Shown here: piece by piece, positions 1 through 64,000 of the stretch | Numbering within the stretch: position 1 is the first letter of the stretch | How the letters are laid out: the number at the start of each line of letters is the position of its first letter | NCBI GenBank assembly: GCA_034521595.1 | Contig: JAXHMG010000003.1 | Coordinates: 1,056,001 to 1,120,000 of the forward strand | DNA length: 64,000 nt | Direction: 5' to 3' | Source: Gemmatimonadota bacterium | GTDB lineage: Bacteria > Gemmatimonadota > Gemmatimonadetes > Longimicrobiales > Gaopeijiaceae | Position numbers and translations under genes: made by a program | The notes under the pieces: model-generated | Told to the model about the DNA's origin: nothing | The model's input: the letters and a program-made list of their open reading frames with translations, nothing else | The model's database searches: none

Positions 1-996
1 GACGGACAAAACGTGTCCGACCCGGTCACGGTCACCACCGACGCCCTCGAGCTCGAGCTCGGAGGGCGGTTGCACACACAGCTGAACACCACGTCCGTCG
101 ACGGCGAGCCCGCGTCCCGATTGCTCATTCGGCGGGCGCGTGTCGAGCTCGGTGTGCAGCTCCCCAACGGGATCAGCGGCGCGATTCAGCCGGAGTTCGG
201 GAACGGGGGGGTGAGTCTGAAGGACGCGTACGTGGAGATGGAGGTGTCGCCCACCCTCGCTCTCCGGGCGGGGAGCACCTACCGGCCCTTCGGGCTCCTC
301 GAGCAAACGAGCTCCAAACGGATCTTGCCGGTGGAACGGGGGCTCCGGGTGCGTGGTCTCGCGGCGTGGGACGAGTACGCGGTCCTCAACAGCCTCGATT
401 ACAGCGATCGCGACGTCGGGCTCGTATTGTTGGGGGCTCCGAGTGAGGACGTCGACGTCACCGCAGGCGTGTTCCGCGGACCGCTCCACGGACAGGTCGG
501 TGCTAATTCCAGCTACCAGTACGTGGCCCGGGTGCGTGGGCGGACGGCGGAGGATCTCTGGATCGGCACGGCGTGGAGCAGCCGGCATTTCGTCGTCGGT
601 GCCGGCCCCGAGCTCGAGCGTGGCCACGCGTTCGAGATCGACCTGGAATACGGAAGCTTCACACCCGGTTGGCACGCGCTCGCCGAGGTGGCGTTCGGCG
701 ATGCCGATCAGGTCGCGGACGCAAACTTCCACGGGGGACACGCCTGGATCGCATACCGCACCGAGCCGTCGGAGGGGCGGGGCGTGATGCTCGAGCCGCT
801 CCTGCGCCTCAGCCATGCCGACGTGGGCATCGGCCAGCAGCCACTCACACCGCCCGGCGGGACACTGCTCACCCCGGGGGTCGCCGTGTACTTCGGGCCG
901 GCGAACAGGATCGCTGTCAACTACGATCTCTGGTGGGGCGGACGGGACAGCGAGGATGCGAGCAGCTTCAAGGTCATGTTTCAGATGGGATTCTGA
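1..996 (+). CDS. Outer-membrane porin, phosphate-selective porin O/P-like (5'-partial)
   Basis: Frame open from base 1; RRAR...LKDAYVE...PFGL.EQTSS...LPVER motifs typical of OprO/P porins; C-terminal Phe (FQMGF). Confidence 0.7.
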   Translation, partial: DGQNVSDPVTVTTDALELELGGRLHTQLNTTSVDGEPASRLLIRRARVELGVQLPNGISGAIQPEFGNGGVSLKDAYVEMEVSPTLALRAGSTYRPFGLLEQTSSKRILPVERGLRVRGLAAWDEYAVLNSLDYSDRDVGLVLLGAPSEDVDVTAGVFRGPLHGQVGANSSYQYVARVRGRTAEDLWIGTAWSSRHFVVGAGPELERGHAFEIDLEYGSFTPGWHALAEVAFGDADQVADANFHGGHAWIAYRTEPSEGRGVMLEPLLRLSHADVGIGQQPLTPPGGTLLTPGVAVYFGPANRIAVNYDLWWGGRDSEDASSFKVMFQMGF

Positions 997-1094
997 GCCC
1001 GATCCCGCTCCCGCCGGACGGAACCCCGTCCTCGATCGTGGACTATGACCGCGGAACGCGTTCCCATCCACTCTCGGACCGGTGGCACGCGTGA

Positions 1095-1123
1095 TTGACA
1101 CGGTCTCCCGTGCGGGGCAGCTT
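1095..1123 (+). promoter_or_regulatory. Putative sigma70 promoter of secD operon
   Basis: TTGACA-N17-CAGCTT about 80 bp upstream of the secD ATG. Confidence 0.55.
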
Positions 1124-1203
1124 TACGCGCTGTGATCCTCGGGTGAGCCACCTTCGCCCACAGGCCCCAAGGGGCCTGCTTCCTCGTCGAACCCACGCTA
1201 CTC

Positions 1204-2844
1204 ATGTTCAAGACGGTCAGGGGTCGGATCATCGCCATCCTCCTCATCATTGGGGTCGCCGGATGGCAACTCTACGCCAGGGGGCTCAAGCTCGGGCTCG
1301 ATCTGCAGGGGGGGATGCACCTCGTGCTCGAGGTCGACGACCCCGAGGGCACCATGACGGACGAAGCCAAGTCCGACATGATCGACCGGATCGACCGGAT
1401 CATCCGCACCCGGATCGACGAGCTGGGCGTGGAGGAGCCACTGATCCAGAAGGTCGGTGGAGACCGGCTGATCGTCGAGCTGGCCGGTCTCAGCGACGAA
1501 GAGCGCGCGAAGGATATCGTGCGCCGCAACGCGTACCTCGAGTTCAAGCTGGTGGTGCCCACCGGTGAGCTCGAGCAGGCGCTTCCACGTATCGACCGAT
1601 CGATCGTGACGGCGCTCGGCGTCGATTCGATCCGAGCGATGGGGCGCGACGTCAGCCAGGAGGGTCCGGACGTCGAACAGCTCCTGTTCGGAGGTGACAC
1701 GGCGTCGGAAGCCGATACCGGGCAGGTCGCGGACACGACCGCCCAGCCGGACTCCGCTCAGGAGTCGGACGAGCTTTCGGAAGAGGAGGCCCTCCGACCG
1801 TTCTCATCGCTCCTCAGCTTCGGGGACACGGAAGGGACGTTCCTCGTCGCGTCCGAGGACAGGGAAATCGTAGACTACTTCCTGTCACTCCCCGAAGTGC
1901 AGCGTGCGCTGCCACGGGACCAGACGCTTCACTGGGGATCCGACATCATCTCCCGTGGGGCGCGTAGCTATCGGCGACTCTTCGTTCTCGAGGAAGAGCC
2001 GTTCCTGACGGGCGCGGAGCTCGAAGACGCCACGGCGGGGCGCGACCAGCAGTTCAACCAGTCCCAGGTTCAGTTCGAGCTGTCACGCGCCGGAGGACGG
2101 CAGTTCCAGCAGTTCAGCGGCGCGCACGTCGGGGACTACCTCGCCATCGTGCTCGACGGCGAGGTCATGAGCGCGCCGGTCATTCGGGACCGCATCGGGG
2201 CCCGTGGCCAGATCGACATGGGCGCGAACACGCCGATGGAGCAAGCCCGGGACCTCGCGCTGGTGCTCCGCGCCGGCGCGCTTCCCGCCCAGGTGAACAT
2301 CATCGAGGAGCGCACCGTCGGTCCTTCGCTCGGCCAGGATTCCGTCAACCAGGGCCAGATGGCGGGAATCATCGGGATCCTCGCCGTGATCGGCATCATG
2401 ATGGTTTATTACCGGATGGCCGGGATCCTCGCCGTCGGGGCGCTCGCCGTGTACGTCGTGCTGGTGCTCGGTGGGTTGGCCGGGCTCGGGGCCACGCTGA
2501 CCTTGCCGGGGATCGCGGGGCTCATCCTCTCCATCGGCATGGCGGTGGACGCGAACGTCCTCATCTTCGAGCGGATCCGGGAGGAATTGACGGCCGGCCG
2601 GGCCACGCGCACGGCCGTCGACGAGGGCTTCGGTCACGCGCTCTCGGCCATCGTGGACGCCAACATCACCACGCTCATCACCGCCCTCATCCTGTTCCAG
2701 TTCGGGACCGGCCCGGTGCGAGGGTTCGCGGTTACGCTCTCCATCGGTATCGTGGCGTCGTTCTTCTCCGCGCTGTACGTGACGCGGACCCTCTTCCTGA
2801 TCTATCTGTCCGGCAAGAAGGCGTCGGATCCGATCAGCATCTGA
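1204..2844 (+). CDS. secD: Protein translocase subunit SecD
   Basis: LGLDLQGG, LRAGALPA, VGPSLG, GMAVDANVLIFERIREE, DANITT, GPVRGFAVTL motifs. Confidence 0.97.
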   Translation: MFKTVRGRIIAILLIIGVAGWQLYARGLKLGLDLQGGMHLVLEVDDPEGTMTDEAKSDMIDRIDRIIRTRIDELGVEEPLIQKVGGDRLIVELAGLSDEERAKDIVRRNAYLEFKLVVPTGELEQALPRIDRSIVTALGVDSIRAMGRDVSQEGPDVEQLLFGGDTASEADTGQVADTTAQPDSAQESDELSEEEALRPFSSLLSFGDTEGTFLVASEDREIVDYFLSLPEVQRALPRDQTLHWGSDIISRGARSYRRLFVLEEEPFLTGAELEDATAGRDQQFNQSQVQFELSRAGGRQFQQFSGAHVGDYLAIVLDGEVMSAPVIRDRIGARGQIDMGANTPMEQARDLALVLRAGALPAQVNIIEERTVGPSLGQDSVNQGQMAGIIGILAVIGIMMVYYRMAGILAVGALAVYVVLVLGGLAGLGATLTLPGIAGLILSIGMAVDANVLIFERIREELTAGRATRTAVDEGFGHALSAIVDANITTLITALILFQFGTGPVRGFAVTLSIGIVASFFSALYVTRTLFLIYLSGKKASDPISI

Positions 2845-2854
2845 CGAGATATTC

Positions 2855-3817
2855 ATGAGAATCTTTGCCGCCGCCGCCTTCCGCTTCATCGAAGCGCGCA
2901 AGAAGGCCTATATCATCTCGGGCGTGATCCTGGTCGCGGGAATCGCGGGCATGGTGACGAACGTGGCCACCTTGGGAAGCTGGCAGCAGTACGGCGTCGA
3001 CTTCACGGGTGGGTCGCTCGTGCAGCTACGGTTCGACGGGGACGTCACGGCCGCCGACCTCCGGGCGGCTCTGGGAGGTGTGGAAGCCCCGCCGATCACA
3101 CGCTTCGGCAGTGACAACGAGTTCGTGATCCGCGCACCGGTCGCCGAGGATGCGTCCATCACGGAAGTGGCGGACCGCATCGAGGCGCAGGTCCGGCAGG
3201 AGATGCCGAACGAGCCGTTCGAGGTCGTGCGAACCGAGTTGGTCGGTGCGCAAGTCGGGGAGGAGCTGCAGCAGAAGGCGGCCTTCGCCATCCTGTTCTC
3301 CTTCGTGGCGACGTTGCTTTACCTGGCGATCCGTTTCGAGCTGCGCTTCGGGGTGGCCGCGGTGATCGCCACGCTCCACGATATCATGGTGACGCTCGGG
3401 TTCTTGGCGCTCTTCCGCGTGGAGATCTCGCTCACCACGGTGGCCGCGCTGCTCACGATCGTCGGTTATTCCCTGAACGACACGATCGTCGTGTTCGACC
3501 GCATCCGCGAGAACATGAAGATGAAGGGGGCTCGGAAGCGCGAGCCGATCGATCTTGTCAACCAGTCGATCAACGAGACACTCCCGCGCACGGTCCTCAC
3601 GTCGGGCACGACGTTGGCGGTGCTCTTCTGCCTGCTCGTCCTCGGGGGGGCCGTCATCCGTGACTTCACCGTGGTGCTGATCCTCGGGGTGGCCATCGGA
3701 ACCTACTCCTCGGTGTTCGTGGCTTCGCCGGCGCTCATCGAGATCCAGCAGCGCTGGGGAATGGGGACGCTGGGGACCGACAAGAAGAAGAAGCGTCCTC
3801 AGCCCGCGACGGTGTGA
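2855..3817 (+). CDS. secF: Protein translocase subunit SecF
   Basis: GVDFTGG, GYSLNDTIVVFDRIREN, GTYSS motifs; follows secD. Confidence 0.97.
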   Translation: MRIFAAAAFRFIEARKKAYIISGVILVAGIAGMVTNVATLGSWQQYGVDFTGGSLVQLRFDGDVTAADLRAALGGVEAPPITRFGSDNEFVIRAPVAEDASITEVADRIEAQVRQEMPNEPFEVVRTELVGAQVGEELQQKAAFAILFSFVATLLYLAIRFELRFGVAAVIATLHDIMVTLGFLALFRVEISLTTVAALLTIVGYSLNDTIVVFDRIRENMKMKGARKREPIDLVNQSINETLPRTVLTSGTTLAVLFCLLVLGGAVIRDFTVVLILGVAIGTYSSVFVASPALIEIQQRWGMGTLGTDKKKKRPQPATV

Positions 3818-4626
3818 CTGGCTACTTCGACACCCACTGCCACCTGACCGACGCCGCTTTCCAGGACGATCGGGAGGCCGTGTTCGACAGGGCCTCCGAG
3901 GCGGGGGTGGACCGGATGGTGACCATTGCGTCCACCGTGGCCGACGCGGCGGACGCCGTGGCCCTGGCCGATTCGCGTCCGGGGCTATGGTGCACGGCGG
4001 GGGTGCACCCTCACGAAGCGGGTGAAGCGGCTCCGGACGCAGTGAGTCGTGTTCGAGAGCTCGCCGGGGAGAACGAGGTCGTGGTGGCCGTCGGTGAGAC
4101 GGGGTTGGACTATCACTACGACAACGCGCCCCGCCCGGTTCAACGGAGGCTGTTCGCCGGACACTTGGCGCTCGCGGCCGACCTCGATCTTCCCGTGGTC
4201 GTGCACGCTCGCGAGGCCGACCGGGACGTGGCCGCGGCGCTCCGGGACATGCCCGCGAGGACTCGCGGCGTGCTGCATTGCTTCACCGGTGGAGAGCGCG
4301 CCTTCGAGGAGGCGATGCGTGCCGACTGGTATGTGTCGTTTTCGGGTATCGCCTCCTTCAAGAGCTTCGCCGCGGCCGACCTCCTGCGCGAGGTTCCGGT
4401 CGACCGGCTCCTGATCGAAACGGACGCTCCCTACCTCTCGCCGGTACCGCTCCGAGGTCGGCGCAACGAGCCGGCACACCTCCCGCACGTGGCGCGCGCC
4501 GTGAGTGAGCGTTTGGGTTGGGGGCAGGCCGAGCTGGCGGAGGTGACCTGGCGGAACGGCTGCCGGTTCTACGGCCTCCCGGAGGCCGAGGAGGTCGGCC
4601 GGGGAGAGCCCGGGTCCGAGGCATGA
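3814..4626 (+). CDS. tatD: TatD family hydrolase
   Basis: DTHCHL, GVHPH, GETGLDY, HCFTG, IETDAPYL, RNEP motifs. Confidence 0.93.
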   Translation: MTGYFDTHCHLTDAAFQDDREAVFDRASEAGVDRMVTIASTVADAADAVALADSRPGLWCTAGVHPHEAGEAAPDAVSRVRELAGENEVVVAVGETGLDYHYDNAPRPVQRRLFAGHLALAADLDLPVVVHAREADRDVAAALRDMPARTRGVLHCFTGGERAFEEAMRADWYVSFSGIASFKSFAAADLLREVPVDRLLIETDAPYLSPVPLRGRRNEPAHLPHVARAVSERLGWGQAELAEVTWRNGCRFYGLPEAEEVGRGEPGSEA

Positions 4627-6395
4627 CCCGCCGCATTCGGATCCTGCCCGACGCCGTGGCGAACCAGATCGCCGCCGGCGAAGTGGTGGAGCGGCCGGCG
4701 TCCGTGGTCAAGGAGTTGGTCGAAAACGCCGTGGATGCGCGAGCGGGCCGCGTGGAGATCGCGGTCGAACGGGGCGGGAAGCGAAAGATCCGCGTCACGG
4801 ACGACGGCGTCGGGATGGGACGCGAGGACGCGTTGCTGTGCTTCGATCGCCATGCGACCAGCAAGATCGAGCATGCGGAAGATCTGCGGGGTGTGCGCAC
4901 GTTCGGCTTCCGCGGCGAAGCGCTTCCGTCGATCTCCGCCGTGAGCCGTCTGACGCTGGAGACCCGCACGGATGAGGACGAGGTCGGTACGCGGGTGACG
5001 AGCGCGAGTGGGCAGATCAACCATGTTTCCGACCTGGCACGTCGGTCCGGTACCACGGTCGAGGTCGACAACCTGTTCTTCAACGCACCCGCGCGCGCCA
5101 AGTTTCTGAAGGCGGTGTCGGCGGAGACGCGTGCCGTGAGTGACGCGGTGACGCAACTGGCGCTCGCGAACCCGCACGTGACCTTCGTCCTGACGTCGGA
5201 TGAGCGTGTCCTTCTGGAGCTCGAAGGAACGTCCGACGCCGGAGGGCGGATCGCCCAGGTCTGGGGCTCGGAGGCGGCCGCGACCCTGATCGGCATCTAC
5301 GGGGAGGAAGGCGGATTCGAGATCCGGGGATTGGTTCAACGGCCGGACGCCGCCAAGCCGGGTGTGCGGCGCAGCTTTCTGGCCGTGAACGGGCGACCGT
5401 TCCGCGCCTCCGAGCTCGGGAATGCAGCGCTCCGGGGCTACCGCACGACGATCGCAGAAGGTCTTCGCCCCTGGACGTTCCTCTACCTGACGGTACCCGA
5501 CGGGGAAGTGGACGTGAACGTCCATCCGGCGAAGGCCGAGGTTCGTTTTCGCGACTCCGCTCGGGTCGAAGCGCTCGTCGAAGGCGCGGTGCGGTCGGCG
5601 ATGGAAGGGGACGAGAGCGGCGCACGATTCGAGCAAGCCTCGGCTGTCCCGGCCCTCCGAGTCCACGAGCCACGCGGTCGGGAAGCCCGCCCGGAGCGAG
5701 AGCGCCGAGGCACCGAGCAGCAGATCGCGCTCTTCACGACCGGTCCCACGGAGGAGCGGTCCTCGGACGCTTCGGACGAGCACGCGCCCGGCACGGCTGC
5801 ACCCGATCCGCGGAGCGGCGCCCGCCCACGCCTCTGGCAGGTGCTCGACACGTACGTGTTCGCCGAGACCCGGGACGGCGTCGTCATCGTCGATCAGCAC
5901 GCGGCGCACGAGCGCGTCCTCTTCGAGCGCCTGCTGGACGCATACGAGCGGGGGGGGCAAGAAGGGCAGCGCCTTCTCTTTCCGCTCACGCTCAAGCTGA
6001 CCGCTCCCGAGCTCCAGTGCGTCGAGGACCTCCGGGGGCTCCTCGAGCGGGCGGGCTTCGAGGTCGAGGGATTCGGTGGCGATACGGTGATCGTGCATGC
6101 GGTGCCCAACCCGCATCGCTATTTCGACGCGGAGCGCGCGTTTCGAGAGATGGTCGACGAGCTGACGCACGGCTCCGAGCTCGTGCGCTCGGCGAGAAAT
6201 CAACATGAGCGCATCGCCATGACGTTCGCCTGCAAGAGCGCGATCAAGGCCGGACAGCGCCTGAGCGAGGACGAGATGCAGGAGCTGTTCGACCAGCTCT
6301 TCGCGACTCGCATGCCCCAACACGACGTGCACGGACGTCCGACCGTCGTCCGCCTGTCCGCAGCGGAGCTCTCACGCAAGTTCGGTCGGACGTGA
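4623..6395 (+). CDS. mutL: DNA mismatch repair endonuclease MutL
   Basis: NQIAAGEVVERPASVVKELVEN, GFRGEAL, DVNVHPAK, DQHAAHER, ACK, HGRP; ATG 4623 overlaps the tatD stop. Confidence 0.97.
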   Translation: MTRRIRILPDAVANQIAAGEVVERPASVVKELVENAVDARAGRVEIAVERGGKRKIRVTDDGVGMGREDALLCFDRHATSKIEHAEDLRGVRTFGFRGEALPSISAVSRLTLETRTDEDEVGTRVTSASGQINHVSDLARRSGTTVEVDNLFFNAPARAKFLKAVSAETRAVSDAVTQLALANPHVTFVLTSDERVLLELEGTSDAGGRIAQVWGSEAAATLIGIYGEEGGFEIRGLVQRPDAAKPGVRRSFLAVNGRPFRASELGNAALRGYRTTIAEGLRPWTFLYLTVPDGEVDVNVHPAKAEVRFRDSARVEALVEGAVRSAMEGDESGARFEQASAVPALRVHEPRGREARPERERRGTEQQIALFTTGPTEERSSDASDEHAPGTAAPDPRSGARPRLWQVLDTYVFAETRDGVVIVDQHAAHERVLFERLLDAYERGGQEGQRLLFPLTLKLTAPELQCVEDLRGLLERAGFEVEGFGGDTVIVHAVPNPHRYFDAERAFREMVDELTHGSELVRSARNQHERIAMTFACKSAIKAGQRLSEDEMQELFDQLFATRMPQHDVHGRPTVVRLSAAELSRKFGRT

Positions 6396-7375
6396 CGCAG
6401 CCCGCGGACGGCCTTCGCCCGCGGTTTCTGGCCGTCGTCGGGCCGACCGCTTCGGGAAAGACGGAGCTGTCGACGGCTCTGGCGGACCGACTCGATCTCG
6501 AGGTCGTTTCGGTGGATTCCCGGCAGGTCTACCGCGGCATGGACATCGGCACGGACAAGGTCGCGCCCGACGTGCGCGCCGCGATCCCGCACCACGGGCT
6601 CGACCTCGTCGATCCGTCGGAACGGTACTCCGCCGGACGCTTCGCGCGGGAGGCCCGGCACTGGATCGAGGCCATCGAGGCCCGGGGGCGGCTTCCGGTG
6701 CTCGTCGGGGGCACGGGTTTCTTCCTGAAGGCGTTGATCGACCCGATCTTCGATGAACCGGACCTCGACCCGGCGCGACGCACCCGTCTCCGGGCCTTCC
6801 TCCGTGAACAAGCCAGCGAGCGGCTGGAATCATGGGTCCGGATTCTCGACCCTGACCGGGCGCCCGTGGCGGTGGAAGGCGGGACGCAACGCATGACTCG
6901 GACGCTGGAAGTGGCCCTGCTGACGGGGCGCCCGCTGTCCTGGTGGCACCGGTCCGCGCCACGGGAAGGCGATCCCGTCGAGGGCGTGATCGTCGTGCCG
7001 CACGTGCCCCGCCCCGAGCTCGATCGGCGTATCGATGCGCGGGTCGCCCGGATGTTGGAGCGCGGGCTCGTGGAGGAGGTGCGTGGCCTTCTCGAAGCAG
7101 GGTACACGGCTGACGACCCGGGGATGAGCGCCACCGGATACCGGGAGATCGTGGCATACTTGAACGGGGAGATGACGTTGGATGAAGCGGGAGAAGCAAT
7201 CCGAGCCGCGACGCGGCGGTTCGCGCGTCGACAGATGACGTGGTTCCGGCACCAACTGCCCGCGCATGCGGTCGAGGTGGACGGGACGGCGCCCCTGGCG
7301 GAGCGCGTCGACTACGTGCTCTCGGCGTGGCGAGACGCACGAGAACGGGGATCCACGGCCGGAGGTACGGCATGA
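6392..7375 (+). CDS. miaA: tRNA dimethylallyltransferase
   Basis: GPTASGKT, DSRQVYRGMDIGT, VGGTG, TRRFARRQMTW. Confidence 0.96.
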   Translation: MTQPADGLRPRFLAVVGPTASGKTELSTALADRLDLEVVSVDSRQVYRGMDIGTDKVAPDVRAAIPHHGLDLVDPSERYSAGRFAREARHWIEAIEARGRLPVLVGGTGFFLKALIDPIFDEPDLDPARRTRLRAFLREQASERLESWVRILDPDRAPVAVEGGTQRMTRTLEVALLTGRPLSWWHRSAPREGDPVEGVIVVPHVPRPELDRRIDARVARMLERGLVEEVRGLLEAGYTADDPGMSATGYREIVAYLNGEMTLDEAGEAIRAATRRFARRQMTWFRHQLPAHAVEVDGTAPLAERVDYVLSAWRDARERGSTAGGTA

Positions 7376-8508
7376 AGATCGGGATCACCTGCTATCCGAC
7401 CTACGGGGGCTCGGGCGCCGTGGCGACCGAGTTGGGTCTTCTGCTCGCCGAGCGTGGCCACGAGATCCACTTCGTCACCTACGACCAACCGTTCCGCCTC
7501 GTAGGGTACCGCGAGCGCGTGTACTTCCACGAAGTCGAGATGGCCAACTACCCGCTGTTCGAGCATCCGCCATACTCCTTGGCTCTGGCAGTGGCCCTGC
7601 ACGACGCGGCGCGGAAGTACCAGTTGGATCTCGTGCACATGCACTACGCGATTCCCCACGCGGCGTCGGCGTTTCTGGCCCGGGAGATGCTCAAGGACGA
7701 GCACGACCTCAAGATCGTCACGACCCTACACGGCACCGACATCACCCTCGTGGGGCTCCACCCCTCCTTCCAGGCCATCACCCAGTTCTCGATCCTCCAG
7801 TCCGACGGTCTCACGACGGTCTCCGAATACCTGAAGCGCGAGACCGTCCGGGATTTCGCGGTGCCGGAGGAACGGCTGGAGGTCATCCCGAACTTCGTGG
7901 ATACGGAGCTCTTCCGACCCGGAAAGGAGCCCTGTTACCGTGCCAGCTTGGCGCCCGGGGGTGAGCCGATCGTCATGCACGTGTCGAATTTCCGCACGGT
8001 GAAGCGCGTCGAGGACGTGGTCGAGATTTTCGCTCGGATTCGGGGACGGATCCCGGCCCGGCTCGTGTTCGTCGGGGACGGTCCGGAGCGGCCCCGGGCG
8101 GTGCGACGAGCGGACGAGCTGGACGTTCGCGACCATGTGACCTTCCTCGGCAAGCACGCTTCCGTGGACGAGTTGCTCCCCTGTGCCGATCTCTTCCTGC
8201 TTCCGTCCGAAACCGAGTCCTTCGGGCTCGCGGCGTTGGAAGCCATGGCCTCCGGAGCTCCCGTGGTCGCTTCGGATGCCGGTGGGCTGCCCGAGGTGAT
8301 CGAGCACGGCGTGAGCGGCTACCTGCTCCCCGTGGGTGCGGTGGACGCGATGGCGGACGCCGGCGTGCGCCTCCTCACGGATGAAGCGCACCATGCCGAG
8401 ATCGCGGCAGCCGCCCGAGCACGGGCGGTTGAGCGTTTCACGGCGGATACGGTGGCGAGTCGGTACGAGGCCCTGTACCGCCGGGTCGTGGAAGGAGGTG
8501 CGCGTTGA
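7372..8508 (+). CDS. bshA: N-acetyl-alpha-D-glucosaminyl L-malate synthase (bacillithiol synthesis, GT4)
   Basis: MKIGITCYPTYGGSG, HYAIPHA, TTLHGTDITLVG, HVSNFR.VKRV, ESFGLAALEAM; ATG 7372 overlaps the miaA stop. Confidence 0.93.
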   Translation: MKIGITCYPTYGGSGAVATELGLLLAERGHEIHFVTYDQPFRLVGYRERVYFHEVEMANYPLFEHPPYSLALAVALHDAARKYQLDLVHMHYAIPHAASAFLAREMLKDEHDLKIVTTLHGTDITLVGLHPSFQAITQFSILQSDGLTTVSEYLKRETVRDFAVPEERLEVIPNFVDTELFRPGKEPCYRASLAPGGEPIVMHVSNFRTVKRVEDVVEIFARIRGRIPARLVFVGDGPERPRAVRRADELDVRDHVTFLGKHASVDELLPCADLFLLPSETESFGLAALEAMASGAPVVASDAGGLPEVIEHGVSGYLLPVGAVDAMADAGVRLLTDEAHHAEIAAAARARAVERFTADTVASRYEALYRRVVEGGAR

Positions 8509-9287
8509 ACACCTGGGAGGCACTGGTCCTGGGCGTGGTCCAGGGGGCCACCGAGTTTCTGCCGGTATCCAGCTCGGGCCACCTCGTGATCACGCAGGTC
8601 CTCCTGGGCATCGAGGTCCCGGGTGTGCTCTTCGAGGTCGCCGTGCACGTGGCCACCCTCCTCTCGATCCTCCTGGTGTACCGCCAGCGGGTAAGCACGC
8701 TCGCCGGAGGGATCGTGGAGCGGGATCCGGACGCCATCCGGTACGTGCTGTTGATCGTGGTCGCCACGATTCCGGCCGGATTGCTGGGGGTATTCGGAAA
8801 GGAGATCATCGAAGGGCTCTTCGACAGCCCCTCGACGCCGGGCATCGCCCTACTCGTGACGGGCGCGTTTCTCTGGACGACCCGAAAGGCGCTGGGAAGG
8901 GCCGTTCACGAGTGGCCGGGCTGGTTCGCGGCCTTTCTGATCGGACTGGCGCAGGCGTGCGCGCTGGTTCCCGGGATCTCGCGTTCCGGCGCCACGGTCG
9001 TCGCCGCTCTTTGGCTGGGGATCCATTCGCGGGAAGCGGCGGCTTTCTCGTTTCTCATGGCCGTTCCCGCCATCGCCGGGGCGGCCGTGCTCCAGATTCC
9101 CGACCTCGGAGGAGGGGTCGGCTTCGCCGTGATTCCGCTCCTCGCCGGAGCCACCGCCGCCGCGCTGACCGGCGTTCTCGCGATCCGTACCTTCGTCGCG
9201 CTTCTCGCCCGGGAGTCGTTCCACTTCTTCGCACCCTACTGTTGGGCCGTGGGTGCGGCCTTTCTCGTCTACCTGCGGCTGGCGTGA
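8505..9287 (+). CDS. uppP: Undecaprenyl-diphosphate phosphatase
   Basis: QGATEFLPVSSSGHL, PGISRSG, FSFLMAVPA; multi-TM. Confidence 0.95.
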   Translation: MNTWEALVLGVVQGATEFLPVSSSGHLVITQVLLGIEVPGVLFEVAVHVATLLSILLVYRQRVSTLAGGIVERDPDAIRYVLLIVVATIPAGLLGVFGKEIIEGLFDSPSTPGIALLVTGAFLWTTRKALGRAVHEWPGWFAAFLIGLAQACALVPGISRSGATVVAALWLGIHSREAAAFSFLMAVPAIAGAAVLQIPDLGGGVGFAVIPLLAGATAAALTGVLAIRTFVALLARESFHFFAPYCWAVGAAFLVYLRLA

Positions 9288-9288
9288 C

Positions 9289-10059
9289 GTGAGCGGTGAC
9301 CTTCTGACGGTGTGGGAAGGGCAGGCGGTCCCCTTTTGGGCGGACCTGTGGAACCTCCCGCGACTCGAGGTGCACGGCCGGTTGACCTCGACCAACGATC
9401 GTGCCCGCACGCTCTCCGAGGAAGGTTGGGGCCCGTATGCCACCGTCATCGCGGACGAGCAGACCGCGGGCAGGGGGAGGACCGGGGCGCCCTGGCATTC
9501 GGCGGCCGGATCCGGCCTCTGGATCTCCGTCCTCCTTCCAGCCACACCCGCACCGCATCTTCCGCTCTTGGTGGGATTGGCGGCCGCGGAGGCGATCGAG
9601 CGCGTTCACCCGGAGATCCGGCCCCGCATCGAATGGCCGAACGACCTCACCGTGCGCGACCGGAAGGTGGGTGGAATCCTGTGCGAAGGGGTGGGCGTCC
9701 ACGTGGTCGCCGGCCTCGGAATCAATACCCACGAGCCGCCGGGGGGCTTCCCACCGGAGCTGGCCGATCGGGCGACGTCGCTGAACGTGGAGCGGAGGGG
9801 GCACGCCGACCGGCCGGCCCTGGCCGGCGCGCTGCTCGCGGAGCTTCGGCGGAGGATGGCCGTGGCCGGGCCGAAGCTGAGCGCGGAGGAACGGCTCGCT
9901 CTCTCCCAGCGGGACGCCCTGGAGGGAAGGGTCGTGGTGAGCGCGCAGCACGGACACGGACGCGCCGTGGAAATCGCCGAAGACGGTGCCCTCCTCATGG
10001 AGCGGGAGGACGGCACCCGGGTACAGGTGCGCTCCGGTCACGTGCGGCCGGCTTCCTGA
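9289..10059 (+). CDS. birA: Biotin--[acetyl-CoA-carboxylase] ligase (no HTH)
   Basis: STND, QTAGRGR, WPNDL, RKVGGILCE, GLGIN; start approximate (GTG 9289). Confidence 0.9.
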   Translation: MSGDLLTVWEGQAVPFWADLWNLPRLEVHGRLTSTNDRARTLSEEGWGPYATVIADEQTAGRGRTGAPWHSAAGSGLWISVLLPATPAPHLPLLVGLAAAEAIERVHPEIRPRIEWPNDLTVRDRKVGGILCEGVGVHVVAGLGINTHEPPGGFPPELADRATSLNVERRGHADRPALAGALLAELRRRMAVAGPKLSAEERLALSQRDALEGRVVVSAQHGHGRAVEIAEDGALLMEREDGTRVQVRSGHVRPAS

Positions 10060-10101
10060 GCCATCACCGAACGGACCTCGGGTCCGTGAAGGGAGAACGC
10101 A

Positions 10102-10893
10102 GTGCAACTGGTCGTCGATGTAGGGAACACGGAAACGGTGGTCGGTCTCGTATCCGGGACCACCGAGCTCCTGGCCCATTGGCGCGTGAGCTCGAGCGTA
10201 CCGCGGACCGCGGACGAGATGCGTGCGCTCATACGGGCGTTTCTCGCGGGGGACGGAGTCGACGAGACGGGCATCCGCAATGGCGTGGTCGGCTCCGTGG
10301 TCCCTTCGGTCAACCAGATGTGGGTCCAGACGCTCGACCGCATCGTGGATGGGGAGGTGTACGAGATCGGCCCTTCGTCACATCTTCCGATCCGATTGGA
10401 CGTCGATGAGCCGCTGACGGTCGGGGCCGATCGGATCGTGAACACTTTGGCCGCGCGCGAGCTCTACCATCGGGATACCATCGTGGTCGATCTCGGCACC
10501 GCGACCACGTTCGATTGCATCACGGCCGACGGGGTATTCCTCGGGGGTGTCATCGCCCCCGGACTCCCAGCCGGCCTCGATTGGCTCGCGTCCCGCACGG
10601 CCAAGCTTCCACGTGTCGAGCTGCGCCCACCCGAGCGCGTGATCGGACGGCGAACCGAAGCGTGCATCGAGAGCGGCGTGTTCTACCAGGCCGTGGACGG
10701 GATCGACGGCATCGTGCGGCGGGTCAAGGCCGAATGGGACGAGGAAGGCATCCACGTGACCGCCACGGGAGGGCTCGCGGCCTCGATTGGAGCACACCTG
10801 GACACCGTGGACGAAATCGAGCCGTTTCTGACGTTATACGGATTGGCCATGGCCGGGGCGCACCTGCGCGGCGACCTGTCCTCGTCCGGGTGA
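10102..10893 (+). CDS. coaX: Type III pantothenate kinase
   Basis: DVGNT, VGADRIVN, VDLGTATTFD, GGVIAPG, ATGG, LTLYGL. Confidence 0.94.
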   Translation: MQLVVDVGNTETVVGLVSGTTELLAHWRVSSSVPRTADEMRALIRAFLAGDGVDETGIRNGVVGSVVPSVNQMWVQTLDRIVDGEVYEIGPSSHLPIRLDVDEPLTVGADRIVNTLAARELYHRDTIVVDLGTATTFDCITADGVFLGGVIAPGLPAGLDWLASRTAKLPRVELRPPERVIGRRTEACIESGVFYQAVDGIDGIVRRVKAEWDEEGIHVTATGGLAASIGAHLDTVDEIEPFLTLYGLAMAGAHLRGDLSSSG

Positions 10894-10954
10894 AGAGGGC
10901 TACATTCCCGGCGGTCTTATTCAGAGCATCCCTCAGCGACCATCGACGCGACGC

Positions 10955-12028
10955 ATGACGCTCTCTCCCGTATTCCGATCCCGCGAGGCGGTTCGACTCC
11001 TCGACGACCAAGGCGTTTGGACCCGGCTGGCCCCCGATATGGAAGCGCAGGCCGAAGCTGTCCGGATCGTGCATGGCGACCTCGAGGAGGTGCTGGGCGA
11101 GGCGTATCGTGAAGAAGCACCACACGTGCCGTCCGCGGACGAGATCGAGACGCCCGCCGGGCTGCACTTTCTACAAGAATACTTCTTCCTGATCCTCTTC
11201 CGGTCGATCTTCCGGGCTCTCCGGGTCCCCGAAGACCGCCTTCGCCTCTACACCGAGCTCAATTTCTGTATCAAGGGGACGATCACCGCGGCCGACAACA
11301 TCTTCGACGACCAGGAGAAGCGCTTGCTCCCGCTGCGTCGGCATGCCGGCGCCCGGTTCATGTCCATTCTCCAGCTCATGGCCTTCGAACGCCTGCAACG
11401 CCGAGCTTTGGATCGGGGTGAGATGGCGGGTGTGATCGATCGGGACGACGCCGTGGCGGTCCAGCGCGGCCTCCTCGACCGCATGGCGAAGATCGGGACG
11501 CTCGAAGGATCGGAGGAGGGTGGGGTGGACGAGATCCCGGATCCGGAGGTCATGGTGGAGTCGGTCCACCGCGTACGGGGTGGTGCGCTGTTCGCTCTGG
11601 CGTTCGCCGCCCCGGAGGTGCTCGAGGACGGTACGGCGGAGGAAACTCGAACGGCCGAAGATGCGGTCGCTCGGCTCGGGACGGCTTTCCAGATCGTCGA
11701 CGACTTGACGGACTTCGAATTCGATATCGGGCGGCGGAGCCACAATCTTCTCGTGGCCCAGATCCATCACCGGGGATCGGAAGCCGAGCGGCGGGCGTTG
11801 GCCCGTGCGTGGGAATCCGGAGCACTGGAACCCGGGGCCGTGGAGTCCACGTTCAGGGACGCCGCCCGCGCCGTGCTCGAGCGCGCCTATCGTGAGGCTC
11901 GTGCGTCGTTCGAGACCCTCGAGGGTCTGGGACACTGGTTCCCCGCGCGGCTCTCGGACGAAGTAGTGCACGCCATTGTCGGGCTGGACGGAGTAGCCCG
12001 CATGGACGCGTTGACCGGACGACGCTGA
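10955..12028 (+). CDS. Class I isoprenoid synthase-fold protein (polyprenyl synthetase/terpene synthase-like), function unknown
   Basis: Asp-rich motifs TAADNIFDD and LGTAFQIVDDLTD; helical character. Confidence 0.6.
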   Translation: MTLSPVFRSREAVRLLDDQGVWTRLAPDMEAQAEAVRIVHGDLEEVLGEAYREEAPHVPSADEIETPAGLHFLQEYFFLILFRSIFRALRVPEDRLRLYTELNFCIKGTITAADNIFDDQEKRLLPLRRHAGARFMSILQLMAFERLQRRALDRGEMAGVIDRDDAVAVQRGLLDRMAKIGTLEGSEEGGVDEIPDPEVMVESVHRVRGGALFALAFAAPEVLEDGTAEETRTAEDAVARLGTAFQIVDDLTDFEFDIGRRSHNLLVAQIHHRGSEAERRALARAWESGALEPGAVESTFRDAARAVLERAYREARASFETLEGLGHWFPARLSDEVVHAIVGLDGVARMDALTGRR

Positions 12029-12094
12029 GCCCCTTCCTTCCGACCGTGGGACCCGGTTGACACCACGGAGGGATGCACGACATTACCCGAGACG

Positions 12095-12121
12095 TTAGCA
12101 CTCACATCGTGTGAGTGCTAA
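12095..12121 (+). promoter_or_regulatory. CIRCE operator (HrcA binding site) of groESL
   Basis: Perfect TTAGCACTC-N9-GAGTGCTAA; TTGACA at 12057-12062 upstream. Confidence 0.97.
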
Positions 12122-12174
12122 TACCGTAGGGATGATTCCCATGGACACGGCCCTAGCACGCAGGAGGAGGCCTG

Positions 12175-12483
12175 ATGGGTAAAGGCAAGAGCGCACCCGA
12201 GGTCAAGCCGCTGGCAGACCGAATCGTCGTGCTTCCCGCCCAGGAAGGCGAGGAAATGCGCGGCGGCATCTACATTCCCGACACCGCGAAGGAGAAGCCC
12301 TCACGGGGTGAGGTCATCGCGGTCGGTCCCGGTCGGCTGTCGGAGGACGGCACCCGGCTGGAGCCGGACGTCAAGGTGGGCGACCACGTGCTGTACGGAA
12401 AGTACGCGGGCGCCGACGTGACGTTGGACGGCGAGGACTACCTGATTCTTCGCGAAGCAGACGTCCTCGCGATCGTTTCGTAA
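12175..12483 (+). CDS. groES: Co-chaperonin GroES
   Basis: KPLADRIVV, GGIYIPDTAKEKP, AVGPG; AGGAGG RBS. Confidence 0.98.
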   Translation: MGKGKSAPEVKPLADRIVVLPAQEGEEMRGGIYIPDTAKEKPSRGEVIAVGPGRLSEDGTRLEPDVKVGDHVLYGKYAGADVTLDGEDYLILREADVLAIVS

Positions 12484-12500
12484 GCGCAATCGACGAATAG

Positions 12501-14156
<1,656 letters not shown>

Positions 14157-14180
14157 AGCCGCTCCATCCTCCGCAGGGAG

Positions 14181-14219
14181 AAACGGGCTCGGTCGCTTCG
14201 GCGGCCGGGCTCGTTTTTT
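14181..14219 (+). terminator. Rho-independent terminator after groEL
   Basis: GC stem with TTCG loop followed by TTTTT. Confidence 0.85.
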
Positions 14220-14233
14220 ATTGCCTTGGTGGG

Positions 14234-14647
14234 GCGGTGCGGCCGCGGGCTCTCCCTCGGCGCTGCGCCAACGGCGGGGGGTGTCGTAGCGCTGCGTTCG
14301 TCGTGTTCTGCTCGGGGCGTCGGGTGGGGCTGCCCGGGGGAGGCGCGGTGGTCGGGCTGCGGACCCGGTGGGCCCGGGCGTTCGTGGGCGCGGGCTTCGC
14401 TTCTCCGGGAGAGCCCGCGGCCGCACCGCTTGGGCTGGGTGGTGTGCGATTTCTCGGCGCTGCGCCGACGGCGGGGGGCGTCGTAGCGCGGCGTTCGTCG
14501 TGTTCTGCAGGGGGCGTCGGGTGGGGCTGCCCGGGGGAGGCGTGGTGGTCGGGTCGACCGGGTGGGCCCGGGCGTTCGTGGGCGCGGGCTTCGCTTCTCC
14601 GGGAGAGCCCGCGGCCGCACCGCTTGGGCTGGGTGGTGTGCGATTTC
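14234..14647. repeat. Tandem pair of ~195-bp structured repeats (family A)
   Basis: Units 14257-14453 and 14454-14647 are near-identical; the first is bounded by a perfect 23-bp IR (14234-14256 / 14407-14429); an inverted third copy lies at 23059-23249. Confidence 0.92.
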
Positions 14648-14650
14648 GGC

Positions 14651-15559
14651 TCACCAAGCGGGTTCCTCCTCCGGTGACCCTGTCGGCTCGATCTGGATCG
14701 TGCAGTGACGGATGCCGAAGCGTTTCCGCAGCATCCGCTGGAGGTCGGCGAGCAGCGGACCGGGGTGTCGGTCCTTCTCCGGCTCTACATGGACCGAAAG
14801 GGAAACCATGCCCGAAGTGACGCTCCAGACGTGGAGGTCGTGGACTCCCGCGACGCCCTCCACCGCGCAGAGGGCGCTGCGGACATCCTCGACGTCGAGA
14901 TGCTCCGGTGCACCCTCCAGGAGAACGGCCACTGCTTGCCGAAGAAGGTGCCAGGACGAGCCCAAGACCAGGAAGCCGATGAGGATTGATGCCAGGGGAT
15001 CAGCCAGGCGCCACCCGGTCCACCAGATGACGCCTCCAGCTACGATGGCCCCCAGGCTCCCCAGGGTGTCGGCCAGCACGTGAAGCCAGGCGCCCTCCAT
15101 GTTGAGGCTCTCATTCCGCCCCTCCCGGAGGAGCCAGAGCCCGATGCCGTTCACCAACAGGCCGCCCATGGCGACGCCCATCATGAGGGGTCCCAGAACT
15201 TCCGGAGGATCCTGGAGGCGCCCCCACGCCTCCACGAAGATGTAGACCGCCACGGCCACCAGCGTCACGCCGTGGAGGAGCGCCGCCAGGATTTCGGCAC
15301 GGTAGTAGCCGAAGGTGCGCTCGGGGGTGGGTGGCCGTTGGGCCACCCACATGGCGAAGAGGGTGAGGGATAGGGAGCCGGCGTCGGAGAGCATGTGGCC
15401 GGCGTCGGCCAGGAGGGCCAGGGAGTTGGTGAGAACTCCGCCCACCACCTCCGCTGCCATGTAGACGATGACCAGACCCAGCGTCCACTTCAGGCGGCCG
15501 ATGCTGCGCTCCGGTCCGGCCCCCTCATGGGGTCGGTGTCCTGCATGGTCATGCGCCAT
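14651..15559 (-). CDS. czcD: Cation diffusion facilitator (CzcD/ZitB-like Zn/Co/Cd exporter)
   Basis: His-rich N-terminus MAHDHAGH, SLALLADAGHMLSD, TFGYYRAE, HVLADTLGS, VHDLHVW, HCTIQIE. Confidence 0.92.
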   Translation of the reverse strand: MAHDHAGHRPHEGAGPERSIGRLKWTLGLVIVYMAAEVVGGVLTNSLALLADAGHMLSDAGSLSLTLFAMWVAQRPPTPERTFGYYRAEILAALLHGVTLVAVAVYIFVEAWGRLQDPPEVLGPLMMGVAMGGLLVNGIGLWLLREGRNESLNMEGAWLHVLADTLGSLGAIVAGGVIWWTGWRLADPLASILIGFLVLGSSWHLLRQAVAVLLEGAPEHLDVEDVRSALCAVEGVAGVHDLHVWSVTSGMVSLSVHVEPEKDRHPGPLLADLQRMLRKRFGIRHCTIQIEPTGSPEEEPAW

Positions 15560-15854
15560 GGTTCTCCCCGATGCGCACGGACCGCTCCACGGCGGAGACG
15601 AAGATGCCTCCGTCACCGGGATGTCCGGTGCTGGCGGTCCGGTAGAGGAGGCTCACAACCTCCTCTACCCGGTCGTCGGGCACCACCATTTCCAGCTTCA
15701 TCCGCTCTGTGAGACGGGTCACGGCCGCTCCCTTCACGTGTCCCCATCCCCGGACTTCCGAGACGGTGAGCCCCGGGATGTGGGGAAGCCCTTCAAGGGC
15801 ATCCACTACGGTGTCCAGCATGTGAGGTCGAATGAACGCCTTGATCTCCTTCAT
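15549..15854 (-). CDS. P-II family protein in metal-efflux operon
   Basis: MKEIKAFIRP...GLTVSEVRGWG...KLEMVV...TGHPGDGGIFVSAVERSVRI; own ATG at 15854 inside the long track ORF 15549..19010. Confidence 0.88.
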   Translation of the reverse strand: MKEIKAFIRPHMLDTVVDALEGLPHIPGLTVSEVRGWGHVKGAAVTRLTERMKLEMVVPDDRVEEVVSLLYRTASTGHPGDGGIFVSAVERSVRIGENHGA

Positions 15855-15901
15855 GGTCGGTTTCTCCTGGTCGTCACGGGTCGAAGATGAGGGCAGCCGG
15901 C

Positions 15902-18900
15902 TCACAGCTCCACCTCCTCCAGCTCGGGCTCGGCGAACCACGGATAGATGCTGGGGAGCACGACGAGGGTCAGGAGCGTCGACGTCACCAGCCCGCCGAT
16001 GACCACGGTGGCCAGGGGGCGCTGGACGTTGGAGCCGATGTCGTTGGTGAGGAGGAGCGGGAGGAGCCCCAGGGACGTCGTGAGCGCCGTCATGAGGACG
16101 GGCCGGAGCCGGAGCTCGGCGCCCCGCACGACCGCCTCCTCCATGGGCGTGCCGCGCTCCCGGAGCTGGTTGATGTAGGTCACCAGCACCACCCCGTTCA
16201 GCACGGCCACGCCGAAGACGGCGATGAAGCCCACCGCCGCCGGGACCGAGAGGTAGAGGCCCATGGCGAAGAGGGCCAAAATTCCGCCGGTAGCGGCGAA
16301 GGGAACGTTGAGAAAGATGAGGGAGGCGTAGCGCAGGCTCCCGTAGGTGGAGAAGAGCATGAAGAAGATGAGGGCCAGGGTGATGGGCACCACCACATAG
16401 AGGCGTGCCATGGCCCGCTCCTGGTTCTCGAACTGGCCTCCGTACTCCACGAAGAAGCCCGGCGGCAGGTCCACCTCCTCGGCGACGCGGGCCCGGATCT
16501 CGTCCACCACGGAGCCCATGTCGCGCCCCCGGACGTTGAGCTGCACGTAGGTCCGGCGGCTCGCCTGGTTCCGGGAGATCTGCTTCGGCCCCACGAAGGT
16601 CTCCACGTCGGCCACTTGGGATAGGGGAACGAGGGCTCCACCCGCGGTGCGGATGGGGAGCTGGCGCACTTGCTCCACTCGGGCCCGATGCTCTTCGTTC
16701 AGGCGGAGGAAGACGTCGAAGCGTCGGATGCCCTCGAAGACCTGGCCTACCGTGGCGCCTCCGACTCCAGTCTCCACCGTGCTCAGGAAGCGCGCGACCG
16801 GGACACCCAGGCGGGAGAGCTCCCGGCGATCGGGGCGGATGACGACCTGCGGCTTGCCGCCCTGTTGCTCCGCACGCACGTCGACGGCTCCCTCCACCGA
16901 CTCGGCGATGGCCTGGACCTGCTCGGCCGTGGCGGCCATGGCGTCCAGATCCTCCCCGTAGATGCTCACCACGACCTGGGCGCGCACGCCGCTCAGAAGC
17001 TCGTCGGTGCGGAGCTGGATGGGTTGGGAGAAGTTGGCGCTGACGCCGGGAAGGGTCTCCTGCAGCCGCTGGGCCATGGCCGTCTGGAGCTCCTCGTAGT
17101 CCAAATCGCCGTCCCAGTCGTCCAGGGGACGGAGATTCACCACGTTGAAGACGACGTTCACCGGCTCCGGGTCGCCCCCGACCTCGGCCCGGCCGACCCG
17201 GGCGTAGACGCTCTCCACCTCGTCGAAGTCCGAGAGCACGTCCTCGATCCGCGAGGCGTAGTCGACGGTGCTGGAAGGTTCGCTCCGGGTGGAAGGACGG
17301 CGCGAACCGCGAACGTCCCTTCCCGGAGGGTGGGCACGAACTCGGTGCCCAGGAGGGGGAAAGAGGGCCAGGCTGGCCACGAAGAGGACTACAACGGTGC
17401 CCACCACCCGTGCGCGGCCGCCTGACGGCCCACTCCGCCACGGGCTCGGAACCGGGCCTTGAACCAACGCGGGAGGCGCGGCTCTTCGTCCTTCCCGCAC
17501 GAGCGGCTGAAGTAGCTGGTGACCACCGGCGTGTAGGTGAGCGCCAGGAGGATGGCCGCCACCAGAGCGAAGGTGATGGTGAAGGCCATCGGCTCGAACA
17601 TCTTCCCCTCCACCCCTTCCAGGCTGAATAGGGGAGGAAGACGATGATGATGATGCTGGTGGCGAAGAGGACCGGACGTCCCACCTCCCGCGCCGCCTCG
17701 TCGACGATGCGGCGGACTGAGGTGCCGTCCTCCCCTCGTTCCTCCAGGAGTCGGTAGGCGTTTTCCAGAACCACGGTGCTCCCGTCCCCGATCATCCCGA
17801 TGGAGATGGCCAGCGCCCCCAGCGTCATGAGGTTGGCCGAGAGACCGGTGAGCGTCATTCCGATGAAGGCGAGGAGAAAGGCAATGGGGATCGTGGAGAC
17901 GAGAACGAGGGTGGAGCGCACGTCGCCCATGAAGAAGTAGAGCACCAGGAGCACCAGAGCGGCTCCGAAGGCCAGCGATCCCGTCACCGTGCCGATGGCA
18001 TTATCCACCAGGTCCCCCTGGAGGATGAACGGGGCCGCCTCCATCCCGGCGGGCAGAGCCTGGTTGATGGCGTCCAGCCGCTCCTCCACAGCGGTCAGGA
18101 GATCCTGGGTGTTGGTGTAGATGAGCTTGAGGATGAAGCCCCCCACGGCTTCCTCGCCGTCTGCCAGGAGCGTACCCCGGCGGATCTCGGAACCGAAGGC
18201 GACCTCAGCCACGTCCTCGACGTAGACCGGGGCCCCTCGTGCTCGTCCGACCACCACCCGCCGTATGTCGTCGAGACCCTCCTCGCCGGGGCTGAACCAG
18301 CCGTAGCCCCGCACGATATACTCCTCGCCGCCGCGCTCCAGGAAGGAAGCGCCCACGTTCTGGTTGTCGGCGCCCACGGCCTCCCGCACGTCCAGGAGGG
18401 TGAGGTCCCGGGCCAAGACCTCTTCGGCGTTCACCTCGATCTGGTACTGGCGGACGAAGCCGCCGATGGAGAGGACCCCGGTGACGCCCGGGACCGTCCG
18501 GAGCATGGGCTTGACGATCCAGTCCTGGGCAGTGCGCAGCTCGGTGAGGGAATGGTTCGCCCCCTCCCGGTTGCGCACCTCGTACATGAGGACGTTGCCC
18601 AGCCCTGTGGTGATGGGTCCGAGGCCTGGCTCGCCCAGCCCCGGCGGGATCTCCTCACGGGCCCCCTGGAGTCGCTCCATGACCAGGCGCCGGGCGAAGT
18701 AGATGTCGGTCCCGTCCTCGAAGTAGATATTGACCCGGGATAGGCCGAAAATGGAGGTGCTCTGAACCCGTTCGATCCCCGGGAGCCCGTACATAGCGAT
18801 CTCTACCGGGTAGCTGATCTGGGTCTCCACGTCCACGGGAGAGAGTCCCGGGCTCACGGTGAAGACCTGGACTAGGGTGGGCGAGACGTCGGGGAAGGAG

Positions 18901-19010
18901 TCCACAGGGGTCCGGTCCCAGGCCCAGAGCCCGAGGGTGACCAGCCCGGCGAATGCGAGAAGAACCAGGGCGCGCTTCTCCAGCGCCGTCGTGATGATGC
19001 GGTCGATCAT
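15902..19010 (-). pseudogene. CusA/CzcA family heavy-metal RND permease, frameshifted as assembled
   Basis: N-half (PVDSFPDV, STSIFGLS, SANLMTLG) in frame 19010; C-half (GRAEVGGDP, YGGQFENQ, RLRPVLMTA, QRPLATVVIGGL) in frame ending 15902; five single-base indels at about 17280-17625; repaired length about 1035 aa. Confidence 0.9.
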
Positions 19011-19021
19011 GGCCTTTGCCC

Positions 19022-20328
19022 TCAGTGTCCGTGGGAGGCGCTGCGCGTGGCTGCGGTAGCCGCCGACATGAGGTCGAAGGCCCCGGCTACTACGGCCCGG
19101 TCACCGGGCTCCAGTCCCGAAACGATCTCTACCCATCCCTCCTGGGACTCTTCTCCCAGGCGCACCGGCACCGGACGGAACGCTCCGGGCTCGTCTGCGG
19201 GACGAACACCACGCTCCCGTCCTCGAGGGGTCTGGACGGCGTCCACCGGGACCATGGCGTAGCGTATTCTCCGTGGGCAGGTCGAGGCGCGCTGTCCCGA
19301 ACATCCCGGCTCGGAGCGACCCTTCGGGGTTGTCGATAACGGCCCGGGCGCGGAGCGTGCGGGTGGCTGGCTCCAGCTCGTAGGAGACCCAGTCGAGGGT
19401 GCCGCGGAAGGTCCGGTCCGGGATGCCTCGCACTTGGACGTTCACCGTGGAGCCCGTCTCCAGAAGGGGCGCGTCCCGCGAGAAGGCCTCCACCATGGCC
19501 CAGAGCTCCTCCACTCCGGCCACGTGGATCGGGGTTTCGTCGGGGCCCACTGTCTGGCCGGGGGAGAGATCACGGTGCTGTACCCGCCCAGCGACGGGGC
19601 TCCGGAGGGGAAAGTACGAGGGGTACCTGGCTCCCCGCCTCCACGCCCTCGATCTCCTCCAGGGTCAGGCCGTAGAGGCGGAGTGCCTCCCGGGCCGCGT
19701 TCAGTTCGGCGCGGCCCTCCCGGAATCGTGCCTCGGCCTCCAGGAGCTCGGCCTCGCTGGAGATCTCTCGCTCGTAGAGTGTCTGCTCTCGGCGGTAGGT
19801 GGTCTCGGCGGTGTGGAACCGGGCTCGGGCGGTGAGGAACCCCGACTTGGCCCGGCCCAGCTCCACGCTGCTCAGGATGGCCAGCGTGTCCCCGGCCCGC
19901 ACCCGGTCGCCCAAGTCGGCCGTGACGCGCACTACCTTGGCCTCGAGCCGAGGGCCGACGAGCGCCTTGCGGTCCGGGTTCAGGAGAAGGGTCACCGGGC
20001 GCGAGAGGGTGGAGCGAGCGCTTCCCGCCTGAAGGGCCTCGACGCGCACCCCGAAGGACTCGGCCTGCTCGGTGCCCAGGTGGATTTCCCCGAGATGGTC
20101 CTCACCTTCAGCGGCTTCGCCTTCCTGATGGTCCTCCTCTCCGACGGTCTGCCGGGGATCGGCTTCCTGAGGAGATCCAACGGCCCCGGGGCTCTCTTCG
20201 CGCTCGTCGGCCACGCCCTCGGTCGCGCCCTGCACTCCACACGCGGAGAGAAGGGGAAGGAGGAGGAGTGGACCGAGTCGGAGTGGGCTCATCGAGATGC
20301 GTCGTCGGATGGTGGTAGCGTTCTTCAT
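19022..20328 (-). pseudogene. RND periplasmic adaptor (CzcB/CusB-like lipoprotein), frameshifted as assembled
   Basis: LLSAC lipobox; DLGDRVRAGDTLA, TRTLRARAVIDNPEGSLRAGMFG, VEIVSGLEPGDRAV split over several frames; start uncertain (20292/20328/20400). Confidence 0.85.
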
Positions 20329-20396
20329 CGTGTTCTCCCCGGCCCGGAGGCCGCTTCGGGAGTGGACAGTGGTGGCGTGGGTCGTGGTCGACGGGG

Positions 20397-21731
20397 TCAT
20401 GGCGTCTCTCCCGGGTCCGGGGCAGGATCGCCCAGCGCCGCGCGGAGCCGGGCCCACGCTTGACGGCGGGCCAGCCAGGCGTCCCAGTACGCCAGCACGG
20501 CGTCCAGGAGCTGATCGCGGAGAAGGAGGAGTGAGGGCAGGTCGATCTTCCCAGCGCGGTAGGATTCCTCCAGAAGACCCCGGTTCTCGCGGGCAGGGGC
20601 GAGCACCGAAGCCTCCAACTCGCGAGCTTCCTTCGTGGCGGAGGTGTAGGCCTGGAGAGCGTCGCTCACCTCCGTTCGCACCCGGAGCGCGACGTCCGCT
20701 CGCAGATCCTCGCTCTGGGCCAGTGCCGCCTCCCGGGCGTCGGTCGTTCCCTGGTTCCGGTTCCACGAGGGTACCGGAGAGCCCCAATCCGATCCCGATA
20801 TCTAAATCGGCCCCGGGCCCGCCCTGCTGAACGGGGACCAGGAGGTGCAGGTTGGGGATGGCCTCCCGACGAGCGAGCCGCTCCCGGGCCCGTGCCTCGT
20901 CGGTGGCGGCTTCCGCTGCCAGGAGGTCGGGCCGGCGCGACAGGGCCACTCGCGTCAGCGAGTCCGCCTCCAGCCTTCCGGGGTCGGGAAGCGCGGGTAC
21001 CGGCTCCGGATGTGCCGGGCCGCTCGGGTCGGCCAGCTCCAGCGCGACGCGTGCCCTCGAGATCCAGCCCCAAGACCCGCTTCAAGGAGAGAAACGCCGA
21101 TGTCAGCCCCCGTCGAGCCGTCTGCACCCGGCTCCGCGCCCGGCCATGCTCGATCTGGGCCAGATTGGCCTCTAGTGCGCTCGCCCTCTCCCTCGGCGCG
21201 CTGTGTCGTCACGGCGTTACGGAGGCGCTCGTTCAGCTCGGCCATCTCTTCTGCGACCGCCACCTTCCGCTGGGCCGCGGCCGCCTCATGGAAGGCTTCG
21301 CGTACGTCGAGGAGAGTACGGCGCTCCGCGTTCTGCACGGAGGCGCGAGCCTGCCGCAGGTCGTGGTTGGCGGCGTCCTTGCGGAGCCCCCATTGGCCTG
21401 CCCATTCCAGCTCCTGGGTCACCACGGCTTCGTAGCGGTCCAGAGGGCTCTGCCCGCCGGGGACGTCGAGGCGCTCGGCCTCGAACTCGACTTCGGGGTT
21501 GAACCGGTAGACGCCCGCCTGTCGGCGCTCGCCCAGGGCGATGTCTTCTTCCCGGCGGGCTACGCCGAGTAGGAGGTTCCGCTCCAGGGCCAGGCGCTCG
21601 GCATCCTGGAGGGTGAGGGTGACCGTGTCTGTGGTCGGGGCTCCCCCCGTCGGCTCCTGGGCCCATCCCACCATGGGGATGAGACCGGAGACGACGGAGA
21701 GGAGGATCCCGAGCAAATGCGCTCGGTGCAT
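20397..21731 (-). pseudogene. TolC/CzcC family outer-membrane factor, frameshifted as assembled
   Basis: Signal peptide, LTLQDAERLALERN, ALSRRPDLLAA, WNRNQG, YRAGKIDL segments spread over at least four frames. Confidence 0.85.
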
Positions 21732-21912
21732 AGGGACGCTCCTTACCCGGAGCGGAGGGCACGCGCCGCCCACCCGGAACGAGGGGGCGGCTACGGACCA
21801 CGGACGTCCAGTGTGGACGCCCGTCCGCTCAGAAGTGGATGTGGATCGGGGAAGTCAGAGGGTCCGCGGCGGCAGATCGGGGACGATCAAGCCGGTAGGC
21901 GCGGACGGAGCG

Positions 21913-22287
21913 TCAAGCTCGGGGAGGGTGGGTGAACAGCACCGGAACGTAGTTGGACGGTGTGGAGACGGCGGTGTGGACGGACGAGCCCACCTCGATC
22001 ACACCCAAGGCCGCCAGCGCGGCGGGCGGGAGCCCTGGACCGTGAACGTGGGTGCAGTGATCGGTGGAGGTCCCGTGTCGGTGATCGGGACCTTGGTCCT
22101 CCGTACCGTCGGGCTCACCCGTCTCGTGGCCGTGTTCACCCGGCTGATCCTGCCCATGGGTGGTGTGGCTGACTGCCGTCGCTGTGGTCTCGTGGTGGAC
22201 GGCGCCGTCCCGGGCCAAGCCCACGCCCACCTCCAAGACGGAGGTGTGAAACACCACGAGCATGATGACCACGAGCAAACGACGCAC
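21913..22287 (-). CDS. His-rich exported small protein / putative metal-responsive leader (CzcI/DUF2946-like)
   Basis: GTG 22287; hydrophobic N-terminus, HH...HGH...HRH...DHCTHVH, C-terminal FTHPPRA; first gene of the efflux operon. Confidence 0.65.
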   Translation of the reverse strand: MRRLLVVIMLVVFHTSVLEVGVGLARDGAVHHETTATAVSHTTHGQDQPGEHGHETGEPDGTEDQGPDHRHGTSTDHCTHVHGPGLPPAALAALGVIEVGSSVHTAVSTPSNYVPVLFTHPPRA

Positions 22288-22384
22288 GGAGAACTTCAGC
22301 TGTCGGGAAGAAGCCCACAATAACCTGACGGGTGAATCTTCAGGATTCCACTGGACGTAATAAGAGGATGGGGTTGCGGAAGGT

Positions 22385-22717
22385 TTAGCGATCCTCCAGG
22401 TGGAGAACGTTGCTCCCCACCCGGTGGGCCCGGACGGCCGTGAACTCGTCCAGCATGGCCTGCATGTTGTGATCGGCGGCCGGGTAGTCGTGTGCCCATG
22501 CTGCTCGACCGAATCCACCCCGCACGCCTCGATACCGTACGCGCGTGAACGCGAGACGACCGTCGTACGGTGGATTGGAGGTCTGCGGCGCGGCGGCCTT
22601 CGACTCCGGGGCGGACCCTCGATCCCCAGAAGCGTCATCAGCATCGGCGGACCAGTGAAGGGCGACGAGGATCGTTCCGAATCCCGCCAAGCGAGCGGTC
22701 GCTGAATCGGAGTCCAT
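22385..22717 (-). pseudogene. Truncated DUF4159-like gene (N-terminal fragment)
   Basis: PYDGRLAFTRVRY...WAHDYPAADHN...GSNVLHLED resembles the DUF4159 N-terminus and stops abruptly at an AT-richer junction. Confidence 0.6.
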
Positions 22718-22729
22718 CCACGTCGATAC

Positions 22730-22962
22730 AACCGTTCAGTGTGGCAGTGACGGACGATTCGGAGCGACGGTGGTGGTTCTACTCGTTGATCGGCGCCGCA
22801 GGCGGAGCTGGTGTCGGACTCGCAGCCGCCCGGTATGTGATCAACGATCCGAGCAACGCAGTTATCGAACATCCGATGCTGTTCTATGGCAGCTATGCGC
22901 TTTCGGGAGCGGGGGGAGGTGGGCTCGTGGGTTCCGCGCTCGGCATCGTGAAGACCAGATGA
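22730..22962 (+). pseudogene. Probable C-terminal fragment or small membrane protein
   Basis: Two Gly-rich hydrophobic helices (WWFYSLIGAAGGAGVGLAA; GAGGGGLVGSALG); no clear start. Confidence 0.4.
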
Positions 22963-23058
22963 ACGCCAGATCCGACCCGTGCGGGATTGACTTTCCAGGG
23001 AACCACGCAATGGTGCGCCTGCACCGCCGGGGAGTGGCGGAACCACGGGCGTTTTGGA

Positions 23059-23249
23059 GGGGCCGGGGGCACGCGCTCCCGGAGAAGCGAAGCCAGCGCC
23101 GAAGAACGCCCGGGCCTACCCGGTCGACACGACCACCGCGCCTCCCCCGGGCAGCCCCAGCCAACGCCCCCTGCAGAACACGACGAACGCAGCGCTACGA
23201 CGACCCCCGCCGTGGGCGCAGCGCCGAGGGAGCGCGTGCCCCCGGCCCC
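23059..23249. repeat. Family A repeat, third copy (inverted relative to 14234-14647)
   Basis: Core 23081-23227 matches the reverse complement of 14257-14406; own perfect 22-bp IR (23059-23080 / 23228-23249). Confidence 0.92.
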
Positions 23250-23281
23250 GCCGGCCGCACACGTCCATAGGGTAGGAAGCT

Positions 23282-23531
23282 TCACCCCAGCGGCACGATC
23301 CGTACCTCGTTGTCGTTGAACAGCGGAATGAGCAGGCGGTTTCGCATGCGGTCCAGCTCGATATCGGCGGGGGCTTCCACGCCCGTCACGGTCTGCGAGA
23401 GCGTTCCTTCGCCGTCGACGCGGATGACGGACTGCTCACCCCAGCTCGACACGAGGAAGCCTCCGTCGGCCGTGGTCACGATCCCATCGAGCTGACGCTC
23501 CGATTCCGGCATGATGTCCGTCCGCTTCCCT
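23282..23531 (-). pseudogene. C-terminal fragment of SMP-30/gluconolactonase-like beta-propeller protein
   Basis: QLDGIVTTADGGFLVSSW...APADIELD...RLLIPLFNDNEV; homology appears to end at the A-run at 23532. Confidence 0.6.
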
Positions 23532-23576
23532 AAAAAAGAGCTTGACGAAATGGAAACCCGGATCCTGCATAGGTGC

Positions 23577-24365
23577 ATGCGCATTCCAAAACGCATTCGA
23601 CCGGTCCTCCGTCGCGTCGTACCGGATTCCCTGCGGACGTACCGCGGGGATCTCTGGCGACGGCGCTTGGTGGCTGCGACGGACAGACTCTGGCGGGAAA
23701 CCGGTGGCGTGGTGCAGGGTGGCCCGTTTGCCGGGATGACGTACACCCGTACCGAGTACAGTCAGCTCGGTCCGAAGCTCCTGGGCACCTACGAGCAGGA
23801 AACCCGGGAATTCGTCCGGCGGGTCATCGCGGCCGACCCGCCCTGCGTGATCAATGTGGGTGCCGCGGAAGGGTATTACGCCGTCGGTCTGCTTACACGA
23901 ACGCGGAGGATGAGGGTGAGCGCGTTCGAGAGGAACGAGGAAGGGCGAACCTTGATGCGGGAGCTCGCGGAGCTCAATGGAGTGGCAGATCGGCTCGAGA
24001 TTCACGGAGACTGCACCCCCGGAGCATTGTCCACGTGCCTGGCGGAATGGCCGGCTTCCCCCCTGCTGATCGATATCGAGGGTGGCGAGCGGCACCTGCT
24101 CGACCCGGTCGCGGTTCCCGAGCTCGCGAAGTGCGAGATCTTGGTCGAGATGCACGAGTTCCTGGCGCCCGGGGTCACGGCCCAGATTCTGGAACGATTC
24201 GAGCCCACGCACAGCGTGCGCCGCATCCCGGCGGAGGAGCGCACGGCTCGAGCGATTCCGGCCGTCGCGGGGTTGAGCGCTTCCGATCGCGTTCGGGTAG
24301 CGTTCGAACGCTCGGCTGAAGACCAGGAGTGGCTTTGGCTGGCGCCTCACCCCCCGGGCCTGTAG
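23577..24365 (+). CDS. FkbM-like SAM-dependent methyltransferase
   Basis: GPFAGM, LLGTYEQE, INVGAAEGYYAVG, LIDIEGGE, ILVEMH. Confidence 0.75.
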   Translation: MRIPKRIRPVLRRVVPDSLRTYRGDLWRRRLVAATDRLWRETGGVVQGGPFAGMTYTRTEYSQLGPKLLGTYEQETREFVRRVIAADPPCVINVGAAEGYYAVGLLTRTRRMRVSAFERNEEGRTLMRELAELNGVADRLEIHGDCTPGALSTCLAEWPASPLLIDIEGGERHLLDPVAVPELAKCEILVEMHEFLAPGVTAQILERFEPTHSVRRIPAEERTARAIPAVAGLSASDRVRVAFERSAEDQEWLWLAPHPPGL

Positions 24366-24486
24366 ACCGGTTCGGGCCGCTCTTCGATCCGGCTACGCGA
24401 AGCGCCCGCCACGGACTGTCGTATTTACGGTCCCTTGGGTAAGGTTCTCGGGACTCGTCACGCCATTCCCGACGGATGCGCACATC

Positions 24487-25314
24487 ATGAAAAGATGGAA
24501 TCTGGGGTGCCTGCTGGCCGCGGTCGTCGCGCTGAGCGCCTGCGGAGGTGGAAGCACGCTTCCCACGCCGGAGCCCAGGGCGGAAGAGGATGCCCTGCGA
24601 GAGGATATCGAGCGGCTGCTGGAGCTCCGGGACGTCGAAGGAGTCCTGGCGGCTCGCTCGCGCGCGTTCACGCGCCGGGTCGCGATCATGATGGGCGATC
24701 CCTCCGACTCGGAGCTCGAACGCTTGGTGCCCGCTGTGGTGGACGCGTTCGCGTACGATTCGCTGTATGCGGACGTCGTGGCGTACATGAGCCAGGAGGG
24801 TACGCCGGAGCTGGCTGCGAGCGCCTTGGAGTGGATGGAGGATGGGGCGACGGCCGCGGTGCGGCGGATCGGAGAAGAGTACGAGCCGGCGCAGACCCTC
24901 GAAGAGTACTCGAACGAGATGACGGACGAGCTTCCGTCGGAAGAGCGTGTCCACCTGATCTCTGATTGGGTGGAAGCCCGAGGTGAAGGCGAGTTTTTCG
25001 TTCTCATGCAGGAAGCGCTGCGTGAGGCCGCGTTCAGGGTGCGCCGCGCGTTCAGACCCGACGCCCCGACATTCGAGCCGCTCTCGGGAGAAGAGCTGGA
25101 GATGGCCCGGGTGAACAGCCATGGCGCGAGCGTCATCCGGCTGATGCACGGCTACGCGCCCGCTCCCGACCAGCTCATTCGACGCGTGACCGCGGAGTAC
25201 GAATCCGAGGCCGGGCGTTGGTTCACGGAGGCCTACGCCATGGGCGTGGCCAGCGCCATCCGCGCCGCGGGTGAGCGCGCGACGCGACGCTTGTCGGGGA
25301 GGGATGGACGGTGA
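24487..25314 (+). CDS. Hypothetical lipoprotein
   Basis: MKRWN...ALSAC lipobox; acidic helical body. Confidence 0.75.
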   Translation: MKRWNLGCLLAAVVALSACGGGSTLPTPEPRAEEDALREDIERLLELRDVEGVLAARSRAFTRRVAIMMGDPSDSELERLVPAVVDAFAYDSLYADVVAYMSQEGTPELAASALEWMEDGATAAVRRIGEEYEPAQTLEEYSNEMTDELPSEERVHLISDWVEARGEGEFFVLMQEALREAAFRVRRAFRPDAPTFEPLSGEELEMARVNSHGASVIRLMHGYAPAPDQLIRRVTAEYESEAGRWFTEAYAMGVASAIRAAGERATRRLSGRDGR

Positions 25315-27548
25315 GGCCGGACCGCGTACAGGTCGTCGAAGAGAACCTCGACCGCTTCCTCGAATCCGCTTCGGGGAGTTCCAGGAAGCTGGCCCCCGCG
25401 GACCCGGTACGCGCAGGGTCCAGCCTGACGGCCCGTCAGGCGCTCGCTTTGTTCGAGGACCAGCTGCTGAGCCGAATGGCCGACGTGGAAGCGCGTAGGC
25501 TCAAGGCATCGGGCCGGAGCTATTACACGATCTCGTCCGCCGGCCACGAACAGAACGCGGTCGTCGGCACCCACCTCAGGACCACGGACCCTTGCTTCCT
25601 GCACTACCGGTCGGGTGGCTTGATGATGGCGCGGGGGCGAAAGCTCCCGGATCTCGACATGGCGTTCGACACCATGCTGTCGGTGTGCGCCAAGGAGGAC
25701 GACCCCATCTCGGAGGGGCGGCACAAGGTGTGGGGGAGCAGGGCGCTCTGGGTCCCTCCGCAGACCAGCACGATCGCATCGCACGTGCCCAAGGCGGTCG
25801 GAACGGCGTTCGCTCTGGGTCGCTCGAAGCGGATGGGGGTCGACCCGGGCATACCGGAGGATTCGATCGTCTGTTGCACGTTCGGCGACGCCTCAGCGAA
25901 CCACGCCACCGCGTTGACGGGAATCCAGGCCGCGCGTTACGCGAACCGGCGCGGCAATCCGCTTCCGATGCTCTTCGTGTGCGAAGACAACGGGCTCGGG
26001 ATCAGCACCGATACGCCGCGTCGCTGGATTCGGGAAAGCTTCGACGGACAAGCCCACCTCCGTTACCTCGAGGCCGATGGCGAGATCGACGACGTATGGG
26101 ACGCGGTGGAGCATGCGGTCGACGTCTGTCGCACCTCTCGTGCTCCGACCTTCCTGCGTCTCGTGACGGTGCGGTTATGGGGGCACGCCGGAAGCGACAT
26201 CGAGGCGGCGTATCGCTCACGCGCAGAGATCGAAGAAACCGAAGCTCGGGATCCCATTCTTCGAAACGCCGCACGCCTCATCGAGCTCGGGGTCGCGACG
26301 CCCGAGGAGCTGCGGGCCAAGGTCGACGCCGTGCGGAAGCGGCTCCGCGCGGCCGGTGAGGAGGCTTCGAGCCGGCGTCATCTGGATTCCGCGGAGCGCG
26401 TGATGGCCACGCTCGCGCCGTATGACGAGGCGCGTGTACGGCGGTCGGCCGAGCTCGGGGTCCCGGAGGAGGCACGCCGCGAGCTCTGGGGAGACGAGCT
26501 ACCGGAGGACGTGACCGCGCCGGTGAAGAGAACGATGGCCGCCCATCTCAGCTCGGCGATGGCCGACGAGATGCTGAAGCGGCCCGAGATGTTCGTCTTC
26601 GGTGAGGACGTGGGCCGAAAGGGTGGGGTATACTACGTGACCGCCGGGCTCCAGAAGCGATTCGGCCAGGCGCGGGTGATCGACACGCACCTGGACGAAA
26701 CGTCGATCCTGGGACTGGCGCAGGGGGCGGGGCTCCTCGGACTCCTGCCGGTGCCGGAGATCCAGTATCTGGCATACGTGCACAACGCGGTCGACCAGCT
26801 CCGTGGGGAAGCGGCCTCGCTGCAGTTCTTCAGCAGCGGTCAGTTCAGCAATCCCATGGTCGTTCGCATCGCGGGATTGGCCTACCAGAAGGGGTTCGGG
26901 GGGCATTTCCACAACGACCACTCCATCGGAGGGCTGCGCGACATTCCCGGATTGGTTCTCGCGGTGCCGAGCCGCGGGGACGATGCCGTGCGGATGCTCC
27001 GCGGTTGTCTGGCGCTCGCGAGAGAGTGCGGCCGGGTCGTGGCTTTCCTCGAGCCGATCGCCCTGTACCACCAGAAGGATCTACTGGAGGAGGGTGACGA
27101 GGGGTGGCTCTTCCCCTATCCGAAGCCCGGCGAAGCCCTCCTGCCCGGAGAGGTGGAGGTGTACGGCGAGGGGCCATTGCTCATCATCTCCTACGCGAAC
27201 GGGCTCCACATGAGCTTACGAGCGCGGGCGGAGCTGGCGAGGGAGCACGGCCTCGACGCCAGGGTGCTGGACGTTCGTTGGCTCAATCCTCTGCCGTTCG
27301 ACGCCATACGCCGGGCCGCGGCGGACGCGCAGGGGGTGCTCGTGGTCGACGAGTGCCGACGCACCGGAGGCGGCATCGCCGAAGCGGTCGTCGCCGACCT
27401 CGCGGAGAGCGGGTACGCTGGGACGCTCCGCTCGGTGCGGGCACCGGACTCGTTCATTCCGCTCGGGCCGGCCGCCGACACGGTGCTGCTCCAAAAGGCC
27501 GACATCGTGGCCGCGGCGCAGCGCATGATGGCGGCCGCCCCGGTATGA
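25311..27548 (+). CDS. TPP-dependent 2-oxoacid dehydrogenase E1, fused alpha/beta
   Basis: YTISSAGHE, GDASANH...EDN TPP motif, GHAGSD, FGEDVGRKGGV, PEIQYLAY, FLEPIALY. Confidence 0.9.
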   Translation: MRPDRVQVVEENLDRFLESASGSSRKLAPADPVRAGSSLTARQALALFEDQLLSRMADVEARRLKASGRSYYTISSAGHEQNAVVGTHLRTTDPCFLHYRSGGLMMARGRKLPDLDMAFDTMLSVCAKEDDPISEGRHKVWGSRALWVPPQTSTIASHVPKAVGTAFALGRSKRMGVDPGIPEDSIVCCTFGDASANHATALTGIQAARYANRRGNPLPMLFVCEDNGLGISTDTPRRWIRESFDGQAHLRYLEADGEIDDVWDAVEHAVDVCRTSRAPTFLRLVTVRLWGHAGSDIEAAYRSRAEIEETEARDPILRNAARLIELGVATPEELRAKVDAVRKRLRAAGEEASSRRHLDSAERVMATLAPYDEARVRRSAELGVPEEARRELWGDELPEDVTAPVKRTMAAHLSSAMADEMLKRPEMFVFGEDVGRKGGVYYVTAGLQKRFGQARVIDTHLDETSILGLAQGAGLLGLLPVPEIQYLAYVHNAVDQLRGEAASLQFFSSGQFSNPMVVRIAGLAYQKGFGGHFHNDHSIGGLRDIPGLVLAVPSRGDDAVRMLRGCLALARECGRVVAFLEPIALYHQKDLLEEGDEGWLFPYPKPGEALLPGEVEVYGEGPLLIISYANGLHMSLRARAELAREHGLDARVLDVRWLNPLPFDAIRRAAADAQGVLVVDECRRTGGGIAEAVVADLAESGYAGTLRSVRAPDSFIPLGPAADTVLLQKADIVAAAQRMMAAAPV

Positions 27549-27597
27549 CGTTGCCTGCTCCCGCGACGGAACACGGACCAGCGCCGCGGGCCGGTCC

Positions 27598-28899
27598 GTG
27601 ACGCTCGGAGGCGGTGTGCGCAGGCTCGGAAGCATCCCGTGGCGTTCGGCGGCGCGGGCCGTGGCGGTGCTCTCGCTCTTCCTTGCAGGGTCGCACGGTT
27701 CGGTTGTCGAGGCTCAGGAGCCCACGCCCGAGCTCCGTGTCTGGCTGATCACCATCGGTCCGGGCACCGCGATCTGGGAGCGGTTCGGCCACAACGCACT
27801 GCGTGTCGTCGACACGCGCACCGGGTACGACGCGTCGTACAACTGGGGCATCTTCGACTTCGAGCAGGAAGATTTCGTTCCGCGGTTCCTGCGTGGACAG
27901 ATGCTCTACATGATGGCTCCGTTCGCTTCCGAGCCGATGTTGGAGATGTACCGCAGCGCCGGGCGAGAGATCGTGGCCCAGGAGCTCGATCTCACCCCGG
28001 AACAGAAGCGGGCGTTGCGAGACTTCGCGGAGCGCAACGCTCTCCCGGAGAATCGGGAGTATCGCTACGACTACTTCCTCGACAACTGCTCGACCCGTGT
28101 GCGGGATCTCCTCGACCGAGTGCTCGGCGGAGCGCTGTTCGAACAATTCGGCGAGGAGCCGACGGGAACGTCCTACCGTTACCACACGCGGCGTCTGACC
28201 CGGCCCGACCCCGTGCTCTTCACCGGGATGGACCTTCTTCTCGGGAGCCCGGGCGACCGGCCCATCACGCGGTGGGCCGAGATGTTCATTCCGATGACGT
28301 TACGCGACGCGGTGCGCGAGGTGCGGATCGATCACGGAGGGGGCGAGCTCCGGCCCCTGGTGAAGGACGAAGAGGTGGTGGTGAAGGCGCGCGTGGCCGA
28401 GGCGCCGGACGAGCCGCCGGCCTGGGGAGCCTGGTACCTGATGCTCGGGCTCTTCCTCGGCGGCGGGCTGGCTCACCTCGGTCGACGGGCCGGGGTTGGC
28501 TCCCGGCGTGGCGCTGCCGCCTTCGGGGTCGTCGGCACGCTGTGGGCGTTCCTCGCCGGCACGGCGGGAACCATCCTCGTGTTGGTGCTGTTCACCGACC
28601 ACGCCTTCATGGCCTGGAACGAGAACCTGTTCTTCCTCAATCCGGTCGCTCTGCTGCTCGTGCCGCTGATTCCGCTGAGCCTCGTTCGCGACCGCGTCCC
28701 CCGCCTGGCGCGCGGCACGGCGCTCTTCCTGGTCGGAGCGTCCGTGCTGGAAGTCGTGCTCTCGGTGACGCCGCTCGGATCACAGCTAAACTGGCTGGAA
28801 GCGATGCTCTTCATCCCGATCCATGTCGGCCTGTGGTGGGGTCTCGAGTCGGTCGGCGCGACGGCCGGTGGCGATGAAGCCAACGCAGATCGACGGTGA
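27598..28899 (+). CDS. DUF4105 / Lnb-like membrane protein
   Basis: FGHNALRV, YNWGIFDF, QELDLT, YRYDYFLDNCSTRVRD, then C-terminal TM helices with WNEN; start uncertain. Confidence 0.8.
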   Translation: MTLGGGVRRLGSIPWRSAARAVAVLSLFLAGSHGSVVEAQEPTPELRVWLITIGPGTAIWERFGHNALRVVDTRTGYDASYNWGIFDFEQEDFVPRFLRGQMLYMMAPFASEPMLEMYRSAGREIVAQELDLTPEQKRALRDFAERNALPENREYRYDYFLDNCSTRVRDLLDRVLGGALFEQFGEEPTGTSYRYHTRRLTRPDPVLFTGMDLLLGSPGDRPITRWAEMFIPMTLRDAVREVRIDHGGGELRPLVKDEEVVVKARVAEAPDEPPAWGAWYLMLGLFLGGGLAHLGRRAGVGSRRGAAAFGVVGTLWAFLAGTAGTILVLVLFTDHAFMAWNENLFFLNPVALLLVPLIPLSLVRDRVPRLARGTALFLVGASVLEVVLSVTPLGSQLNWLEAMLFIPIHVGLWWGLESVGATAGGDEANADRR

Positions 28900-29641
28900 A
28901 GGAATACACGAGGGCGGCGAGGGCCAAGGCCGCCGAGGTGACGGCCAAGACCGTGGGCACGGGCGGGCCGAGCGCCACGAGGAGCGCGACGGTCTGGATG
29001 ACGCAGACGGCCTTGCGACGGACGCTCGGGGGAAGGGGAGCCTCGAGGTGGGGCAGGAGGCGTCCGGCCAGGACGAAGGCGTACCGGATGAGACCGATCC
29101 CGAGCACCCACGGCCCGATCGGGGTGCTCGTCCAAACAAGCGCCGACAAGGCGAGGATCAAGAACGCGTCGAGCTCCATGTCGAAGCGGGCGCCGAATGG
29201 GGTGTGGGTATCGGTGACGCGGGCGAGCCAACCGTCGACCCCGTCCAGAACCGAGGCAGCGGCACCGAGACCGATCACCCACCATGCCGCGGGGCCTTCC
29301 ACCATGCCGGGTACCAGGACCAGCGCGGCGACCGGTAGGGTGAGCGTGGCCCGGAAGAGGGTGACCCGGTTCGCCCATCCGATGCCAGGGCGGGGTAGGT
29401 GGACGGGGAGGAACGCGATCAAGAGGGTCGCGAGCACCCCGTATCCCCCGACCAGGACGACGGAGTACGCCGCCGGCAATCCCAGCGCGCTCCGCGTCAC
29501 GGTCCCGATCCCGAGCAGCGCGGCGAAGGCTACGAGGAGGTCGCCCGCCGCACGCCAGCGGACCGGCGCCCGGTGGGGCGGTGCGGCGGACGCTGTGTCG
29601 CCCTCCGGCGAATCGGTGAGGTTCCGGTGGGGGAGTGTCAA
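28811..29641 (-). CDS. CDP-alcohol phosphatidyltransferase family protein
   Basis: ANRVTLFR, LDGVDGWLAR...FGARFDMELD signature; start uncertain. Confidence 0.9.
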   Translation of the reverse strand: MTLPHRNLTDSPEGDTASAAPPHRAPVRWRAAGDLLVAFAALLGIGTVTRSALGLPAAYSVVLVGGYGVLATLLIAFLPVHLPRPGIGWANRVTLFRATLTLPVAALVLVPGMVEGPAAWWVIGLGAAASVLDGVDGWLARVTDTHTPFGARFDMELDAFLILALSALVWTSTPIGPWVLGIGLIRYAFVLAGRLLPHLEAPLPPSVRRKAVCVIQTVALLVALGPPVPTVLAVTSAALALAALVYSFTVDLRWLHRHRPSRRPTRDPTTGRHGSG

Positions 29642-29673
29642 CGGCGTGTCCGGCGGAAGGAGGTGAGGTCGAG

Positions 29674-30687
29674 ATGAGCGAACCGATACGCACCCGCGCG
29701 TTCTGGGTCCGCGCGCCCGGCCGTGGCGACATCGTGGAAGAGACGGTTCCCCCGCGGGGCGAGGACGAGGTCCTGGTCGAAGCTTCCTACTCGGGAGTCA
29801 GCCGCGGCACCGAAGCGCTGGTCTTTCGGGGCGAAGTGCCCGTCTCACAATACCAGGAAATGCGCGCGCCGTTTCAAGAAGGGGATTTCCCGGGCCCCGT
29901 GAAGTACGGGTACGGCAGCGTGGGCAGGGTGGTGGACACACCGGGCGAGCACGAAAGCCTTCTGGGCCGCTCCGTTTTCTGTCTGTTTCCGCACCAGGAT
30001 CGGTATGTCGTCCCCGTGACGGCGCTCACCCTGCTTCCCGACGGGGTTCCGGAGGGCCGCGGGGTGTTGGCGGCCAACATGGAGACCGCGATCAACGTGG
30101 TGTGGGACGCGGGCCTGAGCGTGGGGGACCGGGTCATCGTGCTCGGCGGCGGCGTGGTCGGCCTGCTCGTCACGTGGCTGGCGGCACGGGTGCCCGGGGT
30201 CGAGCTCCTCCTGGTGGATCCGAATCCGGCGCGTGCGGAGATCGCGAGGGCGTTCGGCGCGCGCTTTACCACGGAGGTGACTCGGGAAGAGCCGGCGGCC
30301 GACGTCGTGATCCACGCCAGCGGCGCGCCGGACGGTCTTCGCACGGCGCTGGGCTCGGCCGGCGTCGAAGCTCGGATCGTCGAGGCGAGCTGGTACGGGT
30401 CCCGAACCGTGCCGCTTCCACTCGGCGAGGCATTCCACTCCCGGCGCCTGACGCTCAGGAGCAGCCAGGTGGGCCGGATCCCACCGGATCGAGCCGCGCG
30501 GTGGACGCACCGCCGGCGCTTGGCGACGGCGGTGGCACTTCTGGACGATCCCGCTTTGGATCTCCTCATCAGCGGGGAGAGCCCGTTCGAGGACCTCCCC
30601 GGAGTGATGGCGACGCTGGCCGCCGAAGGAAGTGGCACACTGTGCCACCGGATCCGGTACCACGACGTGGAGCGCGAGTCGCGATAG
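29674..30687 (+). CDS. Zinc-binding (MDR family) alcohol dehydrogenase
   Basis: SGVSRGTE, PVKYGY, PHQD, GGGVVG Rossmann motif, ASWYG, FHSRRL.LRSSQV; GAGGTG RBS. Confidence 0.88.
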   Translation: MSEPIRTRAFWVRAPGRGDIVEETVPPRGEDEVLVEASYSGVSRGTEALVFRGEVPVSQYQEMRAPFQEGDFPGPVKYGYGSVGRVVDTPGEHESLLGRSVFCLFPHQDRYVVPVTALTLLPDGVPEGRGVLAANMETAINVVWDAGLSVGDRVIVLGGGVVGLLVTWLAARVPGVELLLVDPNPARAEIARAFGARFTTEVTREEPAADVVIHASGAPDGLRTALGSAGVEARIVEASWYGSRTVPLPLGEAFHSRRLTLRSSQVGRIPPDRAARWTHRRRLATAVALLDDPALDLLISGESPFEDLPGVMATLAAEGSGTLCHRIRYHDVERESR

Positions 30688-30727
30688 CCCGGCTCCACCC
30701 CTGATCTCCAACCTGCGAGCAACCCAC

Positions 30728-31126
30728 GTGTACAGTCTCACCGTTCGTGACCACTTCATGATCGCGCACAGCTTCCAGGGAGAGGTGTTCGGTCCCGCCC
30801 AGGGCCTGCACGGCGCCACGTACGTCGTGGACGCCACCTTTCGTCGCCAGGCGCTCGACGCCCACGGGCTGGTCGTGGACATCGGCCGGGCCCGGGACGT
30901 CCTGCGGGAGATCCTGGCCGAGCTCGACTACCGGAATCTCGACGAGATCGAGCGCTTCGAGGGACGGAACACCACGACCGAGTTCCTCGCCCGCGAGGTG
31001 TTCGACCGCATGGCGGACGGGCTCCGTAGCGGTCGGCTCGGGGACGGTGGCAAGGGGGTGGAGCGCGTGTGCGTGACGCTACACGAGTCTCACGTCGCCT
31101 GGGCCAGCTTCGAGGACGCCGTTTGA
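30728..31126 (+). CDS. 6-pyruvoyl-tetrahydropterin synthase/QueD-family homolog (PTPS-IV-like)
   Basis: DHFMIAHSF.GEVFGPAQ.LHGATY, LDYRNLD, NTTTEFLA, LHES; lacks the QueD C.xxHGH motif. Confidence 0.88.
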   Translation: MYSLTVRDHFMIAHSFQGEVFGPAQGLHGATYVVDATFRRQALDAHGLVVDIGRARDVLREILAELDYRNLDEIERFEGRNTTTEFLAREVFDRMADGLRSGRLGDGGKGVERVCVTLHESHVAWASFEDAV

Positions 31127-32235
31127 GCCGGAACGACCTCCACTTCGTCGTACCGGGATCGCTCGATCAGCGGACCGGCGGATATGTCTACGACGCGCGG
31201 ATGATCCGGGGCCTTCGGGATCGCGGGCGTTCGGTCAGGGTGCACGAGCTCGAAGGGGCGTTCCCGGAGGCGGACGGGACGGCACGCAGGAGCCTCGCGG
31301 ACACCCTCGAGAGCGTGCCTTCGGAAAGCGTCGTGATCGTGGATGGGCTGGCCGGAGGCGGGCTTCCGGAGGTGCTCGCCACGCACCGGGAGCGACTGAG
31401 AACCGTGGCGTTGGTCCACCACCCGCTGGCCGACGAAACGGGCTTGCCCGCTTCCGCGGCCGCGCGTCTGCAGGATTCCGAGCGCAGCGCCCTCGCGGCG
31501 TGCCGAGGGGTCGTGGTCACCAGCAGCTTCACCGCGCGACGACTCGAGGAGTACGAGGTGCCCCCGGACCGCATTCGGGTCGCGGTGCCCGGAACCGAGC
31601 CCGGAGCGACGGCGAGCGGTCCGGGAGCGGGCAAGCCCGCGCAGCTCGTGTGCGTGGCGTCGATCACCCCGCGCAAGGGACACCGGACGTTGGTGGACGC
31701 GCTCGCGAGGATTCGGGACTTGGAGTGGAGCTGTGTGTTGGCGGGAAGCGGGCGCCTGGCGCCGGATCATGCTCGAAGAGTCAGAGACCACGTCGAGGAC
31801 AACGGTCTCGCGGGCCGCGTCTCGTTCGTGGGCGAGTTGGGGCCCGAAGCCCTGGATGAGCTCTATCGGCGGAGCACGCTCTTCGTGCTCGCCTCCCACT
31901 ACGAGGGCTACGGCATGGCCCTGACCGAGGCCCTCGCGCGCGGGCTGCCCGTGGTCAGCACGACCGGAGGCGCCATCCCGTTCACCGTACCCGAAGACGC
32001 CGGAGTGCTCGTGCCCCCTGGCGACGCGAGCGCGCTCGGGCGTGCTCTGCGGTCGGTCCTGGCCGAGGATGGCGAGATGCTGCGGCGACTGAAGGCGGGC
32101 GCGATCCGGGCGGCGGGCACGCTCCCGGACTGGGCGCAAGCCGTGGTCGCGTTCGAAGGAGCGGTCGACACGCTCGCGAGGCTCGACCCGGGGTTCCGTC
32201 GTGTCTCCGCCAACTCGGGGTCCAGGACCACGTGA
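31123..32235 (+). CDS. Glycosyltransferase family 4
   Basis: TGGYVYD, VDGLA, LVHHPL, PRKGH, YEGYGMALTEALARGLPV; TTG start overlaps the PTPS stop. Confidence 0.9.
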   Translation: MSRNDLHFVVPGSLDQRTGGYVYDARMIRGLRDRGRSVRVHELEGAFPEADGTARRSLADTLESVPSESVVIVDGLAGGGLPEVLATHRERLRTVALVHHPLADETGLPASAAARLQDSERSALAACRGVVVTSSFTARRLEEYEVPPDRIRVAVPGTEPGATASGPGAGKPAQLVCVASITPRKGHRTLVDALARIRDLEWSCVLAGSGRLAPDHARRVRDHVEDNGLAGRVSFVGELGPEALDELYRRSTLFVLASHYEGYGMALTEALARGLPVVSTTGGAIPFTVPEDAGVLVPPGDASALGRALRSVLAEDGEMLRRLKAGAIRAAGTLPDWAQAVVAFEGAVDTLARLDPGFRRVSANSGSRTT

Positions 32236-33146
32236 GCAGCGAGGATTCGCGGGACGCGGACGACGGGTCGCTACCGGAGGGAAGCGCGTTCGAGGGAAGC
32301 TGGCTCGCGCTGCGAGAGGCAGTGGACCATCGCTCTCGCGCTCCTGAGCTGCTCCCGCCGCTCGTCCACACCTGGCGGCAGAGGGGGTGGTCCCGGATCG
32401 TGGACCTCGGATCCGGTGCGGGCTCCAACGTCCGTTATCTCGCGCCTCGGCTTCCTTCACCTCAGAGCTGGGTGCTCGTAGACCACGATCCGGACCTTCT
32501 CGAGGATGCGGCGCTGCCCCCTGAAGCGAGCGGTGCGGAGCGCGTGCGGGGAGATCTGGCGGACGAGGGCATCCGGGCGTTGCGCGATGTCGATTTCGTG
32601 ACCGGCGCGGCGTTGTTGGACCTCGTGTCCGAAGCGTGGCTTCGTCGGGTGGTGCAAGCTTGTGCGGAACGTGAGTGCGGCGCGCTGTTCACCACGATCT
32701 ACGACGGCACCATCGCATGGGCGCCCACGTCCGCGCAGGGTCGCGATGCGTCCACCCGTCCCGACGCGAATCGCGACCGCGCGGACGATGCGTTCATTCG
32801 CGGCCTGATCAACGCCCACCAGACCCGTGACAAAGGACTGGGGCCCGCTCTCGGGCCTCGCGCGGCCCTGGAGGCCCATGACCTCTTCGAAGCGGCCGGA
32901 TACCGTACGTGGCTCGTTCCGAGCCCGTGGCACCTCGGCGTGGAAGACCAGGAACTCGCCATGGCGTTGCTCGACGGATGGGCGGGGGCGGCCCTCGAGG
33001 AGCGTCCTGCGGCCGGCCACCGCACCCGACGCTGGGTGGAGCGAAGTCGCGCGCGCATCCGCGAAGGGCGTTGGGTACTCACCGTCGGGCACCTCGATGT
33101 CCTCGCTCTCCCGGGGTCGGCGTCTCCCACGACGAGCGGGATATGA
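32232..33146 (+). CDS. Class I SAM-dependent methyltransferase-like protein
   Basis: WLALREAVD, VDLGSGAGSN, LVDHD, ALLDLVS, NAHQ. Confidence 0.8.
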   Translation: MSSEDSRDADDGSLPEGSAFEGSWLALREAVDHRSRAPELLPPLVHTWRQRGWSRIVDLGSGAGSNVRYLAPRLPSPQSWVLVDHDPDLLEDAALPPEASGAERVRGDLADEGIRALRDVDFVTGAALLDLVSEAWLRRVVQACAERECGALFTTIYDGTIAWAPTSAQGRDASTRPDANRDRADDAFIRGLINAHQTRDKGLGPALGPRAALEAHDLFEAAGYRTWLVPSPWHLGVEDQELAMALLDGWAGAALEERPAAGHRTRRWVERSRARIREGRWVLTVGHLDVLALPGSASPTTSGI

Positions 33147-34108
33147 CCGGATGGTTGCGGATGCTGGCGGGCCCTGTCTTGCTGGCGGCCCTGGGCTACC
33201 TGGTCGACCTCGAGGCCATCGTCGCCCGCCTACGGACGCTGGAGCCCGGATGGGTCGTCGCAGCCGTCGCCCTGGGAGTCGTGCAGACGGTGGTGTCGGC
33301 CTGGCGCTGGCGATACACGGGAGCTCGTCTGGGAATCGACCTTCCGTTCCGCACGGCGCTCACGGAATACTACCTGGCGATATTCCTCAATCAGGTGCTC
33401 CCCGGCGGTGTGCTCGGTGACGCGAATCGGGCGTGGCGGCATGCGGGACGATCTCGAAGCGGGAACAGCTCGGCCGGCCCCGCCGTCCGGTCCGTGATCC
33501 TGGAGCGAGCCGCCGGCCAGCTCGTCATCTTCCTGCTGGCGTTCCTGTCAGCCGGCATCGTGGCCGCGCGGGTGAATCGACTGGGCCTTTGGGTCGGCAC
33601 GATAGCCGTGGGGCTCGTGGCCTTCGCCGTGGGAGCTCGGATGCTCGAGTGGAGCAGGCGAGCCACGTCCCCCCTGGGGCAGCTCGCCCGTGACGCTCGC
33701 ACGGCCGTGTTCTCTCGTGAAGCGTGGGGGGTTCAGCTCGGCACCTCGGCCCTCATCGTCATCTCCTACGTGTTGACCTACGTCTGCGCCGCGTGGGCGG
33801 TGGGCATCGACACTCCGTTCGCCGTGCTGGCACCGCTGGTCCCTCCCGTCCTGCTGGCGATGCTTCTCCCCCTGTCGGTCGCGGGGTGGGGCGTGCGCGA
33901 GGCGGCCGCCGCGAGTCTGTGGGGCGTCGTGGGGCTGAGCGTGGCGGACGGTGTGGCCATCTCGGTGGTGTATGGCCTCCTCGTCCTCGTCGGGACGGCC
34001 CCGGGAGCCGCGGTGCTCGCGCTGGGCGGGCGTTACGCCGCGCCGCGCGAGCCCGACACGCGCCGGAGATCCAGGTCGAAGAGCACGTCGTCGCCGAGCG
34101 TGAAGTGA
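33143..34108 (+). CDS. Lysylphosphatidylglycerol synthase TM-domain (flippase-like) protein
   Basis: SAWRW, FLNQVLPGGVLGDA, VILER, LPLSVAGWGVRE; about 8 TMs. Confidence 0.85.
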   Translation: MTGWLRMLAGPVLLAALGYLVDLEAIVARLRTLEPGWVVAAVALGVVQTVVSAWRWRYTGARLGIDLPFRTALTEYYLAIFLNQVLPGGVLGDANRAWRHAGRSRSGNSSAGPAVRSVILERAAGQLVIFLLAFLSAGIVAARVNRLGLWVGTIAVGLVAFAVGARMLEWSRRATSPLGQLARDARTAVFSREAWGVQLGTSALIVISYVLTYVCAAWAVGIDTPFAVLAPLVPPVLLAMLLPLSVAGWGVREAAAASLWGVVGLSVADGVAISVVYGLLVLVGTAPGAAVLALGGRYAAPREPDTRRRSRSKSTSSPSVK

Positions 34109-34908
34109 CGGCAGGCCGGACGGAGCGCGTCGGCCAGGGTGGCGACGGGCGCCAACGAGAGGCTCGGCCGACCCGACCCGATCACCATCGGGGCCACGGT
34201 CACGTGTAGCCGGTCGAGCGCTCGGGCGGCGAGGAAGTGGGAAACCGTGACGCCGCCCCCTTCCACTAGCACGCGCCGGCACCCGCGTGCCTCGAGCATC
34301 TCGAGGAGCCAGGAAGGAGCGATGACGCCCGGGTCCGGCTCTCGGGGAGCCATGATCTCGACGTGATCCGGCGTGGGACTTTCAGGCACGCCGTGTCGGA
34401 CCCACAGGGTCGGAGCCGCTCCGTCGCGGAACAGGTGTCCGCTCGGCTCGACGCGGCCGGCCGGGTCGAGCACGACGCGCAGTGGGTTCTCGCCGGGCGC
34501 CCGACGGGTCGTCAACCTCGGATCGTCGGACACGGCCGTGCCCGCGCCCACCACGACGGCATCCACGAGCGCTCGGAGGCGATGCAGCCTCTCGATATCC
34601 CCCGGCCCCGTGACATAGTGCGAATCCCCGGACTCGGTGGCGATCCGACCGTCGAGGCTCTGGCCGACCTGACCGACCACGATCCCCGGAGCCGCCGCGA
34701 TGGGGGCGAACAGGTCCAAGAGGTGGGTCGCCTCGGGGTCGGATGGCGCGGACGTCGTCCATGCTCCGGTGGGCTCCACCGTCAACGACGCGCCGTCGAC
34801 GGTCACTGTAGTGGCCTGACCGGAGCTTTCGGCGGAGACGGATGCGACCGCGTTCGCCGCGGCGCGCAAGAGGTCCCAAGCGCCCGTGGCGGTGATCCGC
34901 ACGCTCAT
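34033..34908 (-). CDS. RibD C-terminal (reductase-only) family protein
   Basis: QSLDGRIAT, DAVVVGAGT...DDPRLT, RVVLDP, LVEGGG, APMVIGSG; no deaminase Zn motif. Confidence 0.9.
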   Translation of the reverse strand: MSVRITATGAWDLLRAAANAVASVSAESSGQATTVTVDGASLTVEPTGAWTTSAPSDPEATHLLDLFAPIAAAPGIVVGQVGQSLDGRIATESGDSHYVTGPGDIERLHRLRALVDAVVVGAGTAVSDDPRLTTRRAPGENPLRVVLDPAGRVEPSGHLFRDGAAPTLWVRHGVPESPTPDHVEIMAPREPDPGVIAPSWLLEMLEARGCRRVLVEGGGVTVSHFLAARALDRLHVTVAPMVIGSGRPSLSLAPVATLADALRPACRHFTLGDDVLFDLDLRRVSGSRGAA

Positions 34909-35723
34909 GGAGCGTCCTCCAAGCGATCCACCGGGAACGCCCAGGTTTCCCGGACGATCGTCGCGAGGACCGCGGCATAGTGCTCGACCAGCTCGGCACC
35001 GATCGCCTCCGTCGCCAGGCGGGCGTCACCCGTCACCCCGTGCGGGTTCAGGTCTCCCGCCAGCCACGAGAAGGGAGCCACGCCCTCCGGGCTCACCCAC
35101 CGCAAGGTGCTCGCCAACTCCTCTCCGAGCGTGGAGAACCGGGCGATGTGCTCGGCCCGGACGAGGTCGGGACGGAGGTGCAGGAGCATGGAGGTCTCGA
35201 CGGCCCCGCCGTGTAGCCCGTGCACCCATTCCTCGTCGGGAAGCTCCGTCGAGGTCGGACGGGGGAAGCGGAACGAATGGGCCTTCACCACCAGGAGGCC
35301 GTGCTCCGTCCGAAGGCGCAGACCCACGTCGTCGACGACGTGGGCGTTCCCGCCGTGCGTGTTGAAGAGAACCAGCCTGCGGAATCCCTGGCGGGCCAGT
35401 GCCGCTCCTTGCTGTAGGAGGATCTCCGCGAGCGTGTCCGCGGCGAGGGACAGGGTGCCGGCGAACCGGTCGTGCTCGAGGCTGGCGCCGCTCGAGAGCT
35501 CGGGCAGCAGCACGACCGGTACGTCGTCGGGAACGGCTTCGAGCGCTCGGCTGGCGAGTCCACGGGCGATGACGAGGTCGGTGGAGACCGGTAGGTGCGG
35601 CCCGTGCTGCTCGATCGCTCCAAGCGGGAGCACCGCGACCGGGTCCCGTGCCGCCAGAGCGGACAGCTCCGGGGCGCTCTGCTCTTCCCACCGCCACGTG
35701 GAGGGGGTCGGCTCGTCGGGCAT
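34905..35723 (-). CDS. Creatininase family amidohydrolase
   Basis: LPLGAIEQHGPHLP..TD, SLEH..FAGT, NTHGGN, HGGAVETS. Confidence 0.92.
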   Translation of the reverse strand: MPDEPTPSTWRWEEQSAPELSALAARDPVAVLPLGAIEQHGPHLPVSTDLVIARGLASRALEAVPDDVPVVLLPELSSGASLEHDRFAGTLSLAADTLAEILLQQGAALARQGFRRLVLFNTHGGNAHVVDDVGLRLRTEHGLLVVKAHSFRFPRPTSTELPDEEWVHGLHGGAVETSMLLHLRPDLVRAEHIARFSTLGEELASTLRWVSPEGVAPFSWLAGDLNPHGVTGDARLATEAIGAELVEHYAAVLATIVRETWAFPVDRLEDAP

Positions 35724-36496
35724 CAGCGCTCCTCTGAAGGGAAGGGGGCTTCGTGCGTCCCTGTATCGATTTTTGCGTAGACGTCTCCGAAGGCTAGGCC
35801 GTCCGCTCCGGCGTCGAGCCAGGCGCGCAGCTCCACCGCTCCCAGCCAGGGTCGAAAGCGGAACCGTCGCTCCTCACGGGCGACCGCGTTGAACCGGTAC
35901 GGTCCCAGCGCGTCCAGGTGATCCACACAGGCACGGGCGATGTCCAGCCCCCCCTGAACGAACTCGAAGGAAATCCCGGCGATCGGGTGGGTGAGTCCGG
36001 CCAACGCCTCCGCTTCGTGCCCTTCGATGTCCAGCTTGCAAAAGGTCGGAAGGCCGAAGCGGGCCACTAGGGCGTCGAGAGTGGTCAGGGGGACCGCCAC
36101 TTCGTCCTCCCACCGCACGCCGTCGAAACCCAGGTTGCGCTCCATCATCCTCCTCCGCCAGCCGGATGAGAGCGTGGAGACCGTCGGCGTGCGTCGGCTC
36201 ACGGCCAGCGAAGCGGTCCCCACCTCCGCACCTACCGCTTCTTCGAGCACGACGACTCCCTTCTTTCGGCCGGCGATGCGGCGGAGCCACCGTGCGACAC
36301 CGGGTTGCGGCTCGAGAGCGACCACCCGCGCGCCGAGGGAGGCGAAGGCCACCGTCCGATCCCCCAAGTGCGCGCCGACGTCGAAAACCAGGCTTCCGGG
36401 CTCCACGAACGGCGCGTAGAGGGAGCGCAGGCCCCGTTGGCGTCCGGGCCGCCAGTAGACCGCGAACGAGCGCAGCAGCCCGAGGAGCTCATCCAC
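35723..36496 (-). CDS. FkbM family methyltransferase
   Basis: FDVGAHLG, ALEPQP, TLDAL, KLDIEGHE; GTG 36496 overlaps the upstream stop. Confidence 0.88.
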   Translation of the reverse strand: MDELLGLLRSFAVYWRPGRQRGLRSLYAPFVEPGSLVFDVGAHLGDRTVAFASLGARVVALEPQPGVARWLRRIAGRKKGVVVLEEAVGAEVGTASLAVSRRTPTVSTLSSGWRRRMMERNLGFDGVRWEDEVAVPLTTLDALVARFGLPTFCKLDIEGHEAEALAGLTHPIAGISFEFVQGGLDIARACVDHLDALGPYRFNAVAREERRFRFRPWLGAVELRAWLDAGADGLAFGDVYAKIDTGTHEAPFPSEER

Positions 36497-38195
36497 CGGT
36501 GCCCGCCGCACGGCTCGACCGCTCCTCGCTGAATGCCCGGATGAACCAGGTGCGGAACCGGTCCATCCCTTTCGGCTCTCCGTCCACATCCGGGAACGGT
36601 CCGGTCTCGAAGCCCCACTGCAGGAAAGGATCGAGAAGCTCTCGCGCACCGGTGATCACGTGGACGGGAACGGTTCTCGGCGCGTCCTCTCCGGTGATGA
36701 GCGGGGCGGGTTGATGGTCTCCGAGAAGGATCAGCAGCGCGTCCGAGCCGATGAAGCGCTCCGCGTAGCTGGCCGCCGTATGGACGGCATAGTCGATGGA
36801 CAACGCATAGTGCTCACGAACCCGTTCGGTGTCGCGCCAGAGCTCTTCAGGACGCTCTCCGGCCTCCCGCCACTCCTCGAACACGGACCCGTCACCGATC
36901 TCGTTCCAGGCCTCGAGAACCGGTAGGATGGGAGTCCACGGCGCGTGGCTGCTGATCAGACCGATCTCCGCGAAGAGCGGCCGTTCTTCAGGGGTCGCGC
37001 GGCGGACGGAGCGCTCGACGAAGGACCAAGTGTACTGATCCGGCATCGTCACCCAGTTCAGTGGCGGGCCTCGGTAGCCCATATCCTCGAAGGTGTAGAT
37101 GGCGTCGTATCCGAACTGGAACCCTTCGGGCCAGGCGAGGGTGATCGCGGGCATGACCGCGGCCGTCCTGTATCCGGCGGCTTCGAAGTCATCGATGAGG
37201 GTCGGGCGTGTGCTGGCCAGGAGGAGATCGTACCGCATCTGATTGTGGAGCCAGAGGCCGCTGAGCATCGAACCATGCCCCAACCAGGACTGTCCGCCCT
37301 GGCTCGGTGCGACCAGTCGTCCGGTCGCGAGGTGGAGGCCCGCGGCCTCGAGGCGCGATCCCATCTCCTTCAAACGGGGGCGGATCGTCGGAGCGTAGCG
37401 CGGATCTTCCAGCGCGGTCATGCCGTACGACTCGACGAACGCGAGAAGCACGTCCCGTCCCCCCAGCCGTCCGAGGAGTCCGGGCGTGCCGGAGAGATCG
37501 GCGGGACGTGCCGCGAGCTCGGCCGCGAACGCGTCGCGCTCTTCCAGGAGGCCTGCGGCGAAGCGTGCCTGCTCGGCGGCGAGACGGGCCCCCGGGAAGC
37601 CGAGAGCCCGGCTCCACCCCTCGTCCGCCCGCATGCCGACGAGGATGCCGGACGCCACGAGGACCGTGAGGCCCATGCTCCGGTAGGACCTCAGGACGGG
37701 ACGCACCCGGCGCGGGGGCGCCAGAAGGTGTCCGAGGAGGGCCACGACCGCCAATGGCAGGAGGATCGCGGCCGTGCGAACGACCGTGGCCATCGCCGGG
37801 CCCATGGTGCCCGTCAGTAGGTCGGACACGGCGCTGAGCAGGCGGATATCCAAGTAGATGTTGAGCGGGCGCGAAAGGCTCATGCGGGCGGACGCATCTC
37901 CGAGTCCGACCAATCCCATGGCCACGACGATCAAAGCCGCGAGGAGCGCCAGGGCCACGGACCACGGCCGCCGCGGCAGGGCCGCGAAGACGAGCGTGAG
38001 AACGACGGCTTCCCCGGCCACCCAGTGGAAGGGGACCATCCCCGGAGCGGCCCATTGGGGCGCCAGGAGGATCCCATTGACAAGGACGAAGGCCAGGATG
38101 AGGCTCAACCACCTTCCGGGGGCCGTTGAGGGCCACGACGCGAGCGCCTTTGCGACCGAGCGCATCCCGGTGTCGGTTGCCGGATCGGATGTCAT
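36489..38195 (-). CDS. Membrane-anchored sulfatase-like / LTA-synthase-like (alkaline phosphatase superfamily) transferase
   Basis: About 5 N-terminal TMs then VESYG, GQSWLGH, SSHAPW, GDHQP metal-site motifs. Confidence 0.8.
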   Translation of the reverse strand: MTSDPATDTGMRSVAKALASWPSTAPGRWLSLILAFVLVNGILLAPQWAAPGMVPFHWVAGEAVVLTLVFAALPRRPWSVALALLAALIVVAMGLVGLGDASARMSLSRPLNIYLDIRLLSAVSDLLTGTMGPAMATVVRTAAILLPLAVVALLGHLLAPPRRVRPVLRSYRSMGLTVLVASGILVGMRADEGWSRALGFPGARLAAEQARFAAGLLEERDAFAAELAARPADLSGTPGLLGRLGGRDVLLAFVESYGMTALEDPRYAPTIRPRLKEMGSRLEAAGLHLATGRLVAPSQGGQSWLGHGSMLSGLWLHNQMRYDLLLASTRPTLIDDFEAAGYRTAAVMPAITLAWPEGFQFGYDAIYTFEDMGYRGPPLNWVTMPDQYTWSFVERSVRRATPEERPLFAEIGLISSHAPWTPILPVLEAWNEIGDGSVFEEWREAGERPEELWRDTERVREHYALSIDYAVHTAASYAERFIGSDALLILLGDHQPAPLITGEDAPRTVPVHVITGARELLDPFLQWGFETGPFPDVDGEPKGMDRFRTWFIRAFSEERSSRAAGTGG

Positions 38196-38231
38196 GTTCG
38201 GATGTGCCGGTCCACGGAGCTGAAGGGAATC

Positions 38232-39869
38232 ATGTCATTTCGCCTGCTTGCCGCTTTCCTCGCGCTCGTGCTGCTCGTCTGGTGGTTCACGACCGGTCCC
38301 ACTCTACCGTCACTGGTACCCGGAACCAACCCGGGCGAGCACACGCCCCCACCGGACACCGCGAGCCCGGCCGAGACGGTCTGGCAACCGCGCCCCGAAA
38401 CGTTGACCGAGGATCTGGCGCGCCACGCCCGTGCCCTCTCCGAAAGGGCGTACGTGGCACCGTCCTGGAACGTTCCGGACAGGCTCGCGGAGTTGGACTT
38501 CGACGGGTACCGCTCCATCCGCTTCCGGCCCGCCGCTTCCGTCTGGCGTGACGAAGGCATGTTCGAAGTTCAACTCTTCCACCTCGGCGGTGCCTACGAC
38601 ACACCCGTGTCCATCCACTTCGTCGAAGGTGACTCCATACGGGAGCAACGCTACGATCCCGCGCTCTTCTCGTTCGAGGGAGCCGCGTCGGAGGTCGGTG
38701 ACCTGCCGAGCGGCTCGGTCCCGGCGTTCGCCGGGTTCCGCGTTCACTACCCGCTCAACGCGCCCGAACGGAGCGACGAGGTCGCGGCGTTCCTCGGCGC
38801 CTCGTACTTCCGGATCCTCGGCGCGGGACACCAATACGGGCTCTCCGCGCGCGGCCTGGCCATCGATCCCGCCACGGACGGGCCCGAGGAGTTCCCGGAT
38901 TTCAAGGCGTTCTGGATCACGCGGCCCGAGGACGGATCCCGAACCTTGACGGTCCACGCTCTCCTCGACGGGCCGTCGGTCGTGGGGGCCTATCGGTTCG
39001 AGCTTCGGCCCGGTGCCTCGACGGAGCTCATGGTCGACGCTCACCTGTTCGGGAGGCGCGACGTCTCCAAGCTCGGCGTGGCTCCCTTGAGTAGCATGTT
39101 CCTGCACGCGCCCGGGCACGGTCCCCGGCACGACGACTTCCGCCCCCGTGTGCACGATTCCGACGGCCTGCAGATGCTCACGGGCCGCGGGGAGTGGATC
39201 TGGAGGCCACTTTCGAACGGGCCCGGTTTCCACGTGACGTCCCTCCGGGACGAAGATCCGTCGGGGTTCGGCCTGTTCCAGCGCGCGCGGGACTTCGAGG
39301 ACTACTTGGATCTGGAAGCCCGGTACGACCGCCGTCCGAGCTACTGGGTGGAAGTGATCGATGGGGACTGGGGCACCGGAGGGGTGGAGCTCATGGAGAT
39401 CCCCACGCCCTCCGAGTTCAACGACAACATCGCTGCCTACTGGGTGCCGGACCGACCGCTCGCCGCGGGCGAGGAGCGTAGGTACGCGTATCGGTTGAGC
39501 ACCCATGACGCTCGTCCGCCGGAGCTCGATCTCGCGCACGTGGAGCGCACGGCGGTGGGACGGGACGCCCTGCCGGGGGAAGGCGAGCCTTCCCCTCCGG
39601 GCCACCGGCGTTTCGTGGTGGATTTCGTGGGCGGTGTCCTCACGGACCTCGGGGAGGAGGACGATGTACGACCGGATCTCTCGCTGCTCAGGGGGAGCGC
39701 GGAGGGGGTCACGGTACAGCCCTTGCCGGGTAACACGGGGCGGCGGGTGACCTTCACCTTGATCCCCGACGGCGACGAGCCGGCGGACATGCGTCTGCGT
39801 CTGCTCCTCGATGACCGCTCGGTGAGCGAGACTTGGAGCTATGTTTGGTATCCTCGAGACATGAACTGA
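38232..39869 (+). CDS. mdoG: Periplasmic glucan biosynthesis protein OpgG/OpgD family
   Basis: YRSIRFRP, FAGFRVH, FLGASYFR, YGLSARGLAID, EEFPDF, DFRPRVHDSDGL, DNIAAYW, SETWSY. Confidence 0.92.
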   Translation: MSFRLLAAFLALVLLVWWFTTGPTLPSLVPGTNPGEHTPPPDTASPAETVWQPRPETLTEDLARHARALSERAYVAPSWNVPDRLAELDFDGYRSIRFRPAASVWRDEGMFEVQLFHLGGAYDTPVSIHFVEGDSIREQRYDPALFSFEGAASEVGDLPSGSVPAFAGFRVHYPLNAPERSDEVAAFLGASYFRILGAGHQYGLSARGLAIDPATDGPEEFPDFKAFWITRPEDGSRTLTVHALLDGPSVVGAYRFELRPGASTELMVDAHLFGRRDVSKLGVAPLSSMFLHAPGHGPRHDDFRPRVHDSDGLQMLTGRGEWIWRPLSNGPGFHVTSLRDEDPSGFGLFQRARDFEDYLDLEARYDRRPSYWVEVIDGDWGTGGVELMEIPTPSEFNDNIAAYWVPDRPLAAGEERRYAYRLSTHDARPPELDLAHVERTAVGRDALPGEGEPSPPGHRRFVVDFVGGVLTDLGEEDDVRPDLSLLRGSAEGVTVQPLPGNTGRRVTFTLIPDGDEPADMRLRLLLDDRSVSETWSYVWYPRDMN

Positions 39870-39871
39870 GC

Positions 39872-42808
39872 TTGAGCGCACCCTCCCAGACCACACCACC
39901 TCCAGTCTCGAGCGCATCGATCTTCGATGCGCCGGGCCTCGGGCTCCGTCGCACCCTCTTCGCCTTTCTCGTCGCCGGAACGACCGTCTACGGCGTATCC
40001 ATGATGGCGAGCATCGTGGGCGCGGGCGGAACCACGCTGCTCGAGGTGGCGATCCTGGTCCTTTTCGCGCCGACGTTCGGCTGGATCTCCATTGCCTTCT
40101 GGAACGCGATCCTGGGGTTCGTCCTCCAGGCGTGGAATCGGGACCCGCTTACGCTACGGCCGATGGGATCGCGGGCGCGTACCCTCGCCGATGTGCCGAT
40201 CACCACGCGCACCGCGCTGGTCGTTCCCAGCCGGAACGAGGACGTGAGCGCCGTGGTCGAGCGGATCCGCTGGATGTTGGATTCGCTGGAGGAAACGGGC
40301 ATGGCGGGTGTGTTCGACGTGCACCTTTTGAGCGATGCCGACGACCCCGGATTGATCGACGTCGAGGAGCGGGAGTGGAGCGAGCTCCGGGAAGAGTACG
40401 GTGGCTCATCCGGCCTTCACTATCGACGTCGCTCGTCGAACCAAGGGCGCAAGGCGGGCAACATCGCCGAGTTCTGCGAGCGATGCGGGGACGACTACGC
40501 GTATTTCGTGGTCTTGGACGCGGACTCCGTGATGCGGGGGGATACGCTCGTCCACCTCGTCCGGGGCATGGAAGCGGATCCGAGCGTGGGCCTCCTCCAG
40601 ACGGTCCCGCTTCCTCGGCGCCAGGAAACCCGCTTCGGCCGATTCGTGGAGTTCGCGTCGACCCTCTACGGCCCGATGCTGGCCACCGGACAGAGCTTCT
40701 GGCAGGGGGACGCAGCGAATTACTGGGGGCACAACGCGATCGTGCGCATGGATCCGTTTCGGCGGCACGGTCGTCTGCCCGTCCTTCCCGGGTCGCCCCC
40801 GCTCGGTGGTGAGATCCTCTCCCACGACTTCGTGGAAGCCGCGCTCCTGCGTCGTGCCGGCTGGAGCGCGTACCTCCTCCCGGACGTGAAGGGAAGCTGG
40901 GAGGACGTGCCGAGCAACCTGCTCGACTTCGCGCGCCGTGACCGCCGTTGGGCTCAGGGGAGCCTCCAACACCTCAGGCTGATGGGCCTCGCGGGCCTCC
41001 ATCCCCTCAGCCGCCTCCACTTCTTGCTGGGGGCCATGGGTTACGTGTCCTCGTTGCTCTGGCTCCTCCTTCTCCTCGCCAGCACGATCTACGTGGCGGA
41101 GTGGCAGGGAATCGGGGGCATCGTGGTCCTCGATAGCCCCACGCCGGGTCCGGGGGCGGCGGGCCGACCGGTCCCCTCGCTTCTCGGGATTACCGCAGGA
41201 CTCTTGTTCATTCCGAAGATGTTGGGAGTCGGTCTCGCCTTCCGGGACCGGATCCCGTTCGCCAACAGAGGAAGGTTGGCCGTTCGTGCCTCGTCGGAAG
41301 CCGCGTTCGCCGTCCTGGTGGCGCCGATCATGATGCTCGTCCACGCTTGGTGTGTCACCAGCATCGTGGCTGGGCGGTCCGTGGCCTGGGGGAGCCAGCT
41401 GCGGGACGGTCGGATCGTTTCCTGGTCCGAAGCGACCCGGCGGGTCGGCTGGGTGACCGCGGTGGGGGTGGCCTGGGGCGCCTACACGCTTTTCCTGAGC
41501 CCGTTGTTCTTCGCCTGGCTTTCCCCGATCTTCGCCGGGTTGCTGGTCGCCGTGCCGACGGTACGATGGACCTCGGACCCTCGGCACGGCGTTGTTGCTT
41601 CCGGTCGTGACGACGGCCGGCGCTCACGATCCGGTCCGCCCGGAGCCGCCGATGGGCAGGAAGGTGCCGTGAACAATATGCACGAAGCCGAGCGGAGTCT
41701 CTTCGAGCTGAGGCGGCACAGAGCGGTTTACGTCGAGAGCGCGCAGGGTCCCGACGGCACCGCGGGCGTCGATCTCCTCGTCGCGTCGGCGGAAGGGATC
41801 GACGATGGAGTTCTGGCGATGCTTCGCGAATATAGTGCGGGCCCGCTTCACCTTCTCATCACGCCGTACCGCGCTCGCGCGATGGGGATCGAGGCAGGAT
41901 CCGCTCCGTTGGCACTCGAGCTACCCCAGCGCATGGGGCCGTCCGAAATCCTCCGCCTGAGCAGCACACCGCGGCCGATGCCGTCGGTCAAGCTCGCCTC
42001 ACGCCCGCTGACCGACGCCGAGGAGGTCAGCCTCTCCTTGGCACGGTTGGGGCACCTGCTACCTGCCGTGGTGAGCGCCACCGTGCCACCCGACGTACCC
42101 ACCGGTCTCGGGCAGCGGCTGGCCTCCGGGCAGGTATTGCGAGCGCACGCGAGTCGCATACGAGCGGCCTTCGCCACGCCGCGGCTCTCGGTCACGCGAG
42201 TGAGCGCGGCGGCGGTGCCCCTGCAAGACACCGAAGACGCGGAATTCATCCTGTTTCGGGAGGAACACGGCTTCCTGGAGCACGTCGCCATCCTGATCGG
42301 CTCCCGGGAGCGATGGCCGGATCCTCTTCCGGTGCGGCTCCATTCCGCGTGCCTCACGGGCGATCTCTTCGGAAGCTTGAAATGCGACTGCGGTGAGCAG
42401 CTCCACGGAAGCCTACGCCATTTTCGGGAGCGAGGCGGGGGTGTGTTGCTGTACCTGCAACAGGAGGGCCGGGGCATCGGGCTGGGGAACAAGCTCCGGG
42501 CGTACGCTCTCCAGGAAGGTGGGCTCGATACCGTGGACGCGGATTGCGCCCTCGGATTCGGGCCGGACGAGCGGAGCTACGACGCGGCCGTCGATATGCT
42601 GAGGCACCTCGGGATCGAGCGTGTCCAACTGCTCACGAACAACCCGGAAAAGCTGAGAGCACTCGAGAGCGCGGGAGTGAAGGTGCTCGACCGAATGCCC
42701 CTCCACGGAACGTTGAATCGCCACAATCTCCCCTACGTGAAAGCGAAAGTGCAACGTGCGGGCCACTGGCTCGGCGACATGTTGTCGGAGGCTTCCGAGC
42801 GACCGTGA
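39872..42808 (+). CDS. mdoH: OpgH (glucan glucosyltransferase) fused in frame to GTP cyclohydrolase II
   Basis: OpgH motifs RKAGNI, LDADS, YWGHNAI, LSHDFVEA, RDRRWAQG in the first ~580 aa; no stop before the RibA motifs. Confidence 0.85.
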   Translation: MSAPSQTTPPPVSSASIFDAPGLGLRRTLFAFLVAGTTVYGVSMMASIVGAGGTTLLEVAILVLFAPTFGWISIAFWNAILGFVLQAWNRDPLTLRPMGSRARTLADVPITTRTALVVPSRNEDVSAVVERIRWMLDSLEETGMAGVFDVHLLSDADDPGLIDVEEREWSELREEYGGSSGLHYRRRSSNQGRKAGNIAEFCERCGDDYAYFVVLDADSVMRGDTLVHLVRGMEADPSVGLLQTVPLPRRQETRFGRFVEFASTLYGPMLATGQSFWQGDAANYWGHNAIVRMDPFRRHGRLPVLPGSPPLGGEILSHDFVEAALLRRAGWSAYLLPDVKGSWEDVPSNLLDFARRDRRWAQGSLQHLRLMGLAGLHPLSRLHFLLGAMGYVSSLLWLLLLLASTIYVAEWQGIGGIVVLDSPTPGPGAAGRPVPSLLGITAGLLFIPKMLGVGLAFRDRIPFANRGRLAVRASSEAAFAVLVAPIMMLVHAWCVTSIVAGRSVAWGSQLRDGRIVSWSEATRRVGWVTAVGVAWGAYTLFLSPLFFAWLSPIFAGLLVAVPTVRWTSDPRHGVVASGRDDGRRSRSGPPGAADGQEGAVNNMHEAERSLFELRRHRAVYVESAQGPDGTAGVDLLVASAEGIDDGVLAMLREYSAGPLHLLITPYRARAMGIEAGSAPLALELPQRMGPSEILRLSSTPRPMPSVKLASRPLTDAEEVSLSLARLGHLLPAVVSATVPPDVPTGLGQRLASGQVLRAHASRIRAAFATPRLSVTRVSAAAVPLQDTEDAEFILFREEHGFLEHVAILIGSRERWPDPLPVRLHSACLTGDLFGSLKCDCGEQLHGSLRHFRERGGGVLLYLQQEGRGIGLGNKLRAYALQEGGLDTVDADCALGFGPDERSYDAAVDMLRHLGIERVQLLTNNPEKLRALESAGVKVLDRMPLHGTLNRHNLPYVKAKVQRAGHWLGDMLSEASERP
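41669..42808 (+). CDS. ribA: GTP cyclohydrolase II moiety (possible internal start)
   Basis: VRLHSACLTGDLFGSLKCDCG, QEGRGIGL.NKLRAY, LLTNNP.K; AGGAAGG upstream of in-frame GTG 41669 / ATG 41678; N-terminal degenerate RibB-like region. Confidence 0.8.
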   Translation: MNNMHEAERSLFELRRHRAVYVESAQGPDGTAGVDLLVASAEGIDDGVLAMLREYSAGPLHLLITPYRARAMGIEAGSAPLALELPQRMGPSEILRLSSTPRPMPSVKLASRPLTDAEEVSLSLARLGHLLPAVVSATVPPDVPTGLGQRLASGQVLRAHASRIRAAFATPRLSVTRVSAAAVPLQDTEDAEFILFREEHGFLEHVAILIGSRERWPDPLPVRLHSACLTGDLFGSLKCDCGEQLHGSLRHFRERGGGVLLYLQQEGRGIGLGNKLRAYALQEGGLDTVDADCALGFGPDERSYDAAVDMLRHLGIERVQLLTNNPEKLRALESAGVKVLDRMPLHGTLNRHNLPYVKAKVQRAGHWLGDMLSEASERP

Positions 42809-43380
42809 AGGGGTCGTCGGATTACAGGGGACATCCCTGCGGCGCTTGTCGGAGCGTCGGGACGGGACGCGCGGCGATCCTCCTCGCGCTGTTGGGGACG
42901 GTCGCGTGCGAGCCGGTGCCCGAGGTGGCCCGAGATCCCGATCCGCTCCTCCAAACGTCGGAGCTCCGATACCGGATCGAGCGGCACGACATCGGCTACT
43001 CCACGCAGGTCGTCTACACGTTCCGGAACGACACGGGCGCGGACGTCCATCTCGAGAATTGCGACGGTGACATACGTCCGTTGCTCCAGGTGCGACGCGA
43101 GGGCCGCTGGGTTGATGCTTGGCGCCCGCTGATGCGGGAGTGCGCGAGTGAGCCCGTGGTGATCGAGAGGGGAGCCCGCCTCACCGACACGCTCGAGGTC
43201 GTGGGGGCCCCGCCCGAATCGAACGTCTCTCCGAGCTTCGTGTTCGAGGACGTTGAAGGTGTCTATCGATTGTATTGGTTCCAATCCCGGCTCGTCCCCG
43301 AGGGTGAAAGCGGGGGCGACGCCTCCGATCCCGGGATCCCGTGGCGGACGTCGAACCCGTTCGCCCTCGCGTTTCCCTGA
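42805..43380 (+). CDS. Hypothetical lipoprotein
   Basis: LLALLGTVAC lipobox; beta-rich domain; GTG overlaps the ribA stop. Confidence 0.6.
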   Translation: MKGSSDYRGHPCGACRSVGTGRAAILLALLGTVACEPVPEVARDPDPLLQTSELRYRIERHDIGYSTQVVYTFRNDTGADVHLENCDGDIRPLLQVRREGRWVDAWRPLMRECASEPVVIERGARLTDTLEVVGAPPESNVSPSFVFEDVEGVYRLYWFQSRLVPEGESGGDASDPGIPWRTSNPFALAFP

Positions 43381-43403
43381 CCGCCCGTGCTGGAGGATGC
43401 TCG

Positions 43404-43619
43404 ATGCCACCCAGCCGCTATGTTTCCGCGGATCGTCTCCTGCGCATGCTGGCGTACATCGCCGTGGCCGTGGTCGTGTTGGTGGCGGCCGATGCGGTGT
43501 TCCGTGTCTTCGGGTCGCCCCAGGCGGTGCGTCGCACCTTCGCGGTGATCTGGATCGTGGCCCTCCCGTTGGGAGGATGGTGGCTCTGGCGGCGCACGGC
43601 CCGCGATTCCGGCCATTGA
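43404..43619 (+). CDS. Small two-TM membrane protein
   Basis: GGAGG RBS, ATG 43404, two hydrophobic helices. Confidence 0.55.
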   Translation: MPPSRYVSADRLLRMLAYIAVAVVVLVAADAVFRVFGSPQAVRRTFAVIWIVALPLGGWWLWRRTARDSGH

Positions 43620-43709
43620 CCCTTCGGCCCGGTGGGGCCAGCTTCTCCAAAGCGAGTCGGCACCCGACGCGAGGCGCGGCCCCGATGGATTCCGGGCGCC
43701 GCGTTTTTT
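43616..43709 (+). promoter_or_regulatory. thrS promoter and leader with terminator-like hairpin
   Basis: TTGACC-N17-CAGCTT (43616-43644); GC hairpin 43674-43703 followed by T6. Confidence 0.5.
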
Positions 43710-43745
43710 GATGTCAGTCGGTGGAACTCTCAGGACCCACGAGCC

Positions 43746-45671
43746 ATGTCGAGCGAACACATCCGCATCACCCTTCCGAACGGCGATGTTCTCGAGCTTC
43801 CGGAAGGATCCACGGCCGGGGATGTCGCGGCTGCTATCGGACCGGGGCTGGCCCGCGCCGCGCTCGCCGCGGTCGTGAACGGTCGCACGGTCGGCCTCAT
43901 GGAACCCATCGAAGGTGACGCCGAAGTAAGGATCCTGACGGAGAAGGATCCCGAGGCCCTTCCGGTGTTGCGCCATTCCGCCGCGCACGTGCTCGCCACG
44001 GCGGTGCGCGAGCTGCGTCCGGGCGCCGGCATCGGATTCGGTCCGGCCATCGACGAGGGATTCTACTACGATTTCGACGTGCCCGAGCCCTTCACTCCCG
44101 AAGACCTCGAGATCTTCGAGCAGAAGATGGAGGAGGTCACCGAGGCCGACCAGCCGTTCGAGCGCAAGCACGTTACCAAGGAAGAAGCGCGCGAGCTGTT
44201 CTCGGACGACCCTCTCAAGCTCGAACGGCTCGAGGAGTTCGACGACGACGAGGTCATCACCGTCTACGAGAACGGTCCCTTCATGGACCTGTGCAAGGGA
44301 CCCCACGTGCCGAGCACCGGCCGCCTCGAGCACTTCAAGCTGCTCTCGGGCGCGGGCGCCTATTGGCGTGGGGACGAGCGCCGCCAGATGCTGCAACGCA
44401 TTTACGGTACGGCCTTCCCGAAGCAGCAGGACCTCGACGAGTACATCGAACGGCGGGAAGAGGCGCGAAAGCGTGACCATCGACGGGTCGGAAAGGACCT
44501 GGATCTGTTCCTCTTCCATCCCTGGGCGCCGGGCGCGCCCTTCTGGACGGATCGCGGGACGACGGTGTTCCAGGTGTTGAGCGAGTGGATGTCGGGTGTT
44601 TTGCGCGAGAATGGCTATCAGCAGGTCAAGACCCCGCTCCTGTACAACAAATCGCTCTGGGAGCAGTCCGGTCACTGGGGGAAGTACCGCGAGAACATGT
44701 TCATGGTTCTGGATAAGGAATCCGGGGAGCACGACCTCTCCCTCAAGCCCATGAACTGTCCCTCCCACTACCTCCTCTACCAGGCGCGTCGGCGGTCTTA
44801 CCGAGAGTTGCCGGTCCGGTTCGCCACCCAGGACGTGCTCCACCGAAACGAGGTCACGGGCGCGCTCAGCGGTCTCACGCGCGTGCGCCAGTTCCAACAG
44901 GACGACGCCCACATCTTCCTCACGGAAGACCAGATCGTGGACGAGGTCCGCCGTCTCGTCGAGCTCATCGACTACTTCTACCGTACGCTCGGCCTCGAGT
45001 ACAGGACGAAGTTCGCCACCCGACCGGAAGAGCGCATCGGAGACGATGCCATGTGGGATCGTTCGGAGCGCGCGCTTCGGGATGCCCTCGACGCGCTCGG
45101 CCGCCCCTACGACTTGAAGGAGGGAGACGGCGCGTTCTACGGCCCGAAGATCGACTTCGACGTCGTGGACGCGATCGGACGCGAATGGCAGCTGGGTACC
45201 ATTCAGCTGGATTACGCAAACCCGGATCGCTTCGACCTCACGTACGTGGGTGAGGACAACACCGAGCACCGACCGGTCATCATCCACCGCGCGATTTTCG
45301 GCTCGTTCGAACGGTTCATCGCGATCCTCATCGAACACTACGCGGGAGCGTTCCCGACGTGGCTCAGCCCCGAGCAGGTTCGGGTGCTGCCGATCTCGGA
45401 GCAGTGGGTCGACAGCGCACGGGACCTCGTCACCCAACTCGAGCACGCCGGCGTGCGAGCCCGGATGGCCCCGAGAGATACGCTCAACTACCGGATTCGG
45501 GAGGCGGAGAAGCTGAAGATCCCCTACATGGCGGTCGTGGGTGAACGCGAAGCCGCGAATGACACGGTGGCGGTCCGGCGTCGGGGAGCGGGGAAGAAAC
45601 AAGACATTATCGCGCGGGCGGACTTCGTGGAGCGAGTGACCGAGGAGGTCCGGTCGAGGGCGCTCGAGTGA
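43746..45671 (+). CDS. thrS: Threonine--tRNA ligase
   Basis: TGS domain, RHSAAH, DLCKGPH, RDHR, LKPMNCP, GAFYGPKID, HRAIFGSFERF. Confidence 0.98.
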   Translation: MSSEHIRITLPNGDVLELPEGSTAGDVAAAIGPGLARAALAAVVNGRTVGLMEPIEGDAEVRILTEKDPEALPVLRHSAAHVLATAVRELRPGAGIGFGPAIDEGFYYDFDVPEPFTPEDLEIFEQKMEEVTEADQPFERKHVTKEEARELFSDDPLKLERLEEFDDDEVITVYENGPFMDLCKGPHVPSTGRLEHFKLLSGAGAYWRGDERRQMLQRIYGTAFPKQQDLDEYIERREEARKRDHRRVGKDLDLFLFHPWAPGAPFWTDRGTTVFQVLSEWMSGVLRENGYQQVKTPLLYNKSLWEQSGHWGKYRENMFMVLDKESGEHDLSLKPMNCPSHYLLYQARRRSYRELPVRFATQDVLHRNEVTGALSGLTRVRQFQQDDAHIFLTEDQIVDEVRRLVELIDYFYRTLGLEYRTKFATRPEERIGDDAMWDRSERALRDALDALGRPYDLKEGDGAFYGPKIDFDVVDAIGREWQLGTIQLDYANPDRFDLTYVGEDNTEHRPVIIHRAIFGSFERFIAILIEHYAGAFPTWLSPEQVRVLPISEQWVDSARDLVTQLEHAGVRARMAPRDTLNYRIREAEKLKIPYMAVVGEREAANDTVAVRRRGAGKKQDIIARADFVERVTEEVRSRALE

Positions 45672-45764
45672 CCGAGGGCGGTCCCCGGAGCTCCCGGAGA
45701 ACGACGGAGCGTGCCGTTGACCGGGATGAGCGCATCGCCCATCTTCTCCGAGGAGAAAATCAGC

Positions 45765-45902
45765 AAGCAGGTCGGCTCGGCCGCCGTCCTCACCCTCGGG
45801 CTCCACGGAGCCGACTCGGGGGTCGCGCTTTCATCGGGTGTGCCTCAGGGCGGACCCGGAACGGCTAGTGCGACCCGGGTTCCGAGAGCTCGGGTCTTTT
45901 TT
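45765..45902 (+). promoter_or_regulatory. Putative L20 leader (ribosomal protein autoregulatory RNA) with intrinsic terminator
   Basis: AAGCAG...CCTCACC start as recalled for L20 leaders; hairpin GACCCGGGTT/AGCTCGGGTC plus T6; directly upstream of infC-rpmI-rplT; promoter TTGACC-N17-CATCTT at 45717-45745. Confidence 0.65.
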
Positions 45903-45965
45903 GTCGTTCGTGATCAGGTGTCATGGTGACGCCCGACACAGGACACCATCGGAGGGTTAGGGGAA

Positions 45966-46484
45966 ATCAACGACAAGCGAGTCCGCGTGAACGAGCAGAT
46001 CCGGATCAGCCCGGTCCGGTTGATTCAGGACGATGGTGAGCAGATCGGCATCGTCTCCCTCGACGAGGCGCGTGAGCGCGCTACCAAACGGGGAATGGAT
46101 CTGGTCGAAGTAGCGGCAGATGCCCGTCCGCCCGTGGTCAAGATGATGGACTACGGCAAGTACAAGTACGAAGCCCAGCGGGCTGCCAAGGAAGCGCGGA
46201 AAAAACAGCATACGATCCAGGTCAAGGAAGTGAAATTCCGACCGGGCATCGAGGACCACGACTACGAGTTCAAGCTCCGACACGCGCGTCGTTTCCTCGA
46301 AGAGGGAAACAAGGTCAAGCTGACCATGATGTTCCGGGGACGTCAGGTCACACACCCCGAGCTGGGCGTGGAGATCTTGTCCCAGGTGATGGAAGACCTG
46401 AAGGACGTGGGCAAGGTCGAGTCCCAGCCGAATATGGAAGGGCGGGTGATGTCCATGGTCGCCGCTCCCCTCGACACCAAGTAG
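45966..46484 (+). CDS. infC: Translation initiation factor IF-3 (probable ATC start)
   Basis: NEQIR, DLVEV, PPVVKMMDYGKYKYE, KEVKFRP, FRGR; GGAGG 10 nt before in-frame ATC 45966; no in-frame ATG upstream. Confidence 0.95.
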   Translation: MNDKRVRVNEQIRISPVRLIQDDGEQIGIVSLDEARERATKRGMDLVEVAADARPPVVKMMDYGKYKYEAQRAAKEARKKQHTIQVKEVKFRPGIEDHDYEFKLRHARRFLEEGNKVKLTMMFRGRQVTHPELGVEILSQVMEDLKDVGKVESQPNMEGRVMSMVAAPLDTK

Positions 46485-46532
46485 AGAACCGGGTCCTGCG
46501 GGCTCGGCCCAAAGGAACAACGGAGAGACTGA

Positions 46533-46733
46533 ATGCCGAAGATGAAGACGCACCGAGGTGCGGCCAAGCGCGTCAAGAAGACGGGCACGGGTAAGCTCAA
46601 GCGCATGCGCGCGAACAAGAGCCATATCCTGACCAAGAAGACGCGGAAGCGGAAGCGCCGCCTTCGGCGGTCCGATCTGGTGGCCTCCTCCGACGCGAAG
46701 AAGCTGAAGCGAATCCTACCCTACGGCGCCTGA
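46533..46733 (+). CDS. rpmI: 50S ribosomal protein L35
   Basis: [13 protein letters not shown]...HILTKK. Confidence 0.97.
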
Positions 46734-46745
46734 GGAGGAGTCCCC

Positions 46746-47114
46746 ATGCCGAGAGCGACCTCCGCCGTAGCGCGGAACAGAAAGAAGAAGAAGATCTTCA
46801 AGGCTGCGAAGGGTTACTTCGGCGGCCGTAAGAATCTCTATCGGACGGCGAAAGACGCCGTCGAGCGCGGTTGGCAACACGCCTATCGGGATCGCAAGAA
46901 GAAGAAGCGGACGTTCCGGAGGCTCTGGATCGCGCGCATCAACGCGGCCGCGCGGGAGCACGACCTCTCCTATTCGCGCTTCATAAACGGCCTGAAGCAC
47001 GCCGGAATCGAGTTGGACCGGAAGGCGCTCGCGGATGTCGCGGTGCGTAATCCCGAAGCGTTCGAAACGCTGGTCGTTCGCGCGAAGGAAGGGCTCGACC
47101 AGAAGGCCGGATAA
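46746..47114 (+). CDS. rplT: 50S ribosomal protein L20
   Basis: [35 protein letters not shown]. Confidence 0.98.
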
Positions 47115-47147
47115 GCCGGACGTTCCGATCCGAGGGTCCACACCTGG

Positions 47148-47182
47148 TAGGGGCCTCGCGGCATCGAGCCGCGGGGCCCTTC
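47148..47182 (+). terminator. Stem-loop after rplT
   Basis: AGGGGCCTCGCGGC / GCCGCGGGGCCCCT hairpin; weak U-tract. Confidence 0.5.
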
Positions 47183-47314
47183 CTGCATCCGGGGGCAGGG
47201 GAACCCGTTCCCGGCGGGTGGGATGAGCGGCGCGAGTCGCTCGGATTGCATCCCGTCGTGCGCTTGATAGCTTACGGACCGCCCCGGAAGGGCCTACCCC
47301 CGTCACTTGCGGAG

Positions 47315-48340
47315 ATGATGAATCAGCCTGACCTGACCAACGCTTTGCGCACCCTCGAGCGGGAGGCTCTGGAGCGGATCGCGAGCGCGAACGACGCGGA
47401 AGCACTCGAGGCAGTTCGTGTGGACTATCTCGGCCGCAAGGAAGGACGCGTATCCCAGATCCTGAGGGGTCTGGGTAGCATGCCTCCGGAGGAGCGGCCG
47501 GCGGTTGGCCAGGAAGCCAATCGGGTGAAGGACGAGCTCGCGCGGGCGCTCGATCGACGAGAAGCCGAGGTGAGCGGGGTCGAGGACCATACGTACGGGG
47601 ACCGGAGCCTTCCGGCCCGCGACCCGTGGCGTGGCGGGCTCCACCCCATCACGCAGGCGGTGGACGAGATCTGGGAGATCTTCCGGGGGCTCGGCTTCAG
47701 TCGAGCCCGCGGGCCCGAGGCGGACACCGAGTGGTACAACTTCGAGGCGCTGAACACCCCGCTCGACCATCCGGCCGCCGACGAGCAGGACACGCTGTAC
47801 CTCGCGGACTCCGTCCTCCTGCGCAGCCATACCTCGCCCGTGCAGATGCGCACGATGGAGCGGCACGACCCGCCCGTCCGCGTATTGGCTCCCGGCTGGG
47901 TCTATCGGCGCGATACCTACGACGCCACACACACTCCCGCGTTCATGCAGATCGAGGGGCTCGTGATCGACGAGGGGGTCACCTTCGTGGATTTCAAGGC
48001 GACGCTGGCCGAGTTCGCGCGACGCTACTGGGGCTCGGACACACGCGTTCGTTTCCGCCCGTCTTTCTTTCCATTCACCGAGCCCAGCGCCGAGGTGGAC
48101 GTCAAACGCTTCGTCACCCGACCGGACGGAACGAGGGAAGAGACGGACTGGTTGGAGATCATGGGCGCGGGAATGGTCGATCCGGCCGTTATCGAGAACG
48201 CGGGGCACGACCCGGAGCGCTACACCGGCTGGGCGTTCGGGATGGGACCGGGACGCATCGCGATGCTCAAGCACGGCGTGAGCGATCTTCGAACCTTCTT
48301 CGAGAACGACGTCCGCTTCCTTTCCCAGTTCGCCTCATGA
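47315..48340 (+). CDS. pheS: Phenylalanine--tRNA ligase alpha subunit
   Basis: LHP, NFEALN, LRSHTSPVQ, FRPSFFPFTEPSAE, GAGMV, GWAFGMG. Confidence 0.98.
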   Translation: MMNQPDLTNALRTLEREALERIASANDAEALEAVRVDYLGRKEGRVSQILRGLGSMPPEERPAVGQEANRVKDELARALDRREAEVSGVEDHTYGDRSLPARDPWRGGLHPITQAVDEIWEIFRGLGFSRARGPEADTEWYNFEALNTPLDHPAADEQDTLYLADSVLLRSHTSPVQMRTMERHDPPVRVLAPGWVYRRDTYDATHTPAFMQIEGLVIDEGVTFVDFKATLAEFARRYWGSDTRVRFRPSFFPFTEPSAEVDVKRFVTRPDGTREETDWLEIMGAGMVDPAVIENAGHDPERYTGWAFGMGPGRIAMLKHGVSDLRTFFENDVRFLSQFAS

Positions 48341-50754
48341 ATGCTTCTTATCGCTGGCTCCTCGAGCTCGTCCCCGGGCTCGACCTCGATGCGGAGGCGG
48401 TATCGGAGCACCTCGCGCTCCGCGGGGCCCCCGTAGAGGACACGCACGCCCCCGGGGCGTCGCTCGAGGACGTTGTCGTGGGCGAGGTTCTGGAATCGGA
48501 CCCGCACCCGAACGCGGACCGGCTCACGCTGTGCACGGTCGACGGAGGTGACGGAGCGGTTCAGGTGGTGTGCGGCGCGCCGAACGTGAAGGTCGGCGCA
48601 CGGTACCCGTTCGCGCCGGTCGGAGCCGTGCTCCCGGGCGACTTCCGCATCAAGAAGGCCAAGATTCGGGGTGAGGTGTCCCAGGGTATGCTGTGTTCCG
48701 CCAAGGAGTTGGGGCTGGGGGCCGACCACCAGGGCATCATGGAGCTCGCGGGCGACTTCGAACCGGGCGCCTCCTTTGTGGAGGCGCTCGGTCTCGACGA
48801 CACGACGCTCGACGTGGAGGTCACCGCGAACCGTGGAGACCTGTTGTCCCATCTGGGCTTGGCGCGCGAGCTGGCGCCCGCCGGCGAAGGACGCGTCGTG
48901 CTTCCGGAGTTGCCGGGTGTCGAGGTCCTGGAGCTCGAATACCGTCGGGACGCGTCGCGGGTCGAAGGCGCCGGGGTGGCCGTGGAGGTTCGAGAGCCGG
49001 CGCTCTGTCCCAGGTATCTAGGGGCGATCGTTCGGAACGTCACGGTCGGACCGTCACCGGCCTGGCTCCAGCGTCGCTTGCGGGGCACCGGCGCCCGGCC
49101 GATCAACAACGTGGTGGACGCGACCAACTACGTCATGCTGGAGTTGGGACAGCCCTTGCACGCCTTCGATCTCGGGAAGCTCTCGGGCTCCGAGGTCGTC
49201 GTGCGGCAGCCCGAATCCGACGAAGTCCACGTCACCACTCTGGACGGCGAACGGCGTGCGTTGAGCGCCGACATGTTGATGATTTGTGACGCGGAGCATC
49301 CGGTCGCCATCGCCGGGGTGATGGGCGGCCTGGATTCGGAGGTCGACGAAGCGACCACGGACCTCTTTCTGGAGTGCGCCTGGTTCGACCCCAAGTCGAT
49401 TCGCGCGACGCGGCGCGCGCTCGGAATGTCCACGGACGCTTCGTACCGGTTCGAGCGAGGCATCGACCCCGAGGGCCTGGAGCGGGCGCTGGCGCGCTGC
49501 GCGAGTCTCATCGCGGCCATCGCGGGAGGCACGGTCGACGGTCCGGTGCTCGATTGCGGAAGCCCGACGTACGAAGCCGATGTCGTGCCCCTCCGTCTCT
49601 CACGGGTCGAACGCCTCCTCGGTGTGCCGTTCACCGGGGACGAGGTCGGCCGCCTCCTCGAGCCACTCGGCTTCGTGCTCGAGCACGAGACGAACGGAAC
49701 CCTGCATTTTCGCATACCGGGGTTTCGTAGCCACGACGTGCACCGCGAAGTGGATCTGATCGAAGAAGTGGCGCGAAGCCACGGGTACGACGCGTTTCCG
49801 TCCGAGCTGGGTCCTTACCGACCCGGAACGGTCCCCGACCATCCCCTGTTTCGACTCGAGGACGAGTTGCGCGGAAAGCTCGCCGCCAGAGGACTCTTCG
49901 AAGCGCAGACACCCGCCTTCGTTCCGGAAGGTGAAGGCGAAGTCGAGGTGGCGAATCCTCTGGCCACGACCGAGCCCTTCATGCGACGCACGCTCCTCCC
50001 GTCGCTGCTCCGAAGAGTGGAGTACAACCTCGCGCGGGGAAACCGAGACGTCAGGCTCTTCGAATTCGGGACCTCGTTCCGTAAGGCCGAGTCCGGCGCG
50101 CCCCCGCTCGAGCGGCCCAACCTGGCGATGGTGCTCACCGGAAGGCGTCGCCCCGTGCACTGGTCTTATCCCTCCGAGTCGGTAGACGTCTGGGACCTGA
50201 AATCGCTGGTCGAGGAGGTGGCCACTCAGGCCTACCGGGGAAGGTCCGCGGTCCGCGTCGCCCAGAACGAGAACGGAGGGGCGGCCGCGTTCGAGCCGGA
50301 CTCCGGGTTCGTCGTGCACGATAGCGACGGAAGCGTCGTGGGTCGGGCCGGGAAGGTACGGGACGATCTGGTGGACGCGCCTGCCTGGGCCGGTGACGTC
50401 TGGGGCTTCGAGTTGACGCTGCCCGACGTGCCGGAGAGCGCGCCCGTTCCCACCCACGTCCCTCTGCCGCAGCATCCAGCGGTCGAGCGGGATCTGGCGC
50501 TCCTCGTTCCGGACGGCGTCCCCGCCGGAACGGTCCTCGACACCTTGCGGCGAGACGGTGGCACCCAGCTCGAAGACGTGCTGGTGTTCGACCTCTACGA
50601 AGGGACCGGTGTGCCGGAGGGGACGCGTTCGATCGCCTTCCGCTTGCGCTTCAGGGATCCCGAGCGAACGCTGAAGGACGAAGAGGTGGACCGTGTGGTG
50701 GAACGCCTTCTCGACGGCCTGGGGGAGGAGTTCGGTGTACGGTCCAGGGGATAG
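48337..50754 (+). CDS. pheT: Phenylalanine--tRNA ligase beta subunit
   Basis: HPNADRL, VCGAPN, NRGDLLSH, INNVVDATNY, GQPLHAFD, SYRFERG, DLIEEVAR; ATG 48337 overlaps the pheS stop. Confidence 0.97.
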   Translation: MNASYRWLLELVPGLDLDAEAVSEHLALRGAPVEDTHAPGASLEDVVVGEVLESDPHPNADRLTLCTVDGGDGAVQVVCGAPNVKVGARYPFAPVGAVLPGDFRIKKAKIRGEVSQGMLCSAKELGLGADHQGIMELAGDFEPGASFVEALGLDDTTLDVEVTANRGDLLSHLGLARELAPAGEGRVVLPELPGVEVLELEYRRDASRVEGAGVAVEVREPALCPRYLGAIVRNVTVGPSPAWLQRRLRGTGARPINNVVDATNYVMLELGQPLHAFDLGKLSGSEVVVRQPESDEVHVTTLDGERRALSADMLMICDAEHPVAIAGVMGGLDSEVDEATTDLFLECAWFDPKSIRATRRALGMSTDASYRFERGIDPEGLERALARCASLIAAIAGGTVDGPVLDCGSPTYEADVVPLRLSRVERLLGVPFTGDEVGRLLEPLGFVLEHETNGTLHFRIPGFRSHDVHREVDLIEEVARSHGYDAFPSELGPYRPGTVPDHPLFRLEDELRGKLAARGLFEAQTPAFVPEGEGEVEVANPLATTEPFMRRTLLPSLLRRVEYNLARGNRDVRLFEFGTSFRKAESGAPPLERPNLAMVLTGRRRPVHWSYPSESVDVWDLKSLVEEVATQAYRGRSAVRVAQNENGGAAAFEPDSGFVVHDSDGSVVGRAGKVRDDLVDAPAWAGDVWGFELTLPDVPESAPVPTHVPLPQHPAVERDLALLVPDGVPAGTVLDTLRRDGGTQLEDVLVFDLYEGTGVPEGTRSIAFRLRFRDPERTLKDEEVDRVVERLLDGLGEEFGVRSRG

Positions 50755-51046
50755 AGAGGAACGACCCGAAGAGGCGGCGCTGGAGGATCTCGAACGGGCC
50801 GTTGCGGATGCGGTCGAGCGGTTGCGCGATCTGCAGGAACGCGTGGAAGCCGCTGAAACGCGCTCCGCGCAACTGCAACAGCTCGTCGGCCGGTTCACGG
50901 GCGATGCGAAGGGCGCATCGGACCTCCTGACCCGACTCGGTCACCTCGACGACGAGAACGCGGATCTTCGCGAGCGTCTCGATCGGGGGCGTGCGGCCGT
51001 CGAGCGGCTCCTCGCCAGGATCCGCTTTCTGGAGGATCAGAGATGA
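50735..51046 (+). CDS. Coiled-coil protein, ZapB-like
   Basis: Heptad-rich; between pheT and zapA; GAGGAG RBS before GTG 50735. Confidence 0.7.
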   Translation: MYGPGDREERPEEAALEDLERAVADAVERLRDLQERVEAAETRSAQLQQLVGRFTGDAKGASDLLTRLGHLDDENADLRERLDRGRAAVERLLARIRFLEDQR

Positions 51047-51357
51047 GCGAGGAAAAGCGATCGGTAACGGTGCGCATCGCGGGTGAGGAGCACACGATCC
51101 GGGCCAGCGCGGAGCCCGCGTATACGAGGAAATGCGCCAAGCACGTGGATGAGCGCATCCACGAGATCCGTCGGCAAGCGGGGCTCATCGAAGGGCACAA
51201 AGCCGCGATCCTGGCCGCGTTGTCCATCGCGGACGAGTGTTTCCAGGCCCAGGAAGAGCTCGAGCGCCTCCGAGGCGACGTCGTGCGTCGGACCCGACAC
51301 CTCACGGAGCTCATTCGCGACGAGGCTCCGCCCGAGCATGACGGGGACGGTTCTTGA
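51043..51357 (+). CDS. zapA: Cell division protein ZapA
   Basis: VTVRIAGEEHTI...A.HVDERI...AILAALSIADE. Confidence 0.9.
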   Translation: MSEEKRSVTVRIAGEEHTIRASAEPAYTRKCAKHVDERIHEIRRQAGLIEGHKAAILAALSIADECFQAQEELERLRGDVVRRTRHLTELIRDEAPPEHDGDGS

Positions 51358-51499
51358 GCCCGGCTTGCGCCGGTGATCACCGGGAACCTATTGTCACATC
51401 GTTATCTGGGATGGTTCGGCCCGTCGTTTTGGCGGATCGGGACCTCCTTCAGTCGATCACCTTCGATCCGTTTCGGCGGGTCGATTCAGGAGTCGATAC

Positions 51500-53074
51500 A
51501 TGATCACCCCGCCCCTGATTATGGCGGCGGCGGCAGGGATCGTTCTGGGCGTGCTCGTCGGTTTCGTGGTGACGCGAAGCCGTGAGCGTAGCGCGCGCGA
51601 GCTCGAGAAGAGCCGCGGACAGGACGAAGCCTCCCGCATCCTGGCACAAGCCCGAGAGGAAGCGGAGAAAGCGCGCAAAGCCGGAGAGCTCGAAGGCCGC
51701 GAAGCCGGCGTCCGAATGCGGGAAGCCTGGGAGCAGGAAGAAGCCCGCCGACGTGAGGAAGTCGAGCGCGCGGAACGCCGCGCCGAAGAGCGAGCCGATT
51801 CGCTCGAGCGCCAGCTGGAACGGCTAGCTAGCCGGGAAGCGCAGCTCGAGGAGCGCCTCGAAGACGTCGCGTCCCGGGAGAAGGAGCTGGCCACGAAGGG
51901 CACGGATCTCGAAGAGCGTGAGCGGGAGGCAAAGGCCCGGCTCGAGCACGTGGCGGGGCTGACCGAGGCGGAAGCCCGGGCCGAGCTCGTGGAAGATCTC
52001 ACGGAAGCGGCCAAGGCGGATGCGGCCAACTCGATCCGTGAGATCAAGGAGAAGGCCCAACGTGAAGCGGATCGCGAGGCACGCAAGATCGTGGCGCTGG
52101 CGATCCAGCGAATGGCGGCGGACCTGACCGCCGAAACCACCGTTTCGGTGGTTCAACTCCCCTCCGACGAGATGAAGGGTCGGATCATCGGAAGGGAAGG
52201 AAGAAACATCCGGGCCTTCGAGCACGAGACCGGGGTCGATGTCATCATCGACGACACGCCCGAGGCGGTCGTGCTCTCGGCGTTCGACCCCGTGCGGAGG
52301 GAGGTCGCCCGCATCGCCCTGGAGCGTCTCGTGGAAGACGGGCGGATCCATCCCGGGCGGATCGAGGAGACGGTCGAGAAAGCGACCGAGGAGGTCGAAG
52401 CCTCCATGCTGGAAGCGGCCGAAGAGGTGCTGTACGAGCTGGGCGTGCACAACGTGCACCCGGAGATCGTGAAGACCCTCGGAAGGCTTCGCTTCCGGAC
52501 CTCGTACGGACAGAACCAGCTCCAACACGCGCGGGAAGTCGCGCTCCTGGCCGCGAACATGGCGGCTGAGATGGGACTCGACGTCCAGGGCGCGAAGAGA
52601 GCGGCCATCCTCCACGACGTCGGCAAGGGGATGACTCACGAGCACGAAGGCACGCACGTCGAGTTGGGCTACCGGCTGTGCAAGAAGCATGGCGAGACCG
52701 ACCTCGTCCTCAACGCGATCAAGGCACACCACGACGAGGAACCCCATTTCTTCGCCGAAACCTTCCTCGTGACGGCGGCTGACGCGATCAGCGGCTCGAG
52801 GCCGGGCGCCCGCCGAGAGATGTTCGAAGGGTACGTGAAGCGACTCGAGAAGCTCGAGGAGCTCGCGACGGAGCAGCCGGGGGTGGAGCGCTGCTTCGCG
52901 ATCCAGGCCGGACGAGAGTTACGCGTGATGGTCGAGCCCGGTGAGGTCAGTGACGGAGATATCGCTCAGATCTCGGAATCCGTGGCCCGTCGCATCGAGA
53001 GTGAGCTTCAATACCCGGGACAGATCAAGGTCGTCGTGGTGCGCGAGACGCGGGCGGTCGACTTCGCCCGTTAG
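51500..53074 (+). CDS. rny: Ribonuclease Y
   Basis: N-terminal TM, coiled coil, [13 protein letters not shown] (KH), LHDVGK (HD), [10 protein letters not shown]. Confidence 0.97.
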
Positions 53075-53141
53075 CGTGGCGACATTGTTCCGCGTGCGCC
53101 CGGAGACAGGCGCGTCGACTCCAAACACGGGCTGTAGGCGA

Positions 53142-54038
53142 ATGAGCGCTGAGATCATTTCCGGTACCGAGATCGCGAAGGTCATCCGCGCGGAGTTGAA
53201 GGACCGCGTGGCCACGCTCACCGCCGACGAAGACGTGACGCCGGGGCTGGCCACGGTCCTCGTCGGGGATGACCCGGCCTCGCAGATGTACGTGCGAATG
53301 AAGAATCGCGTCGCCGGGGAGATGGGAATTCACTCCCGACAGCACACGCTACCGGCGGACACCTCCCAGGAAGAGTTGCTGGGACTCGTCGAAGGGCTGA
53401 ACGCCGATCCCGCCATCCACGGAATCCTCGTGCAGCTCCCACTTCCGGAGCACATCGACGAAGCGGAGGTCATCGAAACCATCGATCCGCGGAAGGACGT
53501 GGACGGCTTTCATCCGATGAGCGTGGGACGCCTCGCAACGGATTCGGGAGTGTTCTTTTCTCCGTGCACGCCCGCCGGCATCGTGGAGATGCTGATGCGC
53601 AGCGGGCACGATCCGGCCGGCAAGCATGTCGTGATCCTGGGCCGCTCCAATATCGTCGGACGGCCGCTCGCGTCGCTCCTGCTGCGGAAGGCGCCGGGCG
53701 GAAACGCGACGGTGACCGTCTGTCATTCCCGCACACCCGACCTCGCGACCGAGACGAAGCGCGCGGACATTCTCGTGGTGGCGATGGGCCGGCCCGAGAT
53801 GGTGACGGCGGAGATGGTCCGTCCGGGCGCCGTGGTCATCGACGTCGGGACGAACCGGGTCGACGACCCGACTGCCGAGAAGGGGTACCGTGTCTGCGGT
53901 GACGTGCGCTTCGACGAGGTCAAGGAGGTCGCGAGCGCGATTTCGCCCGTGCCCGGGGGCGTCGGCCCGATGACCATCACGATGTTGCTCTCCAACACGG
54001 TCGAATCCGCCGCTCGTGCGGCGAGCACCCGGGACTGA
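53142..54038 (+). CDS. folD: Methylenetetrahydrofolate dehydrogenase/cyclohydrolase
   Basis: [40 protein letters not shown]. Confidence 0.97.
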
Positions 54039-54045
54039 GCGAGCC

Positions 54046-55368
54046 GTGTCGGACGACCTGAGCCTGGATCTCTTCGACGGTGTCGAGGATCCCGAGCCCA
54101 CCTCGGCGGCGGACGAGCCGCCACCGAAGGTTGAAGCACCCACCTCCCCCGAGGCACGGGAGCCTCGGGTCTGGTCCGTATCGCAGGTGAACCGGGCCGT
54201 GCGTGGCCTCCTCGAAGACAATGTCGAGCCGCTCTGGATCGGCGGCGAGATCGGGAGTTGGACCCGCTCGAGGGCCGGTCACCGGTACTTCACACTGAAG
54301 GACGACAAGGCGCAGCTGCGCGCCGTGATGTTCCAGCGGGAAGCTGCGGCTCTTCCGACCGATCCGGACGAAGGGATGAAGGTGCGGGCGCTCGGACAGC
54401 TCACGCTCTACGAGGCCAGAGGAGAGTATCAGCTCGTCGTCCGACGCTTGGAGGCCGAGGGCACGGAAGGCCTGTGGCGCCTGGCGTTCGAGAAGCTGCG
54501 AGGACGCCTGGAGGCCGAGGGTCTCCTCGACCCGGCGCGGAAGCGCCGTCTGCCCGCCTTCCCGGAGTGCGTCGGGGTGGTGACGTCACCCACCGGCGCC
54601 GCGATCCGCGATATCGTGTCCGTGCTGCGACGCCGTGCGCCATGGACCCGGGTCGTGGTGAGCGGAACGCGGGTCCAGGGAGAAGGTGCGTCCGAGGACG
54701 TGGCCGAAGCCCTGAGGACGCTCGTCCGCAGCGGTCACTGCGACGTGATCATCGTGTCCAGGGGCGGCGGCTCCATCGAAGATCTGTGGGCGTTCAACGA
54801 AGAGCCCGTGGCTCGGGCGGTGGCCGACTGTCCGGTCCCCGTCGTCTCGGCCGTGGGTCACGAAGTCGATGTGTCCATCTGCGACCTCGTCGCCGACGTG
54901 CGAGCTCCCACACCGTCGGCCGGCGCCGAAGCCGTCGTTCCCGACGCCGAAGTCGTGTTGGCGAACCTCCGTCAAACCCCGAGCCGGCTGGCACATGCGC
55001 TGCGTGGGATGACGACGCGCAGGCGAGAGAGGATCGACGACCGACTCCTCCGCCTGGGACGTGCGATCGAGCGACGCATGGCACCGGCGCGGCAGTCGGT
55101 CGATCTGTCCACGAGTCGGTTGGAACGCGCGATGCGAAGCCTGGTGGACAAGCGTAAGCGAGCGCTCACCGGCGCGGCGGCGAGACTGGAGGCGCTCTCC
55201 CCGCTCGCGACGCTGCGGCGAGGCTACGCAGTCGCCACCCGTCCGGACGGAAGCGTGATGCGCTCCGTCGACGACTTCTCGCCCGGGACCGACTTCGTGT
55301 TGAGGCTCGACGACGGAAGAGTCGAAGCTACGGCGAACGGGATCATCGCAAGGAGGGAAGATGAGTGA
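54046..55368 (+). CDS. xseA: Exodeoxyribonuclease VII large subunit
   Basis: GHRYFTLKD, TSPTGAAIRD, RGGGSIEDLWAFNEE, GHEVD, TPSA, LSPLATLRRGY. Confidence 0.96.
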   Translation: MSDDLSLDLFDGVEDPEPTSAADEPPPKVEAPTSPEAREPRVWSVSQVNRAVRGLLEDNVEPLWIGGEIGSWTRSRAGHRYFTLKDDKAQLRAVMFQREAAALPTDPDEGMKVRALGQLTLYEARGEYQLVVRRLEAEGTEGLWRLAFEKLRGRLEAEGLLDPARKRRLPAFPECVGVVTSPTGAAIRDIVSVLRRRAPWTRVVVSGTRVQGEGASEDVAEALRTLVRSGHCDVIIVSRGGGSIEDLWAFNEEPVARAVADCPVPVVSAVGHEVDVSICDLVADVRAPTPSAGAEAVVPDAEVVLANLRQTPSRLAHALRGMTTRRRERIDDRLLRLGRAIERRMAPARQSVDLSTSRLERAMRSLVDKRKRALTGAAARLEALSPLATLRRGYAVATRPDGSVMRSVDDFSPGTDFVLRLDDGRVEATANGIIARREDE

Positions 55369-55615
55369 GGAGAACGGCGCGGGGGAGGAAGCGCGCGAGG
55401 AAGAGATGGGGCTCGAAGGCCGTATCCACCGGCTCGAGCAGATTCTGGCGCGGATGGAGTCCGACGACGTGGCGCTCGAGGAGGCGTTGAAGCTGTTCGA
55501 GGAAGGCATCGGCCACGTGCGCCGCGCCGAACGCATCCTCGCGGACACCGAGCTGCGCGTGGAAGAGCTGCTGTCCGCCGACCGCACGGAACCCATGGAG
55601 CTCGAGGAGTCGTGA
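55361..55615 (+). CDS. xseB: Exodeoxyribonuclease VII small subunit
   Basis: RLEQILARMESDDVALEEALKLFEEG. Confidence 0.93.
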   Translation: MSEENGAGEEAREEEMGLEGRIHRLEQILARMESDDVALEEALKLFEEGIGHVRRAERILADTELRVEELLSADRTEPMELEES

Positions 55616-56526
55616 CGAACGTCGAAGCCTTCGATCTGGCCTCTTACCTCGATACCGAGATCCCGCAAGTCGAACGGGCTATCGAGCGAGCCATCGAACG
55701 GATCGAGCCGTCGCTCCCGACCGAGATCGCCTCGGGGGTACGCCACGCGGTGACGACCGGTGGTAAGAGGCTGCGCCCCATCCTGTGCGCGACGGCTTAC
55801 CGGGCGTGCGGTGGAGCGGCCGCCGCCGACCCCCTCTACGACCTCGCCGTTTCCCTGGAGCTGATCCACGCATACTCGCTCGTGCACGACGACCTCCCCT
55901 GCATGGACGACGCGGAGCTGCGCCGGGGCGTGTCCACGACCCACCGGGAGCATGGTGAGGACACGGCCATGGTGTCGGGCGCGGTTCTGATTCCCGGGGC
56001 CGCGCTCCAGGCCATCCGAGCGGCCCGCGCGCTCGGTTGCTCACAGGGTGCCGCTTCCCGCGTCACCCACACGCTGCTCGAAGCCTCCGGTGCGGGCGGG
56101 ATGGTCGGGGGGCAGTGGCTCGACCTTCTGGCCGAGGGTGAGGCACTGGATGCCGCCGCGCTCGATCGTCTGCACAGGCACAAGACGGGAGCGCTCCTGA
56201 CCGCCGCGCTGGTCATGGGCTCCCTCGCCGCGGAAGCGGAACCGTTCGTCACGTCCCGGCTCGAAGAGTACGGTAGGGCCATCGGCCTGGCCTTCCAGAT
56301 CACCGACGACGTGCTCGACGTAACGACGTCCTCGGAGGTGCTCGGAAAGAATCCGAGCGACATCGTCCTGGACAAGTCCACGTACGTATCGCTCTACGGA
56401 CTCGAAGCGGCACGCCGGCGGGCCGACGACCTGGTGGCGGAGGCGCTCGAGGCGCTCCGGCAAGCCCGAATCGACGCACCCGCGTTGACCGCGTTGGCAC
56501 ACTACGTGGTGAGCCGCAAGCACTGA
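55612..56526 (+). CDS. ispA: Farnesyl/geranyltranstransferase
   Basis: GGKRLRP, SLVHDDLPCMDD..LRRG, GMVGGQ, KTGAL, FQITDDVLD. Confidence 0.93.
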   Translation: MTNVEAFDLASYLDTEIPQVERAIERAIERIEPSLPTEIASGVRHAVTTGGKRLRPILCATAYRACGGAAAADPLYDLAVSLELIHAYSLVHDDLPCMDDAELRRGVSTTHREHGEDTAMVSGAVLIPGAALQAIRAARALGCSQGAASRVTHTLLEASGAGGMVGGQWLDLLAEGEALDAAALDRLHRHKTGALLTAALVMGSLAAEAEPFVTSRLEEYGRAIGLAFQITDDVLDVTTSSEVLGKNPSDIVLDKSTYVSLYGLEAARRRADDLVAEALEALRQARIDAPALTALAHYVVSRKH

Positions 56527-56658
56527 GGATTCGACGGAACCGGCCGGGTCCGAGAACGCCCGGTCCTCGTACAATGGTCCGGACGCCCTGTGCGCTCGGC
56601 GATGGGACGGTATCTTTCGAGTCCGAGACCGACCACGACGCAACGAAGGAGTGATGCG

Positions 56659-58566
56659 ATGTCCCTTTTGGATCGCATCCGATATCCCCGGGATCTGAGA
56701 ACCTTGGACCGCAGCGAGCTCGAAGCGGTCGTGCAGGCCGTGCGGGATCGACATATCGACGTAGTGTCCCAGAAGGGTGGACACTTCGGCGCGAGCCTGG
56801 GCGTGGCGGAGCTCACCGTGGCCCTGCACTACGTCTACGACACCCCTCGGGACCAGCTCGTGTGGGATACCGGCCATCAGGCCTACATTCACAAGATCCT
56901 GACCGGCCGGAACGAGCGGTTGCCGACCATTCGCACCAAGGACGGGCTCGCGCCGTTCTGCCGGCGGGACGAGTCGGAGTACGACGCGTTCGGGGCCGGC
57001 CATGCTTCGACCTCCATCTCGGCGGCGTGGGGCATGGCCGTGGGGCGCGACCTCAGCGGACAGGATTTCGACGTGGTGGCGGTGATCGGGGACGGTGCCA
57101 TGGGATGTGGGCTCGCCTACGAGGCGCTCAACAACGCCGGCCATACGGATCGGGACTTCGTGGTCGTGCTGAACGACAACGACATGTCGATCGCGCCGGC
57201 CGTGGGCGCGATGAACAAATACCTGACCGGGATGGTCACGAATCCCGCGTACAACAAGGCACGCAACCTGGTCAAGGAGATCCTCCACCGGGCTCCCTCC
57301 ACCGTCGGCGACGTCGTCGAAGAGGTGGCCGGGCGGTTGGAGGAGAGCGTCATGCACATCCTCACTCCGGGCATGATCTTCGAGGAGCTCGGCTTCCGGT
57401 ACGTCGGTCCGGTGGACGGGCACGACGTTCAGCAGCTCGTCGACACATTCCGGCGCGTCCAGGGCATGCGGGGACCCATTCTGGTCCACGCCCTCACGCA
57501 GAAGGGGCGGGGATTCACCCAGGCGGAAGACGACCCTTGGACGTGGCATGCGGCCGGTCCCTTCGACAAGGTGACGGGAAAGGGCAGCAAAGTCTCCGGC
57601 GGGCTCCCCAGATATCAGAAAGTGTTCGGCAAGGGCCTCATCCAGCTCGCGGACGCGGATCCCCGCGTGTGCGCCATCACCGCCGCCATGCCCGACGGAA
57701 CCTCCACCGACATGTTCCAGGAGGCGCACCCCGACCGATACTTCGACGTCGGCATCGCCGAGGGACACGGCGTGACGTTCGCGGCCGGTCTGACGACACA
57801 GGGGGTGAAGCCCATCGTCGCGATCTACTCGACGTTCCTGCAGCGGGCGTTCGACAGCATCGTGCACGACGTAGCGCTCCAGAGCCTCCCCGTGGTATTC
57901 GGGATGGACCGAGGGGGCATCGCGGGCGCGGATGGCCCGACGCACCATGGGACGCTCGATATCGTATACATGTTGGGCATTCCCGGCATGACCGTTACGG
58001 CGCCCAAGGACGGCGCGGAGATGCTCGCACTCCTCAGGCTGGGAACCGAGCAGCGCGACGGGCCTTGGTCCGTGCGATGGCCCCGGGACACGGTTCCCCG
58101 TGAGGTCCCACACCTCTCCGAGATCCCCCCGATCGAGCCGTTCACGTGGGAGATCCTGCAGAACGGCGGGGACGTCGTATTCCTGGCCACCGGAACCATG
58201 GTGTCTACCTCCGAGGACGCGGCGGCGCAACTCGCGTCCGAAGGGATCGGGGCCACGGTGGTGAACTGTCGGTTCCTGAAGCCGTACGACCGTGAGGTCT
58301 TCGAGGAGATGGTGCGGAGTCACGCCCTGGTCGTCACGGTCGAAGAAGGGCAGGTCACCAACGGGTTCGGCGCGTACATGAGTCGGGAGATCGACGCGTT
58401 GGACCTCGAGAACCGCCCGAAGGTCGTGACGCTGGGAATCCCGGACCAGTTCGTCCAGCACGGGGGGCGGGAAGAGCTGCTCGCGGAGATCGGGCTCGAC
58501 GCGGCGGGCGTGGCCGCTGCCGCGCGCCGGGCGCTCCGGGAGAGTGTGGCCGCGGGGAGCGGGTGA
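56659..58566 (+). CDS. dxs: 1-deoxy-D-xylulose-5-phosphate synthase
   Basis: GHFGASLG, DTGHQAY.HKILTGR, GHASTSISAA, GIAEGH, YSTFLQR; AAGGAG RBS before ATG 56659. Confidence 0.97.
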   Translation: MSLLDRIRYPRDLRTLDRSELEAVVQAVRDRHIDVVSQKGGHFGASLGVAELTVALHYVYDTPRDQLVWDTGHQAYIHKILTGRNERLPTIRTKDGLAPFCRRDESEYDAFGAGHASTSISAAWGMAVGRDLSGQDFDVVAVIGDGAMGCGLAYEALNNAGHTDRDFVVVLNDNDMSIAPAVGAMNKYLTGMVTNPAYNKARNLVKEILHRAPSTVGDVVEEVAGRLEESVMHILTPGMIFEELGFRYVGPVDGHDVQQLVDTFRRVQGMRGPILVHALTQKGRGFTQAEDDPWTWHAAGPFDKVTGKGSKVSGGLPRYQKVFGKGLIQLADADPRVCAITAAMPDGTSTDMFQEAHPDRYFDVGIAEGHGVTFAAGLTTQGVKPIVAIYSTFLQRAFDSIVHDVALQSLPVVFGMDRGGIAGADGPTHHGTLDIVYMLGIPGMTVTAPKDGAEMLALLRLGTEQRDGPWSVRWPRDTVPREVPHLSEIPPIEPFTWEILQNGGDVVFLATGTMVSTSEDAAAQLASEGIGATVVNCRFLKPYDREVFEEMVRSHALVVTVEEGQVTNGFGAYMSREIDALDLENRPKVVTLGIPDQFVQHGGREELLAEIGLDAAGVAAAARRALRESVAAGSG

Positions 58567-59522
58567 CCGCTTCCGGACGCGCGCGGTTGGACGGTCCGGT
58601 CCGCCGCATCGGAGTCGTGCTCCGCTCCGAGAGCCCCGACGTGGACGCGATTCTCGCACGGCTCCACCGTTTCTGTGCGGAGCACGACGTCAGCATCGCC
58701 TTCGAGGCCGGCTCGGAAGAGAGCGTCCCGGTGGAGTCGACCCCCGTCGACGACCGTGCTCGGGCTCTGGCCGGGAACGGCATCGACCTAGTCGTGGCCT
58801 TGGGAGGTGACGGCACGCTCCTCCGGGCGGCACGCTCCGTCAGCGGCACCGGGATCCCCGTGCTGGGCATCAATCTGGGGCGGCTGGGCTTTCTCACGTC
58901 GCTACCCTCCACCGACCTCGAATGGGGCCTCGAACGGACGTTGGAGGGAAACGCGTACCTCGACTTCCGCTTCACGTTGCGAACGATGGTCGAAGACGGG
59001 CGGAGCGGGGGATCCGTACCTTCGGGCGCGGGACAAGACGTTCCGCCGTTCCACGCCCTCAACGACATCGTCGTCCACACACGCGGGGCGGCCCGGGTCA
59101 CGCCGCTCAACATCGAGATCGGGCACTCCGGGGTGTTCGAGGAAGCCGGAAGCTTCTCGGCCGACGGCGTGATCGTGGCCACGCCGACGGGGTCAACGGC
59201 TTACTCGATGTCCGCGGGCGGACCCATCGTCGCTCCCGACGTCGAGTGCATCGTGATCACGCCGATCTGCCCGCACTCCTTGGCGGTCCGTCCGTTCGTG
59301 GTCCCCGCCCAGCGCGACGTCCGCGTGAGCCTACTCGGCGCGCACGTCGGGCACCAACTCACCGTCGACGGGCAGGTGGTCCGGGAGCTCGACACGAACG
59401 AGACGGTGGTCGTCGGGCGGGAGCGCTCTCCGGTTCCTCTCGTACGCTTCAAGTCGCAGTCGTTCCTCAACACGCTCCGCCACAAGCTGAACTGGGCCGC
59501 GCGCCCTCCGGAACGGGCCTGA
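58563..59522 (+). CDS. nadK: NAD(+) kinase
   Basis: LGGDGTLL, GINLGRLGFL, ALND, ATPTGSTAYSMSAGGP. Confidence 0.95.
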   Translation: MTASGRARLDGPVRRIGVVLRSESPDVDAILARLHRFCAEHDVSIAFEAGSEESVPVESTPVDDRARALAGNGIDLVVALGGDGTLLRAARSVSGTGIPVLGINLGRLGFLTSLPSTDLEWGLERTLEGNAYLDFRFTLRTMVEDGRSGGSVPSGAGQDVPPFHALNDIVVHTRGAARVTPLNIEIGHSGVFEEAGSFSADGVIVATPTGSTAYSMSAGGPIVAPDVECIVITPICPHSLAVRPFVVPAQRDVRVSLLGAHVGHQLTVDGQVVRELDTNETVVVGRERSPVPLVRFKSQSFLNTLRHKLNWAARPPERA

Positions 59523-59599
59523 GATGCCGCCGCGCACGGGCTACGACGACGCATCCCGCCATTGTATGCTCCGTTTCCTTCGCCCTAGGTTGAGCGGTC

Positions 59600-61264
59600 A
59601 TGCTATCGGAATTACGCATCCGCGACTACGCGGTCGTCGATGACCTCACGCTTTCGCTCGCTCCAGGGCTGAATGTCCTGACCGGGGAGACCGGGGCGGG
59701 GAAGTCGATCATTGTCGGAGCGCTCTCGCTGCTCCTCGGAGAGCGCGCCTCCTCCTCGGTGGTGCGCACGGGCGCGGCTCGCGCGACGGTCGAAGCGGTG
59801 TTCGAGGTGGCGGAGCTTCCGGCCGTGGCCGAGCGCCTGGACGCCCTCGGCTTCCGGGCCGAAGACGACGTGCTCATCCTCCGTCGTGAGGTCGCCTCCG
59901 AAGGCAGGAACCGCGCGTGGGTCAACGGATCTCCGGCGACCGCCAGCGTCGTCGGAGAGCTCGGAAGCGCCCTGGTGGATCTGCACGGACAGCACGAGCA
60001 CCAGACCCTCCTCAGGCCGCGCGAGCAGCGTGACATCCTCGATGCCTTCGCCGGTGCCGAGGGCGACGCGGAGCAGGTGGAGACCCTCTACCGCGAGCTC
60101 CAGGAGCTGCGCGGTGAGCTCGAGGCGCGGGAGGACCGCCGCCGGGATGTGGAGAGTCGCGCCGATTTCCTGCGTTTCCAACTCCAGGAGATCGACGACG
60201 CGGCCCTCAGCCCGGGCGAAGACGAAGAGCTCGAAGCCGAGGTCGCCCGCCACGAGCACGCCGAAGAGCTGGTGCGGGGTGCCGACGCCGCGAGCCAGAC
60301 GTTGTATGCCGGGGACGACGCGGTATCGGACCGGATAGCCGAGGTCCGACACACCATCCGGGACCTCGCTCGCTTCGATCCCGAGTTGGCGCAGCATGCG
60401 GATGCGCTCGACGAAGCATACCACCTGGCAGCGGAAGTCGGGCGAGCTCTCGGTGATTACGCTTCGTCGGTCGATCACGATCCCGGTCGGCTCGAGGAAG
60501 CGCGACAGCGCCTCGACCGGGTGTTACGGTTGAAGCGCAAGTACGGGCCGGAGCTCGCCGACGTCCTCGCGACCGCGCAGAGAGTCCGTGAGGAGCTCGA
60601 GGAGCTCGACGCGGCGGATCACGATCTGTCCGAGCTGGGACGTCGGATCGAGGAGGCCGAAGCACGCTTGACGGAGGCAGCCGCGGCGCTGAGCGAGAAG
60701 CGCCGCGATGCAGCCCGACGGTTGAGTGCACGCATCACCGACGAGCTCCCCGCGCTCGGGCTGAAGGACGCCACCTTCGACGTGAGCCTGAGCCCATACG
60801 AGCAGCCGTCCGCCGGTGGGGGCGAGGGCGTGGAGTTCCTGGTCTCTCCGAACCCGGGCTTCGCCCCCATGGCGCTCGCCCGGGTCGCCAGCGGGGGCGA
60901 GCTCTCACGCGTGATGTTGGCCCTGAAGGCCACCCTCGCGGATGTCGATCACGTGCCCGTCCTGGTCTTCGACGAGATCGACGCCGGCATCGGCGGTTCG
61001 GTGGGATCCGCGGTGGGGAGCAAGCTCCAGGAGGTCGGGAGTCGACACCAGGTCTTCGTGGTCACGCACCTCGCCCAAGTGGCGTCGAAGGCGGCCCAGC
61101 ACCTCCTTGTCGAAAAGACCACGAGCGGAGATCAGACCATCACCGCCACCTCGGTGCGACCGCTGGACGGAGAAGACCGCGTCGCCGAGATCGCGAGGAT
61201 GCTCGGTGGAGATCCCGGCTCGAAGACCTCCCGCGAGCACGCGAAGGAGCTGCTGGCGCGCTGA
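59600..61264 (+). CDS. recN: DNA repair protein RecN
   Basis: TGETGAGKS, HGQHEHQ, ASGGELSR, FDEIDAG, THLAQVA, EIARMLGG. Confidence 0.97.
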   Translation: MLSELRIRDYAVVDDLTLSLAPGLNVLTGETGAGKSIIVGALSLLLGERASSSVVRTGAARATVEAVFEVAELPAVAERLDALGFRAEDDVLILRREVASEGRNRAWVNGSPATASVVGELGSALVDLHGQHEHQTLLRPREQRDILDAFAGAEGDAEQVETLYRELQELRGELEAREDRRRDVESRADFLRFQLQEIDDAALSPGEDEELEAEVARHEHAEELVRGADAASQTLYAGDDAVSDRIAEVRHTIRDLARFDPELAQHADALDEAYHLAAEVGRALGDYASSVDHDPGRLEEARQRLDRVLRLKRKYGPELADVLATAQRVREELEELDAADHDLSELGRRIEEAEARLTEAAAALSEKRRDAARRLSARITDELPALGLKDATFDVSLSPYEQPSAGGGEGVEFLVSPNPGFAPMALARVASGGELSRVMLALKATLADVDHVPVLVFDEIDAGIGGSVGSAVGSKLQEVGSRHQVFVVTHLAQVASKAAQHLLVEKTTSGDQTITATSVRPLDGEDRVAEIARMLGGDPGSKTSREHAKELLAR

Positions 61265-61300
61265 GCCCGGGAGGCGGTGGAGGTGTGGGAGGGCACGATC

Positions 61301-62890
61301 TCAGTGATCGGGCCAGAGCGGGGCATAAATCTCCGCGCCGGCTTCGATGCGGTTCGTCACGGGCATGTCCGCTCCGTGGCCCGCTACGGCGTGCAACCAC
61401 CGAAGCCGCAGCCTGAGGGGACGAGAGCCTTCGGCTCCGGTCGGGGTCGCGGTGTCGTAGACGAGGGTCAGGCCCATCTGGTGTCGCCTCGCGGGATCCC
61501 CCGACGGGAGAGTCCAGGAACGGTCATCGGTACCGGACGGCGAATCCGCCACCGCTGAGAACGCATCAGCTCCACGCGAGAAATACCGGTATACGCCTCC
61601 CACCGTCAGCGCGTCGGCGAGCCTCAGTGCCGGCTCCGCCTCCACGGCCCAGTACGAGCCCGGATCCCACACCAGGGCTACGCTGGATGCGGCCGGGGCG
61701 AGCGCCGAGCCCTCGACCACGCCCCTTCGCTCGAGCGTCCGTTGGTTCTGGGTCCCATAGAGCACGCCACCGTCGAAGGAAAAGCGGGAGCCGAATCGAG
61801 CCCGTGCCGCCAGACGCCCTTCGATGTCCCGCTGACCGTCGCCCGACCCCAGGTCCAGGGGCACGTCCGGATCGGGCGTCCGCCCGGTTCCCAAGCGCAA
61901 CAAGGCTCCCGCTTGGACCTCCAACGAAAATCCGGGCCGGGCGGCCAACGGGCGCCCCAGAGTGAGGACTCCGAACGAGGTTTTGAGCTCCACGTCCCCC
62001 CACGTCCAAAGGCTCGTTCGCGTACGGAGCGGCTCGGCGTAGCCGAGACGGTCGAACTGGGCCGGAAGCGTCTCGAGGTCGGCCTCGGTCGCGCGGGCGT
62101 TCGACAGCACCAGCGGGCCCGGGAGCCCGTCGAGTCCAGCGTCCCTCAAGTCCGAGTCGAGCGCGGTGATCCGGTCCGCGAGCTCGGTAGCGATCGACGA
62201 CCCCTCGAGTGGGAAGAAGGGAGTGGCATGGAACACGGTCGACAGGGTCTGGTCGAAGCGACCGGTGCGCTGCGCGAGGGCCGTCGCGTCCTCGCACGCC
62301 GGATCGCCACTCTCGCAGAGTCCGTCCGCACGACTCCACGCGGCCGTGGTCGCCGCCCTCAGGCCTCCGAGAAACATGTCCACGTCGTTCCGTGCGGTGA
62401 GGTACGGCGAGATCCCCAGGTCACCCGCGACGGTATCCGGCAGGAAGACCAAGTCCACGGCGGTGCGGGTCTTCACACGAGGCACGGACGCGCCGACCGT
62501 CCACCATTCGGTGATCCCGTAGTCGATCCCCAGGTCGATTTCGGTCACGTCGTGAGAGACGCGTCCCTCGACACCACCCATGGTGGGCTGGTAGTCCGGA
62601 GCCCCGGAGAGCTCCCTCAACCCTTCCGTCAGCGTGGACGCGCCCGGGAAGAGCTCGAGGGCCCTGTCGGAGGTGAGTGGCTGACCCAGCGAGACCCGGT
62701 CCGCCTCGCCGCTCGCCCCAAAGCGCTGGTCCCACGCGGTGAAGCTCGGCCAGGCGGAGAGGCGGAGGGTGCCGGCCGGAGCGAGTCGGTCGTCGATGAC
62801 CTGTGCGCTGCCCGTTGCCGCGAAGGCCGTGAGCAACAGAACGGTGCCCACCATCACGCGCGCGAAGGCGGAAACGCTCCCTCGGACCAC
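61301..62890 (-). CDS. Hypothetical secreted/outer-membrane protein
   Basis: Long ORF (track 61301..63040) with signal-like VLLLTAFAATGSAQ and beta-strand-like C-half; start uncertain. Confidence 0.65.
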   Translation of the reverse strand: MVRGSVSAFARVMVGTVLLLTAFAATGSAQVIDDRLAPAGTLRLSAWPSFTAWDQRFGASGEADRVSLGQPLTSDRALELFPGASTLTEGLRELSGAPDYQPTMGGVEGRVSHDVTEIDLGIDYGITEWWTVGASVPRVKTRTAVDLVFLPDTVAGDLGISPYLTARNDVDMFLGGLRAATTAAWSRADGLCESGDPACEDATALAQRTGRFDQTLSTVFHATPFFPLEGSSIATELADRITALDSDLRDAGLDGLPGPLVLSNARATEADLETLPAQFDRLGYAEPLRTRTSLWTWGDVELKTSFGVLTLGRPLAARPGFSLEVQAGALLRLGTGRTPDPDVPLDLGSGDGQRDIEGRLAARARFGSRFSFDGGVLYGTQNQRTLERRGVVEGSALAPAASSVALVWDPGSYWAVEAEPALRLADALTVGGVYRYFSRGADAFSAVADSPSGTDDRSWTLPSGDPARRHQMGLTLVYDTATPTGAEGSRPLRLRLRWLHAVAGHGADMPVTNRIEAGAEIYAPLWPDH

Positions 62891-63078
62891 CTTGGCTCGT
62901 CTCGGGACAGCTGGCTCGGGTCGAAAGATGGGAATCGGCCGGACTCCACGGTCCGAAGAGGTCGTCGGTGGCTCGCAAGACATCGAGGAAGATAAGCCCC
63001 GAGGAAGATGGCTGGTACGGTCCGGATCGCCAGAGCCCAACGACCGCTGGTTTCCGCCTCGACGGGCCCATCTGGTCG

Positions 63079-63107
63079 TTGACCAGACCGGAGGCTTATT
63101 CTAGGTT
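63079..63107 (+). promoter_or_regulatory. Promoter of tRNA operon
   Basis: TTGACC-N17-TAGGTT, 20 bp upstream of tRNA-Gly. Confidence 0.7.
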
Positions 63108-63126
63108 CATGTCCGCTGTGAACATT

Positions 63127-63199
63127 GCGGGAATAGCTCAGTTGGTAGAGCACAACCTTGCCAAGGTTGGGGTCGCCGGTTCGAGTCCGGTTTCCCGCT
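63127..63199 (+). tRNA. tRNA-Gly(GCC)
   Basis: GCGGGAA/TTCCCGC acceptor stem, CAACC-TTGCCAA-GGTTG anticodon arm, GGTTCGAGTCC T arm; CCA not encoded. Confidence 0.97.
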
Positions 63200-63248
63200 C
63201 TGTGGGCGAAGGGGGCGGCAGCCAGCGCTGTCCGCTCCCTTCGTCTTT

Positions 63249-63319
63249 GGCGCCGTGGCCAAGTGGTAAGGCAGAGGACTGCAAATCCTTTATCCCCGGT
63301 TCGAATCCGGGCGGCGCCT
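63249..63319 (+). tRNA. tRNA-Cys(GCA)
   Basis: GGCGCCG/CGGCGCC acceptor stem, CTGCAAA loop, GGTTCGAATCC, U discriminator; CCA not encoded. Confidence 0.96.
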
Positions 63320-63721
63320 CTCCTGGAAAGGGCTTGCGAACGGAACGGTCTGCGAGGTCAGCAGGCTTCCACGTTCTGCCACGGTCGGGCGCCGCCCGGA
63401 GTCGAACCCCAGGTTCGAGCCGAGGCGCCCATGTGGTGTCCCGCGAAGCGGCCCGAACCGGGATTCGCCGAGACGAGCGAGGAGCGCCGAAGGCGCCCGC
63501 AGCTCCATCCGGGCGGCGCCTCTAGAAAGGTCTTGCGTGCTGAACAGTGTGGGAGGCCAGCAAGCTTCTGCGCTTCAGACAGGTCATGGCGCCGCCCGGA
63601 GTCGAACCCCAGGTTCGAGCCGAGGCGCCTGGACGGTGTACCGCGAAGCGGCCCGAGACGGAACTCGCCGAGACGAGCGAGGAGCGCCGCAAGGCGCCCG
63701 CAGCTCCATCCGGGCGGCGCC
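63319..63721 (+). repeat. Two tandem ~200-bp tRNA-linked structured repeats (family B)
   Basis: Units 63319-63520 and 63521-63721; each ends in ATCCGGGCGGCGCC (tRNA-Cys 3' end) and contains the inverted copy GGCGCCGCCCGGAGTCGAACC (63388, 63588). Confidence 0.92.
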
Positions 63722-64000
63722 CTCTGAAGGATTCCCCACCTTCCGGAGGCAGCGTCGGGGCACAGAAGCCCATCGGCGGAGGTCTGAACGCAGGTTGCTG
63801 CAGTGTTATTCCTGCAGCCCGTGACGGATGCCGAGGAAGAGCGCTAGGTTACGTCATCCATACGAAGCTCGGGTTGGCGAGGGCTGCGAACGCCGGAGCC
63901 GGCTCGGATCTCCGCGATGATCTAGCGAACAAGCCTCTCGGACAGGGCTGCCGGATGTGACCCAGAACCGGACTGCGAAGCTGGTGCGACGAGCCGTTAA

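Follow-up and report, generated by a model that had tools for sequence, protein, structure and literature searches.

An orphan PTPS-IV (SCO6650-type) gene cluster merged with the only opgGH genes of a Gemmatimonadota genome

OpgB, which transfers phosphoglycerol, and OpgE of E. coli substitute periplasmic glucans (OPG) by head-group transfer from phospholipids, and BcsG transfers phosphoethanolamine to cellulose. The stretch of DNA analyzed in this study (64,000 nucleotides from a Gemmatimonadota bacterium; hereafter, the window) likewise encodes a membrane transferase of the alkaline-phosphatase fold beside glucan synthase genes. However, the donors in the OpgB, OpgE, and BcsG systems are the bulk phospholipids PG and PE, whereas the cluster in the window adds its own CDP-alcohol transferase, a flippase-like protein, and a putative GTP-derived head-group pathway, and its transferase is, unlike the known head-group transferases, too diverged to reach the cut-off of the Pfam Sulfatase family. 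The pairing of a CDP-alcohol transferase with a GT4 glycosyltransferase (such as PimA) is shared with PI/PIM and PGP synthesis; on the other hand, the cluster has no inositol-phosphate synthase gene, and the sole polyol-phosphate source that it would encode is ribityl-aminopyrimidine phosphate.

The cluster also resembles the neighborhood of the PTPS-IV protein SCO6650, and in a Streptomyces locus (L053) the genes follow the same order as in the cluster. In the window, however, the cluster is extended by a creatininase, an FkbM protein, an LtaS-like transferase, and opgGH, and its GTP cyclohydrolase II (GCH II) bears a RibB-like N-domain and keeps a Tyr that is replaced by Met, Leu, or His in the actinomycete loci. 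A crystal structure of this type of protein exists (PDB accession number 3d7j), and no paper assigning a function to the SCO6650-type cluster or to PTPS-IV was found in the open literature. Extracts of PMC5445326 name FGPAQ as the PTPS-IV signature and record PF00925 and PF01872 as neighbors of the family. The PTPS protein of the window is an orthologue of SCO6650 (match to 3d7j with E 2.4e-49 over residues 29-163) whose translation contains FGPAQ, and the two recorded neighbors accompany it, with RibD_C present in 63 and GCH II in 42 of 80 related loci.

The original prediction had placed twelve tightly packed genes at 28811-42808, and all of them were confirmed there with Pfam and NCBIfam (Table 1). 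They include three strings in which gene ends overlap by 1-4 bases: dehydrogenase-PTPS-GT4-methyltransferase-flippase, LtaS-like protein-FkbM-creatininase-RibD_C, and OpgG-OpgH/RibA. The likely ATG of the flippase-like gene overlaps the stop of the preceding methyltransferase gene, and the start of the CDP-alcohol transferase is doubtful, as it overlaps that of the divergently oriented dehydrogenase gene. The frame at 39833-42808 on the forward strand is a single one of 991 codons, in which OpgH is followed by GTP_cyclohydro2. Neither a cytidylyltransferase nor a head-group phosphatase is encoded in the cluster. The region is one functional unit, in which an orphan PTPS-IV (SCO6650-type) pathway is merged with the only opgGH of the genome.

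Table 1. Genes and modules of the cluster, with positions in the window.
Feature	Coordinates	Strand	Evidence and remarks
CDP-alcohol phosphatidyltransferase (CDP-OH_P_transf), membrane protein	28811-29641	-	PF01066 58.7 bits, cut-off 22
MDR-superfamily dehydrogenase, polyol-dehydrogenase-like	29635-30687	+	ADH_zinc_N 27.2 bits, under cut-off 31.8
PTPS-IV T-fold protein	30632-31126	+	Likely start GTG 30728; PF01242 91.2 bits
GT4 glycosyltransferase	31069-32235	+	PF00534 104.5 bits
Class I SAM methyltransferase (Methyltransf_25)	32232-33146	+	PF13649 24.2 bits, weak, under cut-off 27
Flippase-like membrane protein (LPG_synthase_TM)	32909-34108 (ORF)	+	Likely ATG 33143; PF03706 138.4 bits
RibD_C-type pyrimidine reductase, without deaminase domain	34033-34908	-	PF01872 131.2 bits
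Creatininase-family amidohydrolase	34905-35723	-	PF02633 217.9 bits
FkbM-family methyltransferase	35723-36649 (ORF)	-	Likely start GTG 36511 or 36496; TIGR01444 80.3 bits, cut-off 37.7
568-aa LtaS/GacH/EptA/BcsG-type membrane protein	36489-38195	-	Fold search
OpgG (MdoG), periplasmic glucan protein	38202-39869	+	PF04349 574.2 bits
OpgH (MdoH) glucosyltransferase part of fusion	39833-41650	+	Likely start TTG 39872; NF003958 668.8 bits
RibBA-like module, C-terminal on OpgH	41651-42808	+	PF00925 177.7 bits

A complete ribH-ribBA-ribE-ribD operon lies at C3:1430355-1433729, which is 310 kb from the cluster; plain riboflavin synthesis by the cluster is therefore excluded, and enzymes that it would need are missing from the window. 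No lumazine synthase, riboflavin synthase, or RibD deaminase was found in the window, just as had been predicted, and the genome's only PF00885 and PF00677 matches and all five of its PF00383 matches fall outside it. The claim that the genes form a coherent unit for something other than riboflavin also holds, as the canonical rib operon is separate and the ribA and ribD copies of the cluster are not the sole ones (its RibD_C gene is the second copy in the genome). The succession of GCH II and a deaminase-less RibD_C reductase resembles the archaeal/fungal-order early riboflavin pathway, from which the cluster differs in the absence of these three enzymes from the window, in the bacterial rib operon located elsewhere, and in a creatininase-family protein that is not ArfB-like.

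The RibBA-like module on OpgH consists of a diverged RibB-like domain (approximately residues 600-790) and GCH II (residues 792-956; NF001591, 218.9 bits versus a cut-off of 148). The N-domain has no match in a Pfam search, and an Atlas fold search gave, as a lead only, a resemblance to DHBP synthase (TM 0.71-0.73). In an alignment with E. coli RibA (2bz0), the three zinc Cys residues and the Tyr, which we take to be the catalytic Tyr105 of E. coli numbering, are all kept. The Tyr is retained in 39 of the 42 GCH II proteins of the related loci; the exceptions have Met, Leu, or His and are all from actinomycetes (L040, L053, and L081). In the FAPy-forming variant (SCO6655 type), the catalytic Tyr is replaced by Met; the GCH II of the window keeps the Tyr and is therefore not this variant. 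With the ArfB model NF033501 (cut-off 180), the creatininase-family protein reaches 19.4 bits, and its best NCBIfam match is MftE (126.5 bits, under the cut-off of 172). The FAPy deformylase logic of the original prediction thus fails on both counts, and a route through a Met-variant GCH II and an ArfB-like deformylase was rejected for this organism. The creatininase-family enzyme is assigned none of the steps proposed below because a Tyr-type GCH II already removes formate. The best PDB match of the RibD_C protein is 6p8c, a 2,5-diamino-6-ribosylamino-4(3H)-pyrimidinone 5'-phosphate reductase (E 1.6e-29).

Alignment of the PTPS-IV protein with PH0634 shows Ala in place of the third metal-binding His, whereas the TTE ring-binding motif is kept. 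Its sequence reads ...FGPAQGLHGA... with no preceding Cys, so that the three-His zinc site and catalytic Cys of canonical PTPS/QueD (CxxxHGH or CxxxxxHGH) are absent, and it scores 48.5 bits with the QueD model against a cut-off of 89.25. The neighboring protein had been labeled a Zn-dehydrogenase. In Pfam, only the cofactor domain is matched (ADH_zinc_N, under its cut-off; ADH_N is not matched), and Cys and His-Glu, which we take to be the zinc-ligand motif of zinc-dependent MDR dehydrogenases, were not seen by eye. Sorbitol dehydrogenase, ketose reductase, and arabinitol dehydrogenase are its best PDB sequence matches (E 1e-7 to 5e-5). Given that no metal site is left in PTPS-IV and that the zinc ligands are apparently missing from the MDR protein, the reactions of both are guesses. 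The GT4 protein reaches the cut-off of no NCBIfam equivalog.

In the CDP-alcohol transferase, the motif D-G-x2-D-G-x2-A-R...G-x3-D-x3-D is intact, and PF01066 places the protein in its family; the best NCBIfam matches, to PgsA, archaetidylinositol-phosphate synthase, and PIP synthase, are weak and all far under their cut-offs. The 568-aa protein gave no Pfam match at E<=0.001, no NCBIfam match, and no PDB match at E<=1. Its similarity to Pfam Sulfatase (PF00884) is below the cut-off of 25 (E 0.0022, 17.8 bits) and is the genome's only match to this family; the protein is single copy. The AF2 model (pLDDT 79) contains helices at residues 5-190 and an alpha/beta domain at residues 245-556, i.e., N-terminal membrane helices and a C-terminal alkaline-phosphatase-fold domain, as in LtaS, EptA, OpgB, and BcsG. 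A Foldseek search with this model found LtaP (E 6e-9) as well as full-length EptA and MCR-1. The VIA Z scores were 21.1 for LtaS, 20.6 for GacH, 20.0 for EptC, 19.5 for BcsG, 18.9-19.1 for full-length EptA and MCR-1, and 17.6-18.6 for ordinary sulfatases. The label "sulfatase/LtaS-like" given in the original prediction is thus not borne out by sequence alone, while the fold upholds it. Glu255, Ser303, His417, Asp493, and His494 are invariant in 32 homologues, and we assume that they correspond to the metal/nucleophile site of LtaS (Glu, Asp-His, and Thr/Ser). The fold gives good support for classing the modeled protein with the membrane-anchored phospho-alcohol transferases (LtaS, GacH, EptA, and BcsG).

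OpgG is covered over positions 4-478 of the 478 positions of PF04349 and is a single copy in the genome. NF003958 (cut-off 419) covers residues 35-588 of the OpgH fusion, in which PF13632 and PF00535 are also present. The fusion of OpgH and GCH II is in frame, and the database copy has 978 aa. It recurs at full length in G002-G005 and G013, as one open frame in G017, and also in G287, and it was found in 100 of 120 protein clusters among the matches listed. GCH II is fused to the CDP-alcohol transferase in five protein clusters and to RibD_C in two, again among the matches listed. In one locus, the CDP-alcohol transferase and a Sulfatase domain share a single 805-aa ORF (L072:13017-15434). Some proteins join GCH II to GCH I (P0228 and P0231).

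The comparison set consisted of 80 related loci, 54 of which have full flanks; confirmed relatives number at least 581, from hundreds of species. The loci span Gemmatimonadota, Acidobacteriota, Gamma-, Beta-, and Alphaproteobacteria, and Actinomycetota, and their core genes have a common order and common strands. Homologues of GT4 are present in all 80 loci, of the MDR dehydrogenase in 79, of the methyltransferase in 75 (at the same position), and of the CDP-alcohol transferase in 68 (at a fixed position). The flippase-like protein (44), the creatininase (36), the LtaS-like protein (35), and FkbM (33) are less widespread. The frequency of the LtaS-like gene differs among lineages: 12/16 loci in Acidobacteriota, 6/6 in Burkholderiales, and 3/29 in gammaproteobacteria.

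The opgGH genes adjoin the cluster in 13 of the 80 loci, in two phyla and in four different arrangements. Together with OpgH-GCH II fusions in many genomes, this answers the prediction's question of whether the adjacency is confined to the present genome: it is not. Among the loci with full flanks, the adjacency occurs in 11/54 (Gemmatimonadota, 3/7; Gammaproteobacteria, 8/17) and is absent from Acidobacteriota (0/12), Burkholderiales (0/5), and Actinomycetota (0/11). In this genome, G250, and G287, the transferase gene and opgG form a divergent pair, and in relatives without opgGH, a stand-alone GCH II gene takes the place of opgG-opgH-GCH II, divergent from the LtaS-like gene. In the gammaproteobacteria, which show the highest frequency of opgGH adjacency, the presumed head-group transferase is rare.

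Co-occurrence was also counted across whole genomes; these genomes are related, and the counts are therefore non-independent. All 11 OpgH-bearing genomes of 41 relatives fall among the 13 that bear PTPS-IV. Of 301 sampled genomes of the phylum, only 4 have OpgG, in each case 7-9 kb from PTPS-IV, and it is present in 0 of the 295 genomes without PTPS-IV. In Halomonadaceae, OpgG is present in 72/72 genomes with PTPS-IV versus 16/49 without the cluster; among the matches listed (12 OpgG matches lie outside them), it is within 7-11.5 kb of PTPS-IV in 27/72 genomes, and the nearest OpgG is distant or on another contig in 33/72. OpgH (E<=1e-5) was not found in five cluster-bearing genomes, i.e., G009, G010, and G147, which belong to the same family as the window genome, a Vicinamibacterales, and a Streptomyces, and OpgG was not found in the latter two. 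As the cluster is present where no OpgH or OpgG was found, OPG is not its universal target. No glucan synthase family was found by Pfam among the 72 flanking ORFs, called with a crude GC3-based ORF caller, of 10 loci without opgGH (12 loci were picked, and L038 and L025 were left out). Overall, the genetic evidence suggests a tie between the PTPS-IV pathway and OPG, and it marks OPG and membrane lipids as the material in which to seek the product. The roles in UV, redox, or desiccation protection suggested in the original prediction are purely speculative.

On these grounds, we propose, with a probability of about 0.42, that the cluster assembles a head group, derived from GTP and then glycosylated and methylated, which is flipped while attached to its phospholipid and is finally transferred by the LtaS/BcsG-like protein to periplasmic glucan; every chemical step is deduced from the enzyme families. 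GCH II, carried at the cytoplasmic face on the C-terminus of OpgH and of the type described above, would open GTP to yield 2,5-diamino-6-ribosylamino-4(3H)-pyrimidinone 5'-phosphate, which the deaminase-less RibD_C protein would reduce to the ribityl form with the 2-amino group retained. Remodeling of the ribityl-aminopyrimidine may then fall to the MDR dehydrogenase of polyol type together with PTPS-IV, which lacks the metal; for example, C2' could be oxidized and the ring then closed to give a dihydropterin-like structure. GT4 would add a sugar, and the two methyltransferases would methylate the product. The CDP-alcohol phosphatidyltransferase might join the polyol-phosphate head group to lipid, like PgsA and PIP synthases with CDP-diacylglycerol, after which the flippase-like protein would carry the lipid to the outer leaflet. 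Finally, the LtaS/GacH/BcsG-like transferase would hand the phospho-head group to the periplasmic beta-glucan made by OpgGH, much as OpgB and OpgE act on OPG and BcsG acts on cellulose with ordinary phospholipids. In lineages without OPG, the head group may go to another envelope acceptor or remain on the lipid.

It is a doubtful, though conceivable, generalization that several phyla make a phospholipid with a GTP-derived ribityl-aminopyrimidine or pterin-glycoside head group, which in diderms such as this one is the donor for decoration of periplasmic beta-glucan. If true, it would introduce the first lipid head group derived from a nucleobase and the first OPG substituent of this kind, and the initial enzyme of the pathway would be physically docked on the glucan synthase. 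Should the model hold, a role in the cell envelope would fall to the "second" riboflavin-type genes that current annotation pipelines wrongly assign to riboflavin biosynthesis. The question of what the SCO6650-type cluster does becomes testable: the fusion of OpgH to GCH II, together with the strict association of OpgG with the cluster across two phyla, directs attention to OPG and lipids of a tractable carrier such as a Halomonas, Chromohalobacter, or Marinobacter strain.

Alternatively, the pathway might end with a special lipid or glycolipid that stays in the membrane and keeps its GTP-derived head group, with opgGH adjacent and co-transcribed through a shared envelope/osmotic-stress regulon and the fusion serving only to anchor GCH II near the lipid enzymes. 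This is rather unlikely, but it draws on several observations: searches for OpgH or OpgG found nothing in some genomes that carry the complete core (CDP-alcohol transferase, flippase-like protein, and GT4), the opgGH loci of gammaproteobacteria mostly lack the LtaS-like transferase, and GCH II is also fused to the CDP-alcohol transferase itself, so that membrane tethering, rather than OPG, may be what the fusions have in common. However, an enzyme of the LtaS/EptA/BcsG type is encoded in 35/80 loci and is once fused to the CDP-alcohol transferase, and to our knowledge, the known relatives of this enzyme all move head groups off lipids. The occurrence of OpgG in the phylum sample only beside the cluster (4/4) also goes beyond what shared regulation usually yields. 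Transfer of the head group, in the manner of EptA or GacH, to another envelope polymer (lipid A/LPS core, peptidoglycan, or another glycan), with OPG as a neighbor, appears distinctly unlikely. The fold matches to EptA/MCR-1/EptC and GacH equal those to LtaS (Z 19-21), and the transferase is commonest in Acidobacteriota (12/16) and Burkholderiales (6/6), where no opgGH is adjacent, but the divergent pairing of its gene with opgG here and in G250 and G287 and the fusion of the pathway's first enzyme to OpgH both speak against this reading.

A further reading, which is very improbable, takes the lipid-type genes as unrelated neighbors and the product as a soluble glycoside of a pterin or pyrimidine that serves as a cofactor, signal, or sunscreen (cf. 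the pteridine glycosides of cyanobacteria). A PTPS-family protein does stand beside GT4 and methyltransferases, it keeps the ring-binding motif, and GCH II is fused to GCH I in the proteins noted above; yet the CDP-alcohol transferase occupies its fixed position in 68/80 loci and, in five protein clusters among the matches listed, forms a fusion with GCH II, and the flippase-like protein (44/80) and the LtaS-like membrane protein (35/80) speak against this reading as well. We give hardly any weight to the view that the GCH II of OpgH is a regulatory GTP sensor or that the second ribA and ribD copies back up riboflavin synthesis. The fusion partner is a synthase whose activity responds to cell physiology, and the family assignments are those of riboflavin enzymes. 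Nevertheless, the Cys triad and the Tyr are kept here and in 39/42 loci, the window has no gene for the deaminase, lumazine synthase, or riboflavin synthase, a full rib operon lies elsewhere, and fusions of GCH II with RibD_C and with the CDP-alcohol transferase are found in other lineages.

The PTPS-IV gene cluster encodes a real and conserved pathway. Pfam and NCBIfam picked out all twelve genes of the original prediction (see table), and the stop/start overlaps inside each string are 1 to 4 bases, or the starts can be placed to give them; the G+C content of the window (64 to 71%) accounts for its many spurious ORFs. The PTPS homolog contains FGPAQ, which PMC5445326 gives as the PTPS-IV signature, with PF00925 (GTP cyclohydrolase II, GCH II) and PF01872 (RibD_C) listed as PTPS-IV neighbors. 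PMC5041015 connects PTPS-IV with F420 synthesis, on unpublished work, and no open-access study of what the cluster does was found. The homolog matches PDB entry 3d7j ("uncharacterized protein SCO6650") with an E value of 2.4e-49. Aligned with PH0634, it has Ala in place of the third metal-binding His, with no catalytic Cys ahead of that position; the TTE stretch, which binds the 2-amino-4-oxo ring in PTPS, is retained.

Species-representative genomes were scanned with the PTPS protein of the window, which gave at least 581 confirmed relatives; the locus counts rest on the best 80 of these, searched by tblastn with the window's proteins. Order and strand of the genes hardly vary among the best 80 loci, which represent Gemmatimonadota, Acidobacteriota, Gamma-, Beta- and Alphaproteobacteria, and Actinomycetota (assigned by hand from the names of the records). 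The closest database proteins bear the names Gemmatimonadota or Longimicrobiales, to which the source organism probably belongs. One related genome, G009, has two complete copies of the cluster on different contigs (L092 on C5 and L093 on C15), both lacking opgGH.

Features of the window and of related sequences, with the number of the best 80 loci holding a tblastn homolog
Feature	Position	Strand	Layout	Loci
745-aa ORF, E1 alpha (E1_dh) and E1 beta (Transket_pyr, Transketolase_C)	25311-27548	+		
Lnb-like lipoprotein N-acyltransferase (Lnb_N, 5TMH_Lnb)	27598-28899	+		
Twelve-gene cluster	28811-42808			
CDP-alcohol phosphatidyltransferase (Pfam/NCBIfam)		-	alone	68/80
MDR dehydrogenase		+	plus-strand string	79/80
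PTPS homolog		+	plus-strand string	
GT4		+	plus-strand string	80/80
Methyltransferase		+	plus-strand string	75/80
LPG_synthase_TM flippase-like protein		+	plus-strand string	44/80
568-aa LtaS-like membrane protein	36489-38195	-	minus-strand string	35/80
FkbM methyltransferase		-	minus-strand string	33/80
Creatininase-family hydrolase		-	minus-strand string	36/80
RibD_C reductase		-	minus-strand string	63/80
OpgG		+	pair with next frame	13/80
991-codon frame: OpgH, then GCH II		+	pair with OpgG	OpgH 13/80; GCH II 42/80
847-aa ORF	43263-45806	-	immediately past cluster	0/80
ribH-ribBA-ribE-ribD	C3:1430355-1433729 of source genome			
Two OpgG-family paralogs, G326	C5:34222-35661; C5:41528-42961			
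Transposase sites, L007	L007:13402-13830; 6245-7639			

Riboflavin synthesis was rejected as the role of the cluster. The source genome (3.49 Mb in 3 contigs, 93% complete) holds a full canonical rib operon approximately 310 kb from the window, in which, as originally noted, the deaminase, lumazine synthase, and riboflavin synthase are all missing. The GCH II and RibD_C of the cluster are second copies in this genome, and its folE sits elsewhere, outside the cluster. The FAPy route, in which a GCH II variant acts with a creatininase-like FAPy deformylase (ArfB), is inapplicable here because GCH II is an ordinary Tyr-containing enzyme: when it is aligned with E. coli RibA (2bz0), its three Cys are retained, as is the Tyr, which is present in 39 of 42 loci, being Met, Leu, or His in three actinomycete loci only. 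The creatininase-family protein, too, is distant from ArfB, scoring 19.4 bits where the cutoff is 180.

The nearest solved relative of the RibD_C protein is 2,5-diamino-6-ribosylamino-pyrimidinone 5'-phosphate reductase (6p8c; E value, 1.6e-29), and those of the MDR protein are sorbitol, arabinitol, and butanediol dehydrogenases. The earlier label of the latter as a zinc dehydrogenase calls for revision: the cofactor domain alone was matched, and the zinc ligands are seemingly absent. The catalytic motif of the CDP-alcohol transferase is intact, and its best NCBIfam matches, which are weak, are PgsA and (archaetidyl)inositol-phosphate synthases, enzymes whose substrates are a CDP-activated lipid and a polyol phosphate.

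The 568-aa protein, previously labeled sulfatase/LtaS-like, belongs to no family recognizable in sequence searches of Pfam, NCBIfam, and the PDB, but the label is well supported at the level of fold. In its AF2 model (32 sequences, pLDDT 79), a helical membrane region at the N terminus is accompanied by an alpha/beta domain. The top Foldseek matches of the model are LtaP, LtaS, full-length MCR-1 and EptA, and GacH; the VIA Z-scores are 21.1 for LtaS, 20.6 for GacH, 20.0 for EptC, and 19.5 for BcsG, whereas those of ordinary sulfatases are lower (17.6 to 18.6). The candidates scored include 3500 homologs with E ≤ 0.001, some of which match the Pfam Sulfatase model. Glu255, Ser303, His417, Asp493, and His494 are invariant in 32 homologs, a set that would fit the metal site and nucleophile of the LtaS/EptA/BcsG class. 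This single-copy protein is the sole Sulfatase-family match in the genome.

The OpgH-GCH II fusion is full length in five related genomes (G002 to G005 and G013; identity, 58 to 65%), forms one open frame of 1074 aa in G017, and also occurs in G287. It is interrupted by contig ends in G006 and G008; in G001 the two parts adjoin with stops between them, and those of G012 are split between contigs. Among the 120 listed protein clusters with a fusion-length match to the GCH II portion, 100 contain PF00925 together with a GT2 domain, five fuse GCH II to a CDP-alcohol transferase (with the Tyr retained), two to RibD_C, and two to GTP cyclohydrolase I; locus L072 has CDP-OH_P_transf and Sulfatase domains in one 805-aa ORF. 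These fusions place GCH II, RibD_C, the CDP-alcohol transferase, the LtaS-like protein, and OpgH in one membrane pathway. Residues ~600 to 790, ahead of the GCH II domain, have no Pfam match, and an Atlas search gave, as a lead only, a DHBP-synthase-like fold. Phage (Uroviricota) protein clusters with fused DHBP-synthase and nucleotidyltransferase domains were met solely as structural neighbors of the RibB-like domain in Atlas. Proteins P0228 and P0231 combine a RibB-like N-domain, GCH II, and GTP cyclohydrolase I (PF01227), so that both GTP ring-opening enzymes are on one polypeptide.

The link to osmoregulated periplasmic glucan (OPG) is what this window adds. OpgG is a single copy in the source genome, and the adjacency of opgGH is not confined to it, being found in 13 of the best 80 loci. 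It was seen in 11 of the 54 loci having at least 8 to 9 kb on both sides (Gemmatimonadota, 3/7; Gammaproteobacteria, 8/17) and was absent from those of Acidobacteriota (0/12), Burkholderiales (0/5), and Actinomycetota (0/11). There are four arrangements: the LtaS-like gene and opgG-opgH in divergent orientation (this window, L029, and L073); opgG-opgH immediately upstream of the dehydrogenase and PTPS genes on the same strand (L008 and L028); opgG-opgH-fkbM-creatininase as a same-strand series (L013, plus L021, L033, and L052 from Halomonas, Vreelandella, and Wenzhouxiangella); and opgGH ~3 kb past RibD_C (Marinobacter).

Among 41 relatives, PTPS-IV (E < 1e-50) is present in 13 and OpgH in 11, all 11 belonging to those 13; the unpublished genome G025 enters this count solely as a double negative. 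In a phylum sample of 301 genomes (completeness, ≥85%), 6 have PTPS-IV and 4 have OpgG, always on the PTPS-IV contig at a distance of 7 to 9 kb, and OpgG is absent from all 295 genomes that lack PTPS-IV. Among 121 Halomonadaceae genomes, OpgG occurs in 88, namely in all 72 with PTPS-IV versus 16 of the 49 others. Among the matches listed, from which twelve Halomonadaceae OpgG matches are absent, the two genes are 7 to 11.5 kb apart in 27 of the 72, 23 to 50 kb in 12, and more distant or on another contig in 33. Kinship among the sampled genomes means that these counts overstate independence. Many Halomonadaceae genomes have two or three OpgG-family genes; in Halomonas ventosae (G326, locus L033), two paralogs lie <17 kb from the cluster and a third on another contig.

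The cluster also occurs without OPG, which speaks against OPG as a universal partner. OpgH (E ≤ 1e-5) was not found in cluster-bearing G009, G010, G147, one Vicinamibacterales genome, and one Streptomyces genome, nor was OpgG in the last two. In G009 and G147, a stand-alone GCH II gene, divergent from the LtaS-like gene, occupies the exact place of opgG-opgH-GCH II in the window. No match to a glucan synthase family came from the 72 flanking ORFs scanned at 10 loci lacking opgGH, and the LtaS-like gene is scarce in gammaproteobacterial loci (3/29), where opgGH adjacency is commonest.

Gene identities, synteny, fusions, and co-occurrence are the only observations from which we infer each chemical step of the most economical model, the transfer of a GTP-derived lipid head group to periplasmic glucan. 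GCH II would open GTP, and RibD_C would reduce the product to a ribityl-aminopyrimidine phosphate that retains the 2-amino group. The PTPS-IV protein, together with the polyol-type dehydrogenase, may remodel this compound, which the GT4 enzyme and methyltransferases would decorate. The CDP-alcohol transferase would then attach the polyol phosphate to lipid, and the flippase-like protein would turn the lipid outward. Finally, the LtaS/BcsG-like enzyme would pass the head group on to periplasmic glucan in genomes with OpgGH, or to another acceptor in those without it. The model gives the creatininase-family enzyme no step, and the window is the best available pointer to the destination of the product.

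Neither Pfam nor NCBIfam gave a match for the 847-aa ORF beyond the cluster. On the other side, the Lnb-like gene (NF051878, 203.6 bits, under the cutoff of 550) is convergent with, and overlaps the 3' end of, the gene for the CDP-alcohol transferase; of the best 80 loci, L028 alone has a copy (40% identity), located 6 kb away from its cluster. The 745-aa ORF unites both E1 subunits of a 2-oxoacid dehydrogenase. In L007 (Vicinamibacterales), the flippase-like gene and RibD_C are separated by an IS200-like transposase within the cluster, and an integrase-type transposase lies immediately upstream.

Follow-up and report, generated by a model that had tools for sequence, protein, structure and literature searches.

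We found that, in a bacterium of the phylum Gemmatimonadota, the periplasmic-glucan synthase OpgH (MdoH) and a GTP cyclohydrolase II (GCH II) module are encoded in one polypeptide and that this fusion is genuine and conserved. OpgH and GCH II are each textbook enzymes, and their union in one polypeptide was not found in the literature searched, in keeping with the first-pass annotation of this DNA, which knew of no description of such a fusion. In public records the fused proteins are called simply MdoH, so that the annotation hides their second half. The fusion offers a Rosetta-stone clue, in that the predicted entry enzyme of an orphan cluster is welded to the glucan synthase. The window analyzed here is a stretch of 64,000 nucleotides (contig JAXHMG010000003.1 of assembly GCA_034521595.1, positions 1,056,001 to 1,120,000 of the forward strand); all coordinates below are positions in it.

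The fused frame and its OpgH half

A single open reading frame on the forward strand (39833..42808) encodes 991 aa counted from TTG 39833. The other start candidate, the in-frame TTG 39872, lies directly 3' of the opgG stop codon (39867-39869), with 2 nt between them, and gives a 978-aa form, to which all residue numbers refer; the earlier description of one uninterrupted frame of about 980 aa is thereby borne out. The frame and the gene upstream of it comprise the following features:

38202..39869 (+), opgG (MdoG), immediately upstream of the fused gene (PF04349, E 3.7e-172)
39872..42808 (+), fused gene for OpgH, linker, and RibBA-like GCH II module (978 aa from TTG 39872)
39935..41596 (+), OpgH/MdoH part, a GT2 glucosyltransferase with flanking hydrophobic helices (NF003958, Pfam GT2, hydropathy peaks)
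41576..41677 (+), 34-residue linker (DPRHGVV...GAVNN), residues 569-602 (translation)
41678..41680 (+), in-frame ATG, homologue of the initiation codon in stand-alone RibA-like genes (homologue comparison)
41678..42200 (+), degenerate DHBP-synthase (RibB)-fold N-domain of the GCH II module (AF2 model, Foldseek)
42206..42700 (+), GTP cyclohydrolase II catalytic domain (PF00925, 2bz0 alignment, fold match)

Pfam GT2 families match residues 117-407, and GTP_cyclohydro2 (PF00925) matches residues 779-943 with 177.7 bits against a cut-off of 23.3. The NCBIfam MdoH equivalog NF003958 scores 668.8 bits against a cut-off of 419, with residues 22-575 aligned to profile positions 16-576 of 704. Both halves thus far exceed curated cut-offs, and the fused architecture is not a chance one. 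DxD and RxRW-type motifs define the OpgH/MdoH family, and the translation contains a DAD (VLDADS) and an RDRRWAQG motif.

Since the NF003958 match ends at profile position 576, the C-terminal part of the profile (577-704) remains unmatched. In more distant fused relatives, VRWTS is followed by an RRxGLLxVPSE-type motif, of which the window's genus shows only a decayed remnant; these two observations uphold the earlier remark that OpgH ends at VRWTS without its usual C-terminal tail. The protein therefore resembles the E. coli-type OpgH/MdoH that works with OpgG in its GT2 core flanked by transmembrane helices, its NF003958 score, and the opgG gene directly upstream, but differs from it in the decayed tail motif and in a 376-residue C-terminal RibBA-like module. 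A crude hydropathy scan revealed hydrophobic peaks on both sides of the GT2 core, five of them C terminal to it; read literally, these five would place the C terminus of the fused protein outside the cell. In E. coli OpgH, both termini are cytoplasmic.

The GCH II module is a second, RibBA-like paralogue

The catalytic domain has the zinc-ligand motif HSAC-x10-CDC, whose cysteine codons (TGC at 42350-42352, 42383-42385, and 42389-42391) align with Cys54, Cys65, and Cys67 of E. coli RibA (2bz0), so that the zinc ligands are intact, as the first-pass annotation had noted. The same alignment revealed equivalents of E. coli Tyr105 and Arg128, and all five positions are the same in each of the 37 homologues aligned. 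Ren et al. are said to have described the roles of these residues in E. coli RibA in 2005. The predicted fold superimposes on E. coli GCH II (2bz0) with a TM score of 0.91 and an rmsd of 2.0 Å (Foldseek). Among NCBIfam models, the RibA subfamily NF001591 recognizes the domain at 218.9 bits (cut-off 148), whereas PRK08815 ("GTP cyclohydrolase II RibA," 376 aa) falls short of its cut-off, with 312.9-315.3 against 464 bits.

The N-domain has no match to PF00926 or any other Pfam family at E<=1. In the AF2 model of the module (pLDDT 91.4), this domain retrieved many RibB structures with Foldseek at E values of about 1e-6 (TM by target 0.53-0.63), and the whole module matched the RibBA structure 4i14 over its full length (E 1.7e-18). 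Profile alignment with hhalign is collinear but weak (probability 24.8%, E 7.8e-4); no acidic active-site loop is conserved in the N-domain, and the RENEGD of the genome's own RibBA faces a variable, gapped segment. The module therefore shares with RibBA (M. tuberculosis Rv1415, PDB 4i14) its two-domain order, its fold over the full length, and the intact GCH II residues. Unlike RibBA, it has an N-domain without the RibB sequence signature and exists as a second copy beside a true RibBA: a 414-aa frame elsewhere in the same genome scores 257.7 bits with PF00925 and 301.5 bits with PF00926, against 182.5 bits with PF00925 for the fused module in the genome search. Across 401 genomes of the phylum, RibBA-type matches occur in 371 and the paralogue in only 18. 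The fused GCH II is a second paralogue, built like RibBA.

Reality and spread of the fusion

Given that the first-pass annotation had offered two alternatives, a genuine fusion or a deletion or sequence error that removed the opgH stop codon, we compared the junction with related proteins and genomes. PF00925 and a GT2 family occur together in 100 of 120 protein clusters among the matches listed (90%-identity clusters of 651-1067 aa, 43-83% identical over the GCH II half), which answers the proposed domain-architecture search for MdoH with GTP_cyclohydro2. Clustering at 50% leaves a 1007-aa fused protein (1101.6 bits) as the sole full-length representative. OpgH and the GCH II module share one frame at 13 distinct genomic loci, and the fused state is present in at least two well-supported clades. 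The same-genus genomes G439 and G471 are in frame across the junction with linkers that are likewise 34 residues long, as the suggested alignment with related genomes had aimed to establish; the other fused relatives examined have linkers of roughly 40-100 residues that include the GLLxVPSE-type motif. The first of the two alternatives thus stands, and the second is contradicted by the fused relatives.

This conservation also refutes the view that the open junction is an artefact of sequencing or assembly, or that the stop codon was lost recently and in a pseudogene-like way in this one genome; we give that view negligible probability. A 459-base contig of run X2 (depth 3.86, from the same sample as run X1) has a 1-base deletion at 41523 that could be taken to favor it. 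The conserved last helix, SPIFxGLLxAxPxVRWTS, would be lost with that deletion, which comes from one contig at a depth below 5; the fusion is seen in many independent assemblies. A 10,685-base contig of run X1 crosses the junction without a gap, which is weak support on its own because X1 may be the source sample.

As noted earlier, an RBS-like AGGAAGG (41658-41664, 13 nt 5' of ATG 41678) precedes two in-frame codons, GTG 41669 and ATG 41678. All 13 distinct fused loci retain the equivalent of this ancestral ATG, and many stand-alone genes have an in-frame stop 0-10 codons 5' of it. On the basis of these sequence features, it is possible that ATG 41678 still serves as the start of a separate RibA-like protein. 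None of the RNA runs searched contains the stretch.

A conserved cluster around the GCH II paralogue

The gene for the GCH II paralogue belongs to the core of a cluster conserved in Gemmatimonadota and Vicinamibacterales. Of 80 loci retrieved with the N-domain alone, 78 had further cluster genes. At a query coverage of at least 40%, these 80 loci include genes for a RibD_C reductase (70), a creatininase-family protein (69), unk304 (67), an LtaS-like protein (65), a GT4 glycosyltransferase and an FkbM methyltransferase (64 each), a PTPS and a dehydrogenase (60 each), and a CDP-alcohol phosphatidyltransferase (58). In the window, the cluster is laid out as follows, the coordinates being those of open frames where so marked:

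28814..29797 (-), CDP-alcohol phosphatidyltransferase, open frame (PF01066, E 1.8e-15)
29620..30684 (+), MDR/zinc-type dehydrogenase-like protein, open frame (ADH_zinc_N, 27.1 bits, under cut-off)
30608..31123 (+), PTPS-IV-type T-fold protein close to S. coelicolor SCO6650, open frame (3d7j, E 3e-49)
31030..32232 (+), GT4 glycosyltransferase, open frame (PF00534, E 6.5e-30)
32232..33146 (+), conserved 304-aa protein (unk304), weakly methyltransferase-like (Methyltransf_25, E 5.6e-5, under cut-off)
32882..34105 (+), flippase-like membrane protein (LPG_synthase_TM), open frame (PF03706, E 4.9e-40)
34036..35025 (-), RibD_C-type pyrimidine reductase without a deaminase domain, open frame (PF01872, E 8e-38)
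34908..35873 (-), creatininase-family hydrolase (family of the BrbF/ArfB formamidases and MftE), open frame (PF02633, E 3.1e-64)
35726..36655 (-), FkbM-family methyltransferase, open frame (profile search)
36492..38234 (-), membrane-anchored alkaline-phosphatase-superfamily transferase of the LtaS/EptA/GacH fold, open frame, start not set (AF2, Foldseek)

Several of these proteins score under curated cut-offs. The dehydrogenase-like protein scores 55.9 bits against a BchC-like model, under the cut-off, as do the flippase-like protein against the TIGR00374 flippase-like domain (32.3 against 43.2 bits) and the reductase against the archaeal reductase TIGR01508 (107.6 against 186). The creatininase-family hydrolase falls under the cut-off of every NCBIfam equivalog, with 18.8 bits against 180 for ArfB and a higher score of 125.7 for MftE. 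Passages of PMC9478397 describe BrbF and ArfB, of the creatininase family, as deformylating the GCH intermediate, and the window resembles the modular pathway presented there in that a PF02633 member stands beside a GCH and a pyrimidine reductase. It differs in that its hydrolase misses the ArfB cut-off and the Tyr105 equivalent is still present in the partner GCH II.

The PTPS-IV-type protein has the FGPAQ signature, which marks PTPS-IV (PMC5445326). The clustering of such a PTPS with a GCH II paralogue recalls the SCO6650-SCO6655-type neighborhood of S. coelicolor (PDB 3D7J), from which the window's cluster differs in having added an LtaS/EptA-fold transferase and opgGH and in the fusion of its GCH II to OpgH. 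Clusters of this type are widespread in several phyla. A review states, in the part that concerns PTPS-IV and on the basis of unpublished work, that this protein takes part in F420 synthesis (PMC5041015); no published product for a PTPS-IV/SCO6650-type cluster was found in our literature search.

In S. coelicolor, a GCH II with the Tyr105 equivalent deformylates completely; SCO6655 reportedly makes the formylated intermediate. Following this precedent, the invariant Tyr105 equivalent predicts complete deformylation by the GCH II of the cluster, and with it a less obvious part for the creatininase-family enzyme.

The gene for the LtaS/EptA-fold protein is divergent from opgG, an arrangement shared by the loci that hold opgG. 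The AF2 model of its 581-aa product (pLDDT 87.9) has helices at residues 2-200 and an α/β domain at 219-525, and Foldseek ranked LtaP first (E 8.7e-10), followed by MCR-1, EptA, LtaS, and GacH (E values to 1e-5), with TM scores of only 0.37-0.5 and identities of 9-16%. Pfam Sulfatase (PF00884) scores 17.8 bits, under its cut-off of 25, and there is no PDB match at the sequence level; the candidate residues E226, S274, D464, and H465 are invariant in the alignment. Atlas look-alikes carry the name MdoB-like. OpgB (MdoB), LtaS, EptA/MCR-1, and GacH take a phospho-head group from a phospholipid of the membrane and attach it to a glycan outside the cytoplasm. The neighbor of opgG has the N-terminal helical bundle and alkaline-phosphatase-type domain of these enzymes but, given its low identity and subthreshold Pfam score, is known here by its predicted fold.

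The opgGH genes are genomically associated with this orphan GTP-derived pathway cluster, which is as far as the data carry the earlier suggestion of a link between GTP ring-opening and glucan synthesis. In the window's family, OpgH was found in 26 of 101 genomes, and all 26 have the paralogue: fused in 10, adjacent but not in one frame in 3, about 4-6.5 kb away on the same contig in 11, and on other short contigs in 2. As only 10 of the 26 are fused, the pathway does not require the fusion. Searches for OpgH were negative in five of five Vicinamibacterales genomes with the cluster and in the 97%-complete genome G299; the cluster thus occurs without OpgH, and the glucan cannot be its general acceptor.

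Proposed function and alternatives

On the basis of these observations, the fused gene probably encodes a real bifunctional inner-membrane protein. Its OpgH part, with OpgG, would polymerize glucose from UDP-glucose into a periplasmic β-glucan, and its C-terminal module, in which an apparently dead DHBP-synthase-fold domain precedes an intact GCH II domain, is predicted to act in the cytoplasm as a GTP cyclohydrolase II that opens the orphan pathway and is not the housekeeping riboflavin enzyme. The GCH II reaction yields a diaminopyrimidine nucleotide, formate, and pyrophosphate from GTP, and the cluster would convert the nucleotide to a compound that is probably reduced, methylated, and glycosylated. 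Because the cluster encodes a CDP-alcohol phosphatidyltransferase, a flippase-like protein, and an LtaS/EptA-fold transferase, we infer three lipid steps, in which the compound may become a phospholipid head group, be flipped across the membrane, and be passed to an extracytoplasmic acceptor, most likely the OpgGH glucan in this Gemmatimonadota family. The GCH II gene would have left the reductase-creatininase slot for the 3' end of opgH, whose stop codon was then lost, and the fusion would tether the first pathway enzyme to the glucan synthase and coexpress the two.

A wider reading, which we put forward as speculation, is that PTPS-IV/GCH II clusters in general build a GTP-derived head group, ribitylaminopyrimidine- or pterin-like, and place it on envelope glycans. 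The CDP-alcohol phosphatidyltransferase would make the lipid, the flippase-like protein turn it outward, and the LtaS/EptA-fold enzyme transfer the head group, in Gemmatimonadota to the OpgGH β-glucan. If so, the head group would be a new class of periplasmic-glucan substituent, and the fusion would lie at the physical center of a membrane metabolon in which glucan synthesis and head-group supply are coupled. The fusion thus hints at where the product of these clusters may go and narrows the question to an unusual phospholipid and the presence of its head group on periplasmic glucans.

Were the fused module instead the cell's riboflavin GCH II in membrane-tethered form, its intact catalytic residues and its NF001591 score would be expected, but the genome's own canonical RibBA outscores it, the paralogue is rare in a phylum in which RibBA-type matches are common, and its neighbors are PTPS-IV cluster genes rather than ribH or ribE, all of which makes this reading very improbable. 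It is only slightly easier to believe that the module is a GTP-binding sensor that tunes OpgH to the nucleotide or energy state and has no biosynthetic role. E. coli OpgH is a nutrient-dependent regulator through its cytoplasmic part, and the N-domain, judged by its sequence and model, would be catalytically dead; against this, all of the GCH II catalytic residues are invariant in the 37 homologues, and genomes in which OpgH was not found have stand-alone orthologues within this biosynthetic cluster.

A weightier alternative, although still an unlikely one, is that the fusion is real but mechanistically meaningless, with operon neighbors that lost a stop codon and independent domains kept together as harmless. 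The coexistence of fused, adjacent, and separated states in one family, the linker that varies in sequence and length, and the retained internal ATG are all compatible with it. Yet the fused state lasts across about 100 listed 90%-identity clusters, down to 43% identity, and in more than one clade. In favor of the bifunctional protein, the module has also been fused independently to the C terminus of a CDP-alcohol phosphatidyltransferase (P0105, P0107, P0108, P0111, and P0117), another membrane enzyme that the cluster encodes, and this second joining argues that membrane tethering is useful.

A conserved fusion of OpgH to a GTP cyclohydrolase II module

Immediately downstream of opgG lies a gene that joins an OpgH/MdoH-type glucosyltransferase to a RibBA-like module with a GTP cyclohydrolase II (GCH II) domain. 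Its landmarks are the following:

39833..42808 (+): single open frame, 991 aa counted from TTG 39833
39872..42808 (+): fused gene read from an alternative in-frame start, TTG 39872, two bases past the opgG stop (TGA 39867-39869), 978 aa
41576..41677 (+): linker of 34 residues, followed by the 376-residue RibBA-like module
41658-41664 (+): AGGAAGG, followed by GTG 41669 and ATG 41678

The first-pass annotation had claimed one uninterrupted OpgH-RibA frame, and the ORF listing and the domain searches agree with it for both halves. Pfam assigns residues 117-407 to glycosyltransferase 2 (GT2) families and residues 779-943 to GTP_cyclohydro2 (177.7 bits). The NCBIfam MdoH equivalog NF003958 matches residues 22-575 with 668.8 bits against a cut-off of 419, spanning only profile positions 16-576 of 704, and NCBIfam RibA models match residues 605-967. 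The linker, the HSAC-x10-CDC zinc motif, the AGGAAGG and both candidate start codons likewise lie where that annotation had placed them. The hydropathy-based topology of the fused protein is ambiguous, and a sequence search of the OpgH part against the PDB gave no match.

Two explanations had been offered for this architecture, a genuine fusion and the loss of the opgH stop through a deletion or sequencing error, and relatives decide between them. Searching with the C-terminal 439 residues against a collection of 5.8 billion proteins, with lengths limited to 537-1712 aa, we found PF00925 and PF13632 together in 100 of the 120 clusters listed. The fused clusters listed range from 83% down to 43% identity to the query and from 651 to 1067 aa in length; where source names are given, the proteins are called plainly "MdoH" or "membrane glycosyltransferase" and come from Gemmatimonadota/Longimicrobiales metagenome-assembled genomes (MAGs). 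In a library clustered at 50% identity, the sole full-length match was one fused representative (1007 aa, 1101.6 bits), the others being OpgH alone or RibA-like proteins alone. At the DNA level, 13 distinct loci carry OpgH and the RibA-like part in one unbroken frame, and in two genomes of the same genus (G439 and G471; 63-69% identity) the linker has the same length as the window's, exactly 34 residues. The read-level comparison used assembled contigs. A contig of 10,685 bases from run X1, possibly the source sample, covers 41000-42400 without a gap and differs there by a single substitution. A 459-base contig (depth 3.86) from run X2, of the same sample, has one base deleted at 41523, whereas the full-length X1 contig has this base; we take this deletion as an error because it would wreck the conserved last OpgH helix. 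Contigs from run X3, of another study, match the OpgH end only in places, with a similarity of 95-99% or lower, and stop short of the junction. The fusion is thus genuine, and its reading as an artefact is refuted.

The linker and a possible internal start

In more distant fused relatives, VRWTS is followed by an RRxGLLxVPSE-type motif and then by a linker that varies and is about 40-100 residues long. Only a remnant of this tail motif is left in the window's genus (RHGVVASG; RTGVLLSG in a relative), along with the 34-residue linker. We also considered a frameshift, by which the lost tail and a coupled start would lie in frame +1: that frame reads RTLGTALLLPVV...KVP across the linker and ends at TGA 41670-41672, overlapping GTG 41669 (GTGA). 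Against it, frame 0 is conserved through VRWTS in all relatives, the decayed RxGxLL remnant is legible in frame 0, and the two same-genus genomes carry the 34-codon linker in frame. We therefore reject the frameshift and regard the "tail" in frame +1 as coincidence.

ATG 41678 is the homolog of the start codon of stand-alone genes, many of which have an in-frame stop 0-10 codons upstream of it. The equivalent ATG is kept in all 13 distinct fused loci, and the surrounding linker is not conserved. By comparison of these sequences, its retention would fit continued use as an internal start and would equally fit simple inheritance. Of the 13 fused loci, 3 have a strict Shine-Dalgarno-like motif ahead of the ATG; among 68 stand-alone loci that lack a nearby opgH, only 7 do. 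No RNA sequencing run was listed as containing this sequence.

The fused module is a second, RibBA-shaped copy

Elsewhere the same genome encodes a canonical RibBA in one 414-aa frame (PF00926, 301.5 bits; PF00925, 257.7 bits), making the fused module the second copy. Alignment to E. coli RibA (2bz0) showed that it keeps the equivalents of Cys54, Cys65, Cys67, Tyr105 and Arg128, and these five columns are invariant in 37 of 37 homologs; alignment A3 leaves out locus L113, where an in-frame stop interrupts the match. Modeled with AlphaFold2 (pLDDT 91.4), the 376-residue half matches M. tuberculosis RibBA from end to end (E 1.7e-18) and E. coli GCH II with TM 0.91 and rmsd 2.0 A. Residues ~1-175 match RibB structures at E about 1e-6 with 10-16% identity. 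A Pfam search with this N-domain gave no match; it aligns weakly but collinearly with the RibB domain of its own genome, whose acidic RENEGD faces a variable segment. The structural matches, the kept GCH II residues and an N-domain lacking the RibB signature indicate that the module is RibBA shaped and that its RibB-fold domain is predicted to be dead, while its GCH II domain looks live.

The paralog is a member of a PTPS-IV cluster

When the 376-residue half was searched against 401 genomes of the phylum (four of them, G097, G182, G057 and G157, unpublished and bearing no specific claim), 371 had a match, which in most cases was confined to the catalytic part (RibBA type). The full-length paralog was found in 18, of which 17 belong to the window's family and 1 to another. 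The N-domain alignment was used by itself to scan a single genome from each species. This brought up 126 relatives, and 80 loci were retained; their record titles assign 46 to Acidobacteriota (Vicinamibacterales and relatives), 31 to Gemmatimonadota and 3 to Gammaproteobacteria. In 78 of the 80, tblastn detected further genes of the set surrounding the window's copy, the exceptions being two Ectothiorhodospiraceae loci. L113 (L113:10001-11119, an Ectothiorhodospiraceae MAG), where the RibA-like match has the in-frame stop, and L095 are without other cluster genes within 10 kb. The relevant features of the window are as follows:

28814-42808: whole cluster set, up to the end of the fused gene
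36492..38234 (-): 581-aa protein with an LtaS/EptA-like fold

Cluster genes in the 80 loci (presence at >=40% query coverage; many absences fall at contig ends)
RibD_C reductase: 70
Creatininase family: 69
304-aa methyltransferase-like protein: 67
581-aa protein: 65
GT4: 64
FkbM: 64
PTPS: 60
MDR dehydrogenase: 60
CDP-alcohol phosphatidyltransferase: 58
Flippase-like protein: 40

The RibA-like gene is usually flanked by the creatininase gene on one side and a divergent RibD_C gene on the other; fused loci have these two side by side and the RibA-like gene behind opgH. A cytochrome b561 gene is found inside the cluster in several Gemmatimonadota relatives (L034:7777-8373, L035:10611-11225 and L036), not in the window, and Fe-S and molybdopterin oxidoreductase genes flank it in two loci.

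The PTPS-like protein matches the uncharacterized Streptomyces coelicolor SCO6650 (PDB 3d7j; E 3e-49) and contains FGPAQ, which has been given as the PTPS-IV signature (PMC5445326). According to a review that cites unpublished work, PTPS-IV takes part in F420 synthesis (PMC5041015). BrbF and ArfB, of the creatininase family, are known formamidases for the GCH intermediate (PMC9478397). The creatininase-family neighbor differs from ArfB in scoring far under the cut-off of the ArfB model, and, unlike in the BrbF/ArfB context, the partner GCH II here keeps the Tyr105 equivalent.

The 581-aa protein has only a subthreshold Pfam Sulfatase match, and the Atlas clusters nearest to it are sulfatase-like. 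Searches against the PDB by sequence, alone and as a profile, gave no match. Its AlphaFold2 model (pLDDT 87.9) shows a helical bundle at the N terminus plus an alpha/beta domain, and the best PDB matches of this model are LtaP/LtaS, MCR-1, EptA/EptC and GacH (E 8.7e-10 to ~1e-5; TM 0.3-0.6). Its structural neighbors in the Atlas include clusters automatically named "MdoB-like", some with a CDP-alcohol phosphatidyltransferase domain. Enzymes of the LtaS/MCR-1/EptA/GacH type shift a phospho-head group from a membrane phospholipid to an extracytoplasmic glycan, and E. coli OpgB transfers such head groups onto periplasmic glucans.

Linkage to opgGH

OpgH was detected in 26 of the 101 family genomes sampled, and all 26 have the RibA-like paralog.

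Arrangement of opgH and the RibA-like gene in the 26 genomes
Fused, one frame: 10 genomes (G000, G439, G471, G405, G430, G423, G415, G402, G285, G321)
Directly adjacent, not one frame: 3 genomes (G466, G345, G375)
Same contig, ~4-6.5 kb apart: 11 genomes (G221, G363, G326, G328, G421, G419, G435, G455, G433, G438, G422)
Different short contigs: 2 genomes (G404, G468)

OpgH was not found in any of five Vicinamibacterales genomes with the cluster, nor in G299, a genome of the family with two paralog copies (C15:950275-951366 and C5:21564-22667). Since every sampled family genome with OpgH has the paralog and the converse fails, opgGH seems to be an accessory module that belongs to the cluster within the window's Gemmatimonadota family. 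The 581-aa gene lies divergently beside opgG in those of the 80 loci that hold opgG.

Other fusions and evolution

Five listed proteins (P0105, P0107, P0108, P0111 and P0117) combine, in order, a CDP-alcohol phosphatidyltransferase, a weak DHBP-synthase-like stretch and GCH II. With the OpgH fusion, this means that the module has at least twice become attached to the C terminus of a membrane enzyme encoded by its own cluster. It is also fused to GTP cyclohydrolase I (C-terminal; P0106 and P0113) or to a YkuD L,D-transpeptidase domain (P0118).

A quick tree with SH-aLRT support was built from 89 distinct RibA-like sequences, after removal of 8 duplicate rows and of any row under 330 aa in length (L021). 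All 46 acidobacterial rows belong to a single clade (support 100). The fused rows comprise one group of 7 (support 98), a second of 3 that contains the window (support 96) and two rows whose placement the tree leaves open. The fused label needs four changes on this tree, and its well-supported branches force only one; judged from these sequences, a single origin of the fusion may be compatible with those branches, as may multiple origins. L044, a MAG titled Gammaproteobacteria, has the whole cluster with unfused opgGH, and the tree places its RibA-like protein with that of a Gemmatimonadota genome (support 93), which could reflect misbinning or gene transfer.

A predicted pathway

We are highly confident that the fusion is conserved, that it carries an intact-looking, nonhousekeeping GCH II belonging to a PTPS-IV cluster and that it is tightly linked to opgGH within the family. 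The GCH II module is probably the entry enzyme of the cluster pathway and would begin it by opening GTP at the membrane. Tailoring of the GTP-derived product would then fall to the reductase, PTPS-IV, dehydrogenase, methyltransferases and GT4, and the CDP-alcohol phosphatidyltransferase could turn this product into a lipid head group to be exposed by the flippase-like protein. The LtaS/EptA-fold enzyme would pass this head group to an acceptor, for which the OpgGH glucan would be the probable candidate here; taken as a whole, decoration of the glucan by the cluster product is a speculative and rather unlikely outcome. Searches of open-access PMC articles and bioRxiv preprints found no paper on OpgH together with GTP cyclohydrolase II, none on the cluster's enzymes in combination and none mentioning SCO6650. 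The fused gene is thus an undescribed domain architecture and offers a concrete lead for a known orphan cluster.

Genes flanking the cluster

The surroundings of the cluster in the window hold the following:

27529-28896 (+): Lnb_N/5TMH_Lnb domain protein just upstream, found in 0 of the 80 related loci
42544-43380 (+): open frame overlapping the 3' end of the fused gene
43632-48340 (+): housekeeping genes thrS, infC, rplT and pheS, after the cluster

The later part of the 42544-43380 frame is small-lipoprotein-like (…AAILLALLGTVAC…). The frame has no Pfam match, and in 3 of the 80 loci a relative closely follows the RibA-like gene (tblastn, >=40% coverage). The long antisense frames of the window sit opposite opgG, opgH and thrS; those at 38310-39917 (-), 40406-41587 (-) and 43263-45806 (-), of 535, 393 and 847 aa, are high-GC shadow ORFs rather than genes.
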